From assembly GCA_902793405.1 (NCBI GenBank), contig CADBDH010000007.1, forward strand, positions 5,712-69,711: a DNA stretch of 64,000 nt. The letters run 5' to 3'. Position numbers and translations under genes: made by a program. This document shows, in pieces, positions 1 through 64,000 of the stretch (positions are counted from its first letter, which is position 1; the number at the start of each line of letters is the position of its first letter). The stretch comes from an uncultured Bacteroidales bacterium. Lineage in GTDB: Bacteria; Bacteroidota; Bacteroidia; Bacteroidales; Muribaculaceae. A model generated the notes under the pieces. That model saw only the letters and a program-made list of their open reading frames with translations, did no database searches and was not told where the DNA came from.

Positions 1-9
1 AGCCTAACA

Positions 10-702
10 ATGGCCTGGAAAAGATATCTGACATCCTGGAGCCGCCACCATCGCAGTGGCGGCTTCGGTATCCATTCCCCTTACGCCTATCAGTTCGTGC
101 GCAACGTTTGGCGGCAGCCGTTGCCCTATTATGCCTACGGGGATCTAGGCCTGCTCATTGACACCATCCAGGACGGCACCACCAGGCAGCAACGGCGCGA
201 GATGGACCTCATCGATGAGCGCGAGGCGCGTCTGTTGTTCAGGGTGACCAACTTTTTCAACCCGCAGCGCATCCTGCAGTTGGGCCTCGCTACCGGTGTC
301 GAGAGCGTTGCCATGCTGGCGGTGAACCGTGAGAGCCGTCTCCACCTCTATGACCCGCAGCTGGAGCAGAACGCGCTTGCCCTGCGGGTGCTGCAGTCCC
401 AGCAGGGTAGGGCGGAGTTCTATGACGACCCCCTGGTGGCGGTCGATGAGGTACTGGAGGCTGCGGCGCCCTCGATGATGGCGCTGGTGAACAGGCCCGT
501 CGATGAAGCCTTGCTCTTGCGCCTGCTCGACGCCCGGTGCGTGCTCGTGTTGCGCAACATGAATCGCAACAAGCCCGTCTCGGCACTGTTCGACCGCTGC
601 TGCGACTACATGCCCATGGGCCAGACCTACACCAATGGCAAAATCGCCATCCTCAATCCCAATCCCAAGCTCCAACGCGAGGACTTCATGCTCTGGCTAT
701 AG
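10..702 (+). CDS. Conserved Bacteroidales hypothetical protein, SAM-dependent methyltransferase-like
   Basis: 230-aa ORF. The N-terminal GFGIHSPYAY motif and a degenerate LQLG motif I resemble the conserved Bacteroidales O-methyltransferase-like family. Confidence 0.55.
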   Translation: MAWKRYLTSWSRHHRSGGFGIHSPYAYQFVRNVWRQPLPYYAYGDLGLLIDTIQDGTTRQQRREMDLIDEREARLLFRVTNFFNPQRILQLGLATGVESVAMLAVNRESRLHLYDPQLEQNALALRVLQSQQGRAEFYDDPLVAVDEVLEAAAPSMMALVNRPVDEALLLRLLDARCVLVLRNMNRNKPVSALFDRCCDYMPMGQTYTNGKIAILNPNPKLQREDFMLWL

Positions 703-761
703 GCCAGGAAGATTGATTAGCCCGTCGGCTTGCGGCCTTTTCCGCAAATGGCAATATAAAG

Positions 762-796
762 CTAGCCGCCCGAATCATAACGATTCGGGCGGCTAG
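762..796. terminator. Bidirectional intrinsic terminator
   Basis: Perfect 15-bp stem CTAGCCGCCCGAATC / GATTCGGGCGGCTAG between convergent genes. Confidence 0.8.
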
Positions 797-820
797 TGTT
801 AATGCTAGTGTCTTCGCTAA

Positions 821-1693
821 TTACTTAACGGGACGAGCTGGCATCTGGGGACGAGCGGGCTTGGGGGTGTCGTCTACACCAACGGTCTCGATGTCGAAAA
901 TCAGAGTCTCGTTGGGCTCGATGCCGCGGTTACCCTGGGGACCGTAAGCGAGCTCACCGGGGATGACAACGGTTACCTTGCTGCCGGGCTTCATGAGCTG
1001 GATCATCTCGGCGAAGCCGGGGATGACTTGCTTCAGGTTGAAGGGCTGGGGATTCTCACCGCTCTTGTCAAACTCGGTGCCATCGAGGTGACGGCCCACG
1101 TAGTTAACCTTAACGACGTCGCTGTCGCTGAAGTTCTTGCCCTCACCGGCGTTGATCACCTTATAGGCGATACCGCTCTTGGTAAAGGTGTAGCTCTTGT
1201 CGTTTTTCAGCTTAGCCATGTACTCGTCACCAGCCTTCTTGTTGGCGATGGCCTTGGGAGACTGCTCCATAGCCTTGTTCAGCAGGGGCTCGATCTTGCT
1301 CTGCATAGCCATCATCTCTTCCTGACCCATGGGGGTGGTCTTCATGATAGCCTCACGCAGGTGCTTCATGAACAAGCTCTTGTTGAGGGGCATACCGCAC
1401 TGCTGCTCGATGCCAGCATAAAGCTGAGCAATCTGCATACCCATCTGCAGACCAGCCATGAAGTTCTTGCTGGTGTCGGCGTTGGCGATGTACTCCATAC
1501 CCTTCAGGGCTTGCTCCATGTTAACGGTGGAGTCCATACCACGCAGTTGCTGACCCATACCGGCGCCATAGAGGTCACCAAAAGCCATGCTCAGTGAATC
1601 CATGGCCTCACTGCTACCGCCAGCATTGCCGTTGCAGCCTACAAAACCAACGGTCAACAGACCGGTTGCTACAATTGCTAAAATCTTTTTCAT
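821..1693 (-). CDS. FKBP-type peptidyl-prolyl cis-trans isomerase, lipoprotein with N-terminal helical domain
   Basis: Lipobox ending GFVGC. FKBP core VNYVGRHLDGTEFD, VIPGF and ELAYG. Confidence 0.9.
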   Translation of the reverse strand: MKKILAIVATGLLTVGFVGCNGNAGGSSEAMDSLSMAFGDLYGAGMGQQLRGMDSTVNMEQALKGMEYIANADTSKNFMAGLQMGMQIAQLYAGIEQQCGMPLNKSLFMKHLREAIMKTTPMGQEEMMAMQSKIEPLLNKAMEQSPKAIANKKAGDEYMAKLKNDKSYTFTKSGIAYKVINAGEGKNFSDSDVVKVNYVGRHLDGTEFDKSGENPQPFNLKQVIPGFAEMIQLMKPGSKVTVVIPGELAYGPQGNRGIEPNETLIFDIETVGVDDTPKPARPQMPARPVK

Positions 1694-1748
1694 AATAATA
1701 AAAAACCAGTTTTTTTAAATGAATTGAATGTTGTAATAAAAATGTTGT

Positions 1749-2282
1749 TTAGTTCTTCTTGTTCACCTTAATCAGCTCAACGTCAAAGATGAGGGTCGAG
1801 TTGGGAAGGATCTGGTCACCGGCGCCCTTTGAGCCATAAGCGAGCTCGCTGGGGATGAACAGGCGGTACTTGGCGCCTTCACTCATCAGCTGCAGGCCCT
1901 CGGTCCAGCCGGGGATGACTTTGTCCAGGGGGAAGGTGGCGGGCTCGCCACGCTCAACGCTGCTGTCAAACACGGTGCCGTTGAGCAGTTTGCCGGTGTA
2001 GTGCACGGTCACTTCGTCGGTGGGACCGGGCTTGGCTCCGGTGCCTTCTTTCAGTACCATGTACTGCAATCCGCTCTCGGTTTGCACGACGCTGTCATTC
2101 TTGGCATTCTGTTCCAAGAACTCGCGGCCCAGGGTCTTGTTGTCCTTGATCTGCTGGCCATTGTCGGGAGCGGCCTGCTCGGTGCTCTCAGCGCTTTCGT
2201 TGGTTGAATTGCTGTTACTGCTACAACTTGCCATTCCGGCCATGAGCATGGCAGCCAATGCGATAGAGAAAATCTTCTTCAT
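1749..2282 (-). CDS. FKBP-type PPIase, short lipoprotein form
   Basis: Lipobox ending GMASC. Motifs [25 protein letters not shown] and ELAYG. Confidence 0.92.
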
Positions 2283-2300
2283 TGCTTCGTGAAATATCGG

Positions 2301-2888
2301 TTATTTCTTTTCGACCTTGATAAGCTGCACGTCAAAGATGAGCGTCGAGTTGGGTTGGATGGGACCGGTGCCGTGGGGGCCATAGGCGAGATTAGACGGG
2401 ATGAACAGCCTGTAGGCCGAACCCTCGCGCATCAGCTGCAGACCCTCGACCCAACCGGGGATGACCTGGCCGACAGCAAAGGTGGCGGGCTCGCCGCGCT
2501 CCACGCTGCTGTCAAACACGGTGCCGTCAATCAGCTTGCCGGTATAGTGTACGGTAACCACGTCGTTGGGGCCGGGCTTCTCACCTTCACCCTCTTTAAT
2601 CACCTGATACTGGAGGCCGCTGGCGGTAACCTGTACGCCCTCGGCACTCTTGTTCTTCTCGAGATATTCGCGACCCAGACGCTCGTTCTCCTCGGCTCCC
2701 TGCTTCTCCAGGTTGGTGAAGAATTCGGTGACGATTTGTTTAGCCTCGTCAAAGGTCATCTTCTGCTCTGCACCTTCAAAAATGGCCCTCAAGCCATCGG
2801 CAAAGTCATTGATATCCAGTTTCTTGATGCCCGAGCCAATGAAGTTTCCACCCATGCTCAAGCCTAATGCGTAACTCAATTTATCCAT
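2301..2888 (-). CDS. fklB: FKBP-type PPIase (FklB/Mip-like), no signal peptide
   Basis: N-terminal DKLSYALG dimerisation motif. Also VHYTGKLIDGTVFDSS and VIPGWVEGL. Confidence 0.9.
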   Translation of the reverse strand: MDKLSYALGLSMGGNFIGSGIKKLDINDFADGLRAIFEGAEQKMTFDEAKQIVTEFFTNLEKQGAEENERLGREYLEKNKSAEGVQVTASGLQYQVIKEGEGEKPGPNDVVTVHYTGKLIDGTVFDSSVERGEPATFAVGQVIPGWVEGLQLMREGSAYRLFIPSNLAYGPHGTGPIQPNSTLIFDVQLIKVEKK

Positions 2889-2920
2889 TGAAAAATCTTC
2901 TTTTTTTGTAAAAAACGGTG

Positions 2921-2978
2921 CAAAGATAGTGATTTATGTGATTGGGTGTACTTTTTTAGAAAAAATTTACTATTTTTG
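2921..2978. promoter_or_regulatory. Divergent Bacteroidetes promoter pair (-7 boxes)
   Basis: TATCTTTG on the minus strand (2921-2928) and TATTTTTG on the plus strand (2971-2978). Both match the TAnnTTTG consensus. Confidence 0.6.
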
Positions 2979-3023
2979 CTATCACATTAGTAAATAACCT
3001 GTGATAACTTTAATAAGAGGCAA

Positions 3024-3740
3024 ATGACTATGAACAAGAAGAAATTAGTGATTTCGTCAGGAGCTGGCATCAGCGCCGAGAGCGGCATCAAGACCTTCCG
3101 CGATTCCGATGGCCTGTGGGAAAATTATCCTGTGATGGAGGTGGCAAGTCACGAGGGCTTCCTGCGCAATCCGGCCCTCATCCACAAGTTCTATAACGAG
3201 CGCCGTGCGCAACTGGTCAACGCCCAGCCCAATGCTGCCCATCTGGGCCTGGTGGAACTGGAGAAGGACTTTGACGTGCGCGTCATCACCCAGAATGTGG
3301 ACGACCTGCACGAGCGTGCCGGCAGCACCCATGTCCTGCACCTGCACGGCGAGTTGATGAAGGTGCGCTCGCTCAGGCGCGAAGACAGGGAGTACGTCCT
3401 GCCTTGTGATCAGCTGACCGACAAGGGCCTGGTGACCAGCGTGGACACGCGCGACCCCTATGGCGACCCTGTGAGGCCCCACATCGTCTTCTTCGGTGAG
3501 GCTGTGCCCAACATGGAGGCTGCGGCCCAACTGGCACACGATGCCGACATCTTTGTCGTCATCGGCACCACGCTGGTGGTTTATCCTGCCGCTGCACTCA
3601 TCCAGTATGTGAAGCGCGGTGTGCCCATCTATTACATCGACCCCAATCCCGCCTCGGTGCCCGACTGGGTACATGTAATCAAGAAGCCGGCAACCCAAGG
3701 TGTCGCCGACCTGATCAACATCCTGCGCAACAACGCATGA
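3024..3740 (+). CDS. cobB: NAD-dependent protein deacylase (sirtuin)
   Basis: Motifs GAGISAESGIKTFR, TQNVDDLHERAG, HLHG, RPHIVFFGE and GTTLVVYPAA. The start may be the second Met at 3030. Confidence 0.93.
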   Translation: MTMNKKKLVISSGAGISAESGIKTFRDSDGLWENYPVMEVASHEGFLRNPALIHKFYNERRAQLVNAQPNAAHLGLVELEKDFDVRVITQNVDDLHERAGSTHVLHLHGELMKVRSLRREDREYVLPCDQLTDKGLVTSVDTRDPYGDPVRPHIVFFGEAVPNMEAAAQLAHDADIFVVIGTTLVVYPAAALIQYVKRGVPIYYIDPNPASVPDWVHVIKKPATQGVADLINILRNNA

Positions 3741-3766
3741 AAAAAGTTAGGGCAAGAAGGCCAGCC

Positions 3767-3794
3767 CTCTAAACCCTAAACTCTAAACTCTAAA
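3767..3794. repeat. Heptamer tandem array (CTCTAAA x4, one unit CCCTAAA)
   Basis: Read directly from the sequence. It reads TTTAGAG on the minus strand, downstream of the lipoprotein gene. Confidence 0.8.
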
Positions 3795-3797
3795 CTT

Positions 3798-3827
3798 CAA
3801 GGAGGCAAGCATCTGCTTGCCTCCTTG
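3798..3827. terminator. Bidirectional intrinsic terminator
   Basis: Perfect 13-bp stem CAAGGAGGCAAGC-ATCT-GCTTGCCTCCTTG between convergent genes. Confidence 0.8.
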
Positions 3828-3829
3828 AA

Positions 3830-4186
3830 TTAATCCTTGAACTTGATGATGCAGTCTTCGCCAGCATGAATCGTGACGATGTCCTGATAGAGCAGGCGCT
3901 CGTTCTTTTGCCTGACCATCACCTGTCGCGTTCCTTGTTGGGCGCCGTAGCGCATTCCCTTGACCTCGCCGTCGACAATCTGGGCGGTCGAGGCCAGAAA
4001 GGTCTTGTCAAGGCCCGAGATGTTGACCCACAGGTCATCATACTGCTTGCCCGACTCGCTCACAAATATCAAGAAACCGAAGGTGTCATAAGTGCCGGTG
4101 CCTTTTGCCAGCTTGTAGCTGTAGCCCGAGCAAGCGCTCAGCAACAGGCACACGAGGCATAACAATGCTGGCAAGAACCGTTTCAT
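3830..4186 (-). CDS. Small hypothetical lipoprotein
   Basis: Signal MKRFLPALLCLVCLLLSAC (ATG at 4186). The mature part looks beta-rich. It lies immediately downstream of the SDR gene. Confidence 0.7.
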   Translation of the reverse strand: MKRFLPALLCLVCLLLSACSGYSYKLAKGTGTYDTFGFLIFVSESGKQYDDLWVNISGLDKTFLASTAQIVDGEVKGMRYGAQQGTRQVMVRQKNERLLYQDIVTIHAGEDCIIKFKD

Positions 4187-4199
4187 CGTCACAGTCTAT

Positions 4200-5159
4200 T
4201 TACTTGGTGATGCCGAACTTGATGCGCAATTTCTCGATCATGTCCTTGGTCATGGCATCGAGGTCGTACTCGGGCTTCCAGTCCCACTCCACGCGGGCAC
4301 AGGTGTCGTCCAGCTTGTTGGGCCAGCTGTCGGCAATGCCTTGACGCAGCGGGTCAACTTCATACTCCATCTCAAACTCGGGGATGTACTCCTTGATCTT
4401 GTGGTAGATGACCTCGGGATCAAAGCTCATCGAAGCGATGTTGAACGAGTTGCGGTGTACAAGACGCGTCGGGTCGGCCTCCATGATCTCGATGGCGGCG
4501 CGCAGGGCGTCGGGCATGTACATCATGTCCATCAGCGTGCCGGGAGCGATAGGGCAGATGAACTTCTTGCCCTGGACGGCGCTATAATAGATGTCCACGG
4601 CATAGTCGGTAGTGCCGCCACCCGGAGGGGTCACGTAGCTGATCAGGCCGGGGAAGCGCACCGAGCGGGTGTCCACACCGAACTTGAGGGCGTAGTAGTT
4701 GCTCAGCAACTCACCGGTCACCTTGGTAACACCGTACATCGTGCGGGGCTGCTGGATGGTGTCTTGGGGAGTGCCGTCCTTGGGAGCATTGGGGCCAAAC
4801 GAACCGATGCTGCTGGGGGTAAACACAGCGCATTTCTTCTCGCGTGACACCTCGAGCACGTTCATCAAACCGTCGATGCCGATGTGCCAGGCCAGTTGGG
4901 GCTTGTTCTCGGCAACGGCGCTCAGCAGGGCTGCCAGGTTGTAGATGGTGTCGATGTTGTACTTGTCGACCACAGCGCCGATTTGGGCGGCGTTGGTGAT
5001 GTCAACGATTTCCGAGGGACCGCTCTCGGCGAGTTCGCCCTTGGGCTCGGCGCCAGGAATATAACCGGCCACCACGTTGCCTGTGTAGATACCTCTCAAC
5101 TTCATTGTCAGCTCCGAACCGATTTGTCCTGTCGAGCCGATAATCAGAATATTTTTCAT
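4200..5159 (-). CDS. NAD-dependent epimerase/dehydratase family, L-threonine 3-dehydrogenase-like extended SDR
   Basis: GSTGQIG Rossmann motif, YGVTK catalytic YxxxK, and PGGGTTDYAV, which is typical of SDR-type threonine dehydrogenases. Confidence 0.85.
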   Translation of the reverse strand: MKNILIIGSTGQIGSELTMKLRGIYTGNVVAGYIPGAEPKGELAESGPSEIVDITNAAQIGAVVDKYNIDTIYNLAALLSAVAENKPQLAWHIGIDGLMNVLEVSREKKCAVFTPSSIGSFGPNAPKDGTPQDTIQQPRTMYGVTKVTGELLSNYYALKFGVDTRSVRFPGLISYVTPPGGGTTDYAVDIYYSAVQGKKFICPIAPGTLMDMMYMPDALRAAIEIMEADPTRLVHRNSFNIASMSFDPEVIYHKIKEYIPEFEMEYEVDPLRQGIADSWPNKLDDTCARVEWDWKPEYDLDAMTKDMIEKLRIKFGITK

Positions 5160-5340
5160 TGCAGTAAAAGTTTATGTTCAGGTCTATGTTTTCTAACCAA
5201 GCGACAAAAATACACCAATTATCAATAATGTGCAACATCACCCTTGAATTTTTTTTCATCCTGTCCCCAAATGGCAGGGCACTGTCGCCCCCTGCGTGTT
5301 AAAATCAATGTAAATGCTTGCCCTGTTGTCATAAAAAACA

Positions 5341-5348
5341 TATCTTTG
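5341..5348 (+). promoter_or_regulatory. -7 promoter box
   Basis: TATCTTTG upstream of the 5431 ORF. Confidence 0.55.
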
Positions 5349-5430
5349 CGCTCGACAAGACCGCATCGTCAGATTTGTTGACCGCTATCGAGCGTTTTGT
5401 TCATCACACTTTCTCATGAGATAAAGACAA

Positions 5431-6639
5431 ATGGTTAAATATGCCCACATCCTGTTGTTTTCAGTGCTGGCGTTGGTTTCGCTTGGCGCTTGGGGTCTAG
5501 ACATGCCTGCCGACACCATTGCACCGGTCGATTCGGTCGAGCACTTGAACAAGTTCCAGCAGCTGAAAGCACGTGCTCAGGAGCGCATCGAGGAGAAGAT
5601 GAACGAGCCCTGGGACACCATACGCGACGGTACCTACTGGTGGCGTGCCCTCAAGCACGGCAAGATCGACTTGACGGGCAAGACCATCCAGTATCCCAAG
5701 TTCCTGCGATTTGCCTGGAGGGTCTATAAATGGGGTGACAAGGCCTTCAACAGCTACGACTCCTCTTATGTGGTGAGCACTGGCAAGAATTGGAAGTTCA
5801 TGTTCAAGTCCAATATCTGGAACGACAATTATCAGGGCGAGCCGTCGGTCAAGGACATGCATGTGGACATGCGCAGCAAGTTGGCAGCCAATGCGGGTTT
5901 CCAGCTCTCGTTCATGGCGGTGAGTGTGGGCTATACCTTGGGTATCACCAACCTGATTAATGGCGAGAAGGTATCCAACAAGATTGATTTCTCTTTCACT
6001 TGTGCCCGATTTGCCGCCGAGGCCTATTATATGGAAAACCGGGGCACCACCACTGCATGGATAAAAGGAAAGACCGATGGCGAAAAATGGAAAACGAAGA
6101 TTAAGGAATTTGGCGGACTGCAACGCAAGGCCTACGGCATGAGTGCCTACTATTTCTTCAACAATCGCCGTTACGCCCAGGCGGCAGCCTACTGCTTCTC
6201 CAAGTACCAGAAGCGCAGTGCCGGCTCTTTCATCGCGGGCATCTGCCTGCAGCATCGTGATATGTCCATTAACATGGATGAGTTGCCGCCAATCGTTGTG
6301 GACCAGATTCCGCCTGGACAGGAGATACCCCACTTCCTCTATAATGACTATTGCGTGATGGCCGGTTATGGCTACAACTGGGTGTTGGGACCGAAGTGGC
6401 TGCTCAATTTTACGGTGACGCCCTATGTGGGCTACCGCCATATGTTAGCCACCCAGAATGAGGACCGCGCCAGCGCTTGGTCCCTGAACATGCGTGCGCG
6501 CATGGGCGCCGTTTATAACCACAAGAAGTATTTTGTGGGGTTGCAGAGCTATGGGGACTTCCACCGTTACAAGTCCGAGAAGCATCACTTCTTTGGCTCA
6601 CTGCTCGACTTCACTGCCCTCGTCGGTATCCGTTTCTAG
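5431..6639 (+). CDS. DUF4421-like outer-membrane beta-barrel protein
   Basis: Signal peptide, aromatic beta-strand pattern, C-terminal VGIRF, and the QAAAYCFSKYQKRSAGS motif characteristic of this Bacteroidales family. Confidence 0.7.
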   Translation: MVKYAHILLFSVLALVSLGAWGLDMPADTIAPVDSVEHLNKFQQLKARAQERIEEKMNEPWDTIRDGTYWWRALKHGKIDLTGKTIQYPKFLRFAWRVYKWGDKAFNSYDSSYVVSTGKNWKFMFKSNIWNDNYQGEPSVKDMHVDMRSKLAANAGFQLSFMAVSVGYTLGITNLINGEKVSNKIDFSFTCARFAAEAYYMENRGTTTAWIKGKTDGEKWKTKIKEFGGLQRKAYGMSAYYFFNNRRYAQAAAYCFSKYQKRSAGSFIAGICLQHRDMSINMDELPPIVVDQIPPGQEIPHFLYNDYCVMAGYGYNWVLGPKWLLNFTVTPYVGYRHMLATQNEDRASAWSLNMRARMGAVYNHKKYFVGLQSYGDFHRYKSEKHHFFGSLLDFTALVGIRF

Positions 6640-6663
6640 AGGGCGTGCTGTCCTGCGTTGACC

Positions 6664-7569
6664 TTACGCCTGCTTGCGGTATTGGCTGGGCGACATCCCC
6701 GTCTGTGCTTTAAACAGGCGGGTAAAGTGTTGTGAATAAAGGAAGCCCAGGCGGTAGGCGATTTCGCTGATGCCCTGGTCGCCCTCGCGCAGCAGGTGCT
6801 TTGAGCGCTCGATGATGGCATGCTGGATGTGGTGTTGGGCTGTCGTTCCCGTCTCTTTCTTGATCAGGTCGCCAAAGTAGCTGGCCGACAGGCACGCCTT
6901 GTCGGCAAAATAGGCTACCGAGGGGAGGCCGTTGCGCTCGGGATGGCCGTTTTCAAAGTATTCCTTCAACTGTCGCTCGAACTGCGAGAACACCTCCGAG
7001 CACTGTTTGTGGCGGGTGATGAACTGGCGGTCATAATAGCGCATGCAGTAGTCCAGCAGCATGGCGATGGCATCGGTGATAAGGGTCTGTGAGTGGTTGT
7101 CCACCGGATGCTCCAGCTCGGCCTCGATTTGCTCCATCAATGTGATGATGATGGTTCTTTCCCGCTCGCTCAAGTGCAAGGCTTCACGCTGGCCGTAGTC
7201 AAAGAAAGTGTAATCATGGATTTTCCGGCCCAGTGCTGTGCCGTGGATGAGGTCGGGGTGAAACAGCAGGCCGCGTGAGGGCGGCATGGGCAGGTCTTCA
7301 CGCCATTCGGTGGTGACCGTCTGCCCCGGGGCAAAGGTCACGATGGTTCCCTCCTGATAGTCATAGGTCTCCCGTCCGTAGCGTGCGATGCAGCCATCGC
7401 CCTGTTTCAGGAAAAGGCCGTAAACCTTGTAGCGTAACGTCGCTCCGTTCATCCATTCGGGGATTGAATCGTGATTGATGACTGTCACCAGCGGGTGCAG
7501 CGTTTCCTTTCCGTAACATTTGTTGTACTGGTCGATGCTGTCAAGCAGATATGTATTCGGCTGTTTCAT
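6664..7569 (-). CDS. AraC-family transcriptional regulator
   Basis: C-terminal double HTH (LSASYFGDLIKKETG; ISEIAYRLGFLYSQHFTRLFKAQTGMSP). Divergent from the flavodoxin gene. Confidence 0.93.
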   Translation of the reverse strand: MKQPNTYLLDSIDQYNKCYGKETLHPLVTVINHDSIPEWMNGATLRYKVYGLFLKQGDGCIARYGRETYDYQEGTIVTFAPGQTVTTEWREDLPMPPSRGLLFHPDLIHGTALGRKIHDYTFFDYGQREALHLSERERTIIITLMEQIEAELEHPVDNHSQTLITDAIAMLLDYCMRYYDRQFITRHKQCSEVFSQFERQLKEYFENGHPERNGLPSVAYFADKACLSASYFGDLIKKETGTTAQHHIQHAIIERSKHLLREGDQGISEIAYRLGFLYSQHFTRLFKAQTGMSPSQYRKQA

Positions 7570-7573
7570 GGTG

Positions 7574-7675
7574 CAAAGATATAGAAAAATGTGGGATTTG
7601 AGCCGACTTCGGGAATTATGGTATTTATTTCCGTGATTCGTATAAATGCCAATGGCTCAAATGGGTATAACTTTG
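7574..7675. promoter_or_regulatory. Divergent -7 promoter boxes for araC and the flavodoxin operon
   Basis: TATCTTTG on the minus strand (7574-7581) and TAACTTTG on the plus strand (7668-7675). Confidence 0.55.
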
Positions 7676-7708
7676 CATTGATTTTAACAACTAGAGTAAT
7701 CATACGAT

Positions 7709-8866
7709 ATGAAACGGATTATTTTTATCATGGCGATTATGATGGCATGTTGCTCGGTACAAGGCTTGGCCAGTGTGACCGATGCTGGCAAGGTGTTGGT
7801 GGTTTATTACAGCTATACGGGTAATTGCCGCCAAATAGTAGAGTCACTGACTGCTCAGATTGAAGCTGATGTGATGGAAATCGAGCCTGCCGAGAAGGGT
7901 TTGCAATATGAGGCCAACAACTACGCCCTGGGGATGCAACTGTTGAATGCTATTAATGCTGCGCCCAACGATCCCGATAGCTATCCTGCTATCGACCCGG
8001 TGACGATTTCCGACCTGAGCGGATATGACAATATCATCATCGTCACACCGTTGTGGTGGAGCCAGATGGCTGCTATCATGCAGACTTATCTCTTCAATTA
8101 TGGTTCGCAGATGGCCGGTAAACACGTGGGGCTGATTGTGTCAAGCCATTCCAGCGGTATCTCTCAGGTAGTGGCCGATGCCAAGCGCCTCGTGCCCGAT
8201 GCTGTGTGGATGGGAGATGCCTTGTGGATCAAGGCCAGCAACCATTCCAACCGTGCTACATTGATACAGAACTGGATAGCCTCGCAGGATTTTGCCCCAG
8301 GGCAATCAACGATGGATAAACTGTTCGTTACCATTGATGGCGTGACCCAGTCGGCGACGCTTGCCGATAATGCTGCCACAAGGGAGCTGGTGAACAGGCT
8401 GCAGGAGGCTTCAATCACGGTAACGCTCAATTCCAGTGGTGGCTTTGAGATATGGGGACCACTGGGTTTCTCACTCCCCACGAGCAATGAGCAAGTCTAT
8501 GCCCAACCGGGTGATATCGTCCTGTACAATGGCAGCAACATTTGCCTCTTTTATGGCTCTAACTCATGGAGCTATACCCGCCTGGGCCACATTGACAACT
8601 TGACCCAAGATGAGTTGAGGACGTTCCTCAAGGCAGGCGAAAGCAATATCAACGTCACCTTGTCGCTCACGTCGGGTCCCGCGGTAAAGAGGGGCGACGT
8701 TAACGGTGATGGCGAAGTGAACATCGGTGATGTGACCACCTTGATCGACTATTTGTTGAGCGATGAAACGGCTCCAGACATGGCCGATGTCAACGAGGAC
8801 GGCGAAGTGAACATCGGTGATGCCACCAAAATCATTGATATAATCCTCAGCGACGACTCAAATTGA
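7709..8866 (+). CDS. Secreted flavodoxin + cyclophilin-like + dockerin-like fusion protein
   Basis: Signal peptide. Flavodoxin motif LVVYYSYTGN...TPLWW. Cyclophilin-like fold (PGDIVLYNGSNICLFYGSNSWSYTRLG). C-terminal duplicated DVNxDGEVNIGD. Confidence 0.8.
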   Translation: MKRIIFIMAIMMACCSVQGLASVTDAGKVLVVYYSYTGNCRQIVESLTAQIEADVMEIEPAEKGLQYEANNYALGMQLLNAINAAPNDPDSYPAIDPVTISDLSGYDNIIIVTPLWWSQMAAIMQTYLFNYGSQMAGKHVGLIVSSHSSGISQVVADAKRLVPDAVWMGDALWIKASNHSNRATLIQNWIASQDFAPGQSTMDKLFVTIDGVTQSATLADNAATRELVNRLQEASITVTLNSSGGFEIWGPLGFSLPTSNEQVYAQPGDIVLYNGSNICLFYGSNSWSYTRLGHIDNLTQDELRTFLKAGESNINVTLSLTSGPAVKRGDVNGDGEVNIGDVTTLIDYLLSDETAPDMADVNEDGEVNIGDATKIIDIILSDDSN

Positions 8867-8917
8867 GAACCGCGAGCACCGAGCAATTATTATAACAGAT
8901 AATATAATAAGAAAGAG

Positions 8918-10006
8918 ATGAAGCACGTTTTACTCATGGCAGTGCTGGCGAGCATGATGCTCGTCTCCTGTGTTCAGAACAAACAAAGTGAAGAGAATAT
9001 GAATACGACATTGAATTTGACTCAAGAATGGGACAAAACCTTCCCCAAGAGTGACAAGGTAAACCACAAGAAGGTGACATTTAAGAACCGCTACGGCATT
9101 GAGCTGGCGGCCGACATGTACATGCCCAAGGATGCCGAGGGCAAACTCCCTGCAATCGCCGTGAGCGGACCGTTTGGCGCGGTGAAGGAGCAGTGCAGTG
9201 GCCTCTATGCCCAGCACATGGCCGAGCGTGGGTTCATCACCATCGCCTTCGACCCCTCGTTTACTGGCGAGAGCGGTGGCGAGCCTCGTCGCGTGGCATC
9301 GCCCGATATCAACACCGAGGATTTCCTGGCTGCCGTCGATTTCCTCTCGGTGCAGGACAATGTAGACCCCGAGCGCATTGGCATCATCGGCATTTGCGGC
9401 TGGGGCGGAATGGCAGTCAACGCTGCTGCCCTCGACACGCGCATCAAGGCGACCGTGGCCTCGACGATGTACAACATGAGCCATATCAACGCTTGTGGCT
9501 ATTTTGATAGCGAGGACTCGAAAGAGCAGCGCATGGAAAAACGTCGCGCCCTTGCGGCACAACGCACCGAGGACTTCCGCACTGGGACCAACAAGCGTGC
9601 CGGCGGCGTTGTTGACCCCCTGCCCGAGGATGCGCCCTTCTTTGTAAAAGACTACTATGATTACTACAAGACCAAGCGCGGTTACCACGAGCGCAGCGGC
9701 AACAGCACCGATGGCTGGAACGTGACCGGCTGCCAGTCGTTCCTCAACCAGCCCATTCTGGCCTATGCCGACGAGATCGAGTCGCCGCTCCTGCTCATCC
9801 ACGGTGAGAAAGCGCACAGCCGCTACTTCAGCGAGATGGCTTTTGAGAAGATGACGGGCACCAAGCCCAACGGCAAGAGCATGACTGTGGGCAACAAGGA
9901 ACTGCTGATCATTCCTGATGCCGTCCACACCGACCTCTATGATGACAAGAACGGTAAGATTCCCTACGATAAACTGGAGCAGTTCTTCAAGGATAATCTG
10001 AAGTGA
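8918..10006 (+). CDS. Alpha/beta hydrolase (YcjY-like, Cys nucleophile), lipoprotein
   Basis: Lipobox ending LVSC. Motifs SGPFGAVKEQ, GICGWGG nucleophile elbow, LLIHGE and HTDLYD. Confidence 0.88.
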   Translation: MKHVLLMAVLASMMLVSCVQNKQSEENMNTTLNLTQEWDKTFPKSDKVNHKKVTFKNRYGIELAADMYMPKDAEGKLPAIAVSGPFGAVKEQCSGLYAQHMAERGFITIAFDPSFTGESGGEPRRVASPDINTEDFLAAVDFLSVQDNVDPERIGIIGICGWGGMAVNAAALDTRIKATVASTMYNMSHINACGYFDSEDSKEQRMEKRRALAAQRTEDFRTGTNKRAGGVVDPLPEDAPFFVKDYYDYYKTKRGYHERSGNSTDGWNVTGCQSFLNQPILAYADEIESPLLLIHGEKAHSRYFSEMAFEKMTGTKPNGKSMTVGNKELLIIPDAVHTDLYDDKNGKIPYDKLEQFFKDNLK

Positions 10007-10026
10007 TTTTGATAAAATGCTGTAAT

Positions 10027-10069
10027 GCCCGCATGGCTCGAATCCGTCGGCCATGCGGGCTGTTTTTTT
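10027..10069 (+). terminator. Intrinsic terminator
   Basis: Stem GCCCGCATGGC...GCCATGCGGGC followed by a T-run. Confidence 0.85.
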
Positions 10070-10210
10070 GCATTTGGCCATTCCCCCGTTTTCATGTAAG
10101 ATAACAGGAAGAATTAGAAAAAATCGGGCGGCATGGAAGCCTTTTTGGGCGAAAATGATTATCTTTGCAGATTAGACAGACATAAATCCAGCAAACTATT
10201 TTGTAATCCG

Positions 10211-12043
10211 ATGAGTGACAAGTATATTGTTTCGGCGCGTAAGTACAGACCCTCGACGTTTCGCAGCGTGGTGGGGCAGCAGTCGTTGACCCACACGTTG
10301 AAAACGGCCATTGCCAGCGGCAGGCTGGCGCACGCTTACCTCTTCTGCGGTCCGCGCGGTGTGGGCAAGACGACCTGCGCCCGCATCTTTGCCAAGACCA
10401 TCAACTGCGAGCACCCCACGCCTGAGGGTGAGGCCTGTAACGAGTGCGCATCGTGCAAGGCGTTCAACGACCAGCGCTCCTACAACATCAATGAGCTGGA
10501 TGCCGCGTCCAACAACAGCGTGGACAACATCCGCGACTTGACCGAGCAGGTGCGCATCCCGCCGCAAACGGGCCGTTACCGCGTCTTCATCATCGACGAG
10601 GTGCACATGCTGTCACAGGCCGCCTTCAACGCCTTCCTCAAGACGCTGGAGGAGCCGCCCGAATATGCCATCTTCATCCTTGCCACCACCGAGAAGCAGA
10701 AGGTCATCCCCACCATTCTGTCGCGTTGCCAGATTTATGACTTTGCCCGCATCACCGTGCCCGACATCGTGCAGCAGCTGCAATATGTGTGTGAGCAGGA
10801 GAGTATCGAGGCCGAGCCTGCCGCGCTCAACGTCATTGCCCAAAAGGCCGACGGTGCCATGCGCGACGCGCTCTCCATCTTTGACCAGGTAGCCGCCTCG
10901 ACCCAGGGGCACATCACCTATCAGAGCGCGCTCGACAACCTCAATGTGCTCGATTATGACTATTACTTCAGGCTTGTGGACACGTTCCTAGCCGGTGACG
11001 TCATGCAGGCGCTTCTCATCTACAAGGAGATCCGCGACAAGGGTTTTGACTCCCAATTCTTCATCAACGGCCTGGCACAGCACCTGCGCGACCTGATGGT
11101 CGCCAGCACGCCGCAGACGCGCAAACTGCTGGAGATGAACGACGAGGTAGCGTTGCGCTATGGCGAACAGAGCACCAAGCTGGCTCCCGCCTTCTATTAT
11201 CGGGCGCTGGACCTGTGCAACAGTTGTGACCTGAATTACCGCAATGCCAGCAGCAAGCAGCTGCTGGTGGAATTGACGCTTGTCAAATTATGTCAACTGG
11301 TGGTCGCCCCACAGCCTCAACAGGCGGCAACGCCACCCATCCAGAAGATTTCCGCACAGCCAGCGGCCAGGCCCGCCCAGCAGGCGCCTCCTGCCCAGGC
11401 GGCCCCCACGGCTCAGGCTCAGCAGCGTCCTGCTCCCGGCAGTCCGGTTCCACAGGCCCCTCATCCTGCCGAGCAGGCTCCTCATCCCGCCCAGGCGGCA
11501 CAGCAGGTCCGTCAGCCTTCGGTGCCCGCACCGGCTCCCGCTCCCGCATCACCGGTGGCTGGCCGCCCTATGCGTCAAGCCCTGGGCAATACGCCCCGCA
11601 TCATGGTCAATGCGTCCAATCCCGCAGCGGCCCCGCAACAGCAGGCAGCGACCGCAGCCGGAGTCCCGCAACGCACTCAGCCCTTCACCATCGAGCAGTT
11701 GCATGACGCATGGCACGGCTACATCGACCAGCACCCGCAGGAACGGGCCTTGTGCACGACGATGTCTTACGCCTTGCCGCAGCCGGGCAATGCGCCTGAG
11801 CATTATGTGATGGTTGTGGGTAGCCCTACCGAGCAGAAGAACGTCGAGGAACACAAGGCGGCCTTGGTGCAGTTCCTGTGCAATGCGCTCAAGAACGACC
11901 GCTTCACCCTCGACATCAACGTGAGCGACGTGCCTATCGATACCCCCAAAATCCTGTCACCCCGCGAGGTGGTTGAGCAGATCAAGCAGCACAATCCCAA
12001 TTTTACCCAGTTCTTGAAAGACTTCGACCTGGGCCTCGCATGA
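10211..12043 (+). CDS. dnaX: DNA polymerase III subunit gamma/tau
   Basis: Motifs ARKYRP, GPRGVGKTT, ELDAAS, DEVHML, SRC and DGAMRDA. Start placed at ATG 10211 because a -7 box lies at 10160-10167, inside the longer ORF. Confidence 0.96.
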   Translation: MSDKYIVSARKYRPSTFRSVVGQQSLTHTLKTAIASGRLAHAYLFCGPRGVGKTTCARIFAKTINCEHPTPEGEACNECASCKAFNDQRSYNINELDAASNNSVDNIRDLTEQVRIPPQTGRYRVFIIDEVHMLSQAAFNAFLKTLEEPPEYAIFILATTEKQKVIPTILSRCQIYDFARITVPDIVQQLQYVCEQESIEAEPAALNVIAQKADGAMRDALSIFDQVAASTQGHITYQSALDNLNVLDYDYYFRLVDTFLAGDVMQALLIYKEIRDKGFDSQFFINGLAQHLRDLMVASTPQTRKLLEMNDEVALRYGEQSTKLAPAFYYRALDLCNSCDLNYRNASSKQLLVELTLVKLCQLVVAPQPQQAATPPIQKISAQPAARPAQQAPPAQAAPTAQAQQRPAPGSPVPQAPHPAEQAPHPAQAAQQVRQPSVPAPAPAPASPVAGRPMRQALGNTPRIMVNASNPAAAPQQQAATAAGVPQRTQPFTIEQLHDAWHGYIDQHPQERALCTTMSYALPQPGNAPEHYVMVVGSPTEQKNVEEHKAALVQFLCNALKNDRFTLDINVSDVPIDTPKILSPREVVEQIKQHNPNFTQFLKDFDLGLA

Positions 12044-12061
12044 TGGCGTTAAATCGCCCGT

Positions 12062-13993
12062 TTATTGGAGTGAACTGATGCTTGCGGCCTTGACCGTAAA
12101 GAAGTTATCACTATTGTTTCTCAACAGATTGTACTCGCCGTGGTTGCCCCATGGTGCGGGCTTGTCCTCGATGGCGGTGTCCTCGCCCGTGTCGTTGTCG
12201 ACATAGGGCTCGATGCGTTGCTGCCACGAGCGGATGCGGGCCTGGGACGAAGCGCGGTCCATCAGCGCATTCTTGGCATCAATCAGTTCTTTAAGGTAGG
12301 CAACATATTTCACCTTGAATTCATTGAACCGGAGTATCCTGGCAATCAGGCGGTTGTTGTCGTTACCCCACTTGAGCGGATTCTGCCGGCCTGCATCGTC
12401 CTGCACGCCGCAGCGCAGGCTCGTGCCCAGCGTGTTGTCGTAGTCGTAGGGGATGAAGTAGAACTTGTAGCCGGTCAAGCCCTTGCCATTGAAGTAGATG
12501 TAGTAGTTGTTGGCGTTGTTCCAATAGTCGTCCCACATGCCCACGGCAACATTGACGGCATAGGTCTTGAGCAACAGGTCCACATCGGTCACTTCTTGAA
12601 TCCAGGTGTAGAATTCGCTGTCGCTCAAGTTGGTGAGCTTGTTCATGAAGTCCACGAGCTGGACGCGGGCGCTGTCAAAGTCGCCCGTCTCGGTCTCCAG
12701 CGTGTAGGCATGGCGGTCATCGGTATCGTCGTCATACCAGATGTCGCCGTTGGGGTTGTTAAGGCCGGCAGCCGAATTTCGGCATTTCCACAGGAAGCCG
12801 TTGCTGGCGCCGAAGCTGTTCTTGCGGTCCTTGAGGTAACGCTTGTCGATGGGCTCAAGCAGTTCATACACACCGTAGTAGGCCTCCTGGCTGTCGCCCT
12901 CGACGTGGATCCACAAGCGGCAATAGTTGTCGCGGACGGCGGTCCACACGCCGGCACGGCGGAAGAGTTCGTAGCAGAACATCTCGCGTACATAGGCTGG
13001 ATCGTCCTTGAACCACTTGAGGTGCAGTTTGCGCACGCCCTGGATGGTGTGGTCCTCATCGTCGACATATTTGCGCAGATTCACCCCGAAGTGGGCGTGA
13101 TGCCAGTCGGTGTTGTCGTGCTGGTGCTGCTGCCCGTTCCATCCCTCGGGACGGCGGCGTGAGGTGTTGCCCTTGATGCGCAGGCCCACGTTGTCGATGA
13201 CGGTGGTCTCGCCATCCTTGACGAAGGTGACTGTTGCGGCGACATATTGGGTCGTGAAGCTGTTGGCATCATAGAGGGCCAGCAGGCGGTTCCACTCGTC
13301 GAGGCTCACACTCAGGTGTACCTCGGGGATGGCCTTATCGTCCCACACATAGTCGTAGCCCTCCTTGACAGGTTCGGGAAGGTATCCGCCCAGCAGGTAG
13401 TCAATGATGGCATTGATGTCGGCAATGTTGACTTCGGTGTCGTAGTTGACATCGCTGCGGTGGCGTGTGTCATAGTTGGCAAAACCGCCCAAGATGATGT
13501 CAATCAGTTTGTTGACGTCTGCAATATTGACTTCACCGTCACCATTCACATCGCCTACCTCGAGCGTAAACGGGTCGGGCATTGGCGGCTCCTGGTACTC
13601 ATCGATGCCGAAGGTGAGATGCGTCAGGTCGAAGGTGAACACATAGTCCTTGCCGCTGCCTGTGAACTTGTAGGAGTGGTTATTGTTGCTCTTTTGGGTG
13701 GTATAGGTGTTGCCGGCGGCAACTTCCTGGCTGCCGCCCGTGGGGCCGTAGCGGTAGTTGGCGTTAAAGACGTTCCAGTCGCTGCTCAGCCCGTCGGCAA
13801 ACACAAACCACACCGTGCCGCTGATGTTGGCGGTCAATGTGTAGGTGCCATTGCCCAGGTCGGTCATTTCGACTCCTCGGCCGGGATTCCAGTCGCCAAA
13901 GGGGGTGTTGCCCACCATATAGATGGCTGCCCGTGCCGGCAGCGCTGCCAGCACGAGAGCCAAAATTGTCATCAGATTGTATAATCTATTCAT
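12062..13993 (-). CDS. Secreted CotH-family kinase with N-terminal SusE/F-like carbohydrate-binding domain and dockerin-like module
   Basis: Signal peptide. N-terminal YMVG...GDW...NGTY beta domain. Duplicated DVNxDxEVNIAD. CotH motifs GLRIKGNTSR, YGVYELLEPID and FIPYDYDNTLG. Confidence 0.8.
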   Translation of the reverse strand: MNRLYNLMTILALVLAALPARAAIYMVGNTPFGDWNPGRGVEMTDLGNGTYTLTANISGTVWFVFADGLSSDWNVFNANYRYGPTGGSQEVAAGNTYTTQKSNNNHSYKFTGSGKDYVFTFDLTHLTFGIDEYQEPPMPDPFTLEVGDVNGDGEVNIADVNKLIDIILGGFANYDTRHRSDVNYDTEVNIADINAIIDYLLGGYLPEPVKEGYDYVWDDKAIPEVHLSVSLDEWNRLLALYDANSFTTQYVAATVTFVKDGETTVIDNVGLRIKGNTSRRRPEGWNGQQHQHDNTDWHHAHFGVNLRKYVDDEDHTIQGVRKLHLKWFKDDPAYVREMFCYELFRRAGVWTAVRDNYCRLWIHVEGDSQEAYYGVYELLEPIDKRYLKDRKNSFGASNGFLWKCRNSAAGLNNPNGDIWYDDDTDDRHAYTLETETGDFDSARVQLVDFMNKLTNLSDSEFYTWIQEVTDVDLLLKTYAVNVAVGMWDDYWNNANNYYIYFNGKGLTGYKFYFIPYDYDNTLGTSLRCGVQDDAGRQNPLKWGNDNNRLIARILRFNEFKVKYVAYLKELIDAKNALMDRASSQARIRSWQQRIEPYVDNDTGEDTAIEDKPAPWGNHGEYNLLRNNSDNFFTVKAASISSLQ

Positions 13994-14041
13994 CTTGAAT
14001 TTTGGTTGTTTTCAATGGGCTATAGCCTTTATAGCCTATAG

Positions 14042-14557
14042 TTATTCCTCGTACCACGTGGAGTACATGAGGTAGTTCTTGGCGATTTTCACGTTGATTT
14101 CGCTGGCCTGCTTGGGGTCGACCATCTTCTTGAACTTCGCCGGGCTGCCTGCCCACAGCTCGTGGGGGCCCACCTTGGTGCCGCCCAGCACGACGCTGCC
14201 GGCAGCGATGATGGCGCCCTCGCCGATTTCGGCATGGTCCAGAATGATGCTGCCCATGCCGATGAGGGCCATGTCACCGATTTTGGCCCCGTGCACGACC
14301 ACGTTGTGACCGATGGACACGTCGTTGCCGATTTCGGTGACCGATTTCTCATACAGGGTGTGTATCACGCTGTTGTCCTGGATGTTGACACGGTTGCCGA
14401 TGGTGATGGTGTTCACATCGCCGCGCAGCACGGCATTAAACCAGATGCTGCAGTCCTTACCCATGGTCACATCGCCCACAACGACGGCGTTGTCGGCCAG
14501 GAAACAGTTTTCTCCAATCTTGGGTTCAAAACCCCTTACTTTCTTGATGATAGCCAT
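14042..14557 (-). CDS. Gamma-class carbonic anhydrase family protein (hexapeptide repeat)
   Basis: WFNAVLRGDVNTITIGNRVNIQDNSVIH and GHNVVVHG. Confidence 0.92.
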   Translation of the reverse strand: MAIIKKVRGFEPKIGENCFLADNAVVVGDVTMGKDCSIWFNAVLRGDVNTITIGNRVNIQDNSVIHTLYEKSVTEIGNDVSIGHNVVVHGAKIGDMALIGMGSIILDHAEIGEGAIIAAGSVVLGGTKVGPHELWAGSPAKFKKMVDPKQASEINVKIAKNYLMYSTWYEE

Positions 14558-14558
14558 T

Positions 14559-14607
14559 ATTTAGTCCTTAGTTTTTAGTCCTTAGTTTTTAGTTCTTAGT
14601 TGTTAGT
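14559..14607. repeat. Heptamer tandem array (NNTTAGT x7; ACTAANN on the coding strand)
   Basis: ATTTAGT CCTTAGT TTTTAGT CCTTAGT TTTTAGT TCTTAGT TGTTAGT. It fills most of the spacer and ends 1 nt from the downstream ATG. Confidence 0.9.
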
Positions 14608-14614
14608 TGTTATG

Positions 14615-16396
14615 TTAGATTTCTTGGGTTTTGGCTGCGAGCCATGCGGCCTCGTCGGCATTGAGCAGCGGGGTGATGCGCTCGCGCACCATGCGGTGGT
14701 AGTCGTTGATTTGTGCCACTTCTTCACCGGTGAGCATCGAGCGGTCGATGAGTTGCAGGTCATAGGGGAAGAGCGTCAGCGGCTCGAAGGCCAGGAAATT
14801 GCCGAATTCCTCGGTCTTTTCGGCCTCGATGACAAGCAACAGGTTCTCGGTGCGGATGCCGTATTCGCCGGTCTTGTACAGGCCGGGTTCGTTGCTCAGG
14901 ATCATACCGGGAACGAGTTTGACGTCAACCAGATTGGTGCGGATGCTTTGCGGGCCCTCATGGCAGCCCAGGAAGTGGCCCACGCCGTGACCCGTGCCGT
15001 GGCCGTAGGTCATGGCCTCTTGCCACAGCGGCAGGCGTGCGAGCACGTCGAGCTGGCAGCCGGTAGTGCCCACGGGGAACTTGGCGCGTTGCAGGGCCAG
15101 GTGTCCCTTGAGCACGAGGGTGAAGTCATGCTTCTCCTGTGCAGTGGGGTTGCCCAGGGTGATGGTGCGGGTGATGTCGGTGGTGCCGTCCAGGAATTGT
15201 GCACCGCTGTCCACGAGCAGGATGCCCTCGCCGTGCAGCGTCGAGGCGCTCTCGTCGGTGGCCTCATAGTGCACGATGGCGCCATGCTCCTTGTAGCCGC
15301 ATATCATGGCAAAGCTGTCCTCGCGGTACAGGTCTTGCTGGGCGCGGAATTCCATGCCCTTGTTCCACACGTCCACCTCGTTGATGCTGCCCTCGGGCGC
15401 TTTTTCCTCAATCCACTTGAACAGGCGCACCAGGGCTGCTCCATCGCGCTCCATCGCGTGGCGGAAGCCCTCGATCTGCACCTCGTTCTTCATGCACTTC
15501 AGGTCGGTGATGGGCGAGCGGAAGTAAATCTTCTGGCAGGGCAGGGCATTGGCCAGCGTGTCGCTCACGATGTTGGGGTCGATGAGGACTACCTCGTGCT
15601 CGCTCACGCGTTCCAGGAAGTGCACGATATCGTCATAGTTGCGCACCCTCACGCCACAGTTCTTGAGATGCTGGCGCACCTCATCGGTAATCTTGTTCTC
15701 GTCGATAAACAGTTCCTTGTTGTTGCGCGAGATGTAGGCAAAGGCGATGGCGACAGGGGTGAATGCCACATCGTTGCCACGCAGGTTGAGCAACCAGGCG
15801 ATATCGTCAAGGGCGGTGACAAGCATAGCCGTGGCATCGTTGTTCTCCAGCACGGTGAGCAGGCGCTCTATCTTGTCGGTGGCTTCCTCGCCGGCATATT
15901 TCACATCGTGGACATATGCGGGCTCGCTGGGACGGGCAGGGCGGTCGGTCCAGATTTTGTCGGCGGGATAGAACTCGGTGGCGAGCATGAAACCGTTCTC
16001 GCCGCAGAAGCGCTCCAGCTGGTTGGCGTCCTGGGCGCTATAGAGCCTGCCGTCGATGGCGATGACAGAGTCTTCGTCGAGTACCTGAAGCAGCCACTCG
16101 TGGATAGTGGGGTCATTACCCATGTTCTCCTTCATCATCACAAAGCCGCTGTCCTCGAGTTCGATGCCTGCTTGCAGGAAGTAGCGTGAGTCGGTCCACA
16201 GGGCGGCATGGTCAAGGGTCACAACGGCGGTGCCGTTGCTGCCCGTGAAGCCGCACAGCCAGTCACGGAACTTCCAGTGGTCACAGATGTATTCACTATG
16301 GTGGGGGTCGGTGCCGGGAATGATGACGGCATCGACATTCAAGCGGCGCATCTCCTCGCGCAGCGCCTCAAGATGAGGAAAAGTCTCTCTACTCAT
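14615..16396 (-). CDS. Xaa-Pro aminopeptidase (peptidase M24B)
   Basis: DSGAQFLDGTTDITRT, GHGTGHGVG, HEGP, SNEPGLY and GIRTEN, preceded by creatinase-like N-terminal domains. Confidence 0.93.
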   Translation of the reverse strand: MSRETFPHLEALREEMRRLNVDAVIIPGTDPHHSEYICDHWKFRDWLCGFTGSNGTAVVTLDHAALWTDSRYFLQAGIELEDSGFVMMKENMGNDPTIHEWLLQVLDEDSVIAIDGRLYSAQDANQLERFCGENGFMLATEFYPADKIWTDRPARPSEPAYVHDVKYAGEEATDKIERLLTVLENNDATAMLVTALDDIAWLLNLRGNDVAFTPVAIAFAYISRNNKELFIDENKITDEVRQHLKNCGVRVRNYDDIVHFLERVSEHEVVLIDPNIVSDTLANALPCQKIYFRSPITDLKCMKNEVQIEGFRHAMERDGAALVRLFKWIEEKAPEGSINEVDVWNKGMEFRAQQDLYREDSFAMICGYKEHGAIVHYEATDESASTLHGEGILLVDSGAQFLDGTTDITRTITLGNPTAQEKHDFTLVLKGHLALQRAKFPVGTTGCQLDVLARLPLWQEAMTYGHGTGHGVGHFLGCHEGPQSIRTNLVDVKLVPGMILSNEPGLYKTGEYGIRTENLLLVIEAEKTEEFGNFLAFEPLTLFPYDLQLIDRSMLTGEEVAQINDYHRMVRERITPLLNADEAAWLAAKTQEI

Positions 16397-16548
16397 TGTC
16401 TATATTTGTTTTATCGTTAGAATTCAGATTACTGACCTGCAAAGTTACAATTTTATCATTAAAGATAACGATGCCAGGTGATTTTTTTCCCGCATCTGAA
16501 CACATTGAACAGATGCGGGAAAAGAATGGCTGATATGATCTTTGGCAG

Positions 16549-18009
16549 TTATTCGTTACTGAAGATGGGTGTACCGATGCAGCCGTTGGGCGACTGGATG
16601 TGCAGCATGGCGCACACGGTGGCGGCAATGTCGGTCATGTGGGTGAGGCGTGAGGTCTCGCCGGGGGTGACGTGCCATCCCATAAAGATGAGGGGGATGT
16701 GGCTGTCGCTCTGGCTCCAGGTGCCGTGGTTCGACCCTGCCTCCTCCTTCTTGCCGGCATACACGCCCGTTCGGGGCACGATGTAGATTTCGCCGCTGCG
16801 TCCTGGGAAGTAGCCCAGCTTGATGCGCTCCTTGAGGATAGTGGGGATGGGGTAGGAGTCGATATTGGCGACATCGATGGCCCACTGGATCTCGTCGGGC
16901 AGCTCGAGTGCCTGGCATGCGGCACGCATCACCACGTCATAATCCAGGCGGTTGCTGGCGATAGCCTCGTGGTTGAGGTAGAAGGTGTATTCCATCTGTT
17001 CCTTGAGCAGCCCTTTCACGCCGAACTGCTTCTCCAGCACTTCGTTGGCGGCGACGAGGGCGTCAGGGTGATACCAGGTGGCGCTGGGCAGGCCATGTTC
17101 CGTCATGCGGGGATAGCTGTGGGTGCCGCCGTGGTCGGCCGAGAGGAACAGCAGATAGTTGTCGCGGCCGATGCGCTGGTCCAAAACCTCGATGAAATGG
17201 GCGATTTCCTTATCCAGCTGCATGTAGATGGAGTCCACCTTGGGCGAGTGGGTGCCATAGTAGTGCGAGCACATGTCGGTGTTAGACACACTGATGGCCA
17301 GCAGGTCGGTTGCCTCGCCTTGGCCCAGTTTCTCGTTGATGAGGGCCTGCTCGGCCAGGGCAAACGTCAGCGTTGTGCCCACGGGCGTATTATAGACGTC
17401 GCTGGCGATTTCGTCGTGGTGTTTCTTATTGAAGTCGGCAACCCAACGGGGCAATTTGTTCATGTAATAGGTACTGGTGACAAACGATGCGCTGCCCTTG
17501 TCATACCAGTAGGCGCCCACGGGATGATGCCCTGCGGGCAGGATGGCAGCGCGGTCCTTGAGGGCGATGCCCACGGCACGGCTCTTGAAATTGGTGGCCA
17601 GTTGCAGCTGGTCGGCGATGGTGGTGGTGATGAGGTTGCGGGGCGATTTGCCGCGGGTCTTGTCGTTGCCGCCCACGCTGCGTTCGCTGTCGTCCTGCAC
17701 ACTCGTCACATTCTTACCGTTAAGCATGAAGTTGTTGCCCGCGATGCCGTGGATGGCGGGCGTCGTACCCGTGTAGATGCTGGCATGGCCGGCGGCCGTC
17801 ACCGTCGGCACATAGTCGATGATCGTGTTATTGCACAGGTAACCGTCCTGGAGCAGGGTCTTGAAGCCCCCCTCGCCCCACTGGTAATTATAGAGGTAGT
17901 CCCACCTCATCTGGTCCACAACCAGGCCCACAACCAACTTGGGCCTACTGGGCTGCGCACTGGCACACAACGCCACCACAGCCATCACAACAACAAAAAT
18001 TCTCTTCAT
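16549..18009 (-). CDS. Alkaline phosphatase family protein (PafA-type)
   Basis: Signal peptide. VVGLVVDQMRWDYL, PTVTAAGHAS (Thr nucleophile), SADHG and HG motifs. Confidence 0.88.
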   Translation of the reverse strand: MKRIFVVVMAVVALCASAQPSRPKLVVGLVVDQMRWDYLYNYQWGEGGFKTLLQDGYLCNNTIIDYVPTVTAAGHASIYTGTTPAIHGIAGNNFMLNGKNVTSVQDDSERSVGGNDKTRGKSPRNLITTTIADQLQLATNFKSRAVGIALKDRAAILPAGHHPVGAYWYDKGSASFVTSTYYMNKLPRWVADFNKKHHDEIASDVYNTPVGTTLTFALAEQALINEKLGQGEATDLLAISVSNTDMCSHYYGTHSPKVDSIYMQLDKEIAHFIEVLDQRIGRDNYLLFLSADHGGTHSYPRMTEHGLPSATWYHPDALVAANEVLEKQFGVKGLLKEQMEYTFYLNHEAIASNRLDYDVVMRAACQALELPDEIQWAIDVANIDSYPIPTILKERIKLGYFPGRSGEIYIVPRTGVYAGKKEEAGSNHGTWSQSDSHIPLIFMGWHVTPGETSRLTHMTDIAATVCAMLHIQSPNGCIGTPIFSNE

Positions 18010-18050
18010 AAAACAACTAATATTTTTGATTTCTATTCAATTGCGCATTA

Positions 18051-18080
18051 TTTAAAGACAACTTGAACAACTCTAACAAC
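18051..18080 (+). repeat. Left arm of 30-bp inverted repeat flanking GxxExxY (built from ACAACT-core nonamers)
   Basis: TTTAAAGACAACTTGAACAACTCTAACAAC matches the reverse complement of 18559-18588 at 28/30. Confidence 0.9.
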
Positions 18081-18082
18081 TT

Positions 18083-18541
18083 TTATAAATATTGCCGTGT
18101 TCTTCTTGCCTTTAAATCACATATAATCTTGCCGTCAATACCAACGATACGGTTGTTCTCCTTGTCATACAGGTACCGTTCAAGCTCATAGTTTCTAGGA
18201 GCAAAATTCACCAGAATACCACATGGCTTCTTGAGCAAGCGCATATAGTTGAATAATTGGGCTCGATGGCCTGAAATCAGCTCGCTCACTGATTTACACT
18301 CAACAATAATTTCCTCTTTGCACAGGAAATCAATTCTAAATAGTGCCTCCATGGCTTGCTTGTGGTAGAATGGATGGAATGACTGTTCTCTAAGGTACGG
18401 AATTCCTTGTTCTTTCAGTTGGATTTCAAGGCCTTCTTGATAGCAAGACTCATTCAATCCGGGTCCTAACTCGCAATGAACTTCATGGATTGCCCCGATA
18501 ACATCATATATGCATTTTTTATAGTATTCAACGTCAATCAT
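18083..18541 (-). CDS. GxxExxY family protein (PD-(D/E)XK-like fold)
   Basis: LGPGLNESCYQE (GxxExxY), FRIDFLC, IIVECKSV and HRAQLFNYM...GILVNF. Visibly AT-rich compared with its neighbours. Confidence 0.92.
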   Translation of the reverse strand: MIDVEYYKKCIYDVIGAIHEVHCELGPGLNESCYQEGLEIQLKEQGIPYLREQSFHPFYHKQAMEALFRIDFLCKEEIIVECKSVSELISGHRAQLFNYMRLLKKPCGILVNFAPRNYELERYLYDKENNRIVGIDGKIICDLKARRTRQYL

Positions 18542-18558
18542 TTTTTTATGGCTAAAAT

Positions 18559-18588
18559 GTTGTTTGAGTTGTTCAAGTTGTTTTTAAA
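18559..18588 (-). repeat. Right arm of 30-bp inverted repeat flanking GxxExxY
   Basis: GTTGTTTGAGTTGTTCAAGTTGTTTTTAAA. Confidence 0.9.
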
Positions 18589-18637
18589 CACCCACACAAG
18601 AGTTGTTTTTTATTTTTTGTGGGGTGGGGAGATGGGG

Positions 18638-19669
18638 TTAGAGGTGGCGGGTGGTGCCGCGGACGACGAGGCGGGTTTTGACGATGCGTTTCTCGGCGTG
18701 GTCATGGGGTAGGGTGCCCTCGACGAGGCCGATGAGGATGTCGGCGGCCTCTTTGCCCACCTGGTTGCCGCGTTGCTCGACGGTGGTCAGCATCGGGTCG
18801 CACACCGTGGCGCGGAAGCCGTTGGTGAAGCCGCAGATGCTCACCTCGTCGGGGACGTTATAGCCCATGCGCTTGACCACCGACAGGATGCCGATGGCGG
18901 TCTCGTCGTTGACGGCAAAGAAGGCGTCGGGGCGGTCCTGCATACGCATCATCGCCGGCGTGATGCGCTCGGCATCGGCGCGGTTGTCGCAGATGCGCAC
19001 CAGCGACTCGTCCACCTCCAGCCCATGCTTGTACAGGGCGTCGCGGTAGCCGTTGAAGCGGTTTTTGGCAATCATCATGCTCATGGGCGCGCCATAAAAG
19101 GCCACCCGCCTGCAGCCGGTCTCGATGAGGTGTGACACGGCATTCATGGTGCCCATGTAGTCATCGACGACTACACGGCTGGCATTGAGCGCGGGGCAGA
19201 TGCGGTCATAGAACACCAGGGGCACTCCCGCGGCCTCCAGGTGCTCGAAGTGGTCATAGCGCTCGGTGTCCTTGGCCTGGGAGACGATGATGCCGCACAC
19301 CTTGTTGCGGAGCATCGATTCGCAGATTTCCACCTCCCGCTCATAGCTCTCGTTGCTCTTGGCCACGATGATCTGGTAGCCGCGCGACGAGGCCTCGCTC
19401 TCGATGCCGTCGAGGATTGACGAGAAATAGTAATGCACCAGCTCAGGGACTATCACACCGATGGCGCGAGACGGGTTGCGGCGGCTGTGGCGCAGCTGTT
19501 CGGCAATGACGTTGGGAAAGTAGTTGTGTTCGCGGGCAAACTGTTGGATTTCCTGGCGCCGCTGGCGCGAGATGCTGGGGCTGTCGCTCAGTGCGCGTGA
19601 CACGGTGGCCACCGACACGCCCAACTCGCGAGCGATATCTTTCATTGTCAGTTGTCGTTTGTCATCCAT
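18638..19669 (-). CDS. LacI-family transcriptional regulator (probable starch/maltose repressor)
   Basis: TMKDIARELGVSVATVSRAL HTH plus a periplasmic-binding-fold C-terminus. Divergent from susC. Confidence 0.93.
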   Translation of the reverse strand: MDDKRQLTMKDIARELGVSVATVSRALSDSPSISRQRRQEIQQFAREHNYFPNVIAEQLRHSRRNPSRAIGVIVPELVHYYFSSILDGIESEASSRGYQIIVAKSNESYEREVEICESMLRNKVCGIIVSQAKDTERYDHFEHLEAAGVPLVFYDRICPALNASRVVVDDYMGTMNAVSHLIETGCRRVAFYGAPMSMMIAKNRFNGYRDALYKHGLEVDESLVRICDNRADAERITPAMMRMQDRPDAFFAVNDETAIGILSVVKRMGYNVPDEVSICGFTNGFRATVCDPMLTTVEQRGNQVGKEAADILIGLVEGTLPHDHAEKRIVKTRLVVRGTTRHL

Positions 19670-19756
19670 GACGGTTCGGGTTTTAAAGTATTACTTGAGG
19701 TGGTTATAGTCGTTCATGTCAAAGAATACGCGAAATTACACCAAAGAATCGAATTA

Positions 19757-19770
19757 CGCAAACGATTGCA
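19757..19770. promoter_or_regulatory. LacI-type operator upstream of susC/lacI
   Basis: CGCAAACGATTGCA is a pseudo-palindrome with a central CG, typical of LacI-family sites. A -7 box TATTTTTG lies at 19826-19833. Confidence 0.7.
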
Positions 19771-19961
19771 CGTATTTAATGGAGTTTTTAACATTATAAT
19801 GAAAGAAAAATTTAGCTAAAATCTATATTTTTGCCTTGTTTTAATTGCCTTAAAACGGCCATTTAAGACCAACTTAGACCAGACAAAGCGCTGACATTTG
19901 TCATTTGTTGAAAATTAAATTTTTGATTATCAATATAATATTAACTTTAAAAATTTATTAA

Positions 19962-22900
19962 ATGAAGCAGGTAAACATCAGAATTCCGTTTAGGATTCTA
20001 ACCCTCGTGATGGGACTGTTCCTGTCACTGGGAGCCTATGCACAGATTACTGTGAATGGCATTGTGAAGGATGCTACCGGCGAGCCTGTCATCGGTGCGA
20101 GTGTTCGTGTCGTTGGCACCAATCAGGGTACGGTGACCGACTTTGACGGTCTCTTTACTCTCGATGGCGTGCCCCAGGGCGCCAAGCTCCTGATTACGTC
20201 TATCGGCTATGATGACCACGAGGTCACCGCAGCCAGTGACTTGGTAATTACCATGGCCGAGAGCACCCAGATGCTTGAAAATCTGGTGGTCATCGGTTAT
20301 GGTGTAGTAAAGAAAAACGACTTGACCGGTTCGGTTGCGGCGCTGAAGCCCGACTCCAAGAACAAGGGTGTCGTTGTCAGCGCGCAGGACATGCTCGGCG
20401 GTAAGGTTGCCGGTGTGAGCGTGACCAGCAACGGTGGTGAGCCTGGTGGCGGTGCAAACATCCGCATCCGTGGTGGTTCGTCACTGAACGCCAGCAACAA
20501 CCCCCTGATCGTGATCGATGGTATCGCCATGGATAATAACGGCGTTAGCGGTCTGTCCAACCCCCTGTCACTGGTTAACCCCCAGGACATCGAGAGCTTC
20601 AACGTCTTGAAGGACGCATCGGCAACCGCCATCTATGGTAGCCGTGGTTCTAACGGTGTCATCATCATCACCACCAAGAAGGGTCGTCGCGGCCAGCGTC
20701 CCTCCGTTTCTTACAACGGTAGTGCGACCTGGAGTATGAAGAAAAAGACCATCGACGTGATGAACGGTGACGAGTACCGTGACTTCGTGAAGAAGATCTT
20801 TGCCGGCAACACCCGCGAGGATAACGCACTGTCGCTGCTTGGCAATGCCAACACCGATTGGCAGAACGAGATTTACCGCACGGCCTTCAGCCACGATCAC
20901 AACCTGACCGTAGCAGGCTCGGTGGGACAAATCCTTCCCTATCGCGTTTCGGCCGGTTACACCGACCAGCAGGGTATCCTCAAGACCTCTGACTTCAAGC
21001 GCTACACCGTGGCCCTGAACCTGAACCCCTCACTGTTTGACGATCACCTGACCTTGAACCTGAGCGGTAAGATGGCTTGGACCAAGTCGCGCTGGGCCGA
21101 CACCGGTGCTGTGGGCAATGCCGTCCGCATGGACCCGACCCAGCCCATTCGCAGCGATGACTCGAAGTATGGTGACATGGGTGGCTACTTTGAGTGGCTC
21201 CAGGTGAATGGCTCGGATGATGGTTGGCCCTACACCAAGAACACCAATGCCCCCTACAACCCCGTGGCTATGCTCGACAACCATGACAACAGTGGTAAGG
21301 CCCACTCGTTCATCGGTACTGCCGAGATCGACTATAAGATCCACGGCTTTGAGGACTTGAGACTGCACCTCACCTTGGGTGGCGACTTCACTGGCGGTAA
21401 TGGCCACAACATCAGCACCAATGTCTCCAATACCTCCAACTACTGGGGCAATACCAGCTATTACACCCAGAGCAAGGAGAACTTGCAGTTGAGCACCTAT
21501 GCTCAGTACTTCAAGGACTTTAACGACAAGCACCACTTCGACATCATGGCCGGTTACGAGTGGCAGCACAACTGGCGCAAGGAGTATAACGAGTCATGGG
21601 GTACCTATCCCGCCACCACGGCTCTCGTGTTCACCGAGGCTGACGCCAAGAACGGCGCTCTGACGGTTGCTCCTGGTCAGTGGATTCCCGCTGCTACCTA
21701 CAATGTGGGCGACAGCAAGGCCGGCGCAATCCGTGCCGAGGGCGTTTACCGCCAGAACAACGGCTTGGGTTACCGCACCGAGAACTTCCTGGTATCGTTC
21801 TTTGGCCGTGCCAACTACAGCTATGACAGCCGCTATCTGTTGACCTTCACCATGCGTTATGACGGTTCGTCGCGCTTCAAGAAGCACTGGGCACTGTTCC
21901 CCTCGGCAGCCCTGGCATGGAAGATCAACGAGGAAGAGTTCATGAAGGAAGGTCCCTTCAGCGACCTGAAGCTGCGTCTCGGTTGGGGTAAGACCGGTCA
22001 GCAGGAAGGCATCGGCGACTACAACTACTTTGCCACCTACGTGATGAGCAACGGTAGCATGGGTTCGTTCTATGATGTTTCAGGCGACGGCTCCAAGGCT
22101 AGGCCCAACGTTTACAACCCCGAGTTGAAGTGGGAGACCACCACGACGACCAACATCGGTCTGGACTGGGGTGTCATGAACCAGCGTCTGAGCGGTAGCA
22201 TCGACTGGTACTATCGCAAGACTACCGACCTGTTGAACTGGGCAACCTTCCCGGCAATGGCCAACTTCCGCAACGCGTTCTACAAGAACATCGGTTCGCT
22301 GCGCAACACCGGTATCGAGATGTCCATCAACTGGAAGGCCATCAGCACCAACGACCTGTTGTGGACCATCGACTATAACCTGACCTACAACAGCAACAAG
22401 GTTCTTGAGCTCATCGGCGACGATCCTGACTACTTCGTGACCACTGGCGGTATCGGCATCAACGGTTCGGCCCAGGCTCACGTGGCAGGTTATCCCTCCA
22501 ACAGCTTCTACGTTTACCAGCAGGTTTACGACCAGGATGGCAAGCCCATCGAGGGCCAGGTGGTTGACCGCAATGGTGATGGCGCTATCAGTGACGCCGA
22601 CAAGTATCTGTACAAGTCACCGTGGGCTCCCGTGACCATGGGTCTGGGCTCACGTCTGGATTGGAAGAACTGGGACTTCGGTTTCAACCTGCGTGCCAGC
22701 ATCGGCAACTATCTGTTCAACAATGTGATGCAGGGTTATCACAATGTGAGTCCCGCTGCTGTATTCGAGGAGGTCAGCGGCTTCTATCTGAACAACCGTC
22801 CCAAGGCTTCGGTTGAGATGGGCTGGCAGACCTATAGCAACCACGCTATCTTCAGCGACTACTGGGTACAGAATGCTTCGTTCCTCAAGTGTGACAACAT

Positions 22901-23099
22901 CACCCTGGGTTACAGCTTCAACAACCTGTTCAAGCATGGCAGCTACAACGGTGTGGGCGGCCGTATCTACGGTACCGTCAGCAACGTGTTCTGCATCACC
23001 AAGTATGATGGCATCGATCCCGAGGTATTCGGTGGTATCGGCGGCGACATCTTCCCGCGTCCCATCTCGTATATCGTTGGTCTGAGCCTCAACTTCTAA
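19962..23099 (+). CDS. susC: SusC/RagA TonB-dependent receptor
   Basis: CarboxypepD-like N-domain, plug signature VLKDASATAIYGSRGSNGVIIITTKKG, and C-terminal GLSLNF. Confidence 0.96.
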   Translation: MKQVNIRIPFRILTLVMGLFLSLGAYAQITVNGIVKDATGEPVIGASVRVVGTNQGTVTDFDGLFTLDGVPQGAKLLITSIGYDDHEVTAASDLVITMAESTQMLENLVVIGYGVVKKNDLTGSVAALKPDSKNKGVVVSAQDMLGGKVAGVSVTSNGGEPGGGANIRIRGGSSLNASNNPLIVIDGIAMDNNGVSGLSNPLSLVNPQDIESFNVLKDASATAIYGSRGSNGVIIITTKKGRRGQRPSVSYNGSATWSMKKKTIDVMNGDEYRDFVKKIFAGNTREDNALSLLGNANTDWQNEIYRTAFSHDHNLTVAGSVGQILPYRVSAGYTDQQGILKTSDFKRYTVALNLNPSLFDDHLTLNLSGKMAWTKSRWADTGAVGNAVRMDPTQPIRSDDSKYGDMGGYFEWLQVNGSDDGWPYTKNTNAPYNPVAMLDNHDNSGKAHSFIGTAEIDYKIHGFEDLRLHLTLGGDFTGGNGHNISTNVSNTSNYWGNTSYYTQSKENLQLSTYAQYFKDFNDKHHFDIMAGYEWQHNWRKEYNESWGTYPATTALVFTEADAKNGALTVAPGQWIPAATYNVGDSKAGAIRAEGVYRQNNGLGYRTENFLVSFFGRANYSYDSRYLLTFTMRYDGSSRFKKHWALFPSAALAWKINEEEFMKEGPFSDLKLRLGWGKTGQQEGIGDYNYFATYVMSNGSMGSFYDVSGDGSKARPNVYNPELKWETTTTTNIGLDWGVMNQRLSGSIDWYYRKTTDLLNWATFPAMANFRNAFYKNIGSLRNTGIEMSINWKAISTNDLLWTIDYNLTYNSNKVLELIGDDPDYFVTTGGIGINGSAQAHVAGYPSNSFYVYQQVYDQDGKPIEGQVVDRNGDGAISDADKYLYKSPWAPVTMGLGSRLDWKNWDFGFNLRASIGNYLFNNVMQGYHNVSPAAVFEEVSGFYLNNRPKASVEMGWQTYSNHAIFSDYWVQNASFLKCDNITLGYSFNNLFKHGSYNGVGGRIYGTVSNVFCITKYDGIDPEVFGGIGGDIFPRPISYIVGLSLNF

Positions 23100-23143
23100 T
23101 CGCGTTGATACATTATACTAATTTATTAATTAGATTGATCACA

Positions 23144-24811
23144 ATGAATAAGTTTTTCAAATATATATTGAGTGCTGCTGTGGTGCTGATGATGACTGGT
23201 GGTCTTACCTCCTGTATCAACGACCTGGATGTGGAGCCCATCGATCCCTCGTTGCAGGGCGATGTCACTCCCGAGCAGCTGTTCAACAAGTGCTATTCTG
23301 TCTTCGCCACCTCGGGTAACAACGGTGGTGACGACAATGTTGACGTTGACGGTCTTGACGGCGGTTTCCAGCACAAGTACCGCCAGATGTGGAACTCCAA
23401 CGAGTTGACCACCGACGAGGCCATCTGCGGTTGGGGTGATGAGGGTATTCCTTCCTATTGCCACAACACCTACGACGCCAGCCACCCGATGCTGCGCGGT
23501 TACTACTATGGCCTGTGTATCGGTATCACCTTCTGCAACCAGTATATCTCAGAGTTTGGTGACTATGATGCAGCGATGACTGCCGAGATCCGCTTCCTGC
23601 GTGCCTTCCAGTTCTATCTGCTGACCGATGCCTTTGGCAACATCCCCTTTGCTACCGCTATCACGGGTGAGAACCCCGAGCAGTACACCCGTGCTCAGGT
23701 GTGCGAGTTCATCGAGAGTGAGCTCAAGGACATCATCGGCGAGGGCGAAAGCAATGCATACACCCTGAATGATCCTAAGCCCAAGAAATATGGCGAGGCA
23801 GGTTATGGCCGCGTCGACAAGGCTGCTGCCTGGATGCTGCTGGCCCGCTTGTATCTGAACAGTGAGGTTTACACCGGCACTCCCCGTTGGCAAGAGGCTG
23901 CTAACTATGCCAAGAAGGTGATGGATTCGCCCTATAAGCTGCACACCACCGGCTATGCTGGCGTTGGTGTCGACGGCGTTTACCGCGAGTACACTCCTTA
24001 CCAGATGCTGTTCATGGGTGACAACAGCAAGACTGATGCTGCCTATGAGGCTGTATTCCCTGTAATCCAAGATGGTCTGCGCACCACTTCTTGGGGTGGT
24101 ACCAACTTCCTGATCTGCTCGACTGTAGATGCCGATGTTCACCCCAACGCCTATGACGAGACCGAGGTCAATGGTCTTTATAACAACAGCACTTGGGGTG
24201 GCAACCGTGCCCGTCCCGAGCTGGTTCGCCTGTTCTTCCCCAACGATGACGCTCCCGAGGCTCATGCCTATATCGTAGCCGAAGTCGCTGAAGACGATCG
24301 CGCCCTGTTCGAGACCGATGGCCGCTTCCTCAATGTTGAGGATGAGTCCAACTTCAAGTATGGCTATGCCGTTGCCAAGTTCAACAACTTCAAGTGTGAC
24401 GGAAGCAAGGGCAGTGACATTACCTTTGCCGACTCGCACCTGTTCTATATGCGTGTGGCCGAGGCTTACCTGACCTATGCCGAGGCTTTGACCCGCCTGA
24501 ACGGTGATGTGGCTCCCACCGATGCCGTGATAGCCATCAATGCCGTTCGTGGACGTGCCCACGCACAGCAGCGCAACCGCTACACGCTCAGCCAGATTCT
24601 CGATGAGTGGGGCCGTGAGTTCTACTTCGAGGGCCGTCGCCGCGTGGACTTGATCCGCTTTGGCAAGTTTGGTGGCAACACCGACTACCAGTGGCAGTGG
24701 AAGGGTGGCTCCTATGCTGGACGTGACTTCGAAGCATTCCGCAATGTGTTTGCCATTCCCACCGATGACCTGATTGCTAACTCCAATTTGAAGCAGAATC
24801 CCGGTTATTGA
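23144..24811 (+). CDS. susD: SusD/RagB nutrient-binding lipoprotein
   Basis: Lipobox ending LTSC. Motifs AEIRFLRA, AAWMLLARLYLN, ILDEWGREFYFEGRRRVDLIRFG and terminal QNPGY. Start at ATG 23144. Confidence 0.95.
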   Translation: MNKFFKYILSAAVVLMMTGGLTSCINDLDVEPIDPSLQGDVTPEQLFNKCYSVFATSGNNGGDDNVDVDGLDGGFQHKYRQMWNSNELTTDEAICGWGDEGIPSYCHNTYDASHPMLRGYYYGLCIGITFCNQYISEFGDYDAAMTAEIRFLRAFQFYLLTDAFGNIPFATAITGENPEQYTRAQVCEFIESELKDIIGEGESNAYTLNDPKPKKYGEAGYGRVDKAAAWMLLARLYLNSEVYTGTPRWQEAANYAKKVMDSPYKLHTTGYAGVGVDGVYREYTPYQMLFMGDNSKTDAAYEAVFPVIQDGLRTTSWGGTNFLICSTVDADVHPNAYDETEVNGLYNNSTWGGNRARPELVRLFFPNDDAPEAHAYIVAEVAEDDRALFETDGRFLNVEDESNFKYGYAVAKFNNFKCDGSKGSDITFADSHLFYMRVAEAYLTYAEALTRLNGDVAPTDAVIAINAVRGRAHAQQRNRYTLSQILDEWGREFYFEGRRRVDLIRFGKFGGNTDYQWQWKGGSYAGRDFEAFRNVFAIPTDDLIANSNLKQNPGY

Positions 24812-24852
24812 TGCAATTGTAATGTCTAACATTTAATAATGACGATAAGAAC

Positions 24853-26049
24853 ATGAAAAAGATATTTTTATCATCACTGATGCTGCTGGGCATGGCACTC
24901 GTGTTCACTGCATGCCAGGATGACCGTGATTCCAACCCCACGCTGGTGCAGCCCGACTCGTTCAAGCTCAACAACCCCGTTAACACGCTGGTTGACTTGG
25001 CTGCTTCGACGGCTATTCCTTTCGAGTGGTCTCAGCCCGATTTCGGTGGATGGCCTGCTGCTTGTGAGTATCAGCTCGAGGTTTCTGTCTTTAACGATCC
25101 CTCAGAGTGGACGATATCGACCACCGATGCCGATGAGGATACTACTGGAACGGTATTTGCCAACTATGCCACATTGAAGACTGTATATAAAAGTTGCTCG
25201 GGTAACATGGATGTCGTTGACCTGAACAAGGCTCTGAATAAGATTTTCTTGTGGGAGGAAGGCGATGTTCCCCAGGAGGTGACTGTCTATGTGCGTTGCC
25301 GTGCCATCACTGCTGGCGCTAAGCCGGTTTACTCTAATCTGGTAAGCCTTACCGTGAATCCCTATTATGTTGACACCAGTAGCGAGGTTAGCGATGAGAT
25401 TCAGCTGTGGTACCTCATCGGTGCTTGCATTGGTGACGGTTCATGGAGCATTAGTGGCGACGTGGGTGTATCTATGATCCCGATGTATCCTGTTTATAAA
25501 GATGATGGCAGCGTAGTACCCGGTGAAATCCAGTATGTGGGTTACTTCCCCGCCGATCAGGGCTTCAAGCTCATCCAGGTTCCTGGTTCATGGGACGCTC
25601 AGTGGGGCCAGGGCGATGCCGGCTACGTCAAGAATGACGGTGGCAGCAGTGACATTAAGCTTCCTGCCGATGGTTACTACATGATCCACCTGAACACCGC
25701 TACCGACGAGCTCACCATCGAGCCTTACGTCCTGGCTGTGGGTGTTTACAGCATGATTGCTATGCCTGGTGCATATCAGGATTGGAACACTGGTGACAAC
25801 TTCATGAACGCCATGAGCACCCTTGACAATGTTGAGAACCATGACTGGTACCTGAAGGATGTGACCTATGATGACACCGAGCTCAAGTTTGCTGCCGACA
25901 ACAGTTGGGATGTAAACTGGGGTGCTACCGGCTTCCCGCATGGCCAGGGTACTCAGGGCGGTCCCAACATCACGGTTCCTGCCGGTACCTATGATGTGTA
26001 CTTCAACGATATTCTGGGCACCTACAACTTTGTCCCGAAGAATAATTAA
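24853..26049 (+). CDS. SusE-like outer-membrane starch-binding lipoprotein
   Basis: Lipobox ending FTAC. SusE-type N-domain (FEWSQPDFGG) and two CBM-like modules (ELKFAADNSWDVNWG...GTYDVYFNDI). Confidence 0.85.
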   Translation: MKKIFLSSLMLLGMALVFTACQDDRDSNPTLVQPDSFKLNNPVNTLVDLAASTAIPFEWSQPDFGGWPAACEYQLEVSVFNDPSEWTISTTDADEDTTGTVFANYATLKTVYKSCSGNMDVVDLNKALNKIFLWEEGDVPQEVTVYVRCRAITAGAKPVYSNLVSLTVNPYYVDTSSEVSDEIQLWYLIGACIGDGSWSISGDVGVSMIPMYPVYKDDGSVVPGEIQYVGYFPADQGFKLIQVPGSWDAQWGQGDAGYVKNDGGSSDIKLPADGYYMIHLNTATDELTIEPYVLAVGVYSMIAMPGAYQDWNTGDNFMNAMSTLDNVENHDWYLKDVTYDDTELKFAADNSWDVNWGATGFPHGQGTQGGPNITVPAGTYDVYFNDILGTYNFVPKNN

Positions 26050-26051
26050 TA

Positions 26052-26165
26052 ATGTAGTTGTAAGTTTTAAGTTTTTAGTTTTAAGTAAAGATTCCTTAGC
26101 TTTAATGTTTTTCAGGCGATAGTAATATTACTTATCACTTAAAACTTACAACTTAAAAACTTAAA
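26052..26165. repeat. Inverted pair of heptamer arrays (TTTAAGT-type x5, then ACTTAAA-type x5)
   Basis: 26052-26086 ATGTAGT TGTAAGT TTTAAGT TTTTAGT TTTAAGT. 26130-26165 ACTTATC ACTTAAA ACTTACA ACTTAAA (A) ACTTAAA. Confidence 0.85.
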
Positions 26166-26172
26166 AGATAAC

Positions 26173-27252
26173 ATGAAGAAGTTTTTATATATTGCTGCAA
26201 CTGCCTTGTTGCTCGCAAGCTGTACCGAGGATTTCAAGGACTGGGCCGAGCCCCAGAGCAATCCTCAGGATGAAGTGATTACCTTCGGCAATGGTTCGGT
26301 GAAATCTGTTGGAGTAATTGACTTAGCCTTGGTGACCGAGAACATCGTCAAGGTGTGCGACATCATCGCACCCTCTTCCAGCGACACTACTTACGCTCCT
26401 GAATATACCATCTATCTCAATGGCGAACCTTTTGCCTTGGGTACCGATGGTACGATGGACGCTGGGGCTCTTTCCAACTATGTGGTATCGCTTTTTGGCA
26501 AGGCTCCCGAGCCTCGCACGCTCACTGCACAGGTCGTATGGCTGATGACCAATGGTGTGACTTCCACTACCTTCAAGAGCGACCCCTTTGAGATTACCGT
26601 TATTCCCGCTCCCATGGCAGTGCCCGACCTGTGGTACCTCGTGGGCTCGTGCATCGGTGACGGTTCGTGGGGCAATGATGCCGCCAACATTGGCAAGGCA
26701 TTGATTCCCATGTACTCCAATGACGTGGAAGACTTCTCAGTTCTGGTTTATGCTGGCTACTTCCCCGCCGGACAGGGCTTCAAGCTCATCCATCAGCCCG
26801 GCAACTGGGACGAGCAGTGGGGTATGAAGGACGGTCTCCTCGTGAAGAACGATGGCGGCAGCAGTAACATTGAGGTGCCTGAGGACGGTTACTATCAGTT
26901 GACCTACGACTTGAACACCGATGTGCTCACTATGGAGCCCTTCTACGGTGCCGTCGGCGTCTATGCCACCATGGGCATGCCTGGTGATTATCAGGGCTGG
27001 GATCCGGGTGCAACCCTCTTGGCTCCCATGAGCACCGTAACCGAGAACCATGACTGGATGCTGGTACAGACCTTCGAGGACAACACCGAGCTCAAGTTTG
27101 CCGCCAACGGTGGCTGGGCAGTGAACTGGGGTAGCAATACCTTCCCCCTGGGCACTGGTGTACAGAATGGCGCCAACATCCCCGTTGAGGTTGGTACCTA
27201 CAGGATTGTCTTTAACGACCTTTTGGGCAAGTACTACTTCATCATGATGTAA
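26173..27252 (+). CDS. SusF-like outer-membrane starch-binding lipoprotein
   Basis: Lipobox ending LASC. The C-terminal CBM pair is strongly similar to the preceding gene (LWYLVGSCIGDGSW...ELKFAANGGWAVNWG). Confidence 0.82.
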   Translation: MKKFLYIAATALLLASCTEDFKDWAEPQSNPQDEVITFGNGSVKSVGVIDLALVTENIVKVCDIIAPSSSDTTYAPEYTIYLNGEPFALGTDGTMDAGALSNYVVSLFGKAPEPRTLTAQVVWLMTNGVTSTTFKSDPFEITVIPAPMAVPDLWYLVGSCIGDGSWGNDAANIGKALIPMYSNDVEDFSVLVYAGYFPAGQGFKLIHQPGNWDEQWGMKDGLLVKNDGGSSNIEVPEDGYYQLTYDLNTDVLTMEPFYGAVGVYATMGMPGDYQGWDPGATLLAPMSTVTENHDWMLVQTFEDNTELKFAANGGWAVNWGSNTFPLGTGVQNGANIPVEVGTYRIVFNDLLGKYYFIMM

Positions 27253-27279
27253 GCACTTGACATCAACATGATTTCCCTG

Positions 27280-27311
27280 GCGGGGGCGTGCCACTTGAGG
27301 CGCGCCCCCGC
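27280..27311 (+). terminator. GC-rich hairpin ending the sus operon
   Basis: GCGGGGGCGTGCC-ACTTGA-GGCGCGCCCCCGC. The T-tail is weak. Confidence 0.65.
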
Positions 27312-27314
27312 TAT

Positions 27315-27328
27315 TGTAATCGCTTGCT
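27315..27328. promoter_or_regulatory. Candidate third LacI-type operator upstream of the amylase
   Basis: TGTAATCGCTTGCT has one mismatch to GCAAnCGnTTGC. A -7 box TAATTTTG lies at 27375-27382. Confidence 0.45.
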
Positions 27329-27404
27329 GGTAAAATAATTTGTGATTTTTCTTGGCATTTTGCGTGACTTGCATTAATTTTGTGGGAAGAATAACCAATT
27401 CAAA

Positions 27405-29468
27405 ATGATATTTGCTATGAAAAAGTTTTTTACTACTGCAGTGGTCATTATGTTGCCCTTGCTGATGATGGCACAGGGCTGGCCCACAAAGTATGATGGC
27501 GTGATGTTGCAGGGCTTTTATTGGGACTCGTTCAATGACTCCCGTTGGCCCAAGCTCGAGGCTCAGGCCGATGAACTGGCCGAGTTCTTCAGTCTCGTTT
27601 GGGTTCCTCAGAGCGGTAATTGCGGCGGCACGTCGATGGGCTATGACGACCTGTACTGGTTCTCCAACTACAGCAGCTCGTTTGGCAATGAGTCGCAGCT
27701 TCGTTCGATGATCAACACCTTCAAGAACAAGGGCATCGGCACCATTGCCGACGTGGTCATCAACCACCGCAAGAGCAACAACGGATGGTTCGGCTTCCCC
27801 ACCGAGGTATACAGGGGTTTGACCTACACGATGTCATCGACCGACGTCTGCTCCAACGATGACGGCGGCCAGGCCCAGACCGAGGCCAACCGCCTGGGTG
27901 TGCAGCTCGGCAACCCCGACACGGGCGAGGACTGGTCCGGCATGCGTGACCTTGACCACAAGAGCGCTAACGTGCAGCGTTGTGTCAAGGCCTATCTGAA
28001 GTTCTTGCTCAACGATCTGGGCTATGCCGGTTTCCGTTACGATATGACCAAGGGTTATGCCGCCTCCTATACGGGCATGTATAATGTGGATGCAGCCCCC
28101 GAGTTCTCGGTGGGTGAGTTCTGGGATGGCTATCTGCCCACGGTAAAGGGCTGGATTGACGGGACCAAGGTGGATGGCGTGGTGCAGAGTGCCGCCTTCG
28201 ACTTCCCCTTCCGTTACACCATTCGTGACGCCGCCAACAACAACAGGTGGACCAGCTTGGGCGGCAGCGGCAAGGGCCTGTGCCTGGAAAACAACTACAA
28301 GCGCTATGCCGTGACCTTTATCGAGAACCACGATACCGAGTACCGCAGCGCGTCGGCACCCCAGGATCCCATCAAGAGCAACATCGAGGCCGCTAACGCC
28401 TATCTGCTCTCCATGCCTGGCACGCCGTGCGTCTTCCTCAAGCACTGGAAGGATTACAAGGAGAGCATCAAGCAGATGATTTACGTGCGTCAGCTGGCAG
28501 GCATCTCCAACACGAGTACGACCAACAACTTCAGCAAGAACGATGCCGCCAACTACTATGTGCAGCGCACCCAGGGTGACCGCGGCATGGTGCTTGCCGC
28601 CATGGGCACCACGGCCTATACGATTCCTCAGACCTATGTTGTCGTCGCTAGCGGCACCAACTACCGTCTTGCACTGAGCAAGACCACCGAGACCGCTTGG
28701 GTGAGCAAGCCCAGCGGCGAGTATGAAGGCGCCTTCAGCGTGACGTTCACCGCCGTGAGCCAGACCGCAGGAGCGCGTCTCGTCTATACCCTGGACGGCA
28801 GCGAACCCACTGCCAGCAACGGTACCCGGGTCGATGATGGCAGCAGCATCAACATCAACAAGTCGGTAACCCTCAAGGTGGGTCTGTTGATTGGTAATGC
28901 GGTGAGCGGTGTCATCACCCGCCACTACACCATCGACAACAGTGAGTTCGTGCCCTATGAAATCACCGTCTATCTCAAAGACCCGACCGTGGCTCCCAAC
29001 AACTGGTCGTCGGTTTACTTCTTCACCTGGGACAGCAACGACAAAACCTTTAACGGCAACTGGCCGGGTGAGAAGATGACCGCCACCAAGGTCATCAACG
29101 GCGTCAAGTTCTATTATGACACCTACCAGATCACGGGCAAGAACTACTACATGAACTTCGTGTTCAACCAGGGGTCCAGCAGCGGCCAGACCGAGGACGT
29201 GACCTATGTCAACAAGACCTCCTTCTTCGAGATTGCCACTACGACCAACAAATATCAGGTGAGGGACATCACCGACCAGTTCCTTGTTGTCAAGGGCGAT
29301 GTGAACGGCGACAGCGAGGTGAATATCGCCGACGTTAACTGCATCATCGACATCATCCTCGGCCATAAGACTGCCGCCGAGTTTGAGGGACGTGCCGATG
29401 TGAACGGTGACACCGAGGTGAATATCGCCGATGTTAACGCTATTATTGACATTATCTTAGGCTCTTGA
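27405..29468 (+). CDS. Secreted alpha-amylase (GH13) with Fn3/chitobiase-like, starch-binding-like and C-terminal dockerin-like modules
   Basis: Catalytic GFRYDMTKG, VGEFW and FIENHDT. YTLDGSEPT (Fn3-like). YFFTW...WPG (CBM25/26-like). Duplicated DVNGDxEVNIAD. The start may be 27417. Confidence 0.92.
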   Translation: MIFAMKKFFTTAVVIMLPLLMMAQGWPTKYDGVMLQGFYWDSFNDSRWPKLEAQADELAEFFSLVWVPQSGNCGGTSMGYDDLYWFSNYSSSFGNESQLRSMINTFKNKGIGTIADVVINHRKSNNGWFGFPTEVYRGLTYTMSSTDVCSNDDGGQAQTEANRLGVQLGNPDTGEDWSGMRDLDHKSANVQRCVKAYLKFLLNDLGYAGFRYDMTKGYAASYTGMYNVDAAPEFSVGEFWDGYLPTVKGWIDGTKVDGVVQSAAFDFPFRYTIRDAANNNRWTSLGGSGKGLCLENNYKRYAVTFIENHDTEYRSASAPQDPIKSNIEAANAYLLSMPGTPCVFLKHWKDYKESIKQMIYVRQLAGISNTSTTNNFSKNDAANYYVQRTQGDRGMVLAAMGTTAYTIPQTYVVVASGTNYRLALSKTTETAWVSKPSGEYEGAFSVTFTAVSQTAGARLVYTLDGSEPTASNGTRVDDGSSININKSVTLKVGLLIGNAVSGVITRHYTIDNSEFVPYEITVYLKDPTVAPNNWSSVYFFTWDSNDKTFNGNWPGEKMTATKVINGVKFYYDTYQITGKNYYMNFVFNQGSSSGQTEDVTYVNKTSFFEIATTTNKYQVRDITDQFLVVKGDVNGDSEVNIADVNCIIDIILGHKTAAEFEGRADVNGDTEVNIADVNAIIDIILGS

Positions 29469-29484
29469 GCATTGATAAAACGAA

Positions 29485-30843
29485 ATGAACAGATTCTTTA
29501 GATTCTTCTGTTTGGCATTGGCACTGACCGCTTTCAGTGCCAATGCCGCTGTGTATGGCGACGTGAACGGCGATGCCGAGGTGAATATCGCCGACGTGAA
29601 CGCCATCATCAACATGATATTGAATGACGACCCCGATCTGAGGGGTGACGTGAACAATGACGGTGAAATCAATATTGCCGACGTGAATGCCGTCATCGAG
29701 GTCATCCTGGGCTTGCACGAGGATCCCGTCTATGACGGCCCTGTTGTGGGTGGCGACATCTCGATGCTGACCAAGTATGAGGCCCACCAGCGCATGGCTT
29801 TGCGCTACGGCATCACTAACGCACATTACTATGATGTGAACGCACAGGTCATTAATGATGTCATCACGTGGACCAAGCAGCAGGGATGGAACGCGGCACG
29901 TGTGCGCCTGTTTGTCAACCCTGCCAATGCCTCGACGGCCGACAAGGGCCAAGGTGTGATTCAGAATCTGGATACCGTCAAGGTGCTGGGACGTCGCATC
30001 AAGGACGCAGGCATGCGGTTCATGCTCGACTTCCATTATAGCGACAGCTGGGCCGACCCCGTTAAGCAATTCACGCCTGCCGAGTGGGCTGGCCTGGACG
30101 ATGAGGCTTTGACTCAGCGCGTCTATGAGTACACCCGCGACTGCCTGCGTGCCCTCAAGGCTGCCGGCGCTACCCCCGATTATATCCAGACGGGCAACGA
30201 AATCAGCTACGGCATGTTGTGGGGACCGGTGGGAACGCCATCAAGCCAGTTGAAGAAATGCTACATGGGCGACGAGACTAACTGGGAACGCTTTACCAAC
30301 CTGCTCAAGGCTGCGGGCCGAGCCTGCCGTGAGGAGTGTCCGAAGGCTAAAATCATCCTCCACACCGAGCGAGTGGCCAAGCCCAACATCATGCTCAACT
30401 TCTACAACCAGATGAAGAGCAGGCAGGTGGATTATGACATCATCGGACTGAGCTACTATCCTTATTACCATGGCAGCCTGTCTGTCCTGGCCAATGCGCT
30501 CAACAGCTTGACCAACAACTATCAGGACAAGGAAATCATGATTGTCGAAACGGGCTACTGCTACCACTATGCGATTTCGGGCGACTACGACCTCTCGTCG
30601 ACGTGGCCCATCACCGCCGAGGGACAACGGCAGTTCACGGCCGACCTGATAGCACGCCTCAAGCCTTACAGCAAGGTCAAGGGTCTGTTCTGGTGGTTCC
30701 CCGAGGCCAACGAGTACGGCCTGGGCGGCAGCTACTGGAGCACGCTCCACGTCAACGACGCGTGGTACAATGCCGGCCTGTGGAATCATGAGACCGGCAG
30801 GGCATTGCCGGCCCTTTACGAGCTCAAGAATTTCGTTCAGTAA
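29485..30843 (+). CDS. GH53 endo-1,4-beta-galactanase with N-terminal dockerin-like module
   Basis: Signal peptide, duplicated DVNxDxE(V/I)NIAD, then GGDIS, RVRLFVNP, LDFHYSDSWADP, QTGNEI (acid/base) and IVETG (nucleophile). Confidence 0.92.
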   Translation: MNRFFRFFCLALALTAFSANAAVYGDVNGDAEVNIADVNAIINMILNDDPDLRGDVNNDGEINIADVNAVIEVILGLHEDPVYDGPVVGGDISMLTKYEAHQRMALRYGITNAHYYDVNAQVINDVITWTKQQGWNAARVRLFVNPANASTADKGQGVIQNLDTVKVLGRRIKDAGMRFMLDFHYSDSWADPVKQFTPAEWAGLDDEALTQRVYEYTRDCLRALKAAGATPDYIQTGNEISYGMLWGPVGTPSSQLKKCYMGDETNWERFTNLLKAAGRACREECPKAKIILHTERVAKPNIMLNFYNQMKSRQVDYDIIGLSYYPYYHGSLSVLANALNSLTNNYQDKEIMIVETGYCYHYAISGDYDLSSTWPITAEGQRQFTADLIARLKPYSKVKGLFWWFPEANEYGLGGSYWSTLHVNDAWYNAGLWNHETGRALPALYELKNFVQ

Positions 30844-31963
30844 TCATCGACCATACCATCTTGCACCACACGATGGTGTAGAGATATACATTGATGTATA
30901 AGGTGCCGTTCAGGAAGTTGTGAACCCTGGACGGCACTAGTACGTCGGTGGGTATGAGTCCGAAAAACACGATCAGTGCCCAGAACAATACTTTGTCCAG
31001 CACGGTGTGGTGCTCTTGCAGGTAATACCACAGCATGTAACCCGACAGGGCGATGAGATAGGTGTGAACCTCCGACGAGTCGCCAAATACAATGATCCAT
31101 CCCATGAGGACGCCGAGTGTTGTGGCGCGGAATTCAAACTCATGCCATCGGTTGCGTTTCACAAAGAATAAGGCGATAATCAGACCTATTGTCACAAGCT
31201 GCACAATGCGGTAATGGTCAAGGACGTATCTTAACGGATAGGCATAGAGCAGCGACATGTAGGTGTCGACGGTCTGGTGGTGCGACAGCATGTCCCACCA
31301 GTTCATGTAGCAGGGTATGAGACCGTTGATGCCCACCTTGATTGCCGGTGTCATGAGCAACAGGATGCCCACGAGCGCGGCAAGACCCAGGCGACGGAAT
31401 GCCTTAGGATAGCAAAACAGAATCAGTAGTTCCACGATGCCATACACCTTGGTCGTGGCCGATATCATAATCAGCAACACGGCCCAGAACCCCTTGCCAC
31501 GTTCCAGCAGGCTGAACGAGAACAGGAAGATGTAGGCCACAACAATGTTGAATTGGAACGGAAAAACGCTCTGCTCGAGCACCAGCAGCAGGAAAAGGAA
31601 AATCTTCACCTTGTAGTCATCGTAGCGCTTGGGCAGGGTGAATACCGACAAGGCAAACAGTGAGTAGTTGCCCAGATTCCAGACAAACGGCCCCAACCAC
31701 TTGGGCAGCATGGCAATGGGCCAGTAGAGTACCGAGAAGACCGGCGTGTAGAGGAAATAACGTCCGTGTGCCTCCACAAAGTCCATCGTGTAAGGATTGA
31801 CTCCTGCCCAGAAGTTCAGTGTCGAGTCGGTATATACCAGGTAGTTGGCATAGCGCACCCTGATGGTCTCGATTGCAGTGGCGATGATGGCCACGATGAG
31901 TCCCAGGATAAAAACCGAGGTCTTAGGGTTTCGCTTGATGCTGTCGTTCAGTTTCAGGGTCAT
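30824..31963 (-). CDS. GT87/DUF2029-like polytopic membrane glycosyltransferase
   Basis: Multiple TM segments with FLYTPVFSVL...P, QFNIVV and TTKVYG. Overlaps the GH53 3' end by 20 nt. Confidence 0.75.
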   Translation of the reverse strand: MTLKLNDSIKRNPKTSVFILGLIVAIIATAIETIRVRYANYLVYTDSTLNFWAGVNPYTMDFVEAHGRYFLYTPVFSVLYWPIAMLPKWLGPFVWNLGNYSLFALSVFTLPKRYDDYKVKIFLFLLLVLEQSVFPFQFNIVVAYIFLFSFSLLERGKGFWAVLLIMISATTKVYGIVELLILFCYPKAFRRLGLAALVGILLLMTPAIKVGINGLIPCYMNWWDMLSHHQTVDTYMSLLYAYPLRYVLDHYRIVQLVTIGLIIALFFVKRNRWHEFEFRATTLGVLMGWIIVFGDSSEVHTYLIALSGYMLWYYLQEHHTVLDKVLFWALIVFFGLIPTDVLVPSRVHNFLNGTLYINVYLYTIVWCKMVWSMITERNS

Positions 31964-32778
31964 TTTTCTGTGGATGATTGGGTGGTTTCGTTGAAGTGTT
32001 GTGTGAATTCAGTGTATGTGACAAATTGTGCCCCGTGCTGTTTGAAGGTCTTGATGAGGGTATTGAGACGCTTGACGGCTGCATCACCTGAATTGCGCTT
32101 GATAATATAAGGTATCTTCCATTCGGGATGCTCCTTCAGCGGGTAGTATTCCCAGGGATGGAAATAGATGACAAACTGGCCATCGTGGCGCAGGGTCCAG
32201 AGTGTTAACTTCTTGTAGAGCCACATCGGGTAGTTGTGGCAAGCCAGCCAGAAGACCGGCAGGCGCAGCCATGGTGTGACCGATGCGGGAATCTGCAGCA
32301 CCTTGCCCTTGTAGAAGGGGGTGCGTGGCACGTCCAGATGCATGTATCTGCCAGGTATGAAAGCGGGATGCAGTGATGAGTTATAGAGGTAGCCAATGCG
32401 CTCCAGTTCTTCGTCATCGACGGCAAACATGCGGGGTTGGCGGTAGCCGTTGGCAGTAGTTTGGGTGAGACGCTCAATCACTTCCTTGGATTGGCTGGGG
32501 TCACCTTTCTTGGGATTGAAGTGATCCACGCCGTGGCATGCGACCTCATGCCCCTCGTTGATAATGCGCTTCATGATGGCGGGAGCATGCTCAGCAAAGT
32601 TTGCGGTGCAGAAGAAAGTGGCCTTCACCTGGTTGCGCTTCAGCGTATCCAAGACGAGATTGGTGCCGACTGAGGAGACCTCAATGCTTCTTTCAAAATC
32701 AATGTCCACGCCTTGCTCTCGGGGCAAGTCAAACTCCTCGGTGTCAAAACTCAGTAATATCAAATCGGTTCCATTCAT
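31960..32778 (-). CDS. Polysaccharide deacetylase family (CE4-like) protein
   Basis: LLSFDTEEFD, ATFFCT, HEVACHG, GYRQPR and IYFHPWE. Start reassigned to ATG 32778. Overlaps the next gene by 4 nt. Confidence 0.85.
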   Translation of the reverse strand: MNGTDLILLSFDTEEFDLPREQGVDIDFERSIEVSSVGTNLVLDTLKRNQVKATFFCTANFAEHAPAIMKRIINEGHEVACHGVDHFNPKKGDPSQSKEVIERLTQTTANGYRQPRMFAVDDEELERIGYLYNSSLHPAFIPGRYMHLDVPRTPFYKGKVLQIPASVTPWLRLPVFWLACHNYPMWLYKKLTLWTLRHDGQFVIYFHPWEYYPLKEHPEWKIPYIIKRNSGDAAVKRLNTLIKTFKQHGAQFVTYTEFTQHFNETTQSSTEK

Positions 32779-32866
32779 AGCAGGGCACAAAATTACGAAT
32801 AAACTTGGATGTGACACAAAAACTGACTCAAAATAGTAGCCAGATTGTCCTGCTATATAAAGAACA

Positions 32867-32895
32867 AGCGTGGCAAGAAACCTTCTTGCCACGCT
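32867..32895 (-). terminator. Intrinsic terminator of the methyltransferase gene
   Basis: AGCGTGGCAAGAA-ACC-TTCTTGCCACGCT, a perfect 13-bp stem. Confidence 0.75.
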
Positions 32896-32918
32896 CTATT
32901 GGTATCAGAAAATGGGGA

Positions 32919-33554
32919 TTATGCTTTAGGTTTTTGGGCCGTGACGCACAGGAAACGGCGTTGCTCGTCGCGGCGCACGTCGATGCGGGTGTAGCCGGCA
33001 TCCTTGAGGAAGGTTCTCAGCTCGTCGCCGGTGTAGATGCGCATGCCGCCCACAGCGCGCTCGGTAACGCGGTCGCTCTCGTCCTCGCCGTCCATCTCGT
33101 TGGCAATGACAAGTGTGCCGCCAGGTTTGAGCACCCTCATCATCTCGAGGAGGCAGGAATCGAACGAAGGCCAGTAGTAGATGGTCTCAAATGCCGTGAC
33201 AACGTCAAAAATCTCCCTGGCCAACGGCATTTGGGTGACATTGCCGCCCACGATATAGCAACGGTGGTCAACAACTTCCTTGTAGTTCTTGTCGGTTGCT
33301 ATTTCGAGGGCCAGTTTGGACAAGTCCATTCCGGTGATAACACTTTTCGGGCATTTGCTCAGCAATCGTGCGATATTGGCGCCGCCACCGCACCCGATGT
33401 CGAGGATGCGGGCATCCTCGTTGATGTCAAGTTCGTTCAGCACCCATTCGGGCATCTCGGCATGGTGCTTGCCGTTCATGGCCTGCAATGCGCGATTGCC
33501 CCAAAAACCTTTGGGATGCCGTCCTCGGGCGTAAAACTTGTGGAGCTTCTTCAT
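32919..33554 (-). CDS. Class I SAM-dependent methyltransferase
   Basis: ILDIGCGGG motif I, FDVVTAFETIYYW and RVLKPGG. Confidence 0.9.
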   Translation of the reverse strand: MKKLHKFYARGRHPKGFWGNRALQAMNGKHHAEMPEWVLNELDINEDARILDIGCGGGANIARLLSKCPKSVITGMDLSKLALEIATDKNYKEVVDHRCYIVGGNVTQMPLAREIFDVVTAFETIYYWPSFDSCLLEMMRVLKPGGTLVIANEMDGEDESDRVTERAVGGMRIYTGDELRTFLKDAGYTRIDVRRDEQRRFLCVTAQKPKA

Positions 33555-33728
33555 GAATTTTGATTGCTTTTTTTAAACACGGCAAAATTACACCATATTA
33601 TTTAAATACACAACTACTGAATATAGTATTATTAAATCTTGTATCATCAATTTGTGTGTAAAGTTGATATAATCATGCTGTTTTCATGGCTCCGCTACAT
33701 CCGCTTTGATGATTGGTCCCCAATAAAC

Positions 33729-33762
33729 GAGCGGTGGCATCATGTCAACGATGTCACCGCTC
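33729..33762 (-). terminator. Hairpin terminator downstream of the SusA-like gene
   Basis: GAGCGGTGGCATC...GATGTCACCGCTC, a 13-bp stem with one G-U pair. Confidence 0.7.
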
Positions 33763-33780
33763 AATTTTATCGGTTCTTGG

Positions 33781-35640
33781 TTAGAAGTCGAGCACGAGGG
33801 TGCCGCGGGCAGGCAGGAGCAGCTCGCCATTGGCCAGGCTCACGGTCTTGCCGGTGGGCACGTCGCGGGCAACGGTGGCCTTGCCGAATACCTCGCTGTA
33901 GCGGTCAAGCTTCATCGTGCGCTGCTGCGTCGTGCCGTTGATGATGGTTACGGCATGGCGGCCCTTGTATTCGCGGGCGATGACGTAGATTCCGTCCTTG
34001 GGTATGAACTGGGTCATCTTGCCCTTGGTGATCACATCGTTGCCTTGACGCCAGTGCAGCAGGGCGCTCAGCCAGTTGAACATGTCGTTCTGGGCGGGGG
34101 TGCGGCCCTCGGCGGTAAAGGCGTTCTGCGCGTCACCGGGGAAGCCGCCGGGGAAATCCTTGCGCACGTTGCCGTCGGTCACCTCTTTGGTGCCGTTCAT
34201 CAGCACCTCGGTGCCGTAGTACAGCTGCGGGATGCGCTTGATGGTCAGCAGCAGGGCCAGGGCCTGCTTCAATGCCGGCACATCCTGGCCGTTGTGCAGA
34301 TAGCGGTCGGTGTCGTGATTCTCGATAAAGGCCATCACGCTCGACGGGTTGGGGTAGAGGTAGTCCAGGCACAGGCTGTTGTACACGCGGTTGTAGCCGC
34401 GCCACCAGCCGTCGGTCTCCTCGTGGCGGGCGCTGTCCATTTTCTCATAGAAGGAGAAGTCCATCACCGTCTTGAGGTAACTCTCGGGCTTGCCCATCTT
34501 GTTGCCCTTTTGCCAAGCGGCGGTATAGGCGGGATTCTCGACCCATGTCTCGCCCACGGTATTGAAGTTGGGATACTCGGTGTCGAGGCGCTTCATCCAG
34601 CGTGCCATCGCGTCGGCATAGGCATACGGGTAAGTGTCCATGCGTATGCCGTCGATGCCCACGGTCTCAATCCACCAGATGCTGTTCTGAATCAGGTAGT
34701 TCATCACGTGCACGTTGTGGTGGTTCAAGTCGGGCATCGAGGGCACGAACCAGCCCTCGACGGTCTCCCTGAGGTCCACCTCGCTGGCGTAGGGGTCCAT
34801 CACCGGCGTGAGCTTGTAACTTGTCTGCAGGTAGTTGTTCTTGTAATCGGGTTGGTTGAACCAGTCATGGCTGGGCATATCCTTGAGCCAGGGATGATGG
34901 CTGCCACAGTGGTTGAAGATCATGTCCATCACCACCTTGAGGCCACGGCTGTGGGCCTCGTCACACAGGCGGCGGTACTCCTCGTTGGTGCCGAAGCGCG
35001 GGTCCACCTTGTAGTAATTGGTCGTGGCATAGCCGTGATAGGTCGAGTGGTTGTGGCCGTCGGGAGAATTGTTCTCCAGCACGGGAGTGAACCACAAGGC
35101 GGTCACACCCAGCTGGGTGAAATAATCCAGGTGCTGGCGGATGCCCTCGATGTCGCCGCCGTGGCGCAGGCTGGGCTGCGTCCTGTCGTTCTTGTAGGCT
35201 TCCATGCCTGCAAGCTGATTGTTGGCGGGATTGCCGTCGGCAAAGCGGTCGGGCATGAGCATGTAGAGCACATCGGCGATGCTGAAGCCCATGCGCTTGT
35301 CTCCGCTCATCTCGCGGGCGAGCAGCTGGTACTTCACTTTTTTCTTGCTGCGGCCCTGCTTGAAGGTCATCTCCATCGTGCCGGGCTGGGCATCACGGGT
35401 GTTCAGGTAAACGAGCAGGTAGTTGGGAGAGTCCAGGCGCACCAGGCTGTCGATGGTCACACCCGCATAGTCGATGGCCACCTCGGCATCACGGATGCCC
35501 TCGCCGTAGACCATGAGTTGCACACTGGGGTCCTTCAGTCCCACATACCAGTTGGTCGGCTCAATCCGGTCAACCTTAACTGCCGCATGGCCGGCCAGTA
35601 CTCCAAGCATGACCGCCATCAACAAAAATATTCTCTTCAT
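33781..35640 (-). CDS. susA: GH13 neopullulanase/cyclomaltodextrinase (SusA-like)
   Basis: Signal peptide, N-terminal RIEPTNW domain, MPDRFADG, YHGYA, GIRMDTYPY, VGETW and FIENHDT. Confidence 0.9.
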   Translation of the reverse strand: MKRIFLLMAVMLGVLAGHAAVKVDRIEPTNWYVGLKDPSVQLMVYGEGIRDAEVAIDYAGVTIDSLVRLDSPNYLLVYLNTRDAQPGTMEMTFKQGRSKKKVKYQLLAREMSGDKRMGFSIADVLYMLMPDRFADGNPANNQLAGMEAYKNDRTQPSLRHGGDIEGIRQHLDYFTQLGVTALWFTPVLENNSPDGHNHSTYHGYATTNYYKVDPRFGTNEEYRRLCDEAHSRGLKVVMDMIFNHCGSHHPWLKDMPSHDWFNQPDYKNNYLQTSYKLTPVMDPYASEVDLRETVEGWFVPSMPDLNHHNVHVMNYLIQNSIWWIETVGIDGIRMDTYPYAYADAMARWMKRLDTEYPNFNTVGETWVENPAYTAAWQKGNKMGKPESYLKTVMDFSFYEKMDSARHEETDGWWRGYNRVYNSLCLDYLYPNPSSVMAFIENHDTDRYLHNGQDVPALKQALALLLTIKRIPQLYYGTEVLMNGTKEVTDGNVRKDFPGGFPGDAQNAFTAEGRTPAQNDMFNWLSALLHWRQGNDVITKGKMTQFIPKDGIYVIAREYKGRHAVTIINGTTQQRTMKLDRYSEVFGKATVARDVPTGKTVSLANGELLLPARGTLVLDF

Positions 35641-35698
35641 TTTGGCTATTGTAATTGTTGTATTTGTTGTTTTATTTTTCGATTGTTGACGTTAGAGG

Positions 35699-37012
35699 TC
35701 AGAGCAGTTCGGGCAGCTGGAACAGGCGGGTGCCGTTGGAGCCCTTGATGAGGATGTAGTGGCCCTCGGGACGGCTTTCGGTGATGGCGGCCTTGACCTG
35801 CTCTACGTCGTCAAACTTGCGATAGGGGCACTCGATGTCCTGGAATTCCTTGCCCACAAGCCATACTTCGTCAAAGGGGCAAGCCTTGAGCTTCTCGACC
35901 ACGCGCATGTGCTCCTCGCGGCTGCTGTCGCCCAGCTCTCGCATTTCGCCCAGGATGGCCATCTTGGGCGATACTTCCATCAGGCTGAAGTTGTCAAGTG
36001 CAGCGGCCATCGAGGTGGGGTTGGCATTGTAGGCGTCCACGATGAGGTGGTTGTGCTCGGTGTCGGTGAGTTGTGAGCGGTTGTTCGACGGCGTGTAGTT
36101 CTCTATCGCATGGCAAATCTGCTCGGGGGTGATGCCGAAATGCAGACCCACGGTCGCAGCCGCCAGCACGTTGTCGATGTTGTAGCTGCCGATGAGGTGG
36201 GTCTTCACCTCGTGCCAGTCGCCGTCATTCTCGCGCCACCTCAGGCGCAGGAACGGGTCACAGGCGATGATCTGGCCGTACACGCGTGCATCCTGTTTGT
36301 TCTCGTCACGGGTGTAGCACTCGGTCTTGACGCCTTGGGGCAGGATGCCCATCAGGTACTCGTTGTCGGCGTTGACAAAGATGACGCTGCCGGGTCGCGT
36401 GGCCAGGTTGTCATAGAGTTCACCCTTGGTGCGTATCACGCCCTCGAGCGAGCCAAAACCTTGCAGGTGGGCCTTGCCCACATTGGTAATCAGGCCGCAG
36501 GTGGGCTCGGCGGTTTCGGCCAGCGTCTTGATGTCGCCAGGGTGGCTGGCGCCCATCTCGATGACGGCAATCTCATGCATGACGCTCAGGCGGAACAGCG
36601 TCTTGGGCACACCCACATCGTTGTTGAAGTTGCCCTCGGTCGCCATCTCGTCATAGCGTTCGGCCAGGACGGCGCGCACGAGCTCCTTGGTCGTCGTCTT
36701 GCCGTTGGTGCCGGTGATGCCGATGACGGGGATGTCAAAACGGCGGCGGTGTTCGCGTGCCATGTCCTTGTAGGTCTGCAACGTGTCCGCGACAAGAATC
36801 ATCTGCTTGTCGCCGGTATAGTTGTTATAGACCTGCTCGTCGTCGACGATGGCGACGGCACAGCCCTTGTCCAGAGCCTGTGCGGCAAACTGGTTGCCGT
36901 CAAACGATTCGCCCTTCAAGGCGATGAATATGCTGCCCTCGGGGCACTCGCGGCTGTCGGTGGTGATGACCGGATGCTGCTGGTAGATTGCGTAAAGATC
37001 TTTGCTGTCCAT
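35699..37012 (-). CDS. murF: UDP-N-acetylmuramoyl-tripeptide--D-Ala-D-Ala ligase
   Basis: TTDSR, GITGTNGKTTTKE, NFNNDVGVP, EMGASH, DAYNANPTSM and LIKGSNG. Start at ATG 37012. Confidence 0.96.
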   Translation of the reverse strand: MDSKDLYAIYQQHPVITTDSRECPEGSIFIALKGESFDGNQFAAQALDKGCAVAIVDDEQVYNNYTGDKQMILVADTLQTYKDMAREHRRRFDIPVIGITGTNGKTTTKELVRAVLAERYDEMATEGNFNNDVGVPKTLFRLSVMHEIAVIEMGASHPGDIKTLAETAEPTCGLITNVGKAHLQGFGSLEGVIRTKGELYDNLATRPGSVIFVNADNEYLMGILPQGVKTECYTRDENKQDARVYGQIIACDPFLRLRWRENDGDWHEVKTHLIGSYNIDNVLAAATVGLHFGITPEQICHAIENYTPSNNRSQLTDTEHNHLIVDAYNANPTSMAAALDNFSLMEVSPKMAILGEMRELGDSSREEHMRVVEKLKACPFDEVWLVGKEFQDIECPYRKFDDVEQVKAAITESRPEGHYILIKGSNGTRLFQLPELL

Positions 37013-37033
37013 AATATGAAGTATTATTTGTGG

Positions 37034-37071
37034 CAAAATTACAAAAATAACCGCTTTTTTATCTAATTTTG
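37034..37071. promoter_or_regulatory. Divergent -7 boxes for murF and ddl
   Basis: TAATTTTG on the minus strand (37034-37041) and on the plus strand (37064-37071). Confidence 0.6.
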
Positions 37072-37098
37072 CACCCGAAATTTAATGTGCGCAATAAA

Positions 37099-38100
37099 AT
37101 GAATATGACCAAGAGAACCATAGCCATCGTGTGTGGTGGCGACTCCTCGGAATATGAGGTTTCCCTGCGTTCGGCCCAAGGCATTGATTCGGCAATGGAC
37201 CATGAGCGTTATGATGTATATATCGTCCTGATTAGGAAAGAGGACTGGCATGTCAACCTGCCCGACGGACGCCAGCCTGCCATCGACAAGAACGACTTCT
37301 CGTTCATGAAGGACGGCGAGAAAATCCGCTTCGACTATGCTTATATCACCATCCATGGCACCCCGGGCGAGAACGGCGTGTTGCAAGGCTACTTCGACAT
37401 GATAGACCTGCCTTACTCGACCTGTAACGTGCTGGTCGAGGCGTTGACGTTCCACAAGTTTGCCCTGAACAACTACCTGCGTGCCTTTGGCTGCTCTGTC
37501 CCCGACAGCATCCAGGTGCGTCGCGGTGTGCCTCACGGATGGACCGCCGAGAAGGTCAAGGACTATCTGGGCATGCCCTGCTTTGTGAAGCCCACTGCCG
37601 ACGGTTCGAGCTTCGGCGTGACCAAGGTGAAAAGCTGTGACCAGCTGGACGAAGCCATGGAGTTTGCCTTCAAGCAGTGCGACAACGTGATGATTGAGCG
37701 CTTCCTTGACGGCACCGAGGTCACCGTGGGCTGCTACAAGACCAAGAACAAATCGGTGGTATTCCCCGTTACCGAGGTCGTGACCGACAACGAGTTCTTC
37801 GACTACGATGCCAAGTACAATGGCCAGGTGGAGGAAATCACTCCCGCCCGCATCAGCGATGAACTGACCGCTGCCCTCCAGGCCGAGACGTCACGCATCT
37901 ACGACATCCTGCACTGCAACGGCATCATCCGCATCGACTACATCATCACCAAGAACCCCGACGGCAGCGACCACATCAACCTGCTGGAGATCAACACCAC
38001 CCCCGGCATGACCGTCACCAGCTTCATCCCCCAGCAAGTGCGCGCCGCCGGCCTCGACCTGAAAGACGTCCTCACCGACATCATCGAGAACCAGTTCTAG
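37099..38100 (+). CDS. ddl: D-alanine--D-alanine ligase
   Basis: GGDSSEYEVSLRSA, HGTPGENG, GSSFGV, FFDYDAKY and LEINTTPGMT. Start at 37099 or 37105. Confidence 0.96.
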   Translation: MNMTKRTIAIVCGGDSSEYEVSLRSAQGIDSAMDHERYDVYIVLIRKEDWHVNLPDGRQPAIDKNDFSFMKDGEKIRFDYAYITIHGTPGENGVLQGYFDMIDLPYSTCNVLVEALTFHKFALNNYLRAFGCSVPDSIQVRRGVPHGWTAEKVKDYLGMPCFVKPTADGSSFGVTKVKSCDQLDEAMEFAFKQCDNVMIERFLDGTEVTVGCYKTKNKSVVFPVTEVVTDNEFFDYDAKYNGQVEEITPARISDELTAALQAETSRIYDILHCNGIIRIDYIITKNPDGSDHINLLEINTTPGMTVTSFIPQQVRAAGLDLKDVLTDIIENQF

Positions 38101-38108
38101 CTCTTAAC

Positions 38109-38251
38109 GGACGGACCTAACGGATAAAACGGATATAATGGATAAAACGGAGGCAACGGGAACGCCCGCTTCCTCCGTTTTCATTTTTAATTCCGTAAAT
38201 TCCGTAAATTCCGTAATCTCCGTTAATTCCGTTACATCCGTCAAGTCCGTC
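38109..38251. repeat. Facing nonamer arrays (ACGGA core x6, then TCCGT core x7) around a central hairpin
   Basis: ACGGA-like cores at 38111, 38120, 38129, 38138, 38147 and 38156. TCCGT at 38192, 38201, 38210, 38219, 38228, 38237 and 38246 (period 9). Confidence 0.9.
38144..38181. terminator. Bidirectional terminator built from the nonamer arrays
   Basis: AAAACGGAGG...CCTCCGTTTT perfect outer stem with an inner CGGG/CCCG pair. Confidence 0.75.
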
Positions 38252-38930
38252 CTTTCTCATCGAGCAGGGCTTTTAGCCGCGCGATTTCTTGCTTGAGTGC
38301 AGCAATTTCCCGTGCTTGCTGCTCGATGATTTCCCTTTGAGTCGCACGTTGTTCAAGCCGTGCAGCGGTCATGCGCTCACGCACACCGCCCTCGGTAGTG
38401 AATTCACGGTCTTTCCTCTCGATGTATTTGTTCAATGCGGCATCTACTTGATGACACAGGCAGATGGCCATGTTAGCCATTTCTTCATCGTTCATCTTGG
38501 GCAGCAACTCCTTGTAATCCTCAAATTTGCTGTGTGCTCGGCAAAAGTCGAGCATGGCTTTATATCGGGGATGAGTGCCATACCACTCGGTGTATCCTTT
38601 GCGTTTGATGTAGTCCTGGTAGTCCTCGAGCAGTTCCTTGTTGCTCCCGCGGGCAAATCCCAATAGTTTCAATTCACTCTCCACCGAGGTCTCACCATCA
38701 CTGCTGCCCTCAACGATGTTCTGTTTGCAGCTGCGGGCGGCTTGAACCATCTGGTCAACAGTGCGGTCGCCATAATGTTTCAGAAAACGCTGGCAAAACA
38801 CCTGAGTCAATTGGTACAGCACGTCACTCCGCTGATAAAAACGCAACTCGGTATATATTGTCCTACGGCGCAACGAGCTGGCAGTCCCATCCTCGTAATG
38901 GCTAATACGAGGTTTCATTTTGTCCTCCAT
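38241..38930 (-). CDS. Four-helix-bundle protein with suffix domain (23S rRNA IVS/Avd-like family)
   Basis: TVDQMVQAARSCKQNIVEG, ELLEDYQDY, EMANMAICL and the suffix motif FTTEGGVRERMTAAR. Confidence 0.88.
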   Translation of the reverse strand: MEDKMKPRISHYEDGTASSLRRRTIYTELRFYQRSDVLYQLTQVFCQRFLKHYGDRTVDQMVQAARSCKQNIVEGSSDGETSVESELKLLGFARGSNKELLEDYQDYIKRKGYTEWYGTHPRYKAMLDFCRAHSKFEDYKELLPKMNDEEMANMAICLCHQVDAALNKYIERKDREFTTEGGVRERMTAARLEQRATQREIIEQQAREIAALKQEIARLKALLDEKGRT

Positions 38931-38937
38931 AAAACTC

Positions 38938-38973
38938 TGTTCCGTTAACTCCGTAATCTCCGTTAAGTCCGTC
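38938..38973. repeat. Nonamer array (TCCGT core x4), direct copy of the array at the gene's 3' side
   Basis: TCCGT at 38941, 38950, 38959 and 38968. The 17-mer TCCGTAATCTCCGTTAA is identical at 38210-38226 and 38950-38966. Confidence 0.9.
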
Positions 38974-38983
38974 TAACAACCCC

Positions 38984-40906
38984 TTAATTGTGGATGATCA
39001 GTGCTGATTGTGCTGGCACTGTTACTTTGCCGTCTTTGGTCTTGACGGTGGAGATGCCGGATTGGTCGCACTTGATGTTGCGGCAGACGATGGTGTAGGT
39101 GCCGTCGGGGACCTCGATGGAGCGGGCGCGCTTTTGGGCATTGAAGGCCACATAGATGTCGCCCCAGGACTCGCCGGGCACGTTACGGCCGTTGATGTGA
39201 TAGGCAACGAGGCAGTTCTGTGTGGGCAGGAAGTCGAGGTTGCGGCGCACCATCTCGGCACTGCCCATGTGGAAGGCGGGATGGGCCTTGCGCAGGGCAA
39301 TCAGCCCCTTGTAGTAGTCCATCACCTGAGGGTAGCACTCCAGGTTGCCCCAATCCAGATGGTTGATGCTGTCGGGGCTCTCGTAGCTGTTGTGCACACC
39401 CTTCTTGTCGCGCAGCATCTCCTCACCGCTGAGCATGAACGGCACGCCCTGCGAGGTCATGACCACGGTCTGTGCCATCAGGTCCAGGCGGATGAGTTCA
39501 TCGATGGTGATGCCCTTGACGCTGGCCTTGAGGCGGTCCACCAGGCACATGTCGTCGTGACAGCTCACGTAGGCGATCATCTGGGTCGGCTCGTTGGCAT
39601 AGGGCGCCTTGCTGTAGTTCACTTGGCTGTAGTCCACACCGGGATGCTGGATGGCTCCCACGATGCCGAACTTGATGCTCTCCTCGTTGCCCTTCACGCC
39701 ACCCAGGAAGGCAGCCTTGCTGTTGCTGTCCCACGGGCCGCGCAGTGCGTCGCGCATCTCGTCGCTGAAGGCGGCGATGCCCGGCATCTTATTGATGTTG
39801 GCCTTCATGGCCAGCTCTCCCGAGTAAGCGCAACTGCCGGCGCTCCAGCCCTCACCATAGATGAAGATATCCTGGGGCACAGCATTGCGGATGGCGTTCA
39901 TCGTCTCGATATCGTGCACACCCATCAGGTCGAAGCGGAAGCCGTCGATGTGGTATTCGTCCACCCAGTATTTCACGCTCTCGACCATGAACTGGCGCAT
40001 GCCCTCGCGCTCGCTGGCCGTCTCGTTGCCGCAGCCGCTGCCGTTGCTGTAGGTGCCGTCGGCATTCTTGCGGTAGAAGTAGTCGGGACGGGTGAGCTGG
40101 AAGTTGCTGCCGTCGATGTTCCAGGTGTGGTTATACACCACGTCCAGGATGACCTTGATACCTGCCTTGTGCAGGGCCTGTACCATCTGCTTGAACTCGC
40201 TGATGCGCACCTCGGGCTTGTAGGGATCGGTCGAGTAACCGCCCTCGGGCACATTGTAGTTCACGGGGTCATAGCCCCAGTTGTACTGCGGTTGGTCGAG
40301 GCGTGTCTCATCGACCGAGGCATAGTCAAACGAGGGTAGGATATGCACCGCATTGACGCCTAGAGCCTTCAGGTGGCTGATGGCGCGCGGCTCGGTCAAG
40401 GCAAGGAATTTGCCCTTGTAGGTAAAGTCGCTTGATTCATCGATGGAGAAGTCGCGGTGATGCATCTCATACAGGATGAGGTCCTTAGCCGCAATAGCGG
40501 GGCGCTTGTCGGCGTCCCAGCCCTGTGGATTGGTCGCTGCCATGTCAACGATGGCGCCGCGCTTGCCGTTCACGCCCACGGCGGTGGCCCAGATGCCCGG
40601 ACACTCGCCGCGGAACTTGCCGTCATATTTCACGTCGAAGGTGTAGAATTTGCCCTTCAGGTCACCCTTGACCGAGGCCTGCCACATTGTGCTGCCCGAC
40701 TTGTCGCGCTTCATGGCGATGGTCTTGACGGGTTTGCCGCCCAGGCCGTCTTTGTAGATGCGCAGTTTCACCTGCTGGGCATTGTTGTTGGTCTCTACAC
40801 TGAAATAGCTCGCGCCGGGGGTGTAGTTCACCCCGGTGCGAGCATTCATTAGTTGCGGTACGAGTAATGCCATGATTATCGCTACCAGTGATAAGAGATG
40901 TCTCAT
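38984..40906 (-). CDS. pulA: Type I pullulanase (GH13)
   Basis: YNWGYDP, GFRFDLMG, YGEGW and YVSCHDD. The start overlaps the malQ stop (TAATG). Confidence 0.93.
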   Translation of the reverse strand: MRHLLSLVAIIMALLVPQLMNARTGVNYTPGASYFSVETNNNAQQVKLRIYKDGLGGKPVKTIAMKRDKSGSTMWQASVKGDLKGKFYTFDVKYDGKFRGECPGIWATAVGVNGKRGAIVDMAATNPQGWDADKRPAIAAKDLILYEMHHRDFSIDESSDFTYKGKFLALTEPRAISHLKALGVNAVHILPSFDYASVDETRLDQPQYNWGYDPVNYNVPEGGYSTDPYKPEVRISEFKQMVQALHKAGIKVILDVVYNHTWNIDGSNFQLTRPDYFYRKNADGTYSNGSGCGNETASEREGMRQFMVESVKYWVDEYHIDGFRFDLMGVHDIETMNAIRNAVPQDIFIYGEGWSAGSCAYSGELAMKANINKMPGIAAFSDEMRDALRGPWDSNSKAAFLGGVKGNEESIKFGIVGAIQHPGVDYSQVNYSKAPYANEPTQMIAYVSCHDDMCLVDRLKASVKGITIDELIRLDLMAQTVVMTSQGVPFMLSGEEMLRDKKGVHNSYESPDSINHLDWGNLECYPQVMDYYKGLIALRKAHPAFHMGSAEMVRRNLDFLPTQNCLVAYHINGRNVPGESWGDIYVAFNAQKRARSIEVPDGTYTIVCRNIKCDQSGISTVKTKDGKVTVPAQSALIIHN

Positions 40907-43587
40907 TATCGTCCGTTTTGAGTGATGATTTCTTTCACATGTCCGTTGAACTCGTCGGCCTTCATCAGCTGCTCGATGGTCATGTGCATGCGGTAACGCC
41001 AGTAGTGGCGCGGGTTGGCGGGGATGTTGATGCGCTCGGCATCGGCATCTTCAATACGCATCTTCTCGTCGATGGCGAGCCAGTCCTGCAACGAGAGCAG
41101 GCACAGCATCGACGGGCAAGCCAGGTGGCTGCGCACGATGTCGTCGGCCAGCCAGCCGGGCAGCGGATGGGGTGCTGCACCGTTTTGCCACAACGAGGTG
41201 TTGAAGAACTCTTGGGTGCGGTCCCAGTCCTCGTCCCACCATTGCCTCATGGTGGGCATGTCATGGGTCGAGACGGTGGCAACGCTGCGGTAGGGGTTGG
41301 AGCTCAGGTTGCCGAACTTGATGTGGTTGTCCTTGGGCATCGATTGGATTTCGAGGCTCAGGATGCGCAATTCGTTCATTACCCATGCCACGCAGTCGGG
41401 CACCATGCCCAGGTCTTCGGCACACACGAGCATGCGGGTAGCCTGCACCAGTTTGGGCAGTTTCTTCATGGCCTCGTGATACCAGAAGTCGTTGTTGCGG
41501 TGGTAGTAGTACTCGTTGTAGAGCTTGTTGAAGGCAGCCTTGTCGTTGTCGTAGAGTGTCTCGTAAATGAAATCGAACTGTACCGAGATGCGCGGATGGA
41601 ACAGGGCCGGGTTCTTGCGGTCACGCACGAACAGCACGTCGCTGATCAAGGCATACAGGCCGTCACGCAGCCAGATGTCCTCCTCGCTCTCCTTGCCCTT
41701 GAAGGCAGCCTCGATCTTGCGCTGGGTGTCAAACTCGGGCTTCATGCGGTAGATGTCGTCATGCACGCGCTCGACATACTTCTGGCGCACGGTGTCGGCC
41801 AGCTTGCCGAAGATGCGGTCCAGTACCCAATCGGCGATGAACGGCTCGGTCATCAGCTTCTCCTGGAAGTTGAGGCCGTAGCTGCGGATTTCGTCGGCGC
41901 TCATGCCCAGCGAGGGCGAGAACTGGCCCAGCAGGCCGTGAACGGCATTGATGGGGATTTCCCAGATGCGGAAGAAGCCCAGCACGTGGTCGATGCGGTA
42001 GGCGTCGAAATACTGTGACATCTTGCGGAAGCGTTTTACCCACCACTTGCAGCCGTCGGCGAGCATCACGTCCCAGTTATAGGTCGGGAAGCCCCAGTTC
42101 TGACCGTTGGTCGAGAAGGCATCGGGCGGAGCACCGGCCTGGCCGTTGAGGTTGAAGTACTTGGGCTCTACCCATGCCTCGACGCTGTCGCGGCTGATGC
42201 CGATGGGGATGTCACCCTTGAGGATGACGTGTTTGCTCTGGGCATACTTGTGGGCACTGCGCATCTGCTTGTCCAGGTAGTACTGCACATAGTACCACAG
42301 GCTCACCTCCTTGTAGGCCTTGGTGCGGGGATTGGCCAGCGCAGCGCGCTCCTCGTCGGTGAAGATGTGGTTGGAGGGCCACTTGGAGAACGATGCCGTG
42401 CCATACAGGTCGCGGTAGTGGCAGAAGGCGGCATAGGGCACCAGCCAATCCTGGTTGGCGGTGAAGAAGGCCTTGAACTCGTCGCTCTTGAGCACGCCGG
42501 CGCCTTCCTGCTCAAAGAGCAACTTCATGTATTCGCGCTTGGCGTTGTTCACGCGCTCATAGTCGATTTGGGGCAGTGCATTCAGCTCCTTGCGCAGTTT
42601 CTCGAACTCGGCGGCGCGTTTCTTGTCGTCGAGTTTGGGCAACTGGCGCAGGTCCATGTACTGGGGATGCAGGGCATAGATGCTGATGCTGTTGTAGGGG
42701 TAGCTGTCGCTCCACGTGTGGGTGATGGTGGTGTCGTTGATGGGCAGCACTTGCAGGGCGCGCTGGCCGGTCTTTGCCACCCAGTCCACCATGAGCTTCA
42801 GGTCGCCAAAGTCGCCCACGCCGAAGCTGCCTTCGCTGCGAAGCGAGAAGATAGGCACCACGGTGCCGGCCAGCTTGACGGGATACAGGGGGAAGTAGGC
42901 CTGCGACAGCTCATAGACGATGTGCTCACCCTCCTTGAGGACGGGCAGCAGCACGGTGCGGTTGTCGCCGGTCTCCCAGATGACTTTCTTGCCCTTGCCG
43001 CCCATGATGACGAACTTGAACTCGACAAAGGCCTTCTTGAAGGCGCTGCCGTCGAGCGAGATGACCCACTCGTTGTGGTTGTGCTCGGTCATCTTCAGGG
43101 CCTTGCTCTCGTCCCAGTCGCCCAGGGTGGGCTCGTTGCCCACCACGCCCAGCGTCTCGCCCGTGCGCAGCTGCGGTGCACGCACCTTCAGTTGCACGAT
43201 GGTGGCATACTTGCACTTGGCGGGGTCCTGCAGTTTGCGCAGGGCCACACAGTCGGTAAAGGCCGAGCTGTACAGGTAGCTGTCGTCGGGCATGTCGTTC
43301 CAGTGGTCATAGGTGATGTAGCGGGAAGCCTTGGCGGCATTCAGGTCCAGACGGTGGGGGATGACCATCCACTCATGACGTTGCTCCTTGCCTTCACGCT
43401 CCACGCTGTAGTAATAGTTGATGTGTCCCACCTTGGCGGGAAAGTCCATGTCGCATTTCCACGACTTGTCGGTCGCGGGCTTCATCACGTTGCGCGACAC
43501 TTTTCCGTCCTCGGCATTATTCACGATATTGAGTACCAGGGTTTCACCATAGATGGTGCTGTACTCGATGTTGAATCTTACTTTCAT
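40906..43587 (-). CDS. malQ: 4-alpha-glucanotransferase (GH77, DPE2-type with two CBM20 domains)
   Basis: N-terminal CBM20-like domains (LGDWD..KA; VIWETGDNR), GDIPIG, QNWGFPTY, RIDHVLG, AEDLG and STHD. Confidence 0.95.
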   Translation of the reverse strand: MKVRFNIEYSTIYGETLVLNIVNNAEDGKVSRNVMKPATDKSWKCDMDFPAKVGHINYYYSVEREGKEQRHEWMVIPHRLDLNAAKASRYITYDHWNDMPDDSYLYSSAFTDCVALRKLQDPAKCKYATIVQLKVRAPQLRTGETLGVVGNEPTLGDWDESKALKMTEHNHNEWVISLDGSAFKKAFVEFKFVIMGGKGKKVIWETGDNRTVLLPVLKEGEHIVYELSQAYFPLYPVKLAGTVVPIFSLRSEGSFGVGDFGDLKLMVDWVAKTGQRALQVLPINDTTITHTWSDSYPYNSISIYALHPQYMDLRQLPKLDDKKRAAEFEKLRKELNALPQIDYERVNNAKREYMKLLFEQEGAGVLKSDEFKAFFTANQDWLVPYAAFCHYRDLYGTASFSKWPSNHIFTDEERAALANPRTKAYKEVSLWYYVQYYLDKQMRSAHKYAQSKHVILKGDIPIGISRDSVEAWVEPKYFNLNGQAGAPPDAFSTNGQNWGFPTYNWDVMLADGCKWWVKRFRKMSQYFDAYRIDHVLGFFRIWEIPINAVHGLLGQFSPSLGMSADEIRSYGLNFQEKLMTEPFIADWVLDRIFGKLADTVRQKYVERVHDDIYRMKPEFDTQRKIEAAFKGKESEEDIWLRDGLYALISDVLFVRDRKNPALFHPRISVQFDFIYETLYDNDKAAFNKLYNEYYYHRNNDFWYHEAMKKLPKLVQATRMLVCAEDLGMVPDCVAWVMNELRILSLEIQSMPKDNHIKFGNLSSNPYRSVATVSTHDMPTMRQWWDEDWDRTQEFFNTSLWQNGAAPHPLPGWLADDIVRSHLACPSMLCLLSLQDWLAIDEKMRIEDADAERINIPANPRHYWRYRMHMTIEQLMKADEFNGHVKEIITQNGR

Positions 43588-43597
43588 AATATTTTGT

Positions 43598-43625
43598 CTT
43601 TAGTCTATAGTCTATAGTTTTTAGG
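43598..43625. repeat. Heptamer array x4 (CTTTAGT CTATAGT CTATAGT TTTTAGG)
   Basis: Located in the malT-malQ spacer. It reads as ACTA-core units on the coding strand just before the malQ start. Confidence 0.7.
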
Positions 43626-43639
43626 TCATTGTCTTTTCG

Positions 43640-44971
43640 TTAATCCCTGTGCTTCTTGTCCTCGATGATGAACACACACACGGCGCCCACGATGAGCAGG
43701 ATGCCGGCCAGCAGGAGCATGTTGCCCTGAACGCTGCCCATGGCAGCCAGCAGCACGCCACCCAGTGCGGCAGCAACGATCTGCGGGATGCAGATGGTGC
43801 AGTTGAACAGACCCAGAGCGGTGCCCATGCGGCTGCTGCCCTCAAAGGCGTTGGTCACCATGGTGAACGGCATGGCCAGCATGGCGGCCCAGGCGAAACC
43901 GATCAGGAAGTAGGGCACAAACAGCATGTACTGGTTGTGGATGTAGGGTACCATGGCAAAGCCGATACCGCCGATGACAAGACTCAATGCATAGGCCACC
44001 TTGATGTTCTTGAACTGCGGCAGTACGACGGCCCACAGCACGCTGCCGATAGCCTGAACGGCAAACAGGATGCCCACCCAGTTGCCGGCCAGCTGATAGC
44101 CCTCGCTGGAGGCGTCGGTGGTGCCCCAAACGGTGTCGGCGATGGTGCCGTTGGTGTAGGTCCACATGTACATGAATGCTGCCCAGCAGAAGAACTGTAC
44201 CAGACCCACCTCAAGGAATACCTTGTAGGCGTGCTTCTTCTGGGCCGGGCTCATTTCGGTAGAGACTTGTTCGCCTTGTCCCTCGGCATTGGCGGCGGCA
44301 TTGAACTCGGCCATCTGTTGCGGCGTGTACTCCTTCACATGGCTGATGGTGTAGATAACACACAGGATGAGGATGGCTGCGCCCACATAGAAGGACCACT
44401 TCACGCTGTCGGGTACAACACCCTCGGGAGCCACGTTGGCAATACCGATGGCAGTGAACAGGAACGGGAAGATGTAGCCCACCAGTGAACCGGCGTTGCA
44501 CAGGAACGACTGGATAGAGTAGGCCTTGGCCTTCTGTTTCTCGTTGACCATGTCGCCCACCATCATCTTGAAGGGCTGCATCGCCATGTTGATGCTCGTG
44601 TCAAGGAACATCAGGGCAATCAGGCCGAAGGTCATCGCGCCGGCGATGGTCAGGCCGAACGAGCCGGCATTGGGCAGCAGGCACATCACGATGATGGCGG
44701 CCAGGGCACCAATCAGCAGATAGGGGATGCGGCGGCCCCAGCGGCCCATCCACGTCTTGTCGCTGAAGTAGCCCACCAGCGGCTGCACCACCATGCCCAT
44801 CAACGGCGGCAGAATCCAGAAATAACTCAGGTTGTGCGGGTCGGCGCCCAAGGTCGCAAAGATGCGGCTGATGTTGGCGCTCTGCAGAGCGTAGGCGATC
44901 TGCACTCCAAAGAAACCAAAGCTGATGTTCCACAGCTGGTTGAATTTCAAATCCGGTTTAGTCTTCATCAT
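43640..44971 (-). CDS. MFS maltose/sucrose transporter (MalT/SLC45-like)
   Basis: WNISFGFFGVQIAYALQ, GYFSDKTW...GRRIPY, DTSINMAMQPF and multiple TM helices. Confidence 0.9.
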   Translation of the reverse strand: MMKTKPDLKFNQLWNISFGFFGVQIAYALQSANISRIFATLGADPHNLSYFWILPPLMGMVVQPLVGYFSDKTWMGRWGRRIPYLLIGALAAIIVMCLLPNAGSFGLTIAGAMTFGLIALMFLDTSINMAMQPFKMMVGDMVNEKQKAKAYSIQSFLCNAGSLVGYIFPFLFTAIGIANVAPEGVVPDSVKWSFYVGAAILILCVIYTISHVKEYTPQQMAEFNAAANAEGQGEQVSTEMSPAQKKHAYKVFLEVGLVQFFCWAAFMYMWTYTNGTIADTVWGTTDASSEGYQLAGNWVGILFAVQAIGSVLWAVVLPQFKNIKVAYALSLVIGGIGFAMVPYIHNQYMLFVPYFLIGFAWAAMLAMPFTMVTNAFEGSSRMGTALGLFNCTICIPQIVAAALGGVLLAAMGSVQGNMLLLAGILLIVGAVCVFIIEDKKHRD

Positions 44972-45089
44972 AGTTGTTATATTTTTAGTATTAAGTAATA
45001 ATTTCGATAAGGATTAGTTAAACTCCTACAAAAATAACACATTTGCACTCAAAATTATTATAAATAATGTAATGCAATCCCAAAAAATC

Positions 45090-45107
45090 AATGCAACCGA
45101 TTGCATT
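45090..45107. promoter_or_regulatory. LacI-type operator upstream of malT-malQ-pulA
   Basis: AATGCAA-CCGA-TTGCATT palindrome with the same core as the susC site. Minus-strand -7 boxes lie at 45029-45036 and 45050-45057. Confidence 0.75.
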
Positions 45108-45267
45108 GGCGCATGTTGTTTGGTCATTTGGCAAGAAAAGCCTATCTTTGCCTTCGGCGAAGGTAGGCGGCGCTTCGGGATAAAAAAAGAATGAATTCTT
45201 TTTGTTCTCCGCTCAGCTTGCACTACCTTTGCAGACTGGAACAAAACAAAAACTAGATATATAGACT

Positions 45268-46371
<1,104 letters not shown>

Positions 46372-46466
46372 TTTAGGCTTTAGGCTTCAGACTTTAGGTC
46401 AATAACTGAAGCCTAACTCCTAACTCCTAACGCCTAACTTCTCACTTCTAACTCCTAACGCCTAAT
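46372..46466. repeat. Opposed heptamer arrays (TTTAGGC-type x4, then NCCTAAC-type x8)
   Basis: 46372-46399 TTTAGGC TTTAGGC TTCAGAC TTTAGGT. 46411-46466 GCCTAAC TCCTAAC TCCTAAC GCCTAAC TTCTCAC TTCTAAC TCCTAAC GCCTAAT, running into the ATG. Confidence 0.9.
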
Positions 46467-47667
46467 GAGACGCGTACTCCTGGTCAATAAGTTCTATTAT
46501 CCGCGGGGCGGCGACTGTGTCGTCGTCCTCAATACCGAAGCGCTGCTCCGTGACAACGGGGTGGACGCCCAGGTGTTTGCCATGGAGTACCCCGACAACC
46601 TGCCGGCCCGTTACAGCGAGCAGTTTGCCAGCGAGGTGGCCTTTGGCGGTGGAGTGGGCAACCTGTTGCGTGCTTTGGGACGCACTATGGGCATGGGCGA
46701 CGTGCGCAGCCGTTTCGAGGCCGTGCTCGACGATTTCAAGCCCGACGTCGTTCACCTGCACAACATCCACAGCTATCTCTCGCCCGTGGTGGGCGAGTTG
46801 GCCCGCAAGCGCGGCATCCGCGTGGTGTGGACCTTGCACGACTACAAGCTGCTGTGTCCCCGCTACGACTGCCTGCTCGACGGCAAGCCCTGCGAACTGT
46901 GCTACAAGGGCGCTAAGTGCAACGTGCTGTCGCACAGGTGCATGAAGGGCTCGTTGCCCGCGAGTGCCGTGGCATGGCTCGAGGCGACGAAATGGAACCG
47001 CAGGCGCTTGGAAAAGATTACCGACCTGTTCGTCTGCCCCAGTGAGTTCATGGCGGCCCAGATGAAGTCCGGTGGCTTTGATTCCTCACGCCTCAAGGTG
47101 CTCAACAACTTCCTCGACCCAGTCAAGTACAAGCAGTATCAGAGTCTGGACAGCACGGCCCCGCGCGAGGACTACTATTGCTTTGTGGGGCGCTTGTCCC
47201 ACGAGAAGGGCGTTGCCGACCTGCTCGAGGTGGCCGCCCGCCTGCCTTACCGGCTCAAGGTAGCCGGCGGCGGTCCGCTGGCCGATGAACTGCGTGGCAA
47301 GTATGGCTCTTGCGGGAATATCGAATTCCTGGGGATGCTCGACGCGCACGCGGTCGCTCGGCTGCTGTCTGGAGCGCGATTGAGCGTCATTCCGTCGCAG
47401 TGGTACGAGAACAACCCCTTGAGCGTGGTCGAGTCGCTGTGTGCAGGCACTCCGGTTGCCGGATCGCAGATGGGCGGCATCCCCGAACTCATCGACAGCG
47501 AGAACGGCGTCACCTTCCAGGCCTTTGACATGGAGGCCATGGCCACGGCCATCACCATGTCGATGACCCGCCAGTGGAACCATGCCGATATTGCCCGCCA
47601 TGCGATGCAGCGTTTCAGTCCCGAGGGCCACTTGAGGGCGCTGATGAACGATATTTACGCTTTTTAA
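46465..47667 (+). CDS. GT4 glycosyltransferase with a six-Cys insertion
   Basis: VHLHNI, TLHDY, FVGRLSHEKG and PSQWYENNPLSVVES. Cys cluster at 46855-46941. Confidence 0.9.
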   Translation: MRRVLLVNKFYYPRGGDCVVVLNTEALLRDNGVDAQVFAMEYPDNLPARYSEQFASEVAFGGGVGNLLRALGRTMGMGDVRSRFEAVLDDFKPDVVHLHNIHSYLSPVVGELARKRGIRVVWTLHDYKLLCPRYDCLLDGKPCELCYKGAKCNVLSHRCMKGSLPASAVAWLEATKWNRRRLEKITDLFVCPSEFMAAQMKSGGFDSSRLKVLNNFLDPVKYKQYQSLDSTAPREDYYCFVGRLSHEKGVADLLEVAARLPYRLKVAGGGPLADELRGKYGSCGNIEFLGMLDAHAVARLLSGARLSVIPSQWYENNPLSVVESLCAGTPVAGSQMGGIPELIDSENGVTFQAFDMEAMATAITMSMTRQWNHADIARHAMQRFSPEGHLRALMNDIYAF

Positions 47668-47754
47668 TCTCTCCCTTCCGTTTTTTTATTACCTTTGCAC
47701 AATATTTTACAAATATTGTAGTTAAAATATTGTAAGATCTTATTGACGATAGCA

Positions 47755-48762
47755 ATGAAGAATGTGATTCAGGGCAGTCTGATTACGACTTTCAGGTGCA
47801 ATGCGCAGTGCAACATGTGCAACATCTGGAAATTCCAGACCCACCCGAGCGAAGAAATAGACGCCTCCTACTATGAGAAACTGCCCGCGGGGTTGCGCAT
47901 CAACATCACGGGCGGCGAACCGACATTGCGTCCCGACATCGACAAGATTTTCGAAATCCTCTATCCCAAATCACGACTTCTCGAACTCAGCACCAACGGT
48001 TACAATACCCAAAAAATCGTTGAGCTGGCCAATAAATATCCCAACATCCTCATCCGCGTGAGCGTCGAGGGCCTGCCCAAGATAAACGATGCCAAGCGTG
48101 GCCTCAAGGACGGCTTTGACCACGCCCTGCGCACGATGCTGGAACTCAAGAAGACCAAGTGCAAGAACATCGGCTTCTCGGTGGTTATTTCGCCCGACAA
48201 CTACAAGGACTTGCTGCACCTCTACGACCTGTGCGTGGCACTGGACGTGGAGCTGGGCAACAGTGCGGTGCACAACTCATGGTACTTCCACAAGGAGGAC
48301 AACCAGATCGAGAGCGAGGAGGCACTGCGTCAGCATGAGCTCTTCGTCAAGGCCTTGCTCACCAGCAAGCGCCGTCACTTCAAGGACCGCCTCAAGGACT
48401 ATGGCCGTGCCTACTTCAACCGCTCGATTCACCGCCGCCTGCGTGGCGACACCGACGAGTACCGTCCGCCCTGCGGCGCCCTGAGCGACTTCTTCTTTAT
48501 CGACCCGTGGGGCAACGTCACCCCGTGCAACGGCAGCGGCGAGGAGTGGATCATCGGCAATATCAAGGAAGATACCCTCGAGAACATCATGGCCAGCGAC
48601 AAGGCTCGCGAGGCGATGGAGAAGGTGCGCAGCTGCAAGCGCAACTGCACCTTTATCGTCACCGAGCGTCACGACATGGTGCGCCGTCCCTGGATTCCCA
48701 TCATGTGGGTGCTCAAGAACAAATGGCGCATCCGCAAGGGCCAGGACCTCTGCTGGGATTGA
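47755..48762 (+). CDS. Radical SAM protein with SPASM/Twitch auxiliary domain
   Basis: CNAQCNMC (CxxxCxxC), ITGGEP, STNG, SVEG and C-terminal C...GNVTPC...IGNI...CKRNC. Own -7 box at 47690-47697. ATG at 47755. Confidence 0.92.
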   Translation: MKNVIQGSLITTFRCNAQCNMCNIWKFQTHPSEEIDASYYEKLPAGLRINITGGEPTLRPDIDKIFEILYPKSRLLELSTNGYNTQKIVELANKYPNILIRVSVEGLPKINDAKRGLKDGFDHALRTMLELKKTKCKNIGFSVVISPDNYKDLLHLYDLCVALDVELGNSAVHNSWYFHKEDNQIESEEALRQHELFVKALLTSKRRHFKDRLKDYGRAYFNRSIHRRLRGDTDEYRPPCGALSDFFFIDPWGNVTPCNGSGEEWIIGNIKEDTLENIMASDKAREAMEKVRSCKRNCTFIVTERHDMVRRPWIPIMWVLKNKWRIRKGQDLCWD

Positions 48763-48766
48763 GGGG

Positions 48767-48931
48767 AGTTAGAAGTTAGGAGTTAGGAATTAGGAGTTAG
48801 AAGTTAGGAGTTAGAAGTTAGGAGTTAGGAGTTAGGAGTTGGCATTTGTCAACAACTAGGGACTAGAAACTAAAAACTAAGAACTAGAAACTAGGGACTA
48901 GGGACTAGAAACTAAGGACTAAAAACTAAAA
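48767..48931. repeat. Two adjacent heptamer arrays (AGTTAGR x10, then ACTARNN x11)
   Basis: 48767-48836 AGTTAGA/AGTTAGG units, then 48855-48931 ACTAGGG/ACTAGAA/ACTAAAA/ACTAAGA/ACTAAGG units ending 4 nt before ATG 48936. Confidence 0.95.
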
Positions 48932-48935
48932 ACTT

Positions 48936-50000
48936 ATGAAAACGATAGCGGTCATCGGCACGCGCGGTTTCCCTGGTATTCAGGGCGGTGTCGAGGCTCA
49001 CAGCTATCACCTCTATACACACATGGACGATGTGCACGTCAGGCTCTATCGCCGTCGTGCCTATCTCACTGAGCAATCGGCTCAGACTTTCCCCAATATC
49101 GAATATGTTGACCTGCCCTCGACCCGCATCAAGGGCTTTGAGGCCGTGTGGCACACCCTGCTGAGCGTGGTGCACATCCTCTGCCACCGTCCCGACGTGG
49201 TGCACATCCACAACATCGGGCCCGGCATGTTTGCACCGCTCATTCGCCTCATGGGACTGCCTGTGGTGCTTACCTATCACAGCCCCAACTACGAACACGA
49301 CAAGTGGAGCGCCCCCGCCCGCTGGCTGCTGCGTCAGTGCGAGAAACTCTCTCTCCGCTTCAGCAACCGCGTCATCTTCGTCAATAAGTATCAGATGGAG
49401 AAGTGCGGGGCCCTCGACAAGAGCGTTTTCATCCCCAACGGCATCGACCCCGTTACCCGCAGCGAGTCCGCAGCGTTTCTTGACAAGCACGGCATCAAAC
49501 ACCGAGAATATCTCCTGGCCGTGGGGCGCCTCACACCCGAGAAAGGCCTGGAATACCTCGTCGAGGCTGCCAACCGCCTGCCGCAGGTCACCCAGGTGGT
49601 CATCGCCGGTGCCAGCGACCACGACAGCGCCTACCGCAAGACGCTGGAGCAGCTGGATGTCAATCACAAGGTCATTTTCACGGGATTTACCACTGGCGAG
49701 GACCTGCGCCAGATCTATAGCCATGCCCGATGCTTTGTCCTGCCGTCGGTCAACGAGGGCTTCCCGATGGTGCTGCTCGAGGCCATGGCCTATGGCCTGC
49801 CCATCCTGTGCAGCGACATCCCCGGCACCCGCCAGGTCGATCTGCCCGAACGAGACTATTTCAAAGTAAAAGATGTGGATTCACTGTGCGCAGCGATTTC
49901 CCGCCTGCTCGAGGGCCCCAACGAGCCTCAACGCTACGACCTCACGTCCTATAATTGGGACACAATCGCCCAACAAACCCTCCGCTGCCTCGACTTCTGA
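48936..50000 (+). CDS. GT4 glycosyltransferase
   Basis: IGTRGFPGIQGGVE, LAVGRLTPEKG and LPSVNEGFPMVLLEAMAYG. Confidence 0.92.
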   Translation: MKTIAVIGTRGFPGIQGGVEAHSYHLYTHMDDVHVRLYRRRAYLTEQSAQTFPNIEYVDLPSTRIKGFEAVWHTLLSVVHILCHRPDVVHIHNIGPGMFAPLIRLMGLPVVLTYHSPNYEHDKWSAPARWLLRQCEKLSLRFSNRVIFVNKYQMEKCGALDKSVFIPNGIDPVTRSESAAFLDKHGIKHREYLLAVGRLTPEKGLEYLVEAANRLPQVTQVVIAGASDHDSAYRKTLEQLDVNHKVIFTGFTTGEDLRQIYSHARCFVLPSVNEGFPMVLLEAMAYGLPILCSDIPGTRQVDLPERDYFKVKDVDSLCAAISRLLEGPNEPQRYDLTSYNWDTIAQQTLRCLDF

Positions 50001-50005
50001 TAACG

Positions 50006-51472
50006 TTAAGGTGCCTCCGTTCCCCACTGCGACTGCAGCCATTCGATTTTTGGGTATAAACAAAGATTGCGGGTAAAATTGATTCTTGCCTTGATATTGT
50101 CGCATTCCGACTTGGGCCAGCGGTTATAGTCACAGTTGCCAGCAGCCTCTATTTTATCACCAAACTCATCCAGGAAATGGTCTAATTGGGGATAGATGTC
50201 AGTGTAGAATCTTTTCCAATGATTACGCACGCACTCCTGAAATCGCGGAAACTTGGCAATTTCGGCAATCCAATGCAAATGGAGGTTACTAGGTGCCTCG
50301 TCATAGATGAAATGGTCGAATTCATAGCTGGACGAGTATCGGGAAAAGCAACTGCCAAAGTCCCAAAGGGGACCAAATATCAGTTTTGTGCTGTCACCGC
50401 GCTCTTTGTGCAGGAAGCAACTACCGTGGAATCCCTCAGTATCGTCCATAATCTCCTGAATAATATAGAAAATGGCGAGTGAGTCGATATCTATATAAAG
50501 TTCCCATTCGGTACTGCTCTTGTCTTCACAATAGATGGCACTGTCGGTCTGTATGAGGAAATCGGTCATATAAGTTCGTTGAACATCGCTCAGCACCTCA
50601 GGTGATTGGGGTGTTACCCAGAAAGCCCAGCCGTTGCCTTCGGTGAACGATATCTGGTCAGGTTCATAATAGTTGTCGATTTCCATCAGCCAGCCGCCCG
50701 TTATTTTTTGGGGATCGGTCTCGTTGTCTTTCTGCTTGATGATGTTGACACGGTTCTTATCGACACAGATTTTCTCGGTCAAGTGATACAGGCCGATGTA
50801 TTGTCCGTTAAGCACCACTTCGACAGGGACTTGACGGGGATTCCAGGCCATTCCCATTCTGCGGCCGATCTCAAAGGGTAATGCGTTATTGAATTGCCCA
50901 ATCCAGAAATCAGCGCCACTAATCAACACCCAGTGTCGGCTTGACGGCATTCCCAGCATAGGGCGAGCCTGGGGAAGCTTGAGCCGAAATGGTTTCTTGT
51001 CGTGATGTGTCCACGTGTAATTGCCACGGCCCTTAATCTGCATTTCCAGTGGCTGGGCGGCAGATCCGATAGGCTCATATTCCTCAATGCCCATATTATC
51101 GAGCCACCATTCGGCGAAGAGGTACTCCTCCTTGCTGTCGATGTTGCGGTGTCCCTCGGTGTTGATATAAAGAACGGGAAGGGTCCCCGAATAGGATGGC
51201 ATAGCTGGTAATTCCTTGCCATGTATGGCATCAATAATCATATTGATGTCGGCAATATTGATTTCCTTGTCCCCGTTGACGTCGGTGGCATAGCTATAAA
51301 ATGAATGATACTTGGCATCGCTGTAAATCGAGTCTAACAACGCATTGACATCTGCAATATTGACTTCCCAGTCGCAGTTCAAGTCGCCACGCGGCCTGAG
51401 CCCTGACTGGGCATGTGCCGTCAGGCATGAAAATGCCATGTAAAGGATGAATATAGTAAGAATTTTTTTCAT
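50006..51472 (-). CDS. Secreted CotH-family kinase with N-terminal dockerin-like module
   Basis: Signal peptide, DLNCDWEVNIAD/DVNGDKEINIAD, then IKGRGNYTW, KKPFRLKL, VVLNGQYIGLYHLTE and GPLWDFG. Confidence 0.88.
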   Translation of the reverse strand: MKKILTIFILYMAFSCLTAHAQSGLRPRGDLNCDWEVNIADVNALLDSIYSDAKYHSFYSYATDVNGDKEINIADINMIIDAIHGKELPAMPSYSGTLPVLYINTEGHRNIDSKEEYLFAEWWLDNMGIEEYEPIGSAAQPLEMQIKGRGNYTWTHHDKKPFRLKLPQARPMLGMPSSRHWVLISGADFWIGQFNNALPFEIGRRMGMAWNPRQVPVEVVLNGQYIGLYHLTEKICVDKNRVNIIKQKDNETDPQKITGGWLMEIDNYYEPDQISFTEGNGWAFWVTPQSPEVLSDVQRTYMTDFLIQTDSAIYCEDKSSTEWELYIDIDSLAIFYIIQEIMDDTEGFHGSCFLHKERGDSTKLIFGPLWDFGSCFSRYSSSYEFDHFIYDEAPSNLHLHWIAEIAKFPRFQECVRNHWKRFYTDIYPQLDHFLDEFGDKIEAAGNCDYNRWPKSECDNIKARINFTRNLCLYPKIEWLQSQWGTEAP

Positions 51473-51542
51473 GATAATGAGCTTTTCCGTTACACTAATA
51501 TAACGAAAAATAGGTTGATTTATTGCCGCAATTCAATTTAAA

Positions 51543-51612
51543 TCACTCCTAACTCCTCACTCCTAACTCCTCACTCCTAACTCCTCACTTCTAACTTCTC
51601 ACTTCTAACTCT
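51543..51612. repeat. Heptamer array x10 with strict TCACTYC/TAACTYY alternation (14-bp super-period)
   Basis: TCACTCC TAACTCC x3, then TCACTTC TAACTTC TCACTTC TAACTCT. Contains the stop codon of the upstream GT4. Confidence 0.92.
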
Positions 51613-52699
51613 TGACTCCCAGCATTTTGCGGGCACAGGCCACGTTGGTCAGTTCTTTGCCCTCCTTGACACATGCAGCATGCATCTTGTCGTAGTTGTT
51701 GATGACCTCAATCAAGTCATTCTCGTCCCAGTTGTCGCGCACGACGCCCAGCCCGTTGGCAGCGATGAACGATGCCGTTGAGGGTTTCGTATTGGTCACG
51801 ACGGGAGTGCCGCTGGTGATGGCCTCGGCAATGGTGACCATGTTCAGGTCATTACTGGTATCCACCAGCAGCGCCAGCGCGTGCCTGAGGGGCTCGGCTA
51901 GTCGTTCATGTGACAGGAAACCGTGGAACACCACATTTTTTTCAATACCCAACTTGGATGCCATCTGTTTTAATTCTTGCATCTGGTCGCCGTCCCCAAT
52001 GATGTCCAGGCGGTAATTATGATAAGGCTCTTGACTCACGAGACGGGCAAACTTAGTGATGATGCTGTCCACATTTTTGCGCTTGACCAGTTGAGAGACG
52101 ACAATGAAGGCATTTTCCACATGGTCGCTGGGGTAGAGTGTGTGGGCATCGGTGCCATGGTCCACAATCACGTCGCTCACGTGACGGCTGTAGCGGCTCA
52201 TGAAACGCTTGGCGGGCTCGCTGCGCGGCACGATGGTCACCTGTCCCATGAACGTCGGGACAATGACATTGTGCCAGAACTTGGACGGCAGTTTGAACAA
52301 CAGGCGCTGATGGCGATCCATCTCTTGCCAGATGAGCAACTTGGACTTGCAGACACCGGCGGCGATGAGGGTGGCAATCTGGAACGATTCGCTCGCAATC
52401 ACCAGGTCATATTCGGTCGAGTGCTGCTTGAGCCAGGCGCGCATTCCCCTGGGCCAGGGCAGCAGGGTTGGTTTGAACACTTGCGGCAACCGGGAGGGGA
52501 AATAAACGACTTCGAAGGGTAATTGCTCATCTTTGCCTGTGGGCATGAACTCCTGCGACGCCAGCAACGTCACCTCATGGCCCAACTCGATAAAACCGCG
52601 CGCAAAGGTGCTGATCATGCAATCGCTGATGGATTCCTTGCGCTTGATGATGCCATGCTCGGCGGTCGAGAGTATGCAGTTAATGATGAGTACCTTCAT
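51605..52699 (-). CDS. GT4 glycosyltransferase
   Basis: VVSQLVKRKNVD, DIIGDG, VVFHGFL and MVTIAEAITSGTPVV. Start reassigned to ATG 52699, with a -7 box at 52721-52728 on the minus strand. Confidence 0.85.
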   Translation of the reverse strand: MKVLIINCILSTAEHGIIKRKESISDCMISTFARGFIELGHEVTLLASQEFMPTGKDEQLPFEVVYFPSRLPQVFKPTLLPWPRGMRAWLKQHSTEYDLVIASESFQIATLIAAGVCKSKLLIWQEMDRHQRLLFKLPSKFWHNVIVPTFMGQVTIVPRSEPAKRFMSRYSRHVSDVIVDHGTDAHTLYPSDHVENAFIVVSQLVKRKNVDSIITKFARLVSQEPYHNYRLDIIGDGDQMQELKQMASKLGIEKNVVFHGFLSHERLAEPLRHALALLVDTSNDLNMVTIAEAITSGTPVVTNTKPSTASFIAANGLGVVRDNWDENDLIEVINNYDKMHAACVKEGKELTNVACARKMLGVKS

Positions 52700-52769
52700 T
52701 TTATGGTCGCTTTGCGGCCCCAAAATTATAAATAATGTTGTATCTTTGCAAACAATAATCAGTAGAATC

Positions 52770-53717
52770 ATGTCACAATTGGTCTCTATCATTATCCCTG
52801 CCTATAATGCTGCTCCTTTTCTGGAACGCAGTGTGGCAAGCGCTTTGGCACAGACTTATCAGGATATTGAGGTCGTGATTGTGGACGATGGTTCGACCGA
52901 TGGCACCAGCGCCCTTGCCGATGAGCTGACTGCCCAAGACGAACGGGTGAGGGCCGTCCATCAGGAGAATCTGGGGCCAGCTGAAGCCCGCCATAACGGG
53001 TTCAAGGCTGCAACGGGTGACTTTATTGCGTATCTGGATGCCGATGATGAACTATTGCCTGACGCCATAACTTTCTTGTACGATAAGTGTGAAACCAATC
53101 AGTTGGATTTGGCCTATGGTTCATTTGTTAAGGTAAGAGAAGAGGAAAGTTATGAAGTTCCTCATCCTTTTGAAGGAGTGTTGACGGGTGATGAATATCT
53201 GCATTTTCTGTTCGATCGTCGCTGCATGTGTGCCTCATGGGGCAACTTGGGCCGTCGCGAGATGTATCGTGAAGAAGTTTTTCCGCCTAAAGATCAAGTG
53301 TTCCCAAATGAGGATGTTTATATGAACATTTGCATGAGTGCCTATGTTAACCGAGTCGGGATTTATAATAAGCCGGTCGTGAAGTATTATTATGTGCCAA
53401 CATCCTTGACGGTCACTAGCCGCCATCTGACTAGTCAGACTAACTGGGAACGATTTTTCACGTTGGTGGAAAATAACCTGCAGTCTCGGGGCAAACTGGA
53501 CGACCTGGAGAGGGAATTGCTGTGCATGAAACTGGACAGGCTTGCTTTTTATGTTTATCCGCTCGACACGAGCCATCGGTGGGTCAATAAGACCATCAAC
53601 GACCGCCGCTACAAACTGCCGCGCCGGGCCGCCGTCCTGCAACTGCTGCTGCATTACCCCAGGTTGTGCCACTGGTGTGTGGTCAATAACCGCAGGCTGA
53701 AGAAATTGTTCAAATAG
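52770..53717 (+). CDS. GT2 glycosyltransferase
   Basis: VSIIIPAYN, VDDGSTD, ARHNG and YLDADD. Start at ATG 52770, with a -7 box at 52741-52748. Confidence 0.92.
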   Translation: MSQLVSIIIPAYNAAPFLERSVASALAQTYQDIEVVIVDDGSTDGTSALADELTAQDERVRAVHQENLGPAEARHNGFKAATGDFIAYLDADDELLPDAITFLYDKCETNQLDLAYGSFVKVREEESYEVPHPFEGVLTGDEYLHFLFDRRCMCASWGNLGRREMYREEVFPPKDQVFPNEDVYMNICMSAYVNRVGIYNKPVVKYYYVPTSLTVTSRHLTSQTNWERFFTLVENNLQSRGKLDDLERELLCMKLDRLAFYVYPLDTSHRWVNKTINDRRYKLPRRAAVLQLLLHYPRLCHWCVVNNRRLKKLFK

Positions 53718-53732
53718 CCTTTTCTCGACCGG

Positions 53733-55424
53733 TTACCGCGGGTAGAACGAATTGGACTTGACTTTGCGTTTGCGCACATTGGAGATGTGCTTCAGCATGT
53801 CGTTTTGGCTGTTCACGCCACGGAACTCATTTCCCCTGATTTCCAGTTTCTCAAACCTCATGGATGACGTGGAGGCATTGCCGTAATGCGCCATGAATTG
53901 GCCATTTCTCGTCGAGACGGTTACCTTGTTGTTGTTGAAGATGACATTTCCCTTGCTGGCAAAGTCTTCCAGGAAGAAGTAGTCATGGTTACAGTCGAAG
54001 GTGTTGTTCCTGAAATCAAGGTTGAGCCAGTCGATTTTCTTGCAATAGATGGATGTGCGCCCTTGGAAATAATTGTTGAAAGCGGTCAGCGAGAACTGGC
54101 CGATGCCATTACCCGACTCAAGGGTGGCAATGCGTGCCAGGCCCTTGCACACGTTGTTGCGCAGGGTCACTGTGCCGCCTTCCTTGCCACACCACAGCAG
54201 ATTGACGCCATAGGCCTTCCTGTTGGGGCCGGTGGTGATGAGGTTGTTGACCTTGTTGCCGTCGAGCAGCACGTTGCCGCTGCGCACGAGCAGGAATGTG
54301 TAGCCCGATCCGTTGTACGGGTTCATGATGGCATATTTGTTGGTCATCGTGTTGTTTCTCACGACGATGGTGTCTTGCTGGGTTGACAGGTCCCACACGT
54401 CGATATCCATGCGGTAGAATGTTTCGCCCGACTTGACATTGTTGCTGATGAATTCGTTGTCATGGATGACAAAGTCGCTGTGCCGGTCTTTGGTGTCAAA
54501 CTGGAAATGGATGATGCGCTTGCACAGGTCGTTGACGTAGAACTTGTTGCGGGCCAGTTCAAAGCCTCGCATGTCACAGCTGTATTCTGGGTAGTGATCG
54601 GACGTGAGCACCGAGAATATCATATCGTTGAACATGCCGTCGATGAGCTTGTCATTGTGCTGGTAGTAGAACTCATTGTCGGTGACTCTGATATTGGTGC
54701 GGCTGATGTTGCCAGGGGCGCTATTTTTGGCATTGATGGTTTTTGAGAAAAAAGCAACCGCCTCGTCATTACCGTATTTATAGAACTTGTTGTTGCGAAT
54801 GGTGATGTTGTGCATCTCGCCGCGCAGCCACAGGTTGCCACCCGTCGCGCAGTTGTTGTAGTTGCTGATGACGCAATTCTCGACGGTAACATTGGAGCAC
54901 ACGCGCAGGTCAAAGTTGGTGATTTTGGCATTGAGCATGGTGCTCTTCACGTTGCGGAGGTCAACTTTGTTGGCGTGATAGATTTTCACAGCATGGAATT
55001 CTGAGTTTTCCCACCATATCCCCTGATGTTCCATCAGATTGATGCTCAAATCGCGAATAGTGACCGAAATCGAGTTGGTGGGTGTGCCGGCAATCGTGAT
55101 GAAGGCGTCACTGTTCAGTTTCTTCTGTGACTCGTTTTTCTTGAGCAGGACAATCGTGTTATCGGCGCCGGTGCCGGTCATGGTGACGCTGCACTTGCCG
55201 ATGATGACATCGTCAAGGATATAGGTGCCCGGTTGGTCGAAATTAATGGCGAACGTGTCGTCATAGGTGAGACGTTGTATCTGGTTGTTCAGCGCTGTGG
55301 CAAGGTTCGAGCCCTTTGCTATGGAACTGACATTAAATGTAACGGTGCGCGCTTGTAGGGCCGTACTCGCAACCAGCAGCGTCGCTACCAATAGAAGATT
55401 CCTGATAAAGCCTTGATGTCTCAT
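53733..55424 (-). CDS. Secreted right-handed beta-helix (pectin lyase-fold) protein
   Basis: Signal peptide and many Asn-rich (V/I)x(D/N)N turns (ITIRNNKF, IRVTDNEF, VVRNNT, LLDGN, FRNNTF). ATG at 55424. Confidence 0.7.
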   Translation of the reverse strand: MRHQGFIRNLLLVATLLVASTALQARTVTFNVSSIAKGSNLATALNNQIQRLTYDDTFAINFDQPGTYILDDVIIGKCSVTMTGTGADNTIVLLKKNESQKKLNSDAFITIAGTPTNSISVTIRDLSINLMEHQGIWWENSEFHAVKIYHANKVDLRNVKSTMLNAKITNFDLRVCSNVTVENCVISNYNNCATGGNLWLRGEMHNITIRNNKFYKYGNDEAVAFFSKTINAKNSAPGNISRTNIRVTDNEFYYQHNDKLIDGMFNDMIFSVLTSDHYPEYSCDMRGFELARNKFYVNDLCKRIIHFQFDTKDRHSDFVIHDNEFISNNVKSGETFYRMDIDVWDLSTQQDTIVVRNNTMTNKYAIMNPYNGSGYTFLLVRSGNVLLDGNKVNNLITTGPNRKAYGVNLLWCGKEGGTVTLRNNVCKGLARIATLESGNGIGQFSLTAFNNYFQGRTSIYCKKIDWLNLDFRNNTFDCNHDYFFLEDFASKGNVIFNNNKVTVSTRNGQFMAHYGNASTSSMRFEKLEIRGNEFRGVNSQNDMLKHISNVRKRKVKSNSFYPR

Positions 55425-55452
55425 ATCTATGTAGTGATTCGGGATTATACGG

Positions 55453-56778
55453 TTATGTTGGGGAAAGACTCTTTTTGGTGCCGGCATCATCGGGTAGCCA
55501 TGATCCGGCAACCAGGCCATAGAGGACGATGCAGAATACCGGGTCGCGCATCGACTCGATGTAGAAGAAGTTGATGCCGATGAGGATGACCAGGAAGAGC
55601 TGCAAGTTCAGGTCTCGCTTGGAAAGGCCCTCGGGGTGACGCACGAATATCGAGACCAGGAACACGATATACCACAAGATGCCCACCAGACCCAACTGGA
55701 GGTACACGTGGATGAAGTAGGGGATGGTGCCGATCAGGTACCATTCATATTGGTCATACAGTTCAGAATGGCTCAACTTGGTGCCGCCCTTGAAGTGGCC
55801 CACGCCAAAACCCATGGGGATGTGCCCAGGCTCATTCTCTTCGAACATGGGCAGCAGCAGGAACTTGGTCGCCCTGGGGATGTCGGCAAGGCCATTCTCA
55901 TTGTTCTCCATGTTCCAGGTCGCGTCTTCCTCGGCTCGCTCGACATCCATGAACATGTACTCCATCAGGTATTCCTCGCTGAAGATGTCCAGGCCGTCGG
56001 CCGTCTTGCTCACCTCGCCAGTGTAGGTCATCTTATAGGTCATGTAACCCACGCCAAACAGCAGGGACATTACCGGCACGACAATCAGGGCGCGGGTGAA
56101 CATGCGCTTGCCGATGGGCACCAGCAGGATGAAGTAGAGCACCAGCAGCACGAAGCTGATCTTGGTCTCGTTCAGGAAGGTGGGCGTGAGCAGCAGCACG
56201 TACTTGTAATTGGTGAGGATGGAGCTGATGAAGTGCCTCGGGTTGATGCGTTTCCTGATCAGGTAGAAGGAGATCAGGTAAATCATCATCGAGATGGTGC
56301 CCGAGTACCAGTTGCCCAACGAGCCGCCGCCATGGTCACCGGCGGTGTAGACGATGAACTGGTACAGGATGCACGGTACCTGCAGCCACAGGAAGACTTC
56401 CAGATTCTTGTCAAAGGCCTTGACGAAACGGTCACGCCGATTGGGGTCATCCCAGAAGTAGCGGAATATCGGGTAGCAGAACATCACGCCGAAGAACACG
56501 CGTATGCCGTTCACCGTCATGGTGACGGGCAACTTGTTCAGCACCAGGCTGCTTGTCAAGGCAATGAACAGCAGCGATCCGACGAACAGGAAATCGGCCT
56601 TGTGGCGCAACGTCATCAGGCCTATCAGCACCAGCACAGCGTCGCAGGCCAGCAGGATATAACTGCGCAGCGACTCAAGGCCGGGGACAAACTCGTCGCA
56701 GACGAAGCCAACGGTACCCAAAACCCAAAACACGCCCAAAAGGGCGCGTTGGATGAATATGGATTTGGTGACTTGCAT
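55453..56778 (-). CDS. Putative polysaccharide polymerase (Wzy/O-antigen ligase-like)
   Basis: Polytopic membrane protein with a large periplasmic loop, directly downstream of wzc. Confidence 0.65.
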   Translation of the reverse strand: MQVTKSIFIQRALLGVFWVLGTVGFVCDEFVPGLESLRSYILLACDAVLVLIGLMTLRHKADFLFVGSLLFIALTSSLVLNKLPVTMTVNGIRVFFGVMFCYPIFRYFWDDPNRRDRFVKAFDKNLEVFLWLQVPCILYQFIVYTAGDHGGGSLGNWYSGTISMMIYLISFYLIRKRINPRHFISSILTNYKYVLLLTPTFLNETKISFVLLVLYFILLVPIGKRMFTRALIVVPVMSLLFGVGYMTYKMTYTGEVSKTADGLDIFSEEYLMEYMFMDVERAEEDATWNMENNENGLADIPRATKFLLLPMFEENEPGHIPMGFGVGHFKGGTKLSHSELYDQYEWYLIGTIPYFIHVYLQLGLVGILWYIVFLVSIFVRHPEGLSKRDLNLQLFLVILIGINFFYIESMRDPVFCIVLYGLVAGSWLPDDAGTKKSLSPT

Positions 56779-56803
56779 CTTCTATATGCGTTAGGTTTTA
56801 CCA

Positions 56804-56859
56804 ACTACCAACTAAGGACTAACAACTAGAAACTAGGGACTAGAAACTAGAAACTAAAT
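56804..56859. repeat. Heptamer array x8 (ACTANNN)
   Basis: ACTACCA ACTAAGG ACTAACA ACTAGAA ACTAGGG ACTAGAA ACTAGAA ACTAAAT. On the coding strand it starts at the wzc stop codon. Confidence 0.92.
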
Positions 56860-59174
56860 CACTCCTTGTCCTGGCCGTAACCGTAGCCGTAGCCCTGCGA
56901 CATCTTGGGGTTGCTGTCGTTGAGCACGACGGCGACGTTGTTGAGCTGTCGGCGCGACAGGGCGTTGTTCATGTAGCGCACAAGACTGCGCTTGGTGTAG
57001 TTGGCGCGGGTGACATAGACGGTCACGTTGGCATAGCGGGCCAGCGAGTAGGTGTCGCTCACCATGGCGATGGGCGCCGAGTCGATGATGACGTAGTCAT
57101 AGCGCTCCTTGAGCTGGTCGATGAGGTCCTGCACACGGGTGGTGAGCAGCAGCTCCGACGGGTTGGGCGGGATGACGCCACCCACGATGATGTCGAGGTT
57201 CTCCACCTCGGGACAGTGCTGAATCACGTCATCGAGCGTGACATGCTGCTTGGCCAGGAAGGCGGTGACGCCGGGGTTGTCGTTGATGTTGAGCATCTCG
57301 GCCAGCTTGGGGCTGCGGATGTCCATGCCCACCAGTGCCACGCGCTTACCCAGCAACGAGAACGACGAGGCGAGATTGGTGCTGATAAAGGATTTGCCCT
57401 CGCCAGACACCGAGCTGGTGACCAGCATGACCTTGTCGTTGGGGGTGGGCAGCATGAACTGGATATTGTTGCGCAGCAGACGGAAGAGCTCGACGATCGA
57501 CGACGACTTGCCCTCCTTGACCACCAGCTGCGAGCGGTGGCGGTTGTGGCAGATCTCGCCAATGACGGGAGCCTTGCTGATGCTCTGCAGTTCTTCCTGC
57601 GACGAGAACTTGGTCGTGAACAGGTTCTTGAGGAACAGCAGTACCAGCGGCAACAACAGGCCCGCTATCAGTGCCAGGAAATAAATCTTGTATTTCGCGG
57701 GCTTGACGGGGTTGATCGATGCATAGGCGTGGTCCACGATCTTGCCCTTGGGCGTGGTGGCTGCCAGCACCAGCGAGTTCTCCTCGCGCTTCTGCAGCAG
57801 GAAGGTGTAGAGCGAGTTCTGGATGCCCTGTTGGCGATAGAGGTCTTGGGCTTCACGCTCAACGGTGGGCACCTTGCCCATGGCGCTGTTGGTCGAGTTG
57901 GTCTGGCTCTGGGCACGGCCCAGCTGCATGTCGATGGCTCTGATCGAGGAGTTCACACCCTTGATGATGTTGCCATGCATGCTCTCGATCTGCTCGTCGA
58001 TGCGCTTCAGCGCCATATTGTCGCCCTTGGCCGACTGCTCAAGTTCCTGCCGCTTGACAAGCAGGTTGTTGTAGGCCTTGATGGAGCCTGATGCGGCACT
58101 CGAGTCCACGTCAAAGGGGATGTAGCTGTGCTTGTTGGCCGGGTCGTTGACAAAGTCCTTGACCATGCCCAGCAGGCGCTTGTTGGTCTCCAACTTGATG
58201 ATGGCGCGGTCGGCAACCTCCTGCTTGGCCATCTCGCTCTTCATCTGCAACTCATAGTTGATCATGTTGTTGCGGCGCCTGAAGGCTTCGATGTCGGCCT
58301 CGCTGCTGGTCAGACCCTTGTAGATGAGGGCCAGACGTTCGTCGATGAACTTGGCTGTGTTGATGGCCTGCTCGTCCTTCTCCTGCTGTCCGCGCTCGTT
58401 GTACAGGTTGATGAGCGTGTTGAGCACGTCACGGCCGCGGCCCTTGACGGTCTCGAGGATGCTCAGGTTGATACCGTTGGCCTTCTTGGTGATGAGCTTG
58501 ACCTTGATTTTCTTGTTCAGGCCCTGGCCGCAGTACTGCGAGCCGATGAGCGATGCCGTGATGTGGCAAGGCTTCTTGGGCTTGTAATTCTCGGTAGTCT
58601 TGATGGTGAATGTGCCGTATGACGTCTTGTAGGTTGCAGGAAGCCTGGCGTCCTTGGCATTGATGAGCTTGGTGCGGCCGCTTTTGGCCTTGATGTTGGC
58701 CAGTCCCTCTTTGTTGACGTCAATCTTGAAGGTGACCGACGACAGGGTGTCGAACATCTCCTCGGGGGCAACGACCTCGATGGGCGAGTCGTTGTAGTGG
58801 TCCACGTCGGGTTTGAACCAGCCCTTGTCCTCGATATAGCGGCGGTTGAGTTGGAGTCGACGGGCGACCTCGGTACACAGCTCTTGCGACGAGAAGACGA
58901 TCATCTCGTCCTCTACCTTGCCGCCGCCGCTCATGAGCTTCATGCTCTTGAGCAGGTTGGCGCCGGCGCTCGAGCTGTTGTCCTCCTGGGCCACGAGCAC
59001 CACTGCGTTGACATCATAAACGCGGTTAGTGACCCTCACATAGTAATAGGCCAGCAGACCGCAGGCGATGAGCGACAGCAGGAAAAGCCACCAGTAACGT
59101 TTGTATTTGTCATAGAGCGCGCCAAAGTCGATGGCCTGCTCCTCGGGATGATTGGTCGTAATATTTTCTGCCAT
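56859..59174 (-). CDS. wzc: Polysaccharide co-polymerase / BY-kinase (Wzc)
   Basis: Two TM segments, Walker A SGEGKS, DIRSP, IIDSAP and a C-terminal GYGYGYG Tyr cluster. Confidence 0.93.
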   Translation of the reverse strand: MAENITTNHPEEQAIDFGALYDKYKRYWWLFLLSLIACGLLAYYYVRVTNRVYDVNAVVLVAQEDNSSSAGANLLKSMKLMSGGGKVEDEMIVFSSQELCTEVARRLQLNRRYIEDKGWFKPDVDHYNDSPIEVVAPEEMFDTLSSVTFKIDVNKEGLANIKAKSGRTKLINAKDARLPATYKTSYGTFTIKTTENYKPKKPCHITASLIGSQYCGQGLNKKIKVKLITKKANGINLSILETVKGRGRDVLNTLINLYNERGQQEKDEQAINTAKFIDERLALIYKGLTSSEADIEAFRRRNNMINYELQMKSEMAKQEVADRAIIKLETNKRLLGMVKDFVNDPANKHSYIPFDVDSSAASGSIKAYNNLLVKRQELEQSAKGDNMALKRIDEQIESMHGNIIKGVNSSIRAIDMQLGRAQSQTNSTNSAMGKVPTVEREAQDLYRQQGIQNSLYTFLLQKREENSLVLAATTPKGKIVDHAYASINPVKPAKYKIYFLALIAGLLLPLVLLFLKNLFTTKFSSQEELQSISKAPVIGEICHNRHRSQLVVKEGKSSSIVELFRLLRNNIQFMLPTPNDKVMLVTSSVSGEGKSFISTNLASSFSLLGKRVALVGMDIRSPKLAEMLNINDNPGVTAFLAKQHVTLDDVIQHCPEVENLDIIVGGVIPPNPSELLLTTRVQDLIDQLKERYDYVIIDSAPIAMVSDTYSLARYANVTVYVTRANYTKRSLVRYMNNALSRRQLNNVAVVLNDSNPKMSQGYGYGYGQDKE

Positions 59175-59183
59175 AATGGTTGA

Positions 59184-59990
59184 TTATCGGGTTAATGCGA
59201 TGACGAGTGATGCGATGACCGACACGCTGCTCACGATGGTTGAGATGACCGAGAGCTTGAAGGCGTTGTTCTGGTTATACTTGGAGTTGTCGATGCGTAT
59301 TTCGTTGGGCTCGACATACACCACGTCGTTCTGGCGCAGGTAGAAATAGGGCGAGTTGAACACGTCGCTGCTGTTGAGGTTGAGGAGCTGGTAGTTGCGC
59401 TTGCCGTCCTCGGTGCGGATGACATAGACGCGGTCACGCTTGCCAAACTCGGTGAGGTCGCCACAGGTGGCCAGGGCATCCAGCACGGTAAAGTACTGCT
59501 GACCAGTCACCACGCGGTGCGGATTCTTCACCTCGCCCAGCACGTCGATGCTGAAGTTCACGATGTCGACACGCACAAACGGGTCCTTGACGTCCTTGCT
59601 CACCAGGTCGGTAACCATTCTGGTGATTTCGGGAATGGTTTTGCCGCCCACCTGCAAGCGTCCCAGCACGGGCATCATGATGTAGCCGTGCTCGTCAACG
59701 ATGTAGGTCTGGGTGCGCGGTTGGGTCACCGACAACAGGGCATTGCGCGTGGCGGGATTGTCCATCGGCATGTTGTAGGCTGCGGTGGCCTGCGGTACCG
59801 ATGAGGTCACCGAGATGACCAGTTCGTCATCGGGCTGGATGCGGATGGGATAGTTGCCTTCGGCATTGGCCAGTGAGCCGTTGGGCGCTGCGGCCAGGTC
59901 TTTGAAATAGGCGAGCGTGTTGTCCTTCGTCGATGTGCATGACAACAGCGTTGCCGCTGCAATCATCATTATAAGTAATCTTGATTTCAT
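59184..59990 (-). CDS. wza: Polysaccharide export outer-membrane lipoprotein (Wza)
   Basis: Lipobox ending LLSC. RIQPDDEL, VDEHGYIMMPVLG, VLGEVKNP and YLRQNDVVYVEPN. Confidence 0.92.
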   Translation of the reverse strand: MKSRLLIMMIAAATLLSCTSTKDNTLAYFKDLAAAPNGSLANAEGNYPIRIQPDDELVISVTSSVPQATAAYNMPMDNPATRNALLSVTQPRTQTYIVDEHGYIMMPVLGRLQVGGKTIPEITRMVTDLVSKDVKDPFVRVDIVNFSIDVLGEVKNPHRVVTGQQYFTVLDALATCGDLTEFGKRDRVYVIRTEDGKRNYQLLNLNSSDVFNSPYFYLRQNDVVYVEPNEIRIDNSKYNQNNAFKLSVISTIVSSVSVIASLVIALTR

Positions 59991-60043
59991 ACGGTTACAA
60001 AAGTATTTCGTTTTTTACTTTAGTAAACGTATAACTGCAACAA

Positions 60044-61492
60044 TTATTTTATGGAATCGTGTGTTTTGATGAATTTTGACAGGAGCTGGTCGCGCAACTC
60101 CTTGCCGCAGGTCCATGCGATGCACCCCAGTGCGATGACCATAAAGACTATGTCAAACAGCGCATTAGGGCTATAATAGAAGGGGATTGTCCACAGGAGC
60201 ATCACGGCCACGGGAATGATGCAGCGGCGGTCGATTTTCAGGATAAAATAGCGGCGCATGTCATGCCAGCGGTAGAAGAACAGGACCAGATAAGTCACCA
60301 GCTGGGTGACGATGACGCCATAAACGCCCAGGGGCTTGATCAGGGCGAAGTTCAGGGCCACGTTGACGACTGCCGCAAGCACGATCGAGGGTAGGGTGCG
60401 CGGCGTGTCCTTGGCGCACTGGTAACCCATGTCGAAGAACGCTGCAAGACCGAAAATCACAGCCGACAGGCCCATGGGATAGATGTACATGAGGCTCTCG
60501 CGGTATTGCGGAGCGACCAGCCAGTTGTAGTTGGCCTTGAGCATGAAGGCATAACCGATCAGGATTCCGGCCAACGCAAAAATGTAGCTGTTGAACATCT
60601 TGGAGAAGAACCGGTCGCGGTCAGGGCTGTGGTATTGCAGGATAGCGGTCTCTTGCCAGGCCTGGTAGAAGATGATGGCCAGCGTGCTGATAATGCTGGT
60701 GAAACGGATGGCCACAGCATAGATGCCATTCACGTCCAGTCCAAGGAAATACTTGATAAACAGGCGGTCACTGCTTCCCGTGAGCCACCAGCACAGGGAG
60801 CCCGGCAGCAGGGGCAGGGTGTAGCGGATGATGTCGAGACCCACCTGGCGGGAACTGAGCGACCACCGCGTGTTGCGGGTGATGAGCCGCACGCGGCACT
60901 CGACCAGTATCAGGGCGAGCAGTCGGGCAACGATATTGGCCAGGAAGATGCCCTTGATGCCCCAACCCAGAATGGCGACAAACAGGATGCTGAACACGCC
61001 GATGCCCAGCGCCGACAGGATGCCTGTGACGGCAAAGGCCCGGTTGTTGCCCAGCCCGCGGAACACTTGGGAATACACCTCCTGCAGCGACAGGGCAATG
61101 AGCAGTCCTGTCGCATAGCCCAGGTAATGGATCTCGGTGGTGAACGACATCACAAGGGCCACCAGCATCGCCAGGGCCAGGGTGGTGATCATGGTGCGGG
61201 AAACAAAGGTGACGATGCGCTGGCGCTTGGTGTTGTCGTCGCAGTCGAGCAGGAACCTGAAGGCGCCGTCGCGCAGTTGCAGGGTGACAAATGGCAGGAG
61301 CAGGAAGCAGACGGTCAGGCACACATCGTAGTAGCCAAAGTCGGACGTGTCGTGTACAAAATAGGTGTACAGCGGCACCATCATGAAGGTGATGAGCTTT
61401 GACCCGATGTTGCCAATGGCATAGACGCCGACGTCCTTGATGAACTTGGAGCCTCGGCTGCTAGACCTGTTATTGTTTTCTGTCATTGTCAT
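60044..61492 (-). CDS. wzx: Polysaccharide flippase (Wzx)
   Basis: MOP-family pattern (MVPLYT...DFGYYD; SDRLFI...NGIYAVA) with many TM helices. Confidence 0.88.
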   Translation of the reverse strand: MTMTENNNRSSSRGSKFIKDVGVYAIGNIGSKLITFMMVPLYTYFVHDTSDFGYYDVCLTVCFLLLPFVTLQLRDGAFRFLLDCDDNTKRQRIVTFVSRTMITTLALAMLVALVMSFTTEIHYLGYATGLLIALSLQEVYSQVFRGLGNNRAFAVTGILSALGIGVFSILFVAILGWGIKGIFLANIVARLLALILVECRVRLITRNTRWSLSSRQVGLDIIRYTLPLLPGSLCWWLTGSSDRLFIKYFLGLDVNGIYAVAIRFTSIISTLAIIFYQAWQETAILQYHSPDRDRFFSKMFNSYIFALAGILIGYAFMLKANYNWLVAPQYRESLMYIYPMGLSAVIFGLAAFFDMGYQCAKDTPRTLPSIVLAAVVNVALNFALIKPLGVYGVIVTQLVTYLVLFFYRWHDMRRYFILKIDRRCIIPVAVMLLWTIPFYYSPNALFDIVFMVIALGCIAWTCGKELRDQLLSKFIKTHDSIK

Positions 61493-61636
61493 TTTTGCGG
61501 CTGCAAAATTATTAAAATATTTGGTTTTATGACCTCTCTTTCGCTAAATGTTTGTAATTTCGCCCCACAATACGACATCTCGAGACCCGAATGCGGTGTT
61601 AAAGTAATACTTTTAGAGGCAAAAGTCTGGCATCTG

Positions 61637-62692
61637 ATGATCAAGACCATCAACTCATGGCGTGGGCTCATGGCGGTGGCCGTGGTGCTCTTCCATTGTA
61701 ACGTGGCGTGGATTTATAACGTCGCCGTTTCGGGCGTGACGTTTTTCTTCCTCTCCAGCGCGTTCCTCTTGGCTCGGCGCCATCCGGTCGAGCGTCTCGA
61801 GGCGCGTGCCTATGGCCGCTTCGTCATGGAGCATGCCTTGCGCCTCTATCCCTTGCACTGGCTGGGGCTGGCCTTGTTGATTGTCATGGCGTGCACGCTG
61901 TATGCTGCGCCCATAAACTGGGGCGCGACGGCACTCAGTGCGCTGCTGCTGCACGCGTGGTCGCCCTTGCACGATGTCCACTATGGCATCAATCCGGTGG
62001 CCTGGTACATGAGTGCGCTGCTGTTCTGCTATTGCATCTATCCGCTGGTGATGCGGTGGATGGGGCTGTGGCGTCTGCGGCACAAGACCTTGCTGGCCGT
62101 GGCGCTGGCAGTTGTCCTCGGGGCCATCATGTTGCCGCTCGACATACCCGGGCGCGAGGCGGTGTTTGTCAATCCCTTGTCCCATGTCGTCGACGTGGTG
62201 GTGGGCGTGACCCTTATGCACCTGTGCCAGGTGCTGCAAGGACGCTGGCCCCGAGTGGGTTATCGCACGGCAACGTTCATCGAGTTGGGCGCCTTGTTGC
62301 TGCTGGCAGCGGTAATTGGGCTCAATATGATGACCACCCTGGTCAGGCCTTGGGAGGACGATGTGCTCTGGCTGTTGCCGCAGGGCGCGATATTGGCGGT
62401 GCTGGCCTGGCTCGCCGGGCAGGAGGGCGCTATCGGCCGCCTGCTGTTGTGCAAGCCGCTGCAATGGCTGGGCAGCATCAGTTTTGAGGTGTTTGTGCTG
62501 CAGTTCGTGGCTTTCAGGCTTTTTGCCTTTGTGATTGCTCCTGCCGCGGGCCATCTGGGATGCGACATCTACGGACAGTTGCCCTGGCTCGTGCTGGCGG
62601 TGCTACTGCCGCTCTCGTGGCTGGTGAACCGCGTTTTCACCCGTCCGTTGTCCCGAATCATCAAGCGAAAACTAACAACTAGAAACCAATGA
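61637..62692 (+). CDS. Acyltransferase 3 family O-acyltransferase
   Basis: RGLMAVAVVLFH, GVTFFFLSSAF, RLYPLHW and WYMSALLFCYCIYP. ATG at 61637. Confidence 0.88.
   Translation: MIKTINSWRGLMAVAVVLFHCNVAWIYNVAVSGVTFFFLSSAFLLARRHPVERLEARAYGRFVMEHALRLYPLHWLGLALLIVMACTLYAAPINWGATALSALLLHAWSPLHDVHYGINPVAWYMSALLFCYCIYPLVMRWMGLWRLRHKTLLAVALAVVLGAIMLPLDIPGREAVFVNPLSHVVDVVVGVTLMHLCQVLQGRWPRVGYRTATFIELGALLLLAAVIGLNMMTTLVRPWEDDVLWLLPQGAILAVLAWLAGQEGAIGRLLLCKPLQWLGSISFEVFVLQFVAFRLFAFVIAPAAGHLGCDIYGQLPWLVLAVLLPLSWLVNRVFTRPLSRIIKRKLTTRNQ
62671..62688 (+). repeat. Short ACTA-core heptamer remnant (ACTAACA ACTAGAA ACCA) at the acyltransferase junction
   Basis: Encodes the last residues of the first acyltransferase and leads directly into ATG 62689. 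Confidence 0.5.
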
Positions 62693-63738
62693 TAAAGACG
62701 ATTACAGGCTGGCGCATCTTTTTTGTGCTGTTGATTATCCTGCATCATGTGGGCTTGGACCAGTTGGACATGATGAGTCTGGGCGTGTGCTATTTCTTCA
62801 TGTCCAGCGGTTTCCTGCTGGCGCTTAAGTACCCGTTCCACCAACTCGACGGCAAGGCTTACCGTGCCTTTGCCTGGAAGCGGGTGCTCCGCGTCTATCC
62901 GCTGCACTGGTTCACGCTGGCCTTGTGGCTGGGCGCGGCGTCGCTGCTGGGGACGCTGGTCATCGAGCCGCTCACCTTGGGCCTCAATGCCGCGCTATTG
63001 CATTGCTGGTCACTGTCTTATCCCATCTATTACTCCTACGTCAAGGTGTCGTGGTTTCTGGGGGTACTGCTCTTCTGTTACCTGTGCTATCCCTTGCTGG
63101 CCCACTGGTATCTGCCCTTGCGTCTGCGTCACAAACTGATTGTGCTTGCCGTGCTGGGACTCATCGCGATTGTCGTCCTGGCGGGTACCGACGATTACAG
63201 CCGCACCGCTCTGTACGTCTTCCCGCCCATGCGCCTTATCGACTTCCTGATAGGCATGACGCTGCCCCATGTGTGCCGCGTGGCCCGCAGTCTGCCCGTT
63301 ATCGGCAAGAGCGCTAACGGCACCGACGCCGAGCTCATCGCTGTGGCTGTGCTCTCGGCGACGGTGATGATGCATGGTTCCAATCCCGGTGTGCGTCCCT
63401 GGAGCGACACGGTCATCTGGTGGATACCCCAGGCTCTGCTCATCATGGTGTGCTACCTATATGACGGCCGTGAGGGTTTCATCGGCAAGCTGATGGCGTC
63501 CCGACCGCTGCAATGGGTTGGTACAGTGTGCTTTGAGCTGTTCATGCTGCAAGGGATTGCAGCCCTCGTCTACAACTACCTGCTGGCTCCGGCGCTGGGC
63601 CATCTGGGCCTGACCCGCCTGGGCTTGGATCCCTACAGCCTGTTGCCCTGGATGATTATCCCGCTGGGCATCCTGCTGGCCTGGATTGTCAACCGCTTGT
63701 TCACCCGACCCTTGAACAGGCTCCTCTTCCGCCGTTGA
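62689..63738 (+). CDS. Acyltransferase 3 family O-acyltransferase (paralogue)
   Basis: WRIFFVLLIILHH, GVCYFFMSSGF, RVYPLHW and WFLGVLLFCYLCYP. ATGA overlap with the previous gene. Confidence 0.88.
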   Translation: MIKTITGWRIFFVLLIILHHVGLDQLDMMSLGVCYFFMSSGFLLALKYPFHQLDGKAYRAFAWKRVLRVYPLHWFTLALWLGAASLLGTLVIEPLTLGLNAALLHCWSLSYPIYYSYVKVSWFLGVLLFCYLCYPLLAHWYLPLRLRHKLIVLAVLGLIAIVVLAGTDDYSRTALYVFPPMRLIDFLIGMTLPHVCRVARSLPVIGKSANGTDAELIAVAVLSATVMMHGSNPGVRPWSDTVIWWIPQALLIMVCYLYDGREGFIGKLMASRPLQWVGTVCFELFMLQGIAALVYNYLLAPALGHLGLTRLGLDPYSLLPWMIIPLGILLAWIVNRLFTRPLNRLLFRR

Positions 63739-63845
63739 AATCATGACCGCCACCGCGAAATTTTTTATAATGTATAATGGCGACAGGCCGACAGTTTTTT
63801 GGACTTTGCGCAATAATGAAAGAATTATTGCGTTATAATGGTTAA

Positions 63846-64000
63846 ATGGACCCGACTAAGCTGAAACATATTGCATGTATATTGCTGTTGTTGGTGGGAT
63901 GTGCTGTCGCACATGCCCAGGACAATGACATGATTCTGAATCGCCCCTACGCCGATGTCAAGAAGGTTCACTTCGGCTTCTCGGTGGGTATGAATTTTCA
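63846..64000 (+). CDS. porT: Type IX secretion system PorT family protein (5' fragment, truncated by window end)
   Basis: MDPTKLKHIACILLLLVGCAVAHAQDNDMILNRPYADVKKVHFGFSVGMNF. The NRPYAD...HFGFSVG motif is typical of PorT N-termini. Confidence 0.65.
   Translation, partial: MDPTKLKHIACILLLLVGCAVAHAQDNDMILNRPYADVKKVHFGFSVGMNF

Follow-up and report, generated by a model that had tools for sequence, protein, structure and literature searches.

Polarised heptanucleotide arrays between the genes of an uncultured rumen Bacteroidales bacterium are members of a known but poorly understood repeat class of bacteria

Why should short tandem arrays abut the start and stop codons of neighbouring genes, and do they mark junctions at which gene cassettes are exchanged, as a first-pass annotation of this Muribaculaceae DNA had proposed? 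The window, meaning the whole stretch of 64,000 nucleotides that was analysed, holds 12 period-7 and 5 period-9 arrays in its intergenic spacers. TRF calls period-7 arrays at 3767-3796, 14560-14612, 26056-26086 and 26137-26166 in the first half, and at 43596-43618, 46372-46398, 46412-46465, 48765-48840, 48854-48934, 51543-51619 and 56799-56857 in the second; those of period 9 lie at 18058-18082, 18559-18583, 38119-38151, 38189-38250 and 38941-38972. Within the window, a strict lag scan found five arrays of period 7 and one of period 9, while periods 4-6, 8 and 10-12 had none. Period 7 is the only strongly enriched one, and ACT every 7 nt (ACT(N4) x3 + ACT) matches 33 times against none in 100 shuffles. 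Lag scan and ACT pattern both fall to zero in shuffles: the arrays are real and non-random. It had been noted that the units are rich in stop codons and that different families coexist and recur far apart, and both observations hold. Nearly every unit carries TAA or TAG; all 8 unit families share an ACT/YTAR core and place stops in all six frames, against 23% of composition-matched random heptamers (p about 1e-5); and identical families are found at distant sites. The density is lineage-specific: one intergenic array occurs here per ~5 kb, whereas related Bacteroidales, picked without regard to arrays and totalling 973 kb, have one per ~29 kb. The 10 kb to the right of the window (gld/T9SS and ribosomal genes; the analysis covered ~84 kb of this genome) contain no heptamer array.

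In the window, arrays that are A/C-rich in sense end 0-8 nt before starts, and those that are G/T-rich in sense either overlap a stop or set in 0-6 nt downstream of it. The orientation first described is therefore borne out, with partial exceptions at 14560, 56799 and 3767, as is the bracketing of genes by oppositely oriented arrays: ordinary genes do come to be preceded by an A/C-rich array and followed, past the stop, by a G/T-rich one. This polarity is real, but it is mostly a by-product of one strand-symmetric composite found at most sites, namely a stop, a G/T-rich arm, a short loop, a partly complementary A/C-rich arm and a start or terminator, in which each arm may be long, single-unit or missing.

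Between ychF and a GT4 gene (46372..46465, + strand) the inverted pair fills the whole spacer, with TTTAGGC x3.9 directly after the TAA stop, the loop TCAATAACTGAAG and CCTAACT x7.7 running into the ATG (folding z -3.3). The pair at 48765..48934 (+), between a radical-SAM gene (stop 48762) and a GT4 gene (start 48936), has GGAGTTA x10.9 and ACTARRR x11.6 on either side of the centre GGCATTTGTCAAC, and its arms pair solely through 4-bp TTAG:CTAA/CTAG cores. From the SusE-like stop (26049) to the SusF-like start (26173), the pair at 26056..26166 (+) consists of AGTTTTA x4.4 (26056-26086), a 50-nt loop and ACTTAAA x4.1 (26137-26166; z -2.6), and an RNA-run contig (25811-26202) reads across it. 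After the Wzz/tyrosine-kinase stop (56859), the composite at 56790..56857 (- strand) reads in sense (TTAGTTTC/TAGTCCC)n, with ~8 copies that lead to one CCTAAC partner unit (GTTAGG on the + strand, 56790-56795); its array at 56799, G/T-rich in sense, lies 1 nt after the stop yet only 20 nt before the next start (56778). The SIR2-family gene (stop 3740) is followed, in a convergent spacer, by the composite 3745..3796 (+), in which one G-rich unit, AGTTAGGG (3745-3752), and a 12-nt loop precede a CCCTAAA/CTCTAAA array (3767-3796, 4.3 copies), an A/C-rich arm thus lying after a stop; a terminator-like hairpin (3797-3829) follows directly, and three other strains carry the composite unchanged. Some composites, in convergent spacers, have no gene downstream. 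Lone arrays occur at 14560..14612 (-), where (ACTAAGG/ACTAAAA/ACTAACA)n in sense (7.4 copies, unstructured, MFE -2.3 kcal/mol) occupies the entire M24 peptidase/hexapeptide-transferase spacer from stop 14615 to start 14557; at 43596..43618 (-), where ACTATAG/ACTAAAG units (3.3 copies, A/C-rich in sense) lie 8 nt before the GH77 start (43587); and at 51543..51619 (-), where GGAGTTA/GGAGTGA units (10.7 copies, G-rich in sense) overlap the stop codon that ends the GT gene 51605-52792, with 70 nt left to the CotH-like start. The site at 62671..62692 (+), ACTAACA ACTAGAA ACCAATG, is weak (~2.5 units, below the TRF threshold) and sits where two acyltransferase genes overlap.

The G-versus-C component of the rule extends to other genomes. 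In a set of 130 independent inverted heptamer pairs, drawn from many phyla and from phages, G exceeds C in the first arm of 88 and C exceeds G in that of 12, while T versus A is not polarised (T>A in 49 versus 37); type I pairs number 45 and type II pairs 8. With gene calls that are crude longest-ORF calls, G-rich-in-sense arrays of the comparative set lie nearer stops (94:41) and C-rich arrays do not (63:64; Fisher p=0.001), A/C- or C-rich arrays outside this genome being not clearly start-proximal. Folds of paired arrays are more stable than those of shuffles (z -2.3 to -4.4), lone A/C arrays lack structure, and no fixed phase relates the last unit to the ATG at the window sites. The spacers concerned are of a particular kind: the TAnnTTTG promoter motif is present in 0 of 8 array spacers and 7 of 7 divergent spacers of the window, where no divergent spacer holds an array, and array sites in other genomes are convergent in 26 cases versus divergent in 9. 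RNA-run contigs span or contain arrays, which are thus transcribed. Leaders without an array contain 41% A and 13% G, those with one 47% A and 12% G, and SD-like motifs occur at 2 of 47 genes. Many rumen transcripts from other loci bear the same arrays.

Between strains of the species, spacers change in length by exact multiples of 7, each arm varying independently of the other: the spacer from ychF to GT4 measures 65, 79, 86, 93, 107 or 121 nt, and the radical-SAM to GT4 arms have 4-11 copies each. Copy numbers of the two arms can be 5/3, 5/11 or 4/11, for example. Such 7-nt steps are those of ordinary microsatellites, which the first-pass annotation had itself named as evidence against its junction-marking system. 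At the radical-SAM to GT4 junction, CAGTTAA/TTAACTG arrays substitute in L001, L003, L009 and L010, and some strains carry TAACTGT/TAACTAT units; at the ychF junction, relatives hold several different unit families as well as an array-free allele. At the MFS to GH77 junction (the 43596 site), where relatives at 88-90% identity carry just 1-2 ACT-type units, arrays are seen to be born in short ancestral spacers that held one or two proto-units; the ychF junction shows that arrays turn over quickly and are dispensable.

The arrays belong to a known, poorly understood bacterial repeat class, and not to a gene-cassette exchange system. Among the long SSRs of bacteria, those with heptanucleotide units form the commonest class. 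For the intergenic STRR of heterocystous cyanobacteria and the LSSR, reportedly described by Mazel in 1990 and Mrazek in 2007, polymerase slippage is the proposed cause; STRR1 (CCCCAGT) and STRR3 (CAACAGT) presumably read ACT... on the other strand, as do the units here, but the orientation rule and the inverted-pair architecture are not in those descriptions as far as the known texts show. Closer are the GGGAATC / GGGGA(T/C)T heptamers of Xanthomonas and Nostoc, ~90% intergenic, whose G-rich strand lies on the coding strand 0-50 nt after stops (overlaps included) and whose C-rich strand lies in sense 0-50 nt before starts; many form convergent inverted pairs, convergent spacers exceed divergent ones, length varies among relatives while site type is kept, and most are transcribed (Rehm et al., 2015; PMC4692102). 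Tandem 7-nt units, placement, convergent pairs and length variation are common to both, but our units are A/T-rich, are built on the ACT/YTAR core and are incapable of forming G-quadruplexes, several families share one genome, the host is an SD-less Bacteroidales and, as a rule, the arrays take up the whole stop-to-start spacer. In Beggiatoaceae, Cyanobacteria and a few Bacteroidetes, TAACTGA direct repeats stand in forward orientation a few nt upstream of starts, with occasional reverse sets right after stops, in RBS-poor spacers and ribosomal-protein operons; some Bacteroidetes have long arrays, a single indirect repeat was reported, and horizontal transfer was proposed (MacGregor, 2015; PMC4679880). 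The A/C-rich side before starts and the reverse after stops are shared, and some strains here bear related units (TAACTGT/TAACTAT); the window's own units, however, are not TAACTGA, inverted pairs dominate, and in-place birth, probably by slippage, is documented.

The best reading of these comparisons is that the arrays are probably slippage-driven heptanucleotide repeats like those of Xanthomonas, Nostoc and Beggiatoaceae; we put at roughly 0.6 the probability that they are simple-sequence arrays of the LSSR/STRR class in transcribed, promoter-less spacers, subject to an RNA-level orientation filter and not to cassette exchange. Slipped-strand mispairing or unequal exchange would generate them, and RNA-level selection would set which arrangements survive. 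An SD-less Bacteroidota leader may suit a G-poor, A/C-rich, unstructured stretch, so that only that strand would be tolerated beside the ATG. Elsewhere, a C-rich, G-poor untranslated stretch would resemble a Rho loading site and might be tolerated only if a G-rich partner were transcribed first and could sequester it, which would yield a general G-first, C-second rule (the Rho and translation steps are drawn from general knowledge). Any function is most likely modest: intercistronic spacer or leader, weak hairpin, six-frame stop barrier. Of the roles first suggested, an RNA signal or a barrier to readthrough may apply. Some findings count against this slippage reading. Two arm families and a GTTGG...CCAAC centre recur at at least three distant loci (48765-48934, 56790-56857 and L335:17104-17187) and ACTARRR arrays are found in many phyla, a pattern that suggests dispersal, or selection for particular sequences, in place of slippage arising independently at each site; six-frame stops and the shared core are not predicted by neutral slippage; the SusE to SusF pair is invariant across 9 strains; and because A/C-rich arrays are not clearly start-proximal elsewhere, the leader constraint would explain only part of the polarity.

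Alternatively, though we consider it unlikely, the composites might be post-transcriptional modules. The arm hairpin could mask the downstream leader until the ribosome ending the upstream gene melts the G-rich arm, so that translation of one cistron would be coupled to that of the next in a bacterium that lacks Shine-Dalgarno sites, or A/C-rich arrays could be platforms to which S1, cold-shock or RRM proteins bind, a role that MacGregor suggested for TAACTGA repeats (PMC4679880). That arms abut stop and start within 0-8 nt, that arrays are transcribed and pairs outfold shuffles, that one junction retains its architecture though its unit family is replaced, and that site type is preserved between Xanthomonas species (PMC4692102) are all consistent with such modules. 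However, independent arm copy numbers imply that the stem is not maintained, the largest pair is merely 4/7 complementary, phase to the ATG is not fixed, an allele with the same genes (L254) is array-free, and some composites have no gene downstream.

Two accessory genes bear on a less probable idea, that the composites are dispersed, possibly mobile, REP- or MITE-like palindromes whose arms expand later and whose loops carry small genes as cargo. The GxxExxY/PDDEXK_3 gene (18083-18541; whole feature 18058..18583, -) has inverted nonamer arrays, ACAACTNNN before its start (18559-18583) and AGTTGTNNN after its stop (18058-18082), and a 65%-identical allele retains this family. A four-helix-bundle gene with a suffix domain (38241-38930; 38119..38972, -), between ddl and a pullulanase gene, is surrounded by ACGGANNNN nonamer arrays (38941-38972 and 38189-38250), followed by a terminator-like hairpin and an inverted array (38119-38151); in L003, L005 and L010 its place is taken by a four-helix-bundle gene of 122 aa, which lies within inverted heptamer arrays (GATTAGT/ACTAATC). 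Own-family arrays are thus inverted on two sides of the GxxExxY gene and the short four-helix-bundle form, and in different strains and species the array family stays with its type of accessory gene. An unrelated four-helix-bundle gene of Chitinophaga also lies inside an inverted pair, of ACTAAAA. Intervening sequences of 23S rRNA likewise carry a four-helix-bundle ORF (Pfam PF05635, TIGR02436) in the loop of a long stem of complementary flanks, but here the location is between protein-coding genes and the stems are tandem heptamers or nonamers. REP/BIME elements of enterobacteria are transcribed, strand-symmetric hairpins at gene 3' ends or between cistrons in many dispersed copies, REPs having a fixed ~35 nt sequence mobilised by RAYT transposases; our composites resemble them in transcription, symmetry, dispersal and position at gene 3' ends and between cistrons, but have variable tandem arrays as arms. 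The accessory genes, the arms and centre shared by distant loci and the array-bearing rumen transcripts all favour this idea. Set against it, the genes scanned include no transposase, RAYT or integrase near arrays; strain and relative junctions show no target-site duplication or clean filled-versus-empty site; the conserved centre is just a 4-5 bp palindrome continuing the arms; growth from proto-units occurs in place at the MFS to GH77 junction; ACGGA nonamer arrays are also found where no four-helix-bundle gene is present; and array-bracketed genes elsewhere are mostly housekeeping.

That the arrays are recombination handles or scars marking cassette boundaries and mediating capsule or PUL gene exchange, as first proposed, is very improbable, and the cassette-exchange model is already largely refuted. 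Integron attC sites are also imperfect inverted repeats at gene boundaries in variable regions, but among the genes scanned there is no integrase or recombinase adjoining any array, there are no conserved core sites, and arrays are not where changes in gene content end. The swap of the four-helix-bundle cassette runs exactly from one stop codon to another, which favours handles, but the ddl/pullulanase alleles carry different arrays (nonamers versus heptamers), inside the swapped segment. Only one strain-level breakpoint, W 51623, falls at an array edge, and the other allele, L001's alternative gene arrangement, simply lacks that array (51543..51619); no arrays mark W 49863, which lies within a gene, or W 52699, nor do any mark the SusC/D insertion or L001's alternative capsule-gene junctions, and conserved arrays do not bound strain-level gene gain or loss. 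Arrays flank housekeeping genes in many phyla and come and go while gene content stays: L254, with a 98% identical YchF, has the same two genes around a 43-nt array-free spacer. A two-unit nonamer remnant adjoins rearranged genes in L252, which would suit handles.

Equally remote is action on DNA, as arrays binding a regulator or nucleoid protein or as phase-variable, promoter-tuning spacers, for although copy number varies between strains and a Nostoc preprint reports that a promoter responds differently to regulators once a heptamer array is deleted, arrays keep out of spacers that are divergent or bear promoters, and a G-versus-C-specific rule that holds symmetrically whichever strand is transcribed is better explained by a constraint on RNA than by one on DNA. 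In favour of action on DNA, TRF also reports in some arrays a superperiod of 14 or 21 bp, 21 bp being two helical turns.

The intergenic repeats of the window (G+C about 55%) are a new case, rich in arrays, of a repeat class already known though not explained, and the polarised arrays described in the first-pass annotation are confirmed and extended here. No long simple repeat is commoner in bacteria than the heptamer array. TRF returned period-7 arrays of 3.3-11.6 copies at the heptamer sites that had been listed (3767, 14559, 26052/26130, 43598, 46372/46411, 48767/48855, 51543 and 56804) with the exception of 62671, where a repeat is present but merely ~2.5 units long; it also returned period-9 arrays around the two small accessory genes, as had been claimed. 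A strict lag scan recovered five arrays at period 7, one at period 9 and none at any other period scanned, against none in shuffled sequence, and period 7 is the sole strongly enriched period in the window. Since repeated ACT-N4 gives 33 matches in the window and 0 in 100 shuffles, the distinct unit families have a common core. Every array is intergenic or overlaps nothing beyond a stop or start codon. A CRISPR array is dismissed because the 7- or 9-mers are contiguous and lack spacers, whereas CRISPRs have repeats of 23-50 nt and unique spacers. No Rfam family matched anywhere in the window, which also contains no rRNA. The host is an uncultured bovine gut or rumen Bacteroidales, and a 21-kb stretch is identical to a bovine-gut metagenome contig. 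Among the genes are those of a locus for starch utilisation, with amylases and SusC/D/E/F-like genes, and those of a cluster for capsule and glycosyltransferase functions. Type I dockerins, unusual outside cellulosomal Firmicutes, occur in a CotH-kinase-like protein (12062-13993) and a CBM26 alpha-amylase (27405-29468); their presence in both proteins is consistent with a rumen Bacteroidales lineage.

The window shows the polarity: arrays that are A/C-rich in the sense strand finish 0-8 nt 5' of start codons, and G/T-rich arrays start 0-6 nt past stop codons or overlap them. Inverted pairs are plain at three sites (26056/26137, 46372/46412 and 48765/48854), and two seemingly lone arrays each have a one-unit partner, AGTTAGGG at 3745-3752 for the CCCTAAA(n) array at 3767 and a single unit at 56790-56795 for the array at 56799. 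Most sites are thus composites, in which a stop codon is followed by a G/T-rich arm, a short loop, an A/C-rich arm and then a start codon or terminator. Because such a composite reads the same on both strands, its arrays look correctly oriented for either gene direction; the polarity that meets the eye comes from a composite that is strand-symmetric and begins with its G-rich arm. The paired arms fold better than shuffled sequences (z -2.3 to -4.4); complementarity in the largest pair is limited to 4-bp TTAG:CTAA/CTAG cores, and lone A/C arrays 5' of start codons have essentially no structure. All eight unit families place stops in all six frames, compared with 23% of random heptamers of equal composition. 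The last unit does not keep a constant phase with the ATG, and a long-range pairing of CCTAACT (46412) with AGTTAGG (48765), which would bracket two genes, is rejected because it is not kept in strains bearing CAGTTAA. One unit of the array at 3767-3796, CCCTAAA, is the complement of the plant telomere repeat, and TTTAGGC at 46372 resembles a nematode repeat; we regard both as coincidence.

The G-first arrangement extends well beyond this lineage. An ACTARRR array scan with one genome per species gave, among the matches listed, Bacteroidota (many rumen and gut MAGs), Cyanobacteria, Acidobacteriota, Planctomycetota, Gemmatimonadota, Vibrio and others, and a scan of viral contigs for ACT-period-7 likewise listed at least a share of the matches. 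As each arrangement is strand-symmetric, counting inverted pairs requires no gene calls: among the pairs found, 45 are G/T-first and 8 A/C-first. Across 130 distinct inverted pairs, the first arm has more G than C in 88 and more C than G in 12 (p about 2e-15), and T exceeds A in 49 against 37. When genes are called crudely as longest ORFs, arrays with a G-rich sense strand lie nearer a stop (94:41, median 0-7 nt), while C-rich arrays divide evenly between stop and start (63:64; pooled Fisher p=0.001 against G-rich). Outside the window, a pooled polarity test that used A+C content gave a weak signal short of significance; polarity is clear with G/C skew only. The 88:12 rule across phyla and phage contigs points to a constraint at the RNA level. 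Two narrower causes, a preference for A-rich leaders, which would apply to Bacteroidota only, and avoidance of terminator U-tracts, are both rejected as the general cause on the grounds that T versus A is unpolarised and that the rule is also found in other phyla and in phages.

In the window, the array spacers are transcribed. The Bacteroidota -7 promoter motif TAnnTTTG is missing from all eight array spacers and present in all seven divergent spacers, none of which holds an array; the array spacers are therefore promoter-less. This, together with the position of the arrays outside ORFs, speaks against a phase-variable contingency locus. An RNA-run contig bridges the SusE to SusF junction, and several rumen RNA contigs pass from coding sequence through TAA directly into an array. 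The RNA data are assembled contigs rather than reads, and their depth over the arrays at 48744-48977 (runs X23-X26) is 117-223, against 0-20 at flanking genes; we do not accept this depth as a gauge of junction expression, the excess being contigs from other loci with common repeats. Many of the contigs piled on these arrays continue into unrelated sequence, so these same heptamer families are transcribed at many other rumen-community loci.

Other assemblies of the same species, collected by exact-protein look-ups as 10+10+6 comparison loci (YchF, LacI and two end genes were productive; the radical-SAM gene gave no match), reveal how the arrays change. The ychF to GT4 spacer measures 65, 79, 86, 93, 107 or 121 nt across strains, differences that are all multiples of 7, and both of its arms change independently around a constant loop. 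The arms between the radical-SAM gene and GT4 have 4-11 copies, and four strains carry another family there, CAGTTAA(n)...TTAACTG/TTCACTG(n), in an unchanged architecture; the SusE to SusF pair shows no variation among nine strains. In relatives at 88-90% identity, the MFS to GH77 leader is 16-33 nt long with one or two ACT-type units, against 3.3 units in the window species, whose array was thus born from a proto-repeat. A relative with 98% identity has an array-free 43-nt spacer between ychF and the same next gene, and other relatives carry TTTAGGC/CCTAAC arrays, TTAAGGNNN nonamers or ACTAGT-core units after ychF; the array alleles of two comparison loci, L335 and L336, are unlike. The arrays thus shift in 7-nt steps, arise from proto-units and are dispensable, which adds population-level evidence of expansion and quick turnover to what is known of heptamer arrays. 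The window has an intergenic heptamer array roughly every 5 kb, against roughly one every 29 kb in a 973-kb sample of related Bacteroidales that was fetched via a protein and is hence unbiased for arrays; as period 7 is not dominant in the sample, array richness is specific to the window's lineage. In one strain (L008:12400-12552, window 47667-47743), the promoter-bearing GT4 to radical-SAM spacer has undergone a 64-nt tandem duplication that takes in the TACCTTTG -7 motif.

The first-pass annotation had suggested, among other options, that the arrays could be recombination handles or scars of cassette insertion. The homology breakpoints between strains do not support this. One of them, at W 51623, falls on an array edge, and the other allele lacks that array; the remainder lie inside a gene (W 49863), at W 52699, at an inserted SusC/D pair with array-free junctions, and on either side of the four-helix-bundle gene, where the break runs precisely between the stops of ddl and the pullulanase gene. 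This last is the sole true cassette swap, and its arrays lie inside the swapped segment and are unlike between alleles, with ACGGANNNN nonamers in one and GATTAGT/ACTAATC heptamers in the other. The extra SusC/SusD pair of some strains (L243:11395-16360, L245 and L251) sits between the phosphodiesterase and M24 peptidase genes, between window positions 16396 and 16549, and is joined by terminator- and promoter-like sequence. Alternative capsule gene sets (window 49863-52699; L001 and L006) also lack arrays at their junctions; an acyltransferase takes the place of a GT2 gene, and a CotH-like gene of 469 aa versus 488 aa lies on the opposite strand between the sets. Pfam scans covered 30 genes of the window, every array-flanking gene among them, and showed no integrase or recombinase; a XerC/D-like gene lies 8 kb outside the window in an array-free region. 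Array-bracketed genes in other genomes are mostly housekeeping (ribosomal proteins L15 and S13, Rrf2, NIF3, QueD/E). Swapped alleles with unlike arrays, array-free breakpoints, housekeeping neighbours and the missing recombinase together leave the recombination reading unsupported, and an integron-type system fails likewise for want of an adjacent integrase and of conserved sites bounding gene gain or loss. Annotators should not take heptamer arrays for cassette boundaries. Three ORFs without a Pfam or NCBIfam match, two of them in the capsule cluster, lie at 3830-4192, 53733-55520 and 55453-56778 (120, 595 and 441 aa).

The two accessory genes are nested in arrays. A GxxExxY/PDDEXK_3 gene (TIGR04256, 18083-18541) has ACAACTNNN nonamers on one side and AGTTGTNNN nonamers on the other; elsewhere in the species its allele (L245:9092-9544) is ~65% identical in protein within the same array family, between flanking genes at least 95% identical, a comparison that suggests replacement or very fast evolution. 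The four-helix-bundle gene (38241-38930; TIGR02436 with a TIGR04258 suffix domain) lies among the ACGGANNNN nonamers of the ddl/pullulanase site (window 38100-38984), which is polymorphic between this 225-233-aa suffix-domain form and an Avd-like form of 122-131 aa that looks unrelated and occupies exactly the same site (L003:3139-3641; L253-L257, L310). The flanking repeat family and the terminator are particular to each form. The short form, whose 122-aa representative in L003 matches TIGR02436 at 3e-33, replaces the long one in further strains and species, where it sits within a GATTAGT/ACTAATC heptamer stem of perfect complementarity, and in Chitinophaga an unrelated four-helix-bundle gene lies inside an inverted ACTAAAA pair. 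An array stem around a four-helix-bundle ORF (PF05635/TIGR02436) resembles the layout of rRNA intervening sequences, although those of 23S rRNA lie in an rRNA helix and are excised by RNase III, and the gene here lies between ddl and the pullulanase gene. Single-sequence and iterative searches of 868 kb found just two further array-nested cases, and ACGGA nonamer arrays also occur without either gene; in so small a sample a specific link between arrays and these genes is suggestive only. The nesting is nevertheless a lead on two widespread gene families.

How might the G-first rule arise? Slippage or unequal exchange would generate the arrays, and selection at the RNA level would then filter them. 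The genome's ordinary leaders have 41% A and 13% G, only 2 of 47 genes have an SD-like motif, and start-proximal arrays (47% A, 12% G) match these leaders; next to an ATG, only the G-poor strand may be acceptable. Rho loads on C-rich, G-poor, unstructured untranslated RNA. A C-rich arm could become harmless once its G-rich partner has been transcribed and can pair with it, or alternatively when an initiating ribosome covers it. The asymmetry concerns G versus C alone and is alike for transcription from both strands. Rho loading would be the simplest general filter, and both hypotheses, Rho avoidance and leader accessibility, are now directly testable. This account does not cover the six-frame stops, the ACT/YTAR core that the families share or the return of one composite at loci far apart, and these keep a functional or dispersal model open. 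The most general reading, to which we give a chance of only about 15%, is that G-first heptamer-array hairpins form a strand-symmetric, expandable intercistronic class of bacteria and phages that shields C-rich untranslated RNA from Rho and/or couples the translation of adjacent genes. In this reading they would also house or carry the multi-copy four-helix-bundle (Avd-like) and GxxExxY genes, as an intergenic counterpart of rRNA intervening sequences.

The arrays belong with the known LSSR/STRR repeats. As in that class, the window arrays have at least three tandem copies of a 7-nt unit beyond chance, are mainly intergenic and change by whole units among close relatives (ychF to GT4, rSAM to GT4). 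The GGGAATC heptamers of Xanthomonas and Nostoc are G-rich after stops and C-rich before starts, form 70-75 convergent pairs and vary in length while the site type is preserved (Rehm 2015, PMC4692102); our arrays share this placement, including the G-first pairs, but lack G-quadruplex-capable tracts, the ACTARRR, CCTAACT, ACTTAAA and TTTAGGC families being without runs of at least three G and such runs being confined to occasional AGGG units. TAACTGA sets likewise lie forward just 5' of starts, with one reverse set past a stop (MacGregor 2015, PMC4679880); the window has no TAACTGA arrays, and the related TAACTGT/TAACTAT units occur in other strains only. Heptamer function was left unsettled in both papers and in a Nostoc reporter preprint. 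As to REP- or MITE-like elements, three composites have common arm families and a GTTGG...CCAAC centre, with only 4-5 bp of palindrome; no cognate transposase was found among the scanned genes, and the ychF allele that lacks an array does not represent a clean empty site. Among the viral sequences, a 10-kb IMG/VR contig (L058) carries five G-first inverted pairs of the CAGTGGT/ACCACTG type, also seen in L087 and L025, and these pairs resemble cyanobacterial STRR repeats.

Follow-up and report, generated by a model that had tools for sequence, protein, structure and literature searches.

A four-helix-bundle gene and its flanking nonamer arrays are conserved together between protein-coding genes of Bacteroidales and in a second phylum

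Intervening sequences (IVSs) of 23S rRNA are insertions in helix 9, 25 or 45 of the 23S rRNA gene. We know of no role assigned to S23p, the protein of the IVS open reading frame, since its description in the 1990s. Stand-alone four-helix-bundle (S23p) genes rank among the commonest orphans of Bacteroidota and of other phyla. Avd forms pentamers able to bind both nucleic acid and the reverse transcriptase, and reports describe this binding as largely non-specific. TRAP reads (G/U)AG repeats, CsrA reads GGA motifs in CsrB, and ToxIN is a type III toxin-antitoxin system with a repeat RNA. IVSs with an S23p open reading frame are known in Leptospira and Coxiella (PMC4990558). Heptamer direct repeats of the TAACTGA type are found a few nucleotides 5' of start codons in Bacteroidetes, among others, and have been suggested to be bound by a post-transcriptional regulator of unknown identity; that paper drew no connection to any four-helix-bundle gene (PMC4679880). 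Our literature search returned no earlier description of four-helix-bundle suffix, TIGR02436 or IVS proteins tied to repeats.

The locus described here lies in a 64,000-nucleotide stretch of DNA from an uncultured Bacteroidales bacterium of the Muribaculaceae (the window, meaning the whole stretch that was analyzed). A gene for a 229-residue four-helix-bundle protein sits between ddl and a pulA-like gene, with arrays of 9-nt units at both ends of its coding sequence:

37069-38100, + strand: ddl (D-Ala-D-Ala ligase), convergent with the module; stop codon at 38098-38100; its terminator is the array hairpin
38106-38151, + strand: array A3, about five ACGGA-N4 units straight after the ddl stop codon; ddl-side hairpin arm
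38146-38179, no strand assigned: GC-rich hairpin apex (AACGGAGGCAACGGGAACGCCCGCTTCCTCCGTT), followed by a T-rich run (38178-38189); kept in orthologous loci
38189-38255, - strand: array A2, about seven units covering the 3' end and putative 3' UTR of the four-helix-bundle gene; predicted to pair with A3
38210-38226, + strand: first copy of the 17-mer, exact TCCGTAATCTCCGTTAA, in A2
38241-38930, - strand: coding sequence of the four-helix-bundle gene (229 aa), stop codon at 38241-38243
38931-38983, - strand: 53-nt spacer from pulA to the four-helix-bundle gene, containing A1
38941-38972, - strand: array A1, about four units in the orientation of A2, ending 10 nt before the ATG; can pair with A3
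38950-38966, + strand: second copy of the 17-mer, exact TCCGTAATCTCCGTTAA, in A1
38984-40906, - strand: pulA-like GH13 gene, with the four-helix-bundle gene directly downstream on the same strand

The gene order is GH77 (40906-43587), pulA, four-helix-bundle gene, and the flanking 10 kb on each side encode carbohydrate, cell-wall or transport functions. Tandem Repeats Finder called three period-9 arrays, at 38119-38151 (3.7 copies, AACGGATAA), 38189-38250 (6.9 copies, AATTCCGTA) and 38941-38972 (3.6 copies, TCCGTAAAC). Units of A2 read TCCGT on the + strand and ACGGA in the sense strand of the gene, and the stop codon (TCA on the + strand) falls within one of them. A repeat search identified 38106-38151 and 38210-38255 as inverted arms (46 nt, 76% complementary, units in register). 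Folding of 38095-38262 predicted -58.3 kcal/mol for the + strand and -72.4 kcal/mol for the - strand (z-scores of -7.0 and -7.7; no shuffle was equally stable), such that a very stable hairpin is predicted to separate the convergent ddl and pulA-four-helix-bundle units. A first-pass annotation, made from the letters alone, had described TCCGT-core arrays on both sides of the gene, an exact 17-bp match between them, a stop codon lying within the 3' array, and a third, inverted array after ddl that completes a bidirectional terminator. The three arrays, the match, the stop codon position and a very stable bidirectional hairpin were all recovered here.

The 17-mer TCCGTAATCTCCGTTAA occurs exactly twice, while shuffles expect 0.07 matches even with three mismatches allowed. 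With both cores taken as fixed and seven A/T-rich positions left free, the chance of sharing 17 nt exactly is p ~0.03, and upstream and downstream arrays taken from different loci have at least 17 nt in common in 5.5% of cases. On this basis the match is somewhat exceptional but not extraordinary, and it is lineage-specific, being absent from the close strains L105 and L106. Upstream and downstream arrays resemble each other more within a locus than between loci (at least 16 nt shared in 9 of 30; p 2e-5 to 2e-3), and the longest word that they share in any orthologous locus is 25 nt (excluding L135, whose contig ends before A1).

The layout most closely resembles that of 23S rRNA IVSs. Both have a protein of the same fold family and of orphan function, both are placed within an otherwise simple hairpin, and both are sporadically present or absent among close relatives. 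The module differs in lying between protein-coding genes (ddl and pulA) instead of in rRNA; the 64-kb window holds no rRNA, as had been noted from the sequence, and Rfam detected no family at gathering score across the whole window. Searching the region at E values up to 10 returned nothing relevant. Its borders are tandem 9-nt arrays, whereas those of IVSs are unique inverted repeats, and its extra internal array, A2, gives two alternative pairings. Its protein also adds a suffix domain and a long C-terminal helix.

Other described systems share single features with the locus. The fold is that of bAvd, and the solved relatives likewise crystallise with five chains; unlike bAvd, the module has a suffix domain and is not accompanied by a reverse transcriptase, TR or VR, and its arrays suggest a candidate sequence- and register-specific recognition by the protein. 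REP/RAYT elements likewise pair one gene with short repeats of its own on either side, and those repeats also occur without the gene and form intergenic hairpins. Here, however, the protein is a small helical bundle lacking HUH/Y1 nuclease motifs, and its repeats come as tandem arrays instead of single palindromes. We therefore rejected REP/RAYT membership, as the protein family is different and only the layout is alike. Of the features of an integron cassette, an apparently promoterless open reading frame and a 3' hairpin are present, no integrase is encoded within 10 kb on either side, and no circle is listed in the contig data, where rare forms are dropped. The TAACTGA-type heptamers are likewise short-period direct repeats, and the many 7-mer arrays of the window resemble this class; the module differs in its period of 9, its GGA-containing core, its position on both sides of one gene family, and its inverted, hairpin-forming copies.

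The protein belongs to the S23p / 23S-IVS-protein / Avd fold family. It scored 29.0 bits against TIGR02436 (NCBIfam, four helix bundle protein; cutoff 24) and 64.7 bits against TIGR04258 (NCBIfam, four helix bundle suffix domain; cutoff 40), the latter over residues 148-196, C-terminal to the bundle. PF05635 (Pfam, 23S_rRNA_IVP) scored 29.1, under its gathering score of 33.8, and precomputed PF05635 matches are on record for most homologues. The four-helix bundle comprises approximately residues 28-113 and a helix from residue 148, where the suffix domain begins, and a C-terminal coiled-coil-like helix reaches approximately residue 225. The best PDB matches of an AlphaFold2 model (pLDDT 81.5) were 2gsc (TM-score normalised to target 0.77-0.84) and 2rld (BT_0352), both S23-family pentamer structures, and the segments QNIVEGS and ARGSNKEL align with NIAEGA and ARGSLSEL of 2gsc. 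The family had been named correctly before any of these searches. PADLOC and PHROGs gave no match to the 229-aa protein, and IMG/VR viral contigs contained no homologue of its family.

The coding sequence is that of a genuine gene, and purifying selection on it is strong. Orthologues (82-89% identity) occupy the identical place after pulA, as is true of most species in the genus, and show a dN/dS of ~0.05 (0.04-0.06) at saturated dS (>1). ACGGA cores are kept in all orthologous loci despite this saturation of synonymous sites. A recent insertion at ddl-pulA was rejected, as the orthologous position and saturated dS make the gene old and conserved here. For the subfamily as a whole, one search returned >7,700 homologues and another 2,401 clusters at 50% identity.

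The unit of conservation is the whole module, arrays and gene together, in ~40 Bacteroidales neighbourhoods and in a second phylum. CGGA-core 9-nt arrays adjoined the gene (within 250 nt of its ends) in 65 of 80 species loci, the linked loci being spread over ~40 distinct neighbourhoods; the other 15 had no clean CGGA array. Array density near gene ends (<=250 nt, 6% of the sequence) was ~110-113 times that in the rest of the loci. The gene-array link is general. A motif-blind lag-9 scan returned the CGGA consensus in 70 flanks. Within arrays, conservation was 0.86-0.95 at the five core positions and 0.58-0.69 at the four spacer positions, and module arrays share a GGA-containing core, free 4-nt spacers and a location at the ends of the coding sequence. 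Homologues from Kiritimatiellae, the second phylum (43% identity; GC of loci 0.54-0.64), carry GTAGGACGG x7 with an inverted GTCCTACAC, or GGACGGACG upstream with an inverted GTCCCGGAT downstream. These 9-nt arrays are the sole arrays of at least 3.5 copies in the Kiritimatiellae loci. Distant homologues show triplet-periodic 'tails', in which open reading frame calls run on into the arrays.

Repeat period tracks protein subfamily, being 9 nt for suffix-domain proteins and 7 nt for the short canonical four-helix-bundle gene, which has inverted 7-nt arrays in three contexts. In one of these contexts the arrays are located outside the gene's own promoter, an arrangement that there makes a DNA-level role likelier than one as UTR. 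No short canonical gene that would account for the heptamer arrays of the window was found in the window.

Arrays also occur apart from the gene. Those of other motifs occupy many Bacteroidales intergenic regions that have no four-helix-bundle gene, and certain CGGA arrays are found at a distance from the gene or reading in frame within unrelated coding sequences (two such sequences). A gene-less array hairpin in the window, at 26056-26166, matches the termini of a short four-helix-bundle cassette of another genome.

A second pairing of the arrays was predicted from the RNA. The A1 x A3 duplex had a predicted energy of -43.7 kcal/mol, compared with -21 +/- 4.5 kcal/mol in shuffles, and 33 pairs joined A1 to A3 in the predicted minimum-free-energy fold of the 896-nt sense RNA. 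This predicted pairing would border the open reading frame with a stable stem, as in 23S rRNA IVSs. The hairpin arms showed no species-specific compensatory change (own-species duplex -57.5 vs cross-species -52.9 kcal/mol). No Bacteroidetes -7 box (TAnnTTTG) was present within 470 nt upstream of the gene, spacer 38931-38983 included. Transcript contigs covered A2 with the 3' end of the gene (38198-38386) and A1 with its 5' part (38830-38976 and 38731-38975); these are low-depth assembled contigs in which DNA carry-over is possible.

The ddl-pulA junction is polymorphic, with alleles that hold the module, an inverted module, an empty array hairpin, or other cassettes. Empty junctions had been predicted to exist in relatives, and one was found in L136, where an ACGGA array, a loop and a TCCGT array alone (95 bp) lie between ddl and pulA. 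The gene-bearing L135 is of the same species (1015 of 1017 nt of ddl identical), and the two diverge inside the TCCGT array; because L135 meets a contig edge, just one of the two breakpoints is visible in the occupied allele. Unitigs from three independent sheep-gut runs crossed the empty junction without a mismatch, ruling out an assembly artefact as its source, and the 25-nt longest shared word is probably too short to collapse an assembly. The inverted allele (L026, L028, L031 and L125) went beyond what had been predicted. Among sister lineages whose ddl genes are 95-98.5% identical, the junction holds the nonamer module, a heptamer-flanked short four-helix-bundle gene, a DUF4160/HTH pair, zinc-ribbon genes, or an acyltransferase. 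Strains also differ in array length by whole units. This polymorphism supports array-mediated deletion and inversion, and the polarity of the change between empty and occupied site, excision or insertion, is inferred. Contigs of four DNA runs listed no joint skipping ~740 bp and no circle, which is not evidence of absence, as assembly drops rare forms.

We favour, with a probability of about 0.5, a reading in which the locus is a compact conserved module similar to a 23S rRNA IVS, with arrays that act as recombination substrates, as terminator arms and, probably, as candidate protein-binding sites. The module comprises, in this order, nonamer array A1, the coding sequence for the four-helix bundle and suffix domain, nonamer array A2, the GC apex and the inverted array A3. 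The gene appears to have no promoter of its own in the window and may be read through from pulA, in which case A1 and A2 would be its UTRs. A3 could pair with A2 as a local terminator or, alternatively, with A1 as a stem enclosing the coding sequence, as in 23S rRNA IVSs. Ordinary recombination or slippage, acting on the direct arrays (A1 x A2) and the inverted arrays (A1 x A3), would give rise to deletion and inversion, and a dedicated recombinase would not be required.

Co-occurrence and the known properties of Avd suggest that the protein may bind its arrays. These would be candidate cognate sites of an oligomer, with one GGA core per subunit, and binding would more likely be to RNA than to DNA. 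Binding to its own arrays could make the module autoregulated and self-contained. The earlier idea of a candidate trans-acting factor gains much in motivation from the linkage of gene and arrays across two phyla. In mode, this would resemble TRAP, CsrA and ToxIN, where regularly spaced 3-5-nt cores each engage one subunit of an oligomer to control termination or translation; the minimal shared core of the module arrays is GGA, as in the CsrA motif. Binding by the module protein is hypothetical, TRAP, CsrA and ToxN have no homology to it, and ToxI-type units are structured and 34-45 nt long, compared with 9 nt here. A ToxIN-like type III toxin-antitoxin system was rejected given the 9-nt units, the four-helix-bundle protein and the lack of a PADLOC match.

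Part of this evidence can be read otherwise. The arrays may be slippage-prone spacers or terminators that are passively co-inherited with a hitchhiking, unrelated four-helix-bundle gene, a possibility we consider unlikely while giving it real weight. It agrees with the many short-period intergenic arrays, of many motifs, that the window and related genomes hold without any such gene, with the VNTR-like variation of unit number among strains, and with the missing species-specific covariation in the hairpin arms. Heptamer direct repeats 5' of start codons in some Bacteroidetes are also known with no four-helix-bundle link (PMC4679880). However, core and 9-nt period have outlasted the saturation of dS beside the gene, they recur across ~40 contexts, they hold in a second phylum where intergenic regions elsewhere are array-free, and period follows subfamily (9 vs 7). 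Neutral slippage would be expected to homogenise or decay all nine positions alike, and the conserved core with free spacers therefore argues against it. We find it doubtful that the module is instead an active mobile cassette, excised, as a circle of the kind proposed in the first-pass annotation, by a recombinase or transposase that is encoded elsewhere and recognises the array hairpin (integron attC-, IS200/IS605- or REP/RAYT-like). Presence/absence with a breakpoint within the array, the ~40 neighbourhoods, the varied cassettes at ddl-pulA in lineages with 95-98.5% identical ddl, and the hairpin at 26056-26166, which resembles a non-autonomous partner of the short four-helix-bundle cassette, are what such mobility would produce. 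Yet the 10 kb to either side encode no integrase or transposase, no fixed-length target-site duplication is visible, position is stable across the genus over saturated dS, and IMG/VR viral contigs lack the family. Neither a circle nor an excision junction is seen in the contigs, in which rare forms are hidden. Repeats of 17-33 nt also recombine, by deletion or inversion, without a dedicated enzyme.

The arrays could also be translated at times, their units reading X-Gly-X in the frame of the gene, with stop loss, read-through or unit change yielding variable Gly-rich N- or C-terminal tails, a type of phase or length variation. Gene callers carry many homologues through the arrays (P0094, ending in GNPGSPGYSGNPGNLG, P0101, P0245 and P0267), the 9-nt period preserves the reading frame, and two unrelated coding sequences hold similar in-frame arrays. 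This is very improbable as an explanation of the arrays: at most loci the first unit already ends the coding sequence (GGA-TAA/TGA), with more in-frame stops in later units, arrays also lie upstream after a stop codon and, inverted and unreadable in that frame, downstream, and the tails are not conserved. Least credible of all is an Avd-type DGR accessory protein, a role that we would place close to impossible. The protein shares the fold family of Avd, and the short four-helix-bundle gene matches the PHROG 'Avd protein of DGR' at 5e-6, but the 229-aa protein matches neither PHROG nor PADLOC entries. Consistent with the initial reading of the locus, no gene in the 10 kb on either side encodes a reverse transcriptase. 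A TR/VR repeat pair is also absent, the only long direct repeats in that check being dockerin modules at 29288-29705, and the DGR reading was rejected for the ddl-pulA locus on these two grounds, barring a distant reverse transcriptase that works in trans.

If the locus is a conserved, IVS-like module, a period-specific array conserved on the gene offers a concrete candidate ligand for an orphan family, and the rRNA IVS layout would be tied to a broader class of hairpin-embedded cassettes. The short-period intergenic repeats of Bacteroidetes and Cyanobacteria, which lack an explanation (PMC4679880), would likewise gain a candidate partner. The natural deletion, inversion and replacement alleles point to arrays that shape gene content between convergent genes. 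A wider and rather speculative extension, which we regard as improbable at present, is that the S23p / IVS-protein / Avd-like superfamily comprises register-specific binders of short-period repeats, the suffix-domain subfamily reading 9-nt GGA-core units and the short subfamily 7-nt units, with the intergenic heptamer and nonamer hairpins of rumen Bacteroidales as genome-wide targets or footprints. This would amount to a REP/RAYT- or CsrA/CsrB-like system whose protein serves to regulate, maintain or spread arrays, and the gene-bearing hairpin would be the 'autonomous' form.

The arrays probably break metagenome assemblies, and contigs bearing these four-helix-bundle genes are mostly 0.5-1.5 kb long. 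A scan for the pattern CCGGA x5 returned at least 120 stretches in viral contigs, such that the bare pattern is not specific; these CCGGA nonamers are probably collagen-like coding sequence.

The convergent ddl gene (plus strand) and GH77-pulA unit (minus strand) meet at an 883-bp interval, where a four-helix-bundle (4HB) gene lies embedded in nonamer arrays (A1, A2, and A3).

37069-38100, plus strand, ddl gene
38106-38151, array A3 (ACGGA-N4 units), 3' of the ddl stop codon
38146-38179, GC-rich apex with a T-run, between A3 and A2
38189-38255, array A2 (TCCGT on the plus strand, about seven units), holding the 4HB stop codon
38241-38930, minus strand, 4HB ORF of 229 aa, with its stop codon inside A2
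38941-38972, array A1 (about four units), in the 53-nt spacer ahead of the pulA stop codon
43587 down to 38984, minus strand, genes of the GH77-pulA unit

Arrays A1 and A2 share an exact 17-mer, TCCGTAATCTCCGTTAA. Taking the array structure as given, this match has p ~0.03, at about the 95th percentile of sharing by such arrays between unrelated loci. Folding of 38095-38262 predicted a long hairpin on either strand (-58.3 and -72.4 kcal/mol; z ~-7). The first-pass annotation had described the flanking arrays, the 17-mer, the stop codon within A2, and a bidirectional terminator completed by inverted A3; coordinates and folding bore out every detail.

Scanning one genome per species revealed relatives in 486 species, of which the best 80 loci were analyzed. 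They belong to Muribaculaceae, Prevotella, Bacteroidaceae, and Paludibacteraceae of the rumen or gut and represented ~40 distinct gene neighborhoods. In 65 of the 80, arrays of at least four CGGA units at 9-nt spacing lay no more than 250 nt from an end of the gene. This zone comprised 6% of the sequence, with an array density ~113x higher than elsewhere. Most of the remaining 15 loci had degenerate CTGGA or CCAGA nonamers, and a motif-blind lag-9 scan agreed with the CGGA result. In that scan, five positions, (A/C)CGGA, were kept within arrays (0.86-0.95) and four spacer positions drifted (0.58-0.69), with ACGGA as the core in the clade of the window and CCGGA elsewhere. The link between 4HB genes and arrays is general.

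Similar nonamers were also observed in other settings. CCGGA arrays occurred in frame within unrelated CDSs of two comparison loci, L050 (8932-9007, inside a 760-aa ORF, encoding SGISGNPGISG...) and L102 (6477-6543, inside an MFS transporter, encoding PGKPGDSGKPGDSG...), where they resemble Gly/Ser/Pro linkers. Four loci (L055, L057, L062, and L104) contained a second CCGGA array ~1.5 kb upstream of the 4HB gene, between a membrane-protein gene and the flippase-like gene preceding the 4HB gene, such that this neighbor is bracketed by the same repeat too. CTAGA-core nonamers (TCTAGAAAA) form a further class, found in a more distantly related genus, 3' of ddl, and in another genome, 5' of genes (L182 5020-5200; L185 ~1180-1260 and 3530-3580). 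Public contigs with these 4HB genes were mostly ~0.5-1.5 kb long, which fits flanking arrays breaking metagenome assemblies; the modules are therefore probably under-represented in MAGs.

As arrays of other motifs occupy many Bacteroidales intergenic regions, adjacency of gene and array alone could be trivial there. An exhaustive search of representative sequences for the 4HB protein yielded 2,401 clusters, with several distant members bearing triplet-periodic "tails" that were arrays read into the ORF call. A Kiritimatiellae clade of homologues (43% identity) occurred in two contexts. In one, the sequence downstream of the 4HB gene comprises GTAGGACGG x7, then a loop and inverted GTCCTACAC; in the other, GGACGGACG lies upstream and inverted GTCCCGGAT downstream. 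Since these were the only arrays of at least 3.5 copies in their 5.7-kb loci, the 9-nt period, hairpin layout, and minimal GGA core are conserved across phyla. This second phylum removes the main confound, the abundance of arrays in Bacteroidales.

At the ddl-pulA locus, the 4HB gene is not a recent insertion. Among homologues of 82-89% identity recovered by exact-protein look-ups, GH77, pulA, and the 4HB gene were always co-stranded with 35-45 bp gaps, usually followed by convergent ddl (another gene in one case). ACGGA arrays flanked both sides in all of these orthologous loci, varying in spacer sequence and in the number of units. In the window's own species, close strains had 4 and 2 units, versus 7 and 4 in the window, and lacked the 17-mer. 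Comparison with orthologues gave a dN/dS of 0.04-0.06 with dS >1, demonstrating that the 4HB gene is functional and constrained.

No Bacteroidetes -7 box was found within 470 nt upstream of the window's 4HB gene, from which we infer transcription by read-through from pulA. Low-depth metatranscriptome contigs span the CDS with A1 (38830-38976) and with A2 (38198-38386), a hint that these arrays may be UTRs of the gene. Where the 4HB gene has its own promoter (L063 and L030), the upstream array sits between promoter and ATG. In L030 (2445-4599), two genes, encoding a 489-aa LRR protein and a 224-aa product, are inserted between pulA and the 4HB gene, whose TAnnTTTG-like promoter is followed by an array in the 5' UTR.

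Predicted pairing within the sense RNA was -55.6 kcal/mol for A3:A2 and -43.7 kcal/mol for A3:A1, versus ~-21 +/- 4.5 kcal/mol for shuffled controls. The minimum-free-energy fold of the 896-nt RNA selects A1:A3, enclosing the CDS. This layout is that of the 23S rRNA intervening sequence (IVS), a previously described element with an S23p ORF, complementary borders, an RNase III cut, and sporadic presence (PMC4990558). A strong hairpin was kept in all orthologues, among which no species-specific compensatory change between the arms was found.

Natural alleles of the junction were tallied within the genus from 80 metagenome loci retrieved via Ddl.

States of the ddl-pulA junction, and close relatives differing in state
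Nonamer module oriented as in the window: 12 loci
Inverted module (ddl>, 4HB>, <pulA): L125; also genome MAGs L026, L028, L031
Empty, ACGGA array, loop, and TCCGT array only: L136 (95 bp, arms perfectly complementary over 33 nt), L137 (96 bp)
Empty, plain hairpin: L114, L129, L131, L152 (the last a more distant relative, 77% Ddl identity)
Short 4HB gene flanked by heptamers
DUF4160/HTH pair: in L113, L121, L150 beside a retained ACGGA hairpin
Zinc-ribbon membrane genes
Acyltransferase
L135 / L136: module / empty ACGGA hairpin, ddl identity 99.8%
L034 / L113: module / DUF4160-HTH pair, ddl identity 98.5%
L125 / L151: inverted module / short 4HB gene, ddl identity 97%

These states were interspersed on the ddl tree, and the convergent junction is a hot spot of gene turnover. 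From murF via ddl, A3, and the apex to 12 nt inside the TCCGT arm, L135 and L136 do not differ; beyond that point they diverge. Unitigs of three independent sheep-gut runs crossed the empty junction without mismatch. The first-pass annotation had predicted such an empty array junction from excision between direct arrays, and L136 provides it. In every allele the outer arms were fixed (ACGGA beside ddl, TCCGT beside pulA), and only the stretch between them, comprising apex, A2, and gene, was present, absent, or flipped. This pattern matches exactly the products that A1 x A2 (direct) or A1 x A3 (inverted) recombination would produce. In about one-third of loci, A1 and A2 were more alike within than between loci, which fits ongoing exchange between them.

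The 4HB copy of L135 is disrupted by an in-frame stop codon from an inverted 8-nt hairpin loop. This loop (~2620-2660, minus strand, between GCGC stems) changes from TTCTATCA to TGACAGAA close to the contig end and is possibly an assembly artefact. Sister lineages had other small cassettes at the ddl-pulA gap (L113, L121, L150, L174; L115, L118; L148, L120); the zinc-ribbon membrane protein cassette has one or two copies, and the DUF4160-like and HTH genes look like a toxin-antitoxin pair. In L175 (5029-9029), Ddl is 99% identical to the window's, with murF and amylase only 93%, and an unrelated two-component-system region replaces the 4HB gene and pulA downstream; the strain is recombinant or else rearranged.

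In other species of the genus, the junction holds a canonical 122-aa 4HB gene, from a sister subfamily whose arrays have another period: inverted heptamers, with GATTAGT upstream and ACTAATC downstream. This arrangement was repeated for short-4HB homologues in two further contexts, in one of which, as with terminal inverted repeats, the gene's own promoter lies inside the arrays. No canonical short 4HB gene was found in the window. Its gene-less inverted array pair at 26056-26166 matches the arrays and inner sequence of a short-4HB cassette in another genome and gene context (L077 5440-6000), with ~20 nt of inner sequence, AGTAATAtTACTATCGCCT, common to the pair and both cassette ends. The two look like gene-less and gene-bearing forms of one element. 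Intergenic heptamer arrays in the window lie at 3767-3796, 14560-14612, 26056-26166, 43596-43618, 46372-46465, 48765-48934, 51543-51619, and 56802-56857. Their motifs include TTAGTTC, AGTTTTA/ACTTAAA, TTTAGGC/CCTAACT, GGAGTTA/AACTAGR, and ACTCCTA, often as an array plus a partly complementary array, located between one stop codon and the start codon that follows. They resemble TAACTGA-type repeats, heptamer direct repeats described 5' of start codons whose binder is not known (PMC4679880).

The 229-aa protein matched NCBIfam profiles TIGR02436 (four helix bundle protein) and the TIGR04258 suffix domain, and scored slightly under the gathering score of Pfam 23S_rRNA_IVP. Its AlphaFold2 model (pLDDT 81.5) predicts a long helix at 148-225 preceded by helices at 30-49, 56-75, 83-111, and 121-132. 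The only convincing structural neighbors were S23-family 2gsc and 2rld, whose crystals have five chains each. The protein had no match in PADLOC or PHROG. Membership in a diversity-generating retroelement (DGR) was excluded, as there was no reverse transcriptase within 10 kb on either side and no TR/VR pair.

Together, our comparisons establish a conserved gene-plus-arrays module that forms a hairpin and occurs in variants with deletion, inversion, or altered unit number. The arrays are putative binding sites of the 4HB protein, given their conserved core with free spacers, a repeat period that tracks the protein subfamily, array features conserved across phyla, and the DGR accessory protein Avd, a known nucleic-acid binder. 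Alternative A2:A3 and A1:A3 pairing may control termination and processing. As the main rival to recognition by the protein, slippage-prone terminator repeats may have been passively co-inherited with the 4HB gene. The module may also be an active cassette that a recombinase moves in trans, but neither such an enzyme nor an insertion motif was found, and no circle appeared among assembled contigs, in which rare forms are hidden. As putative binding sites, the arrays of this IVS-like module give the orphan 4HB family a testable candidate ligand. A literature search found no prior description of 4HB genes as array-embedded modules.

Elsewhere in the window, a GH13 amylase with CBM26 (27405-29468) and a GH53 gene (29485-30843) both carry type I dockerin modules, which correspond to four 69-nt direct repeats (29288-29705) and are noteworthy in a Bacteroidales genome.
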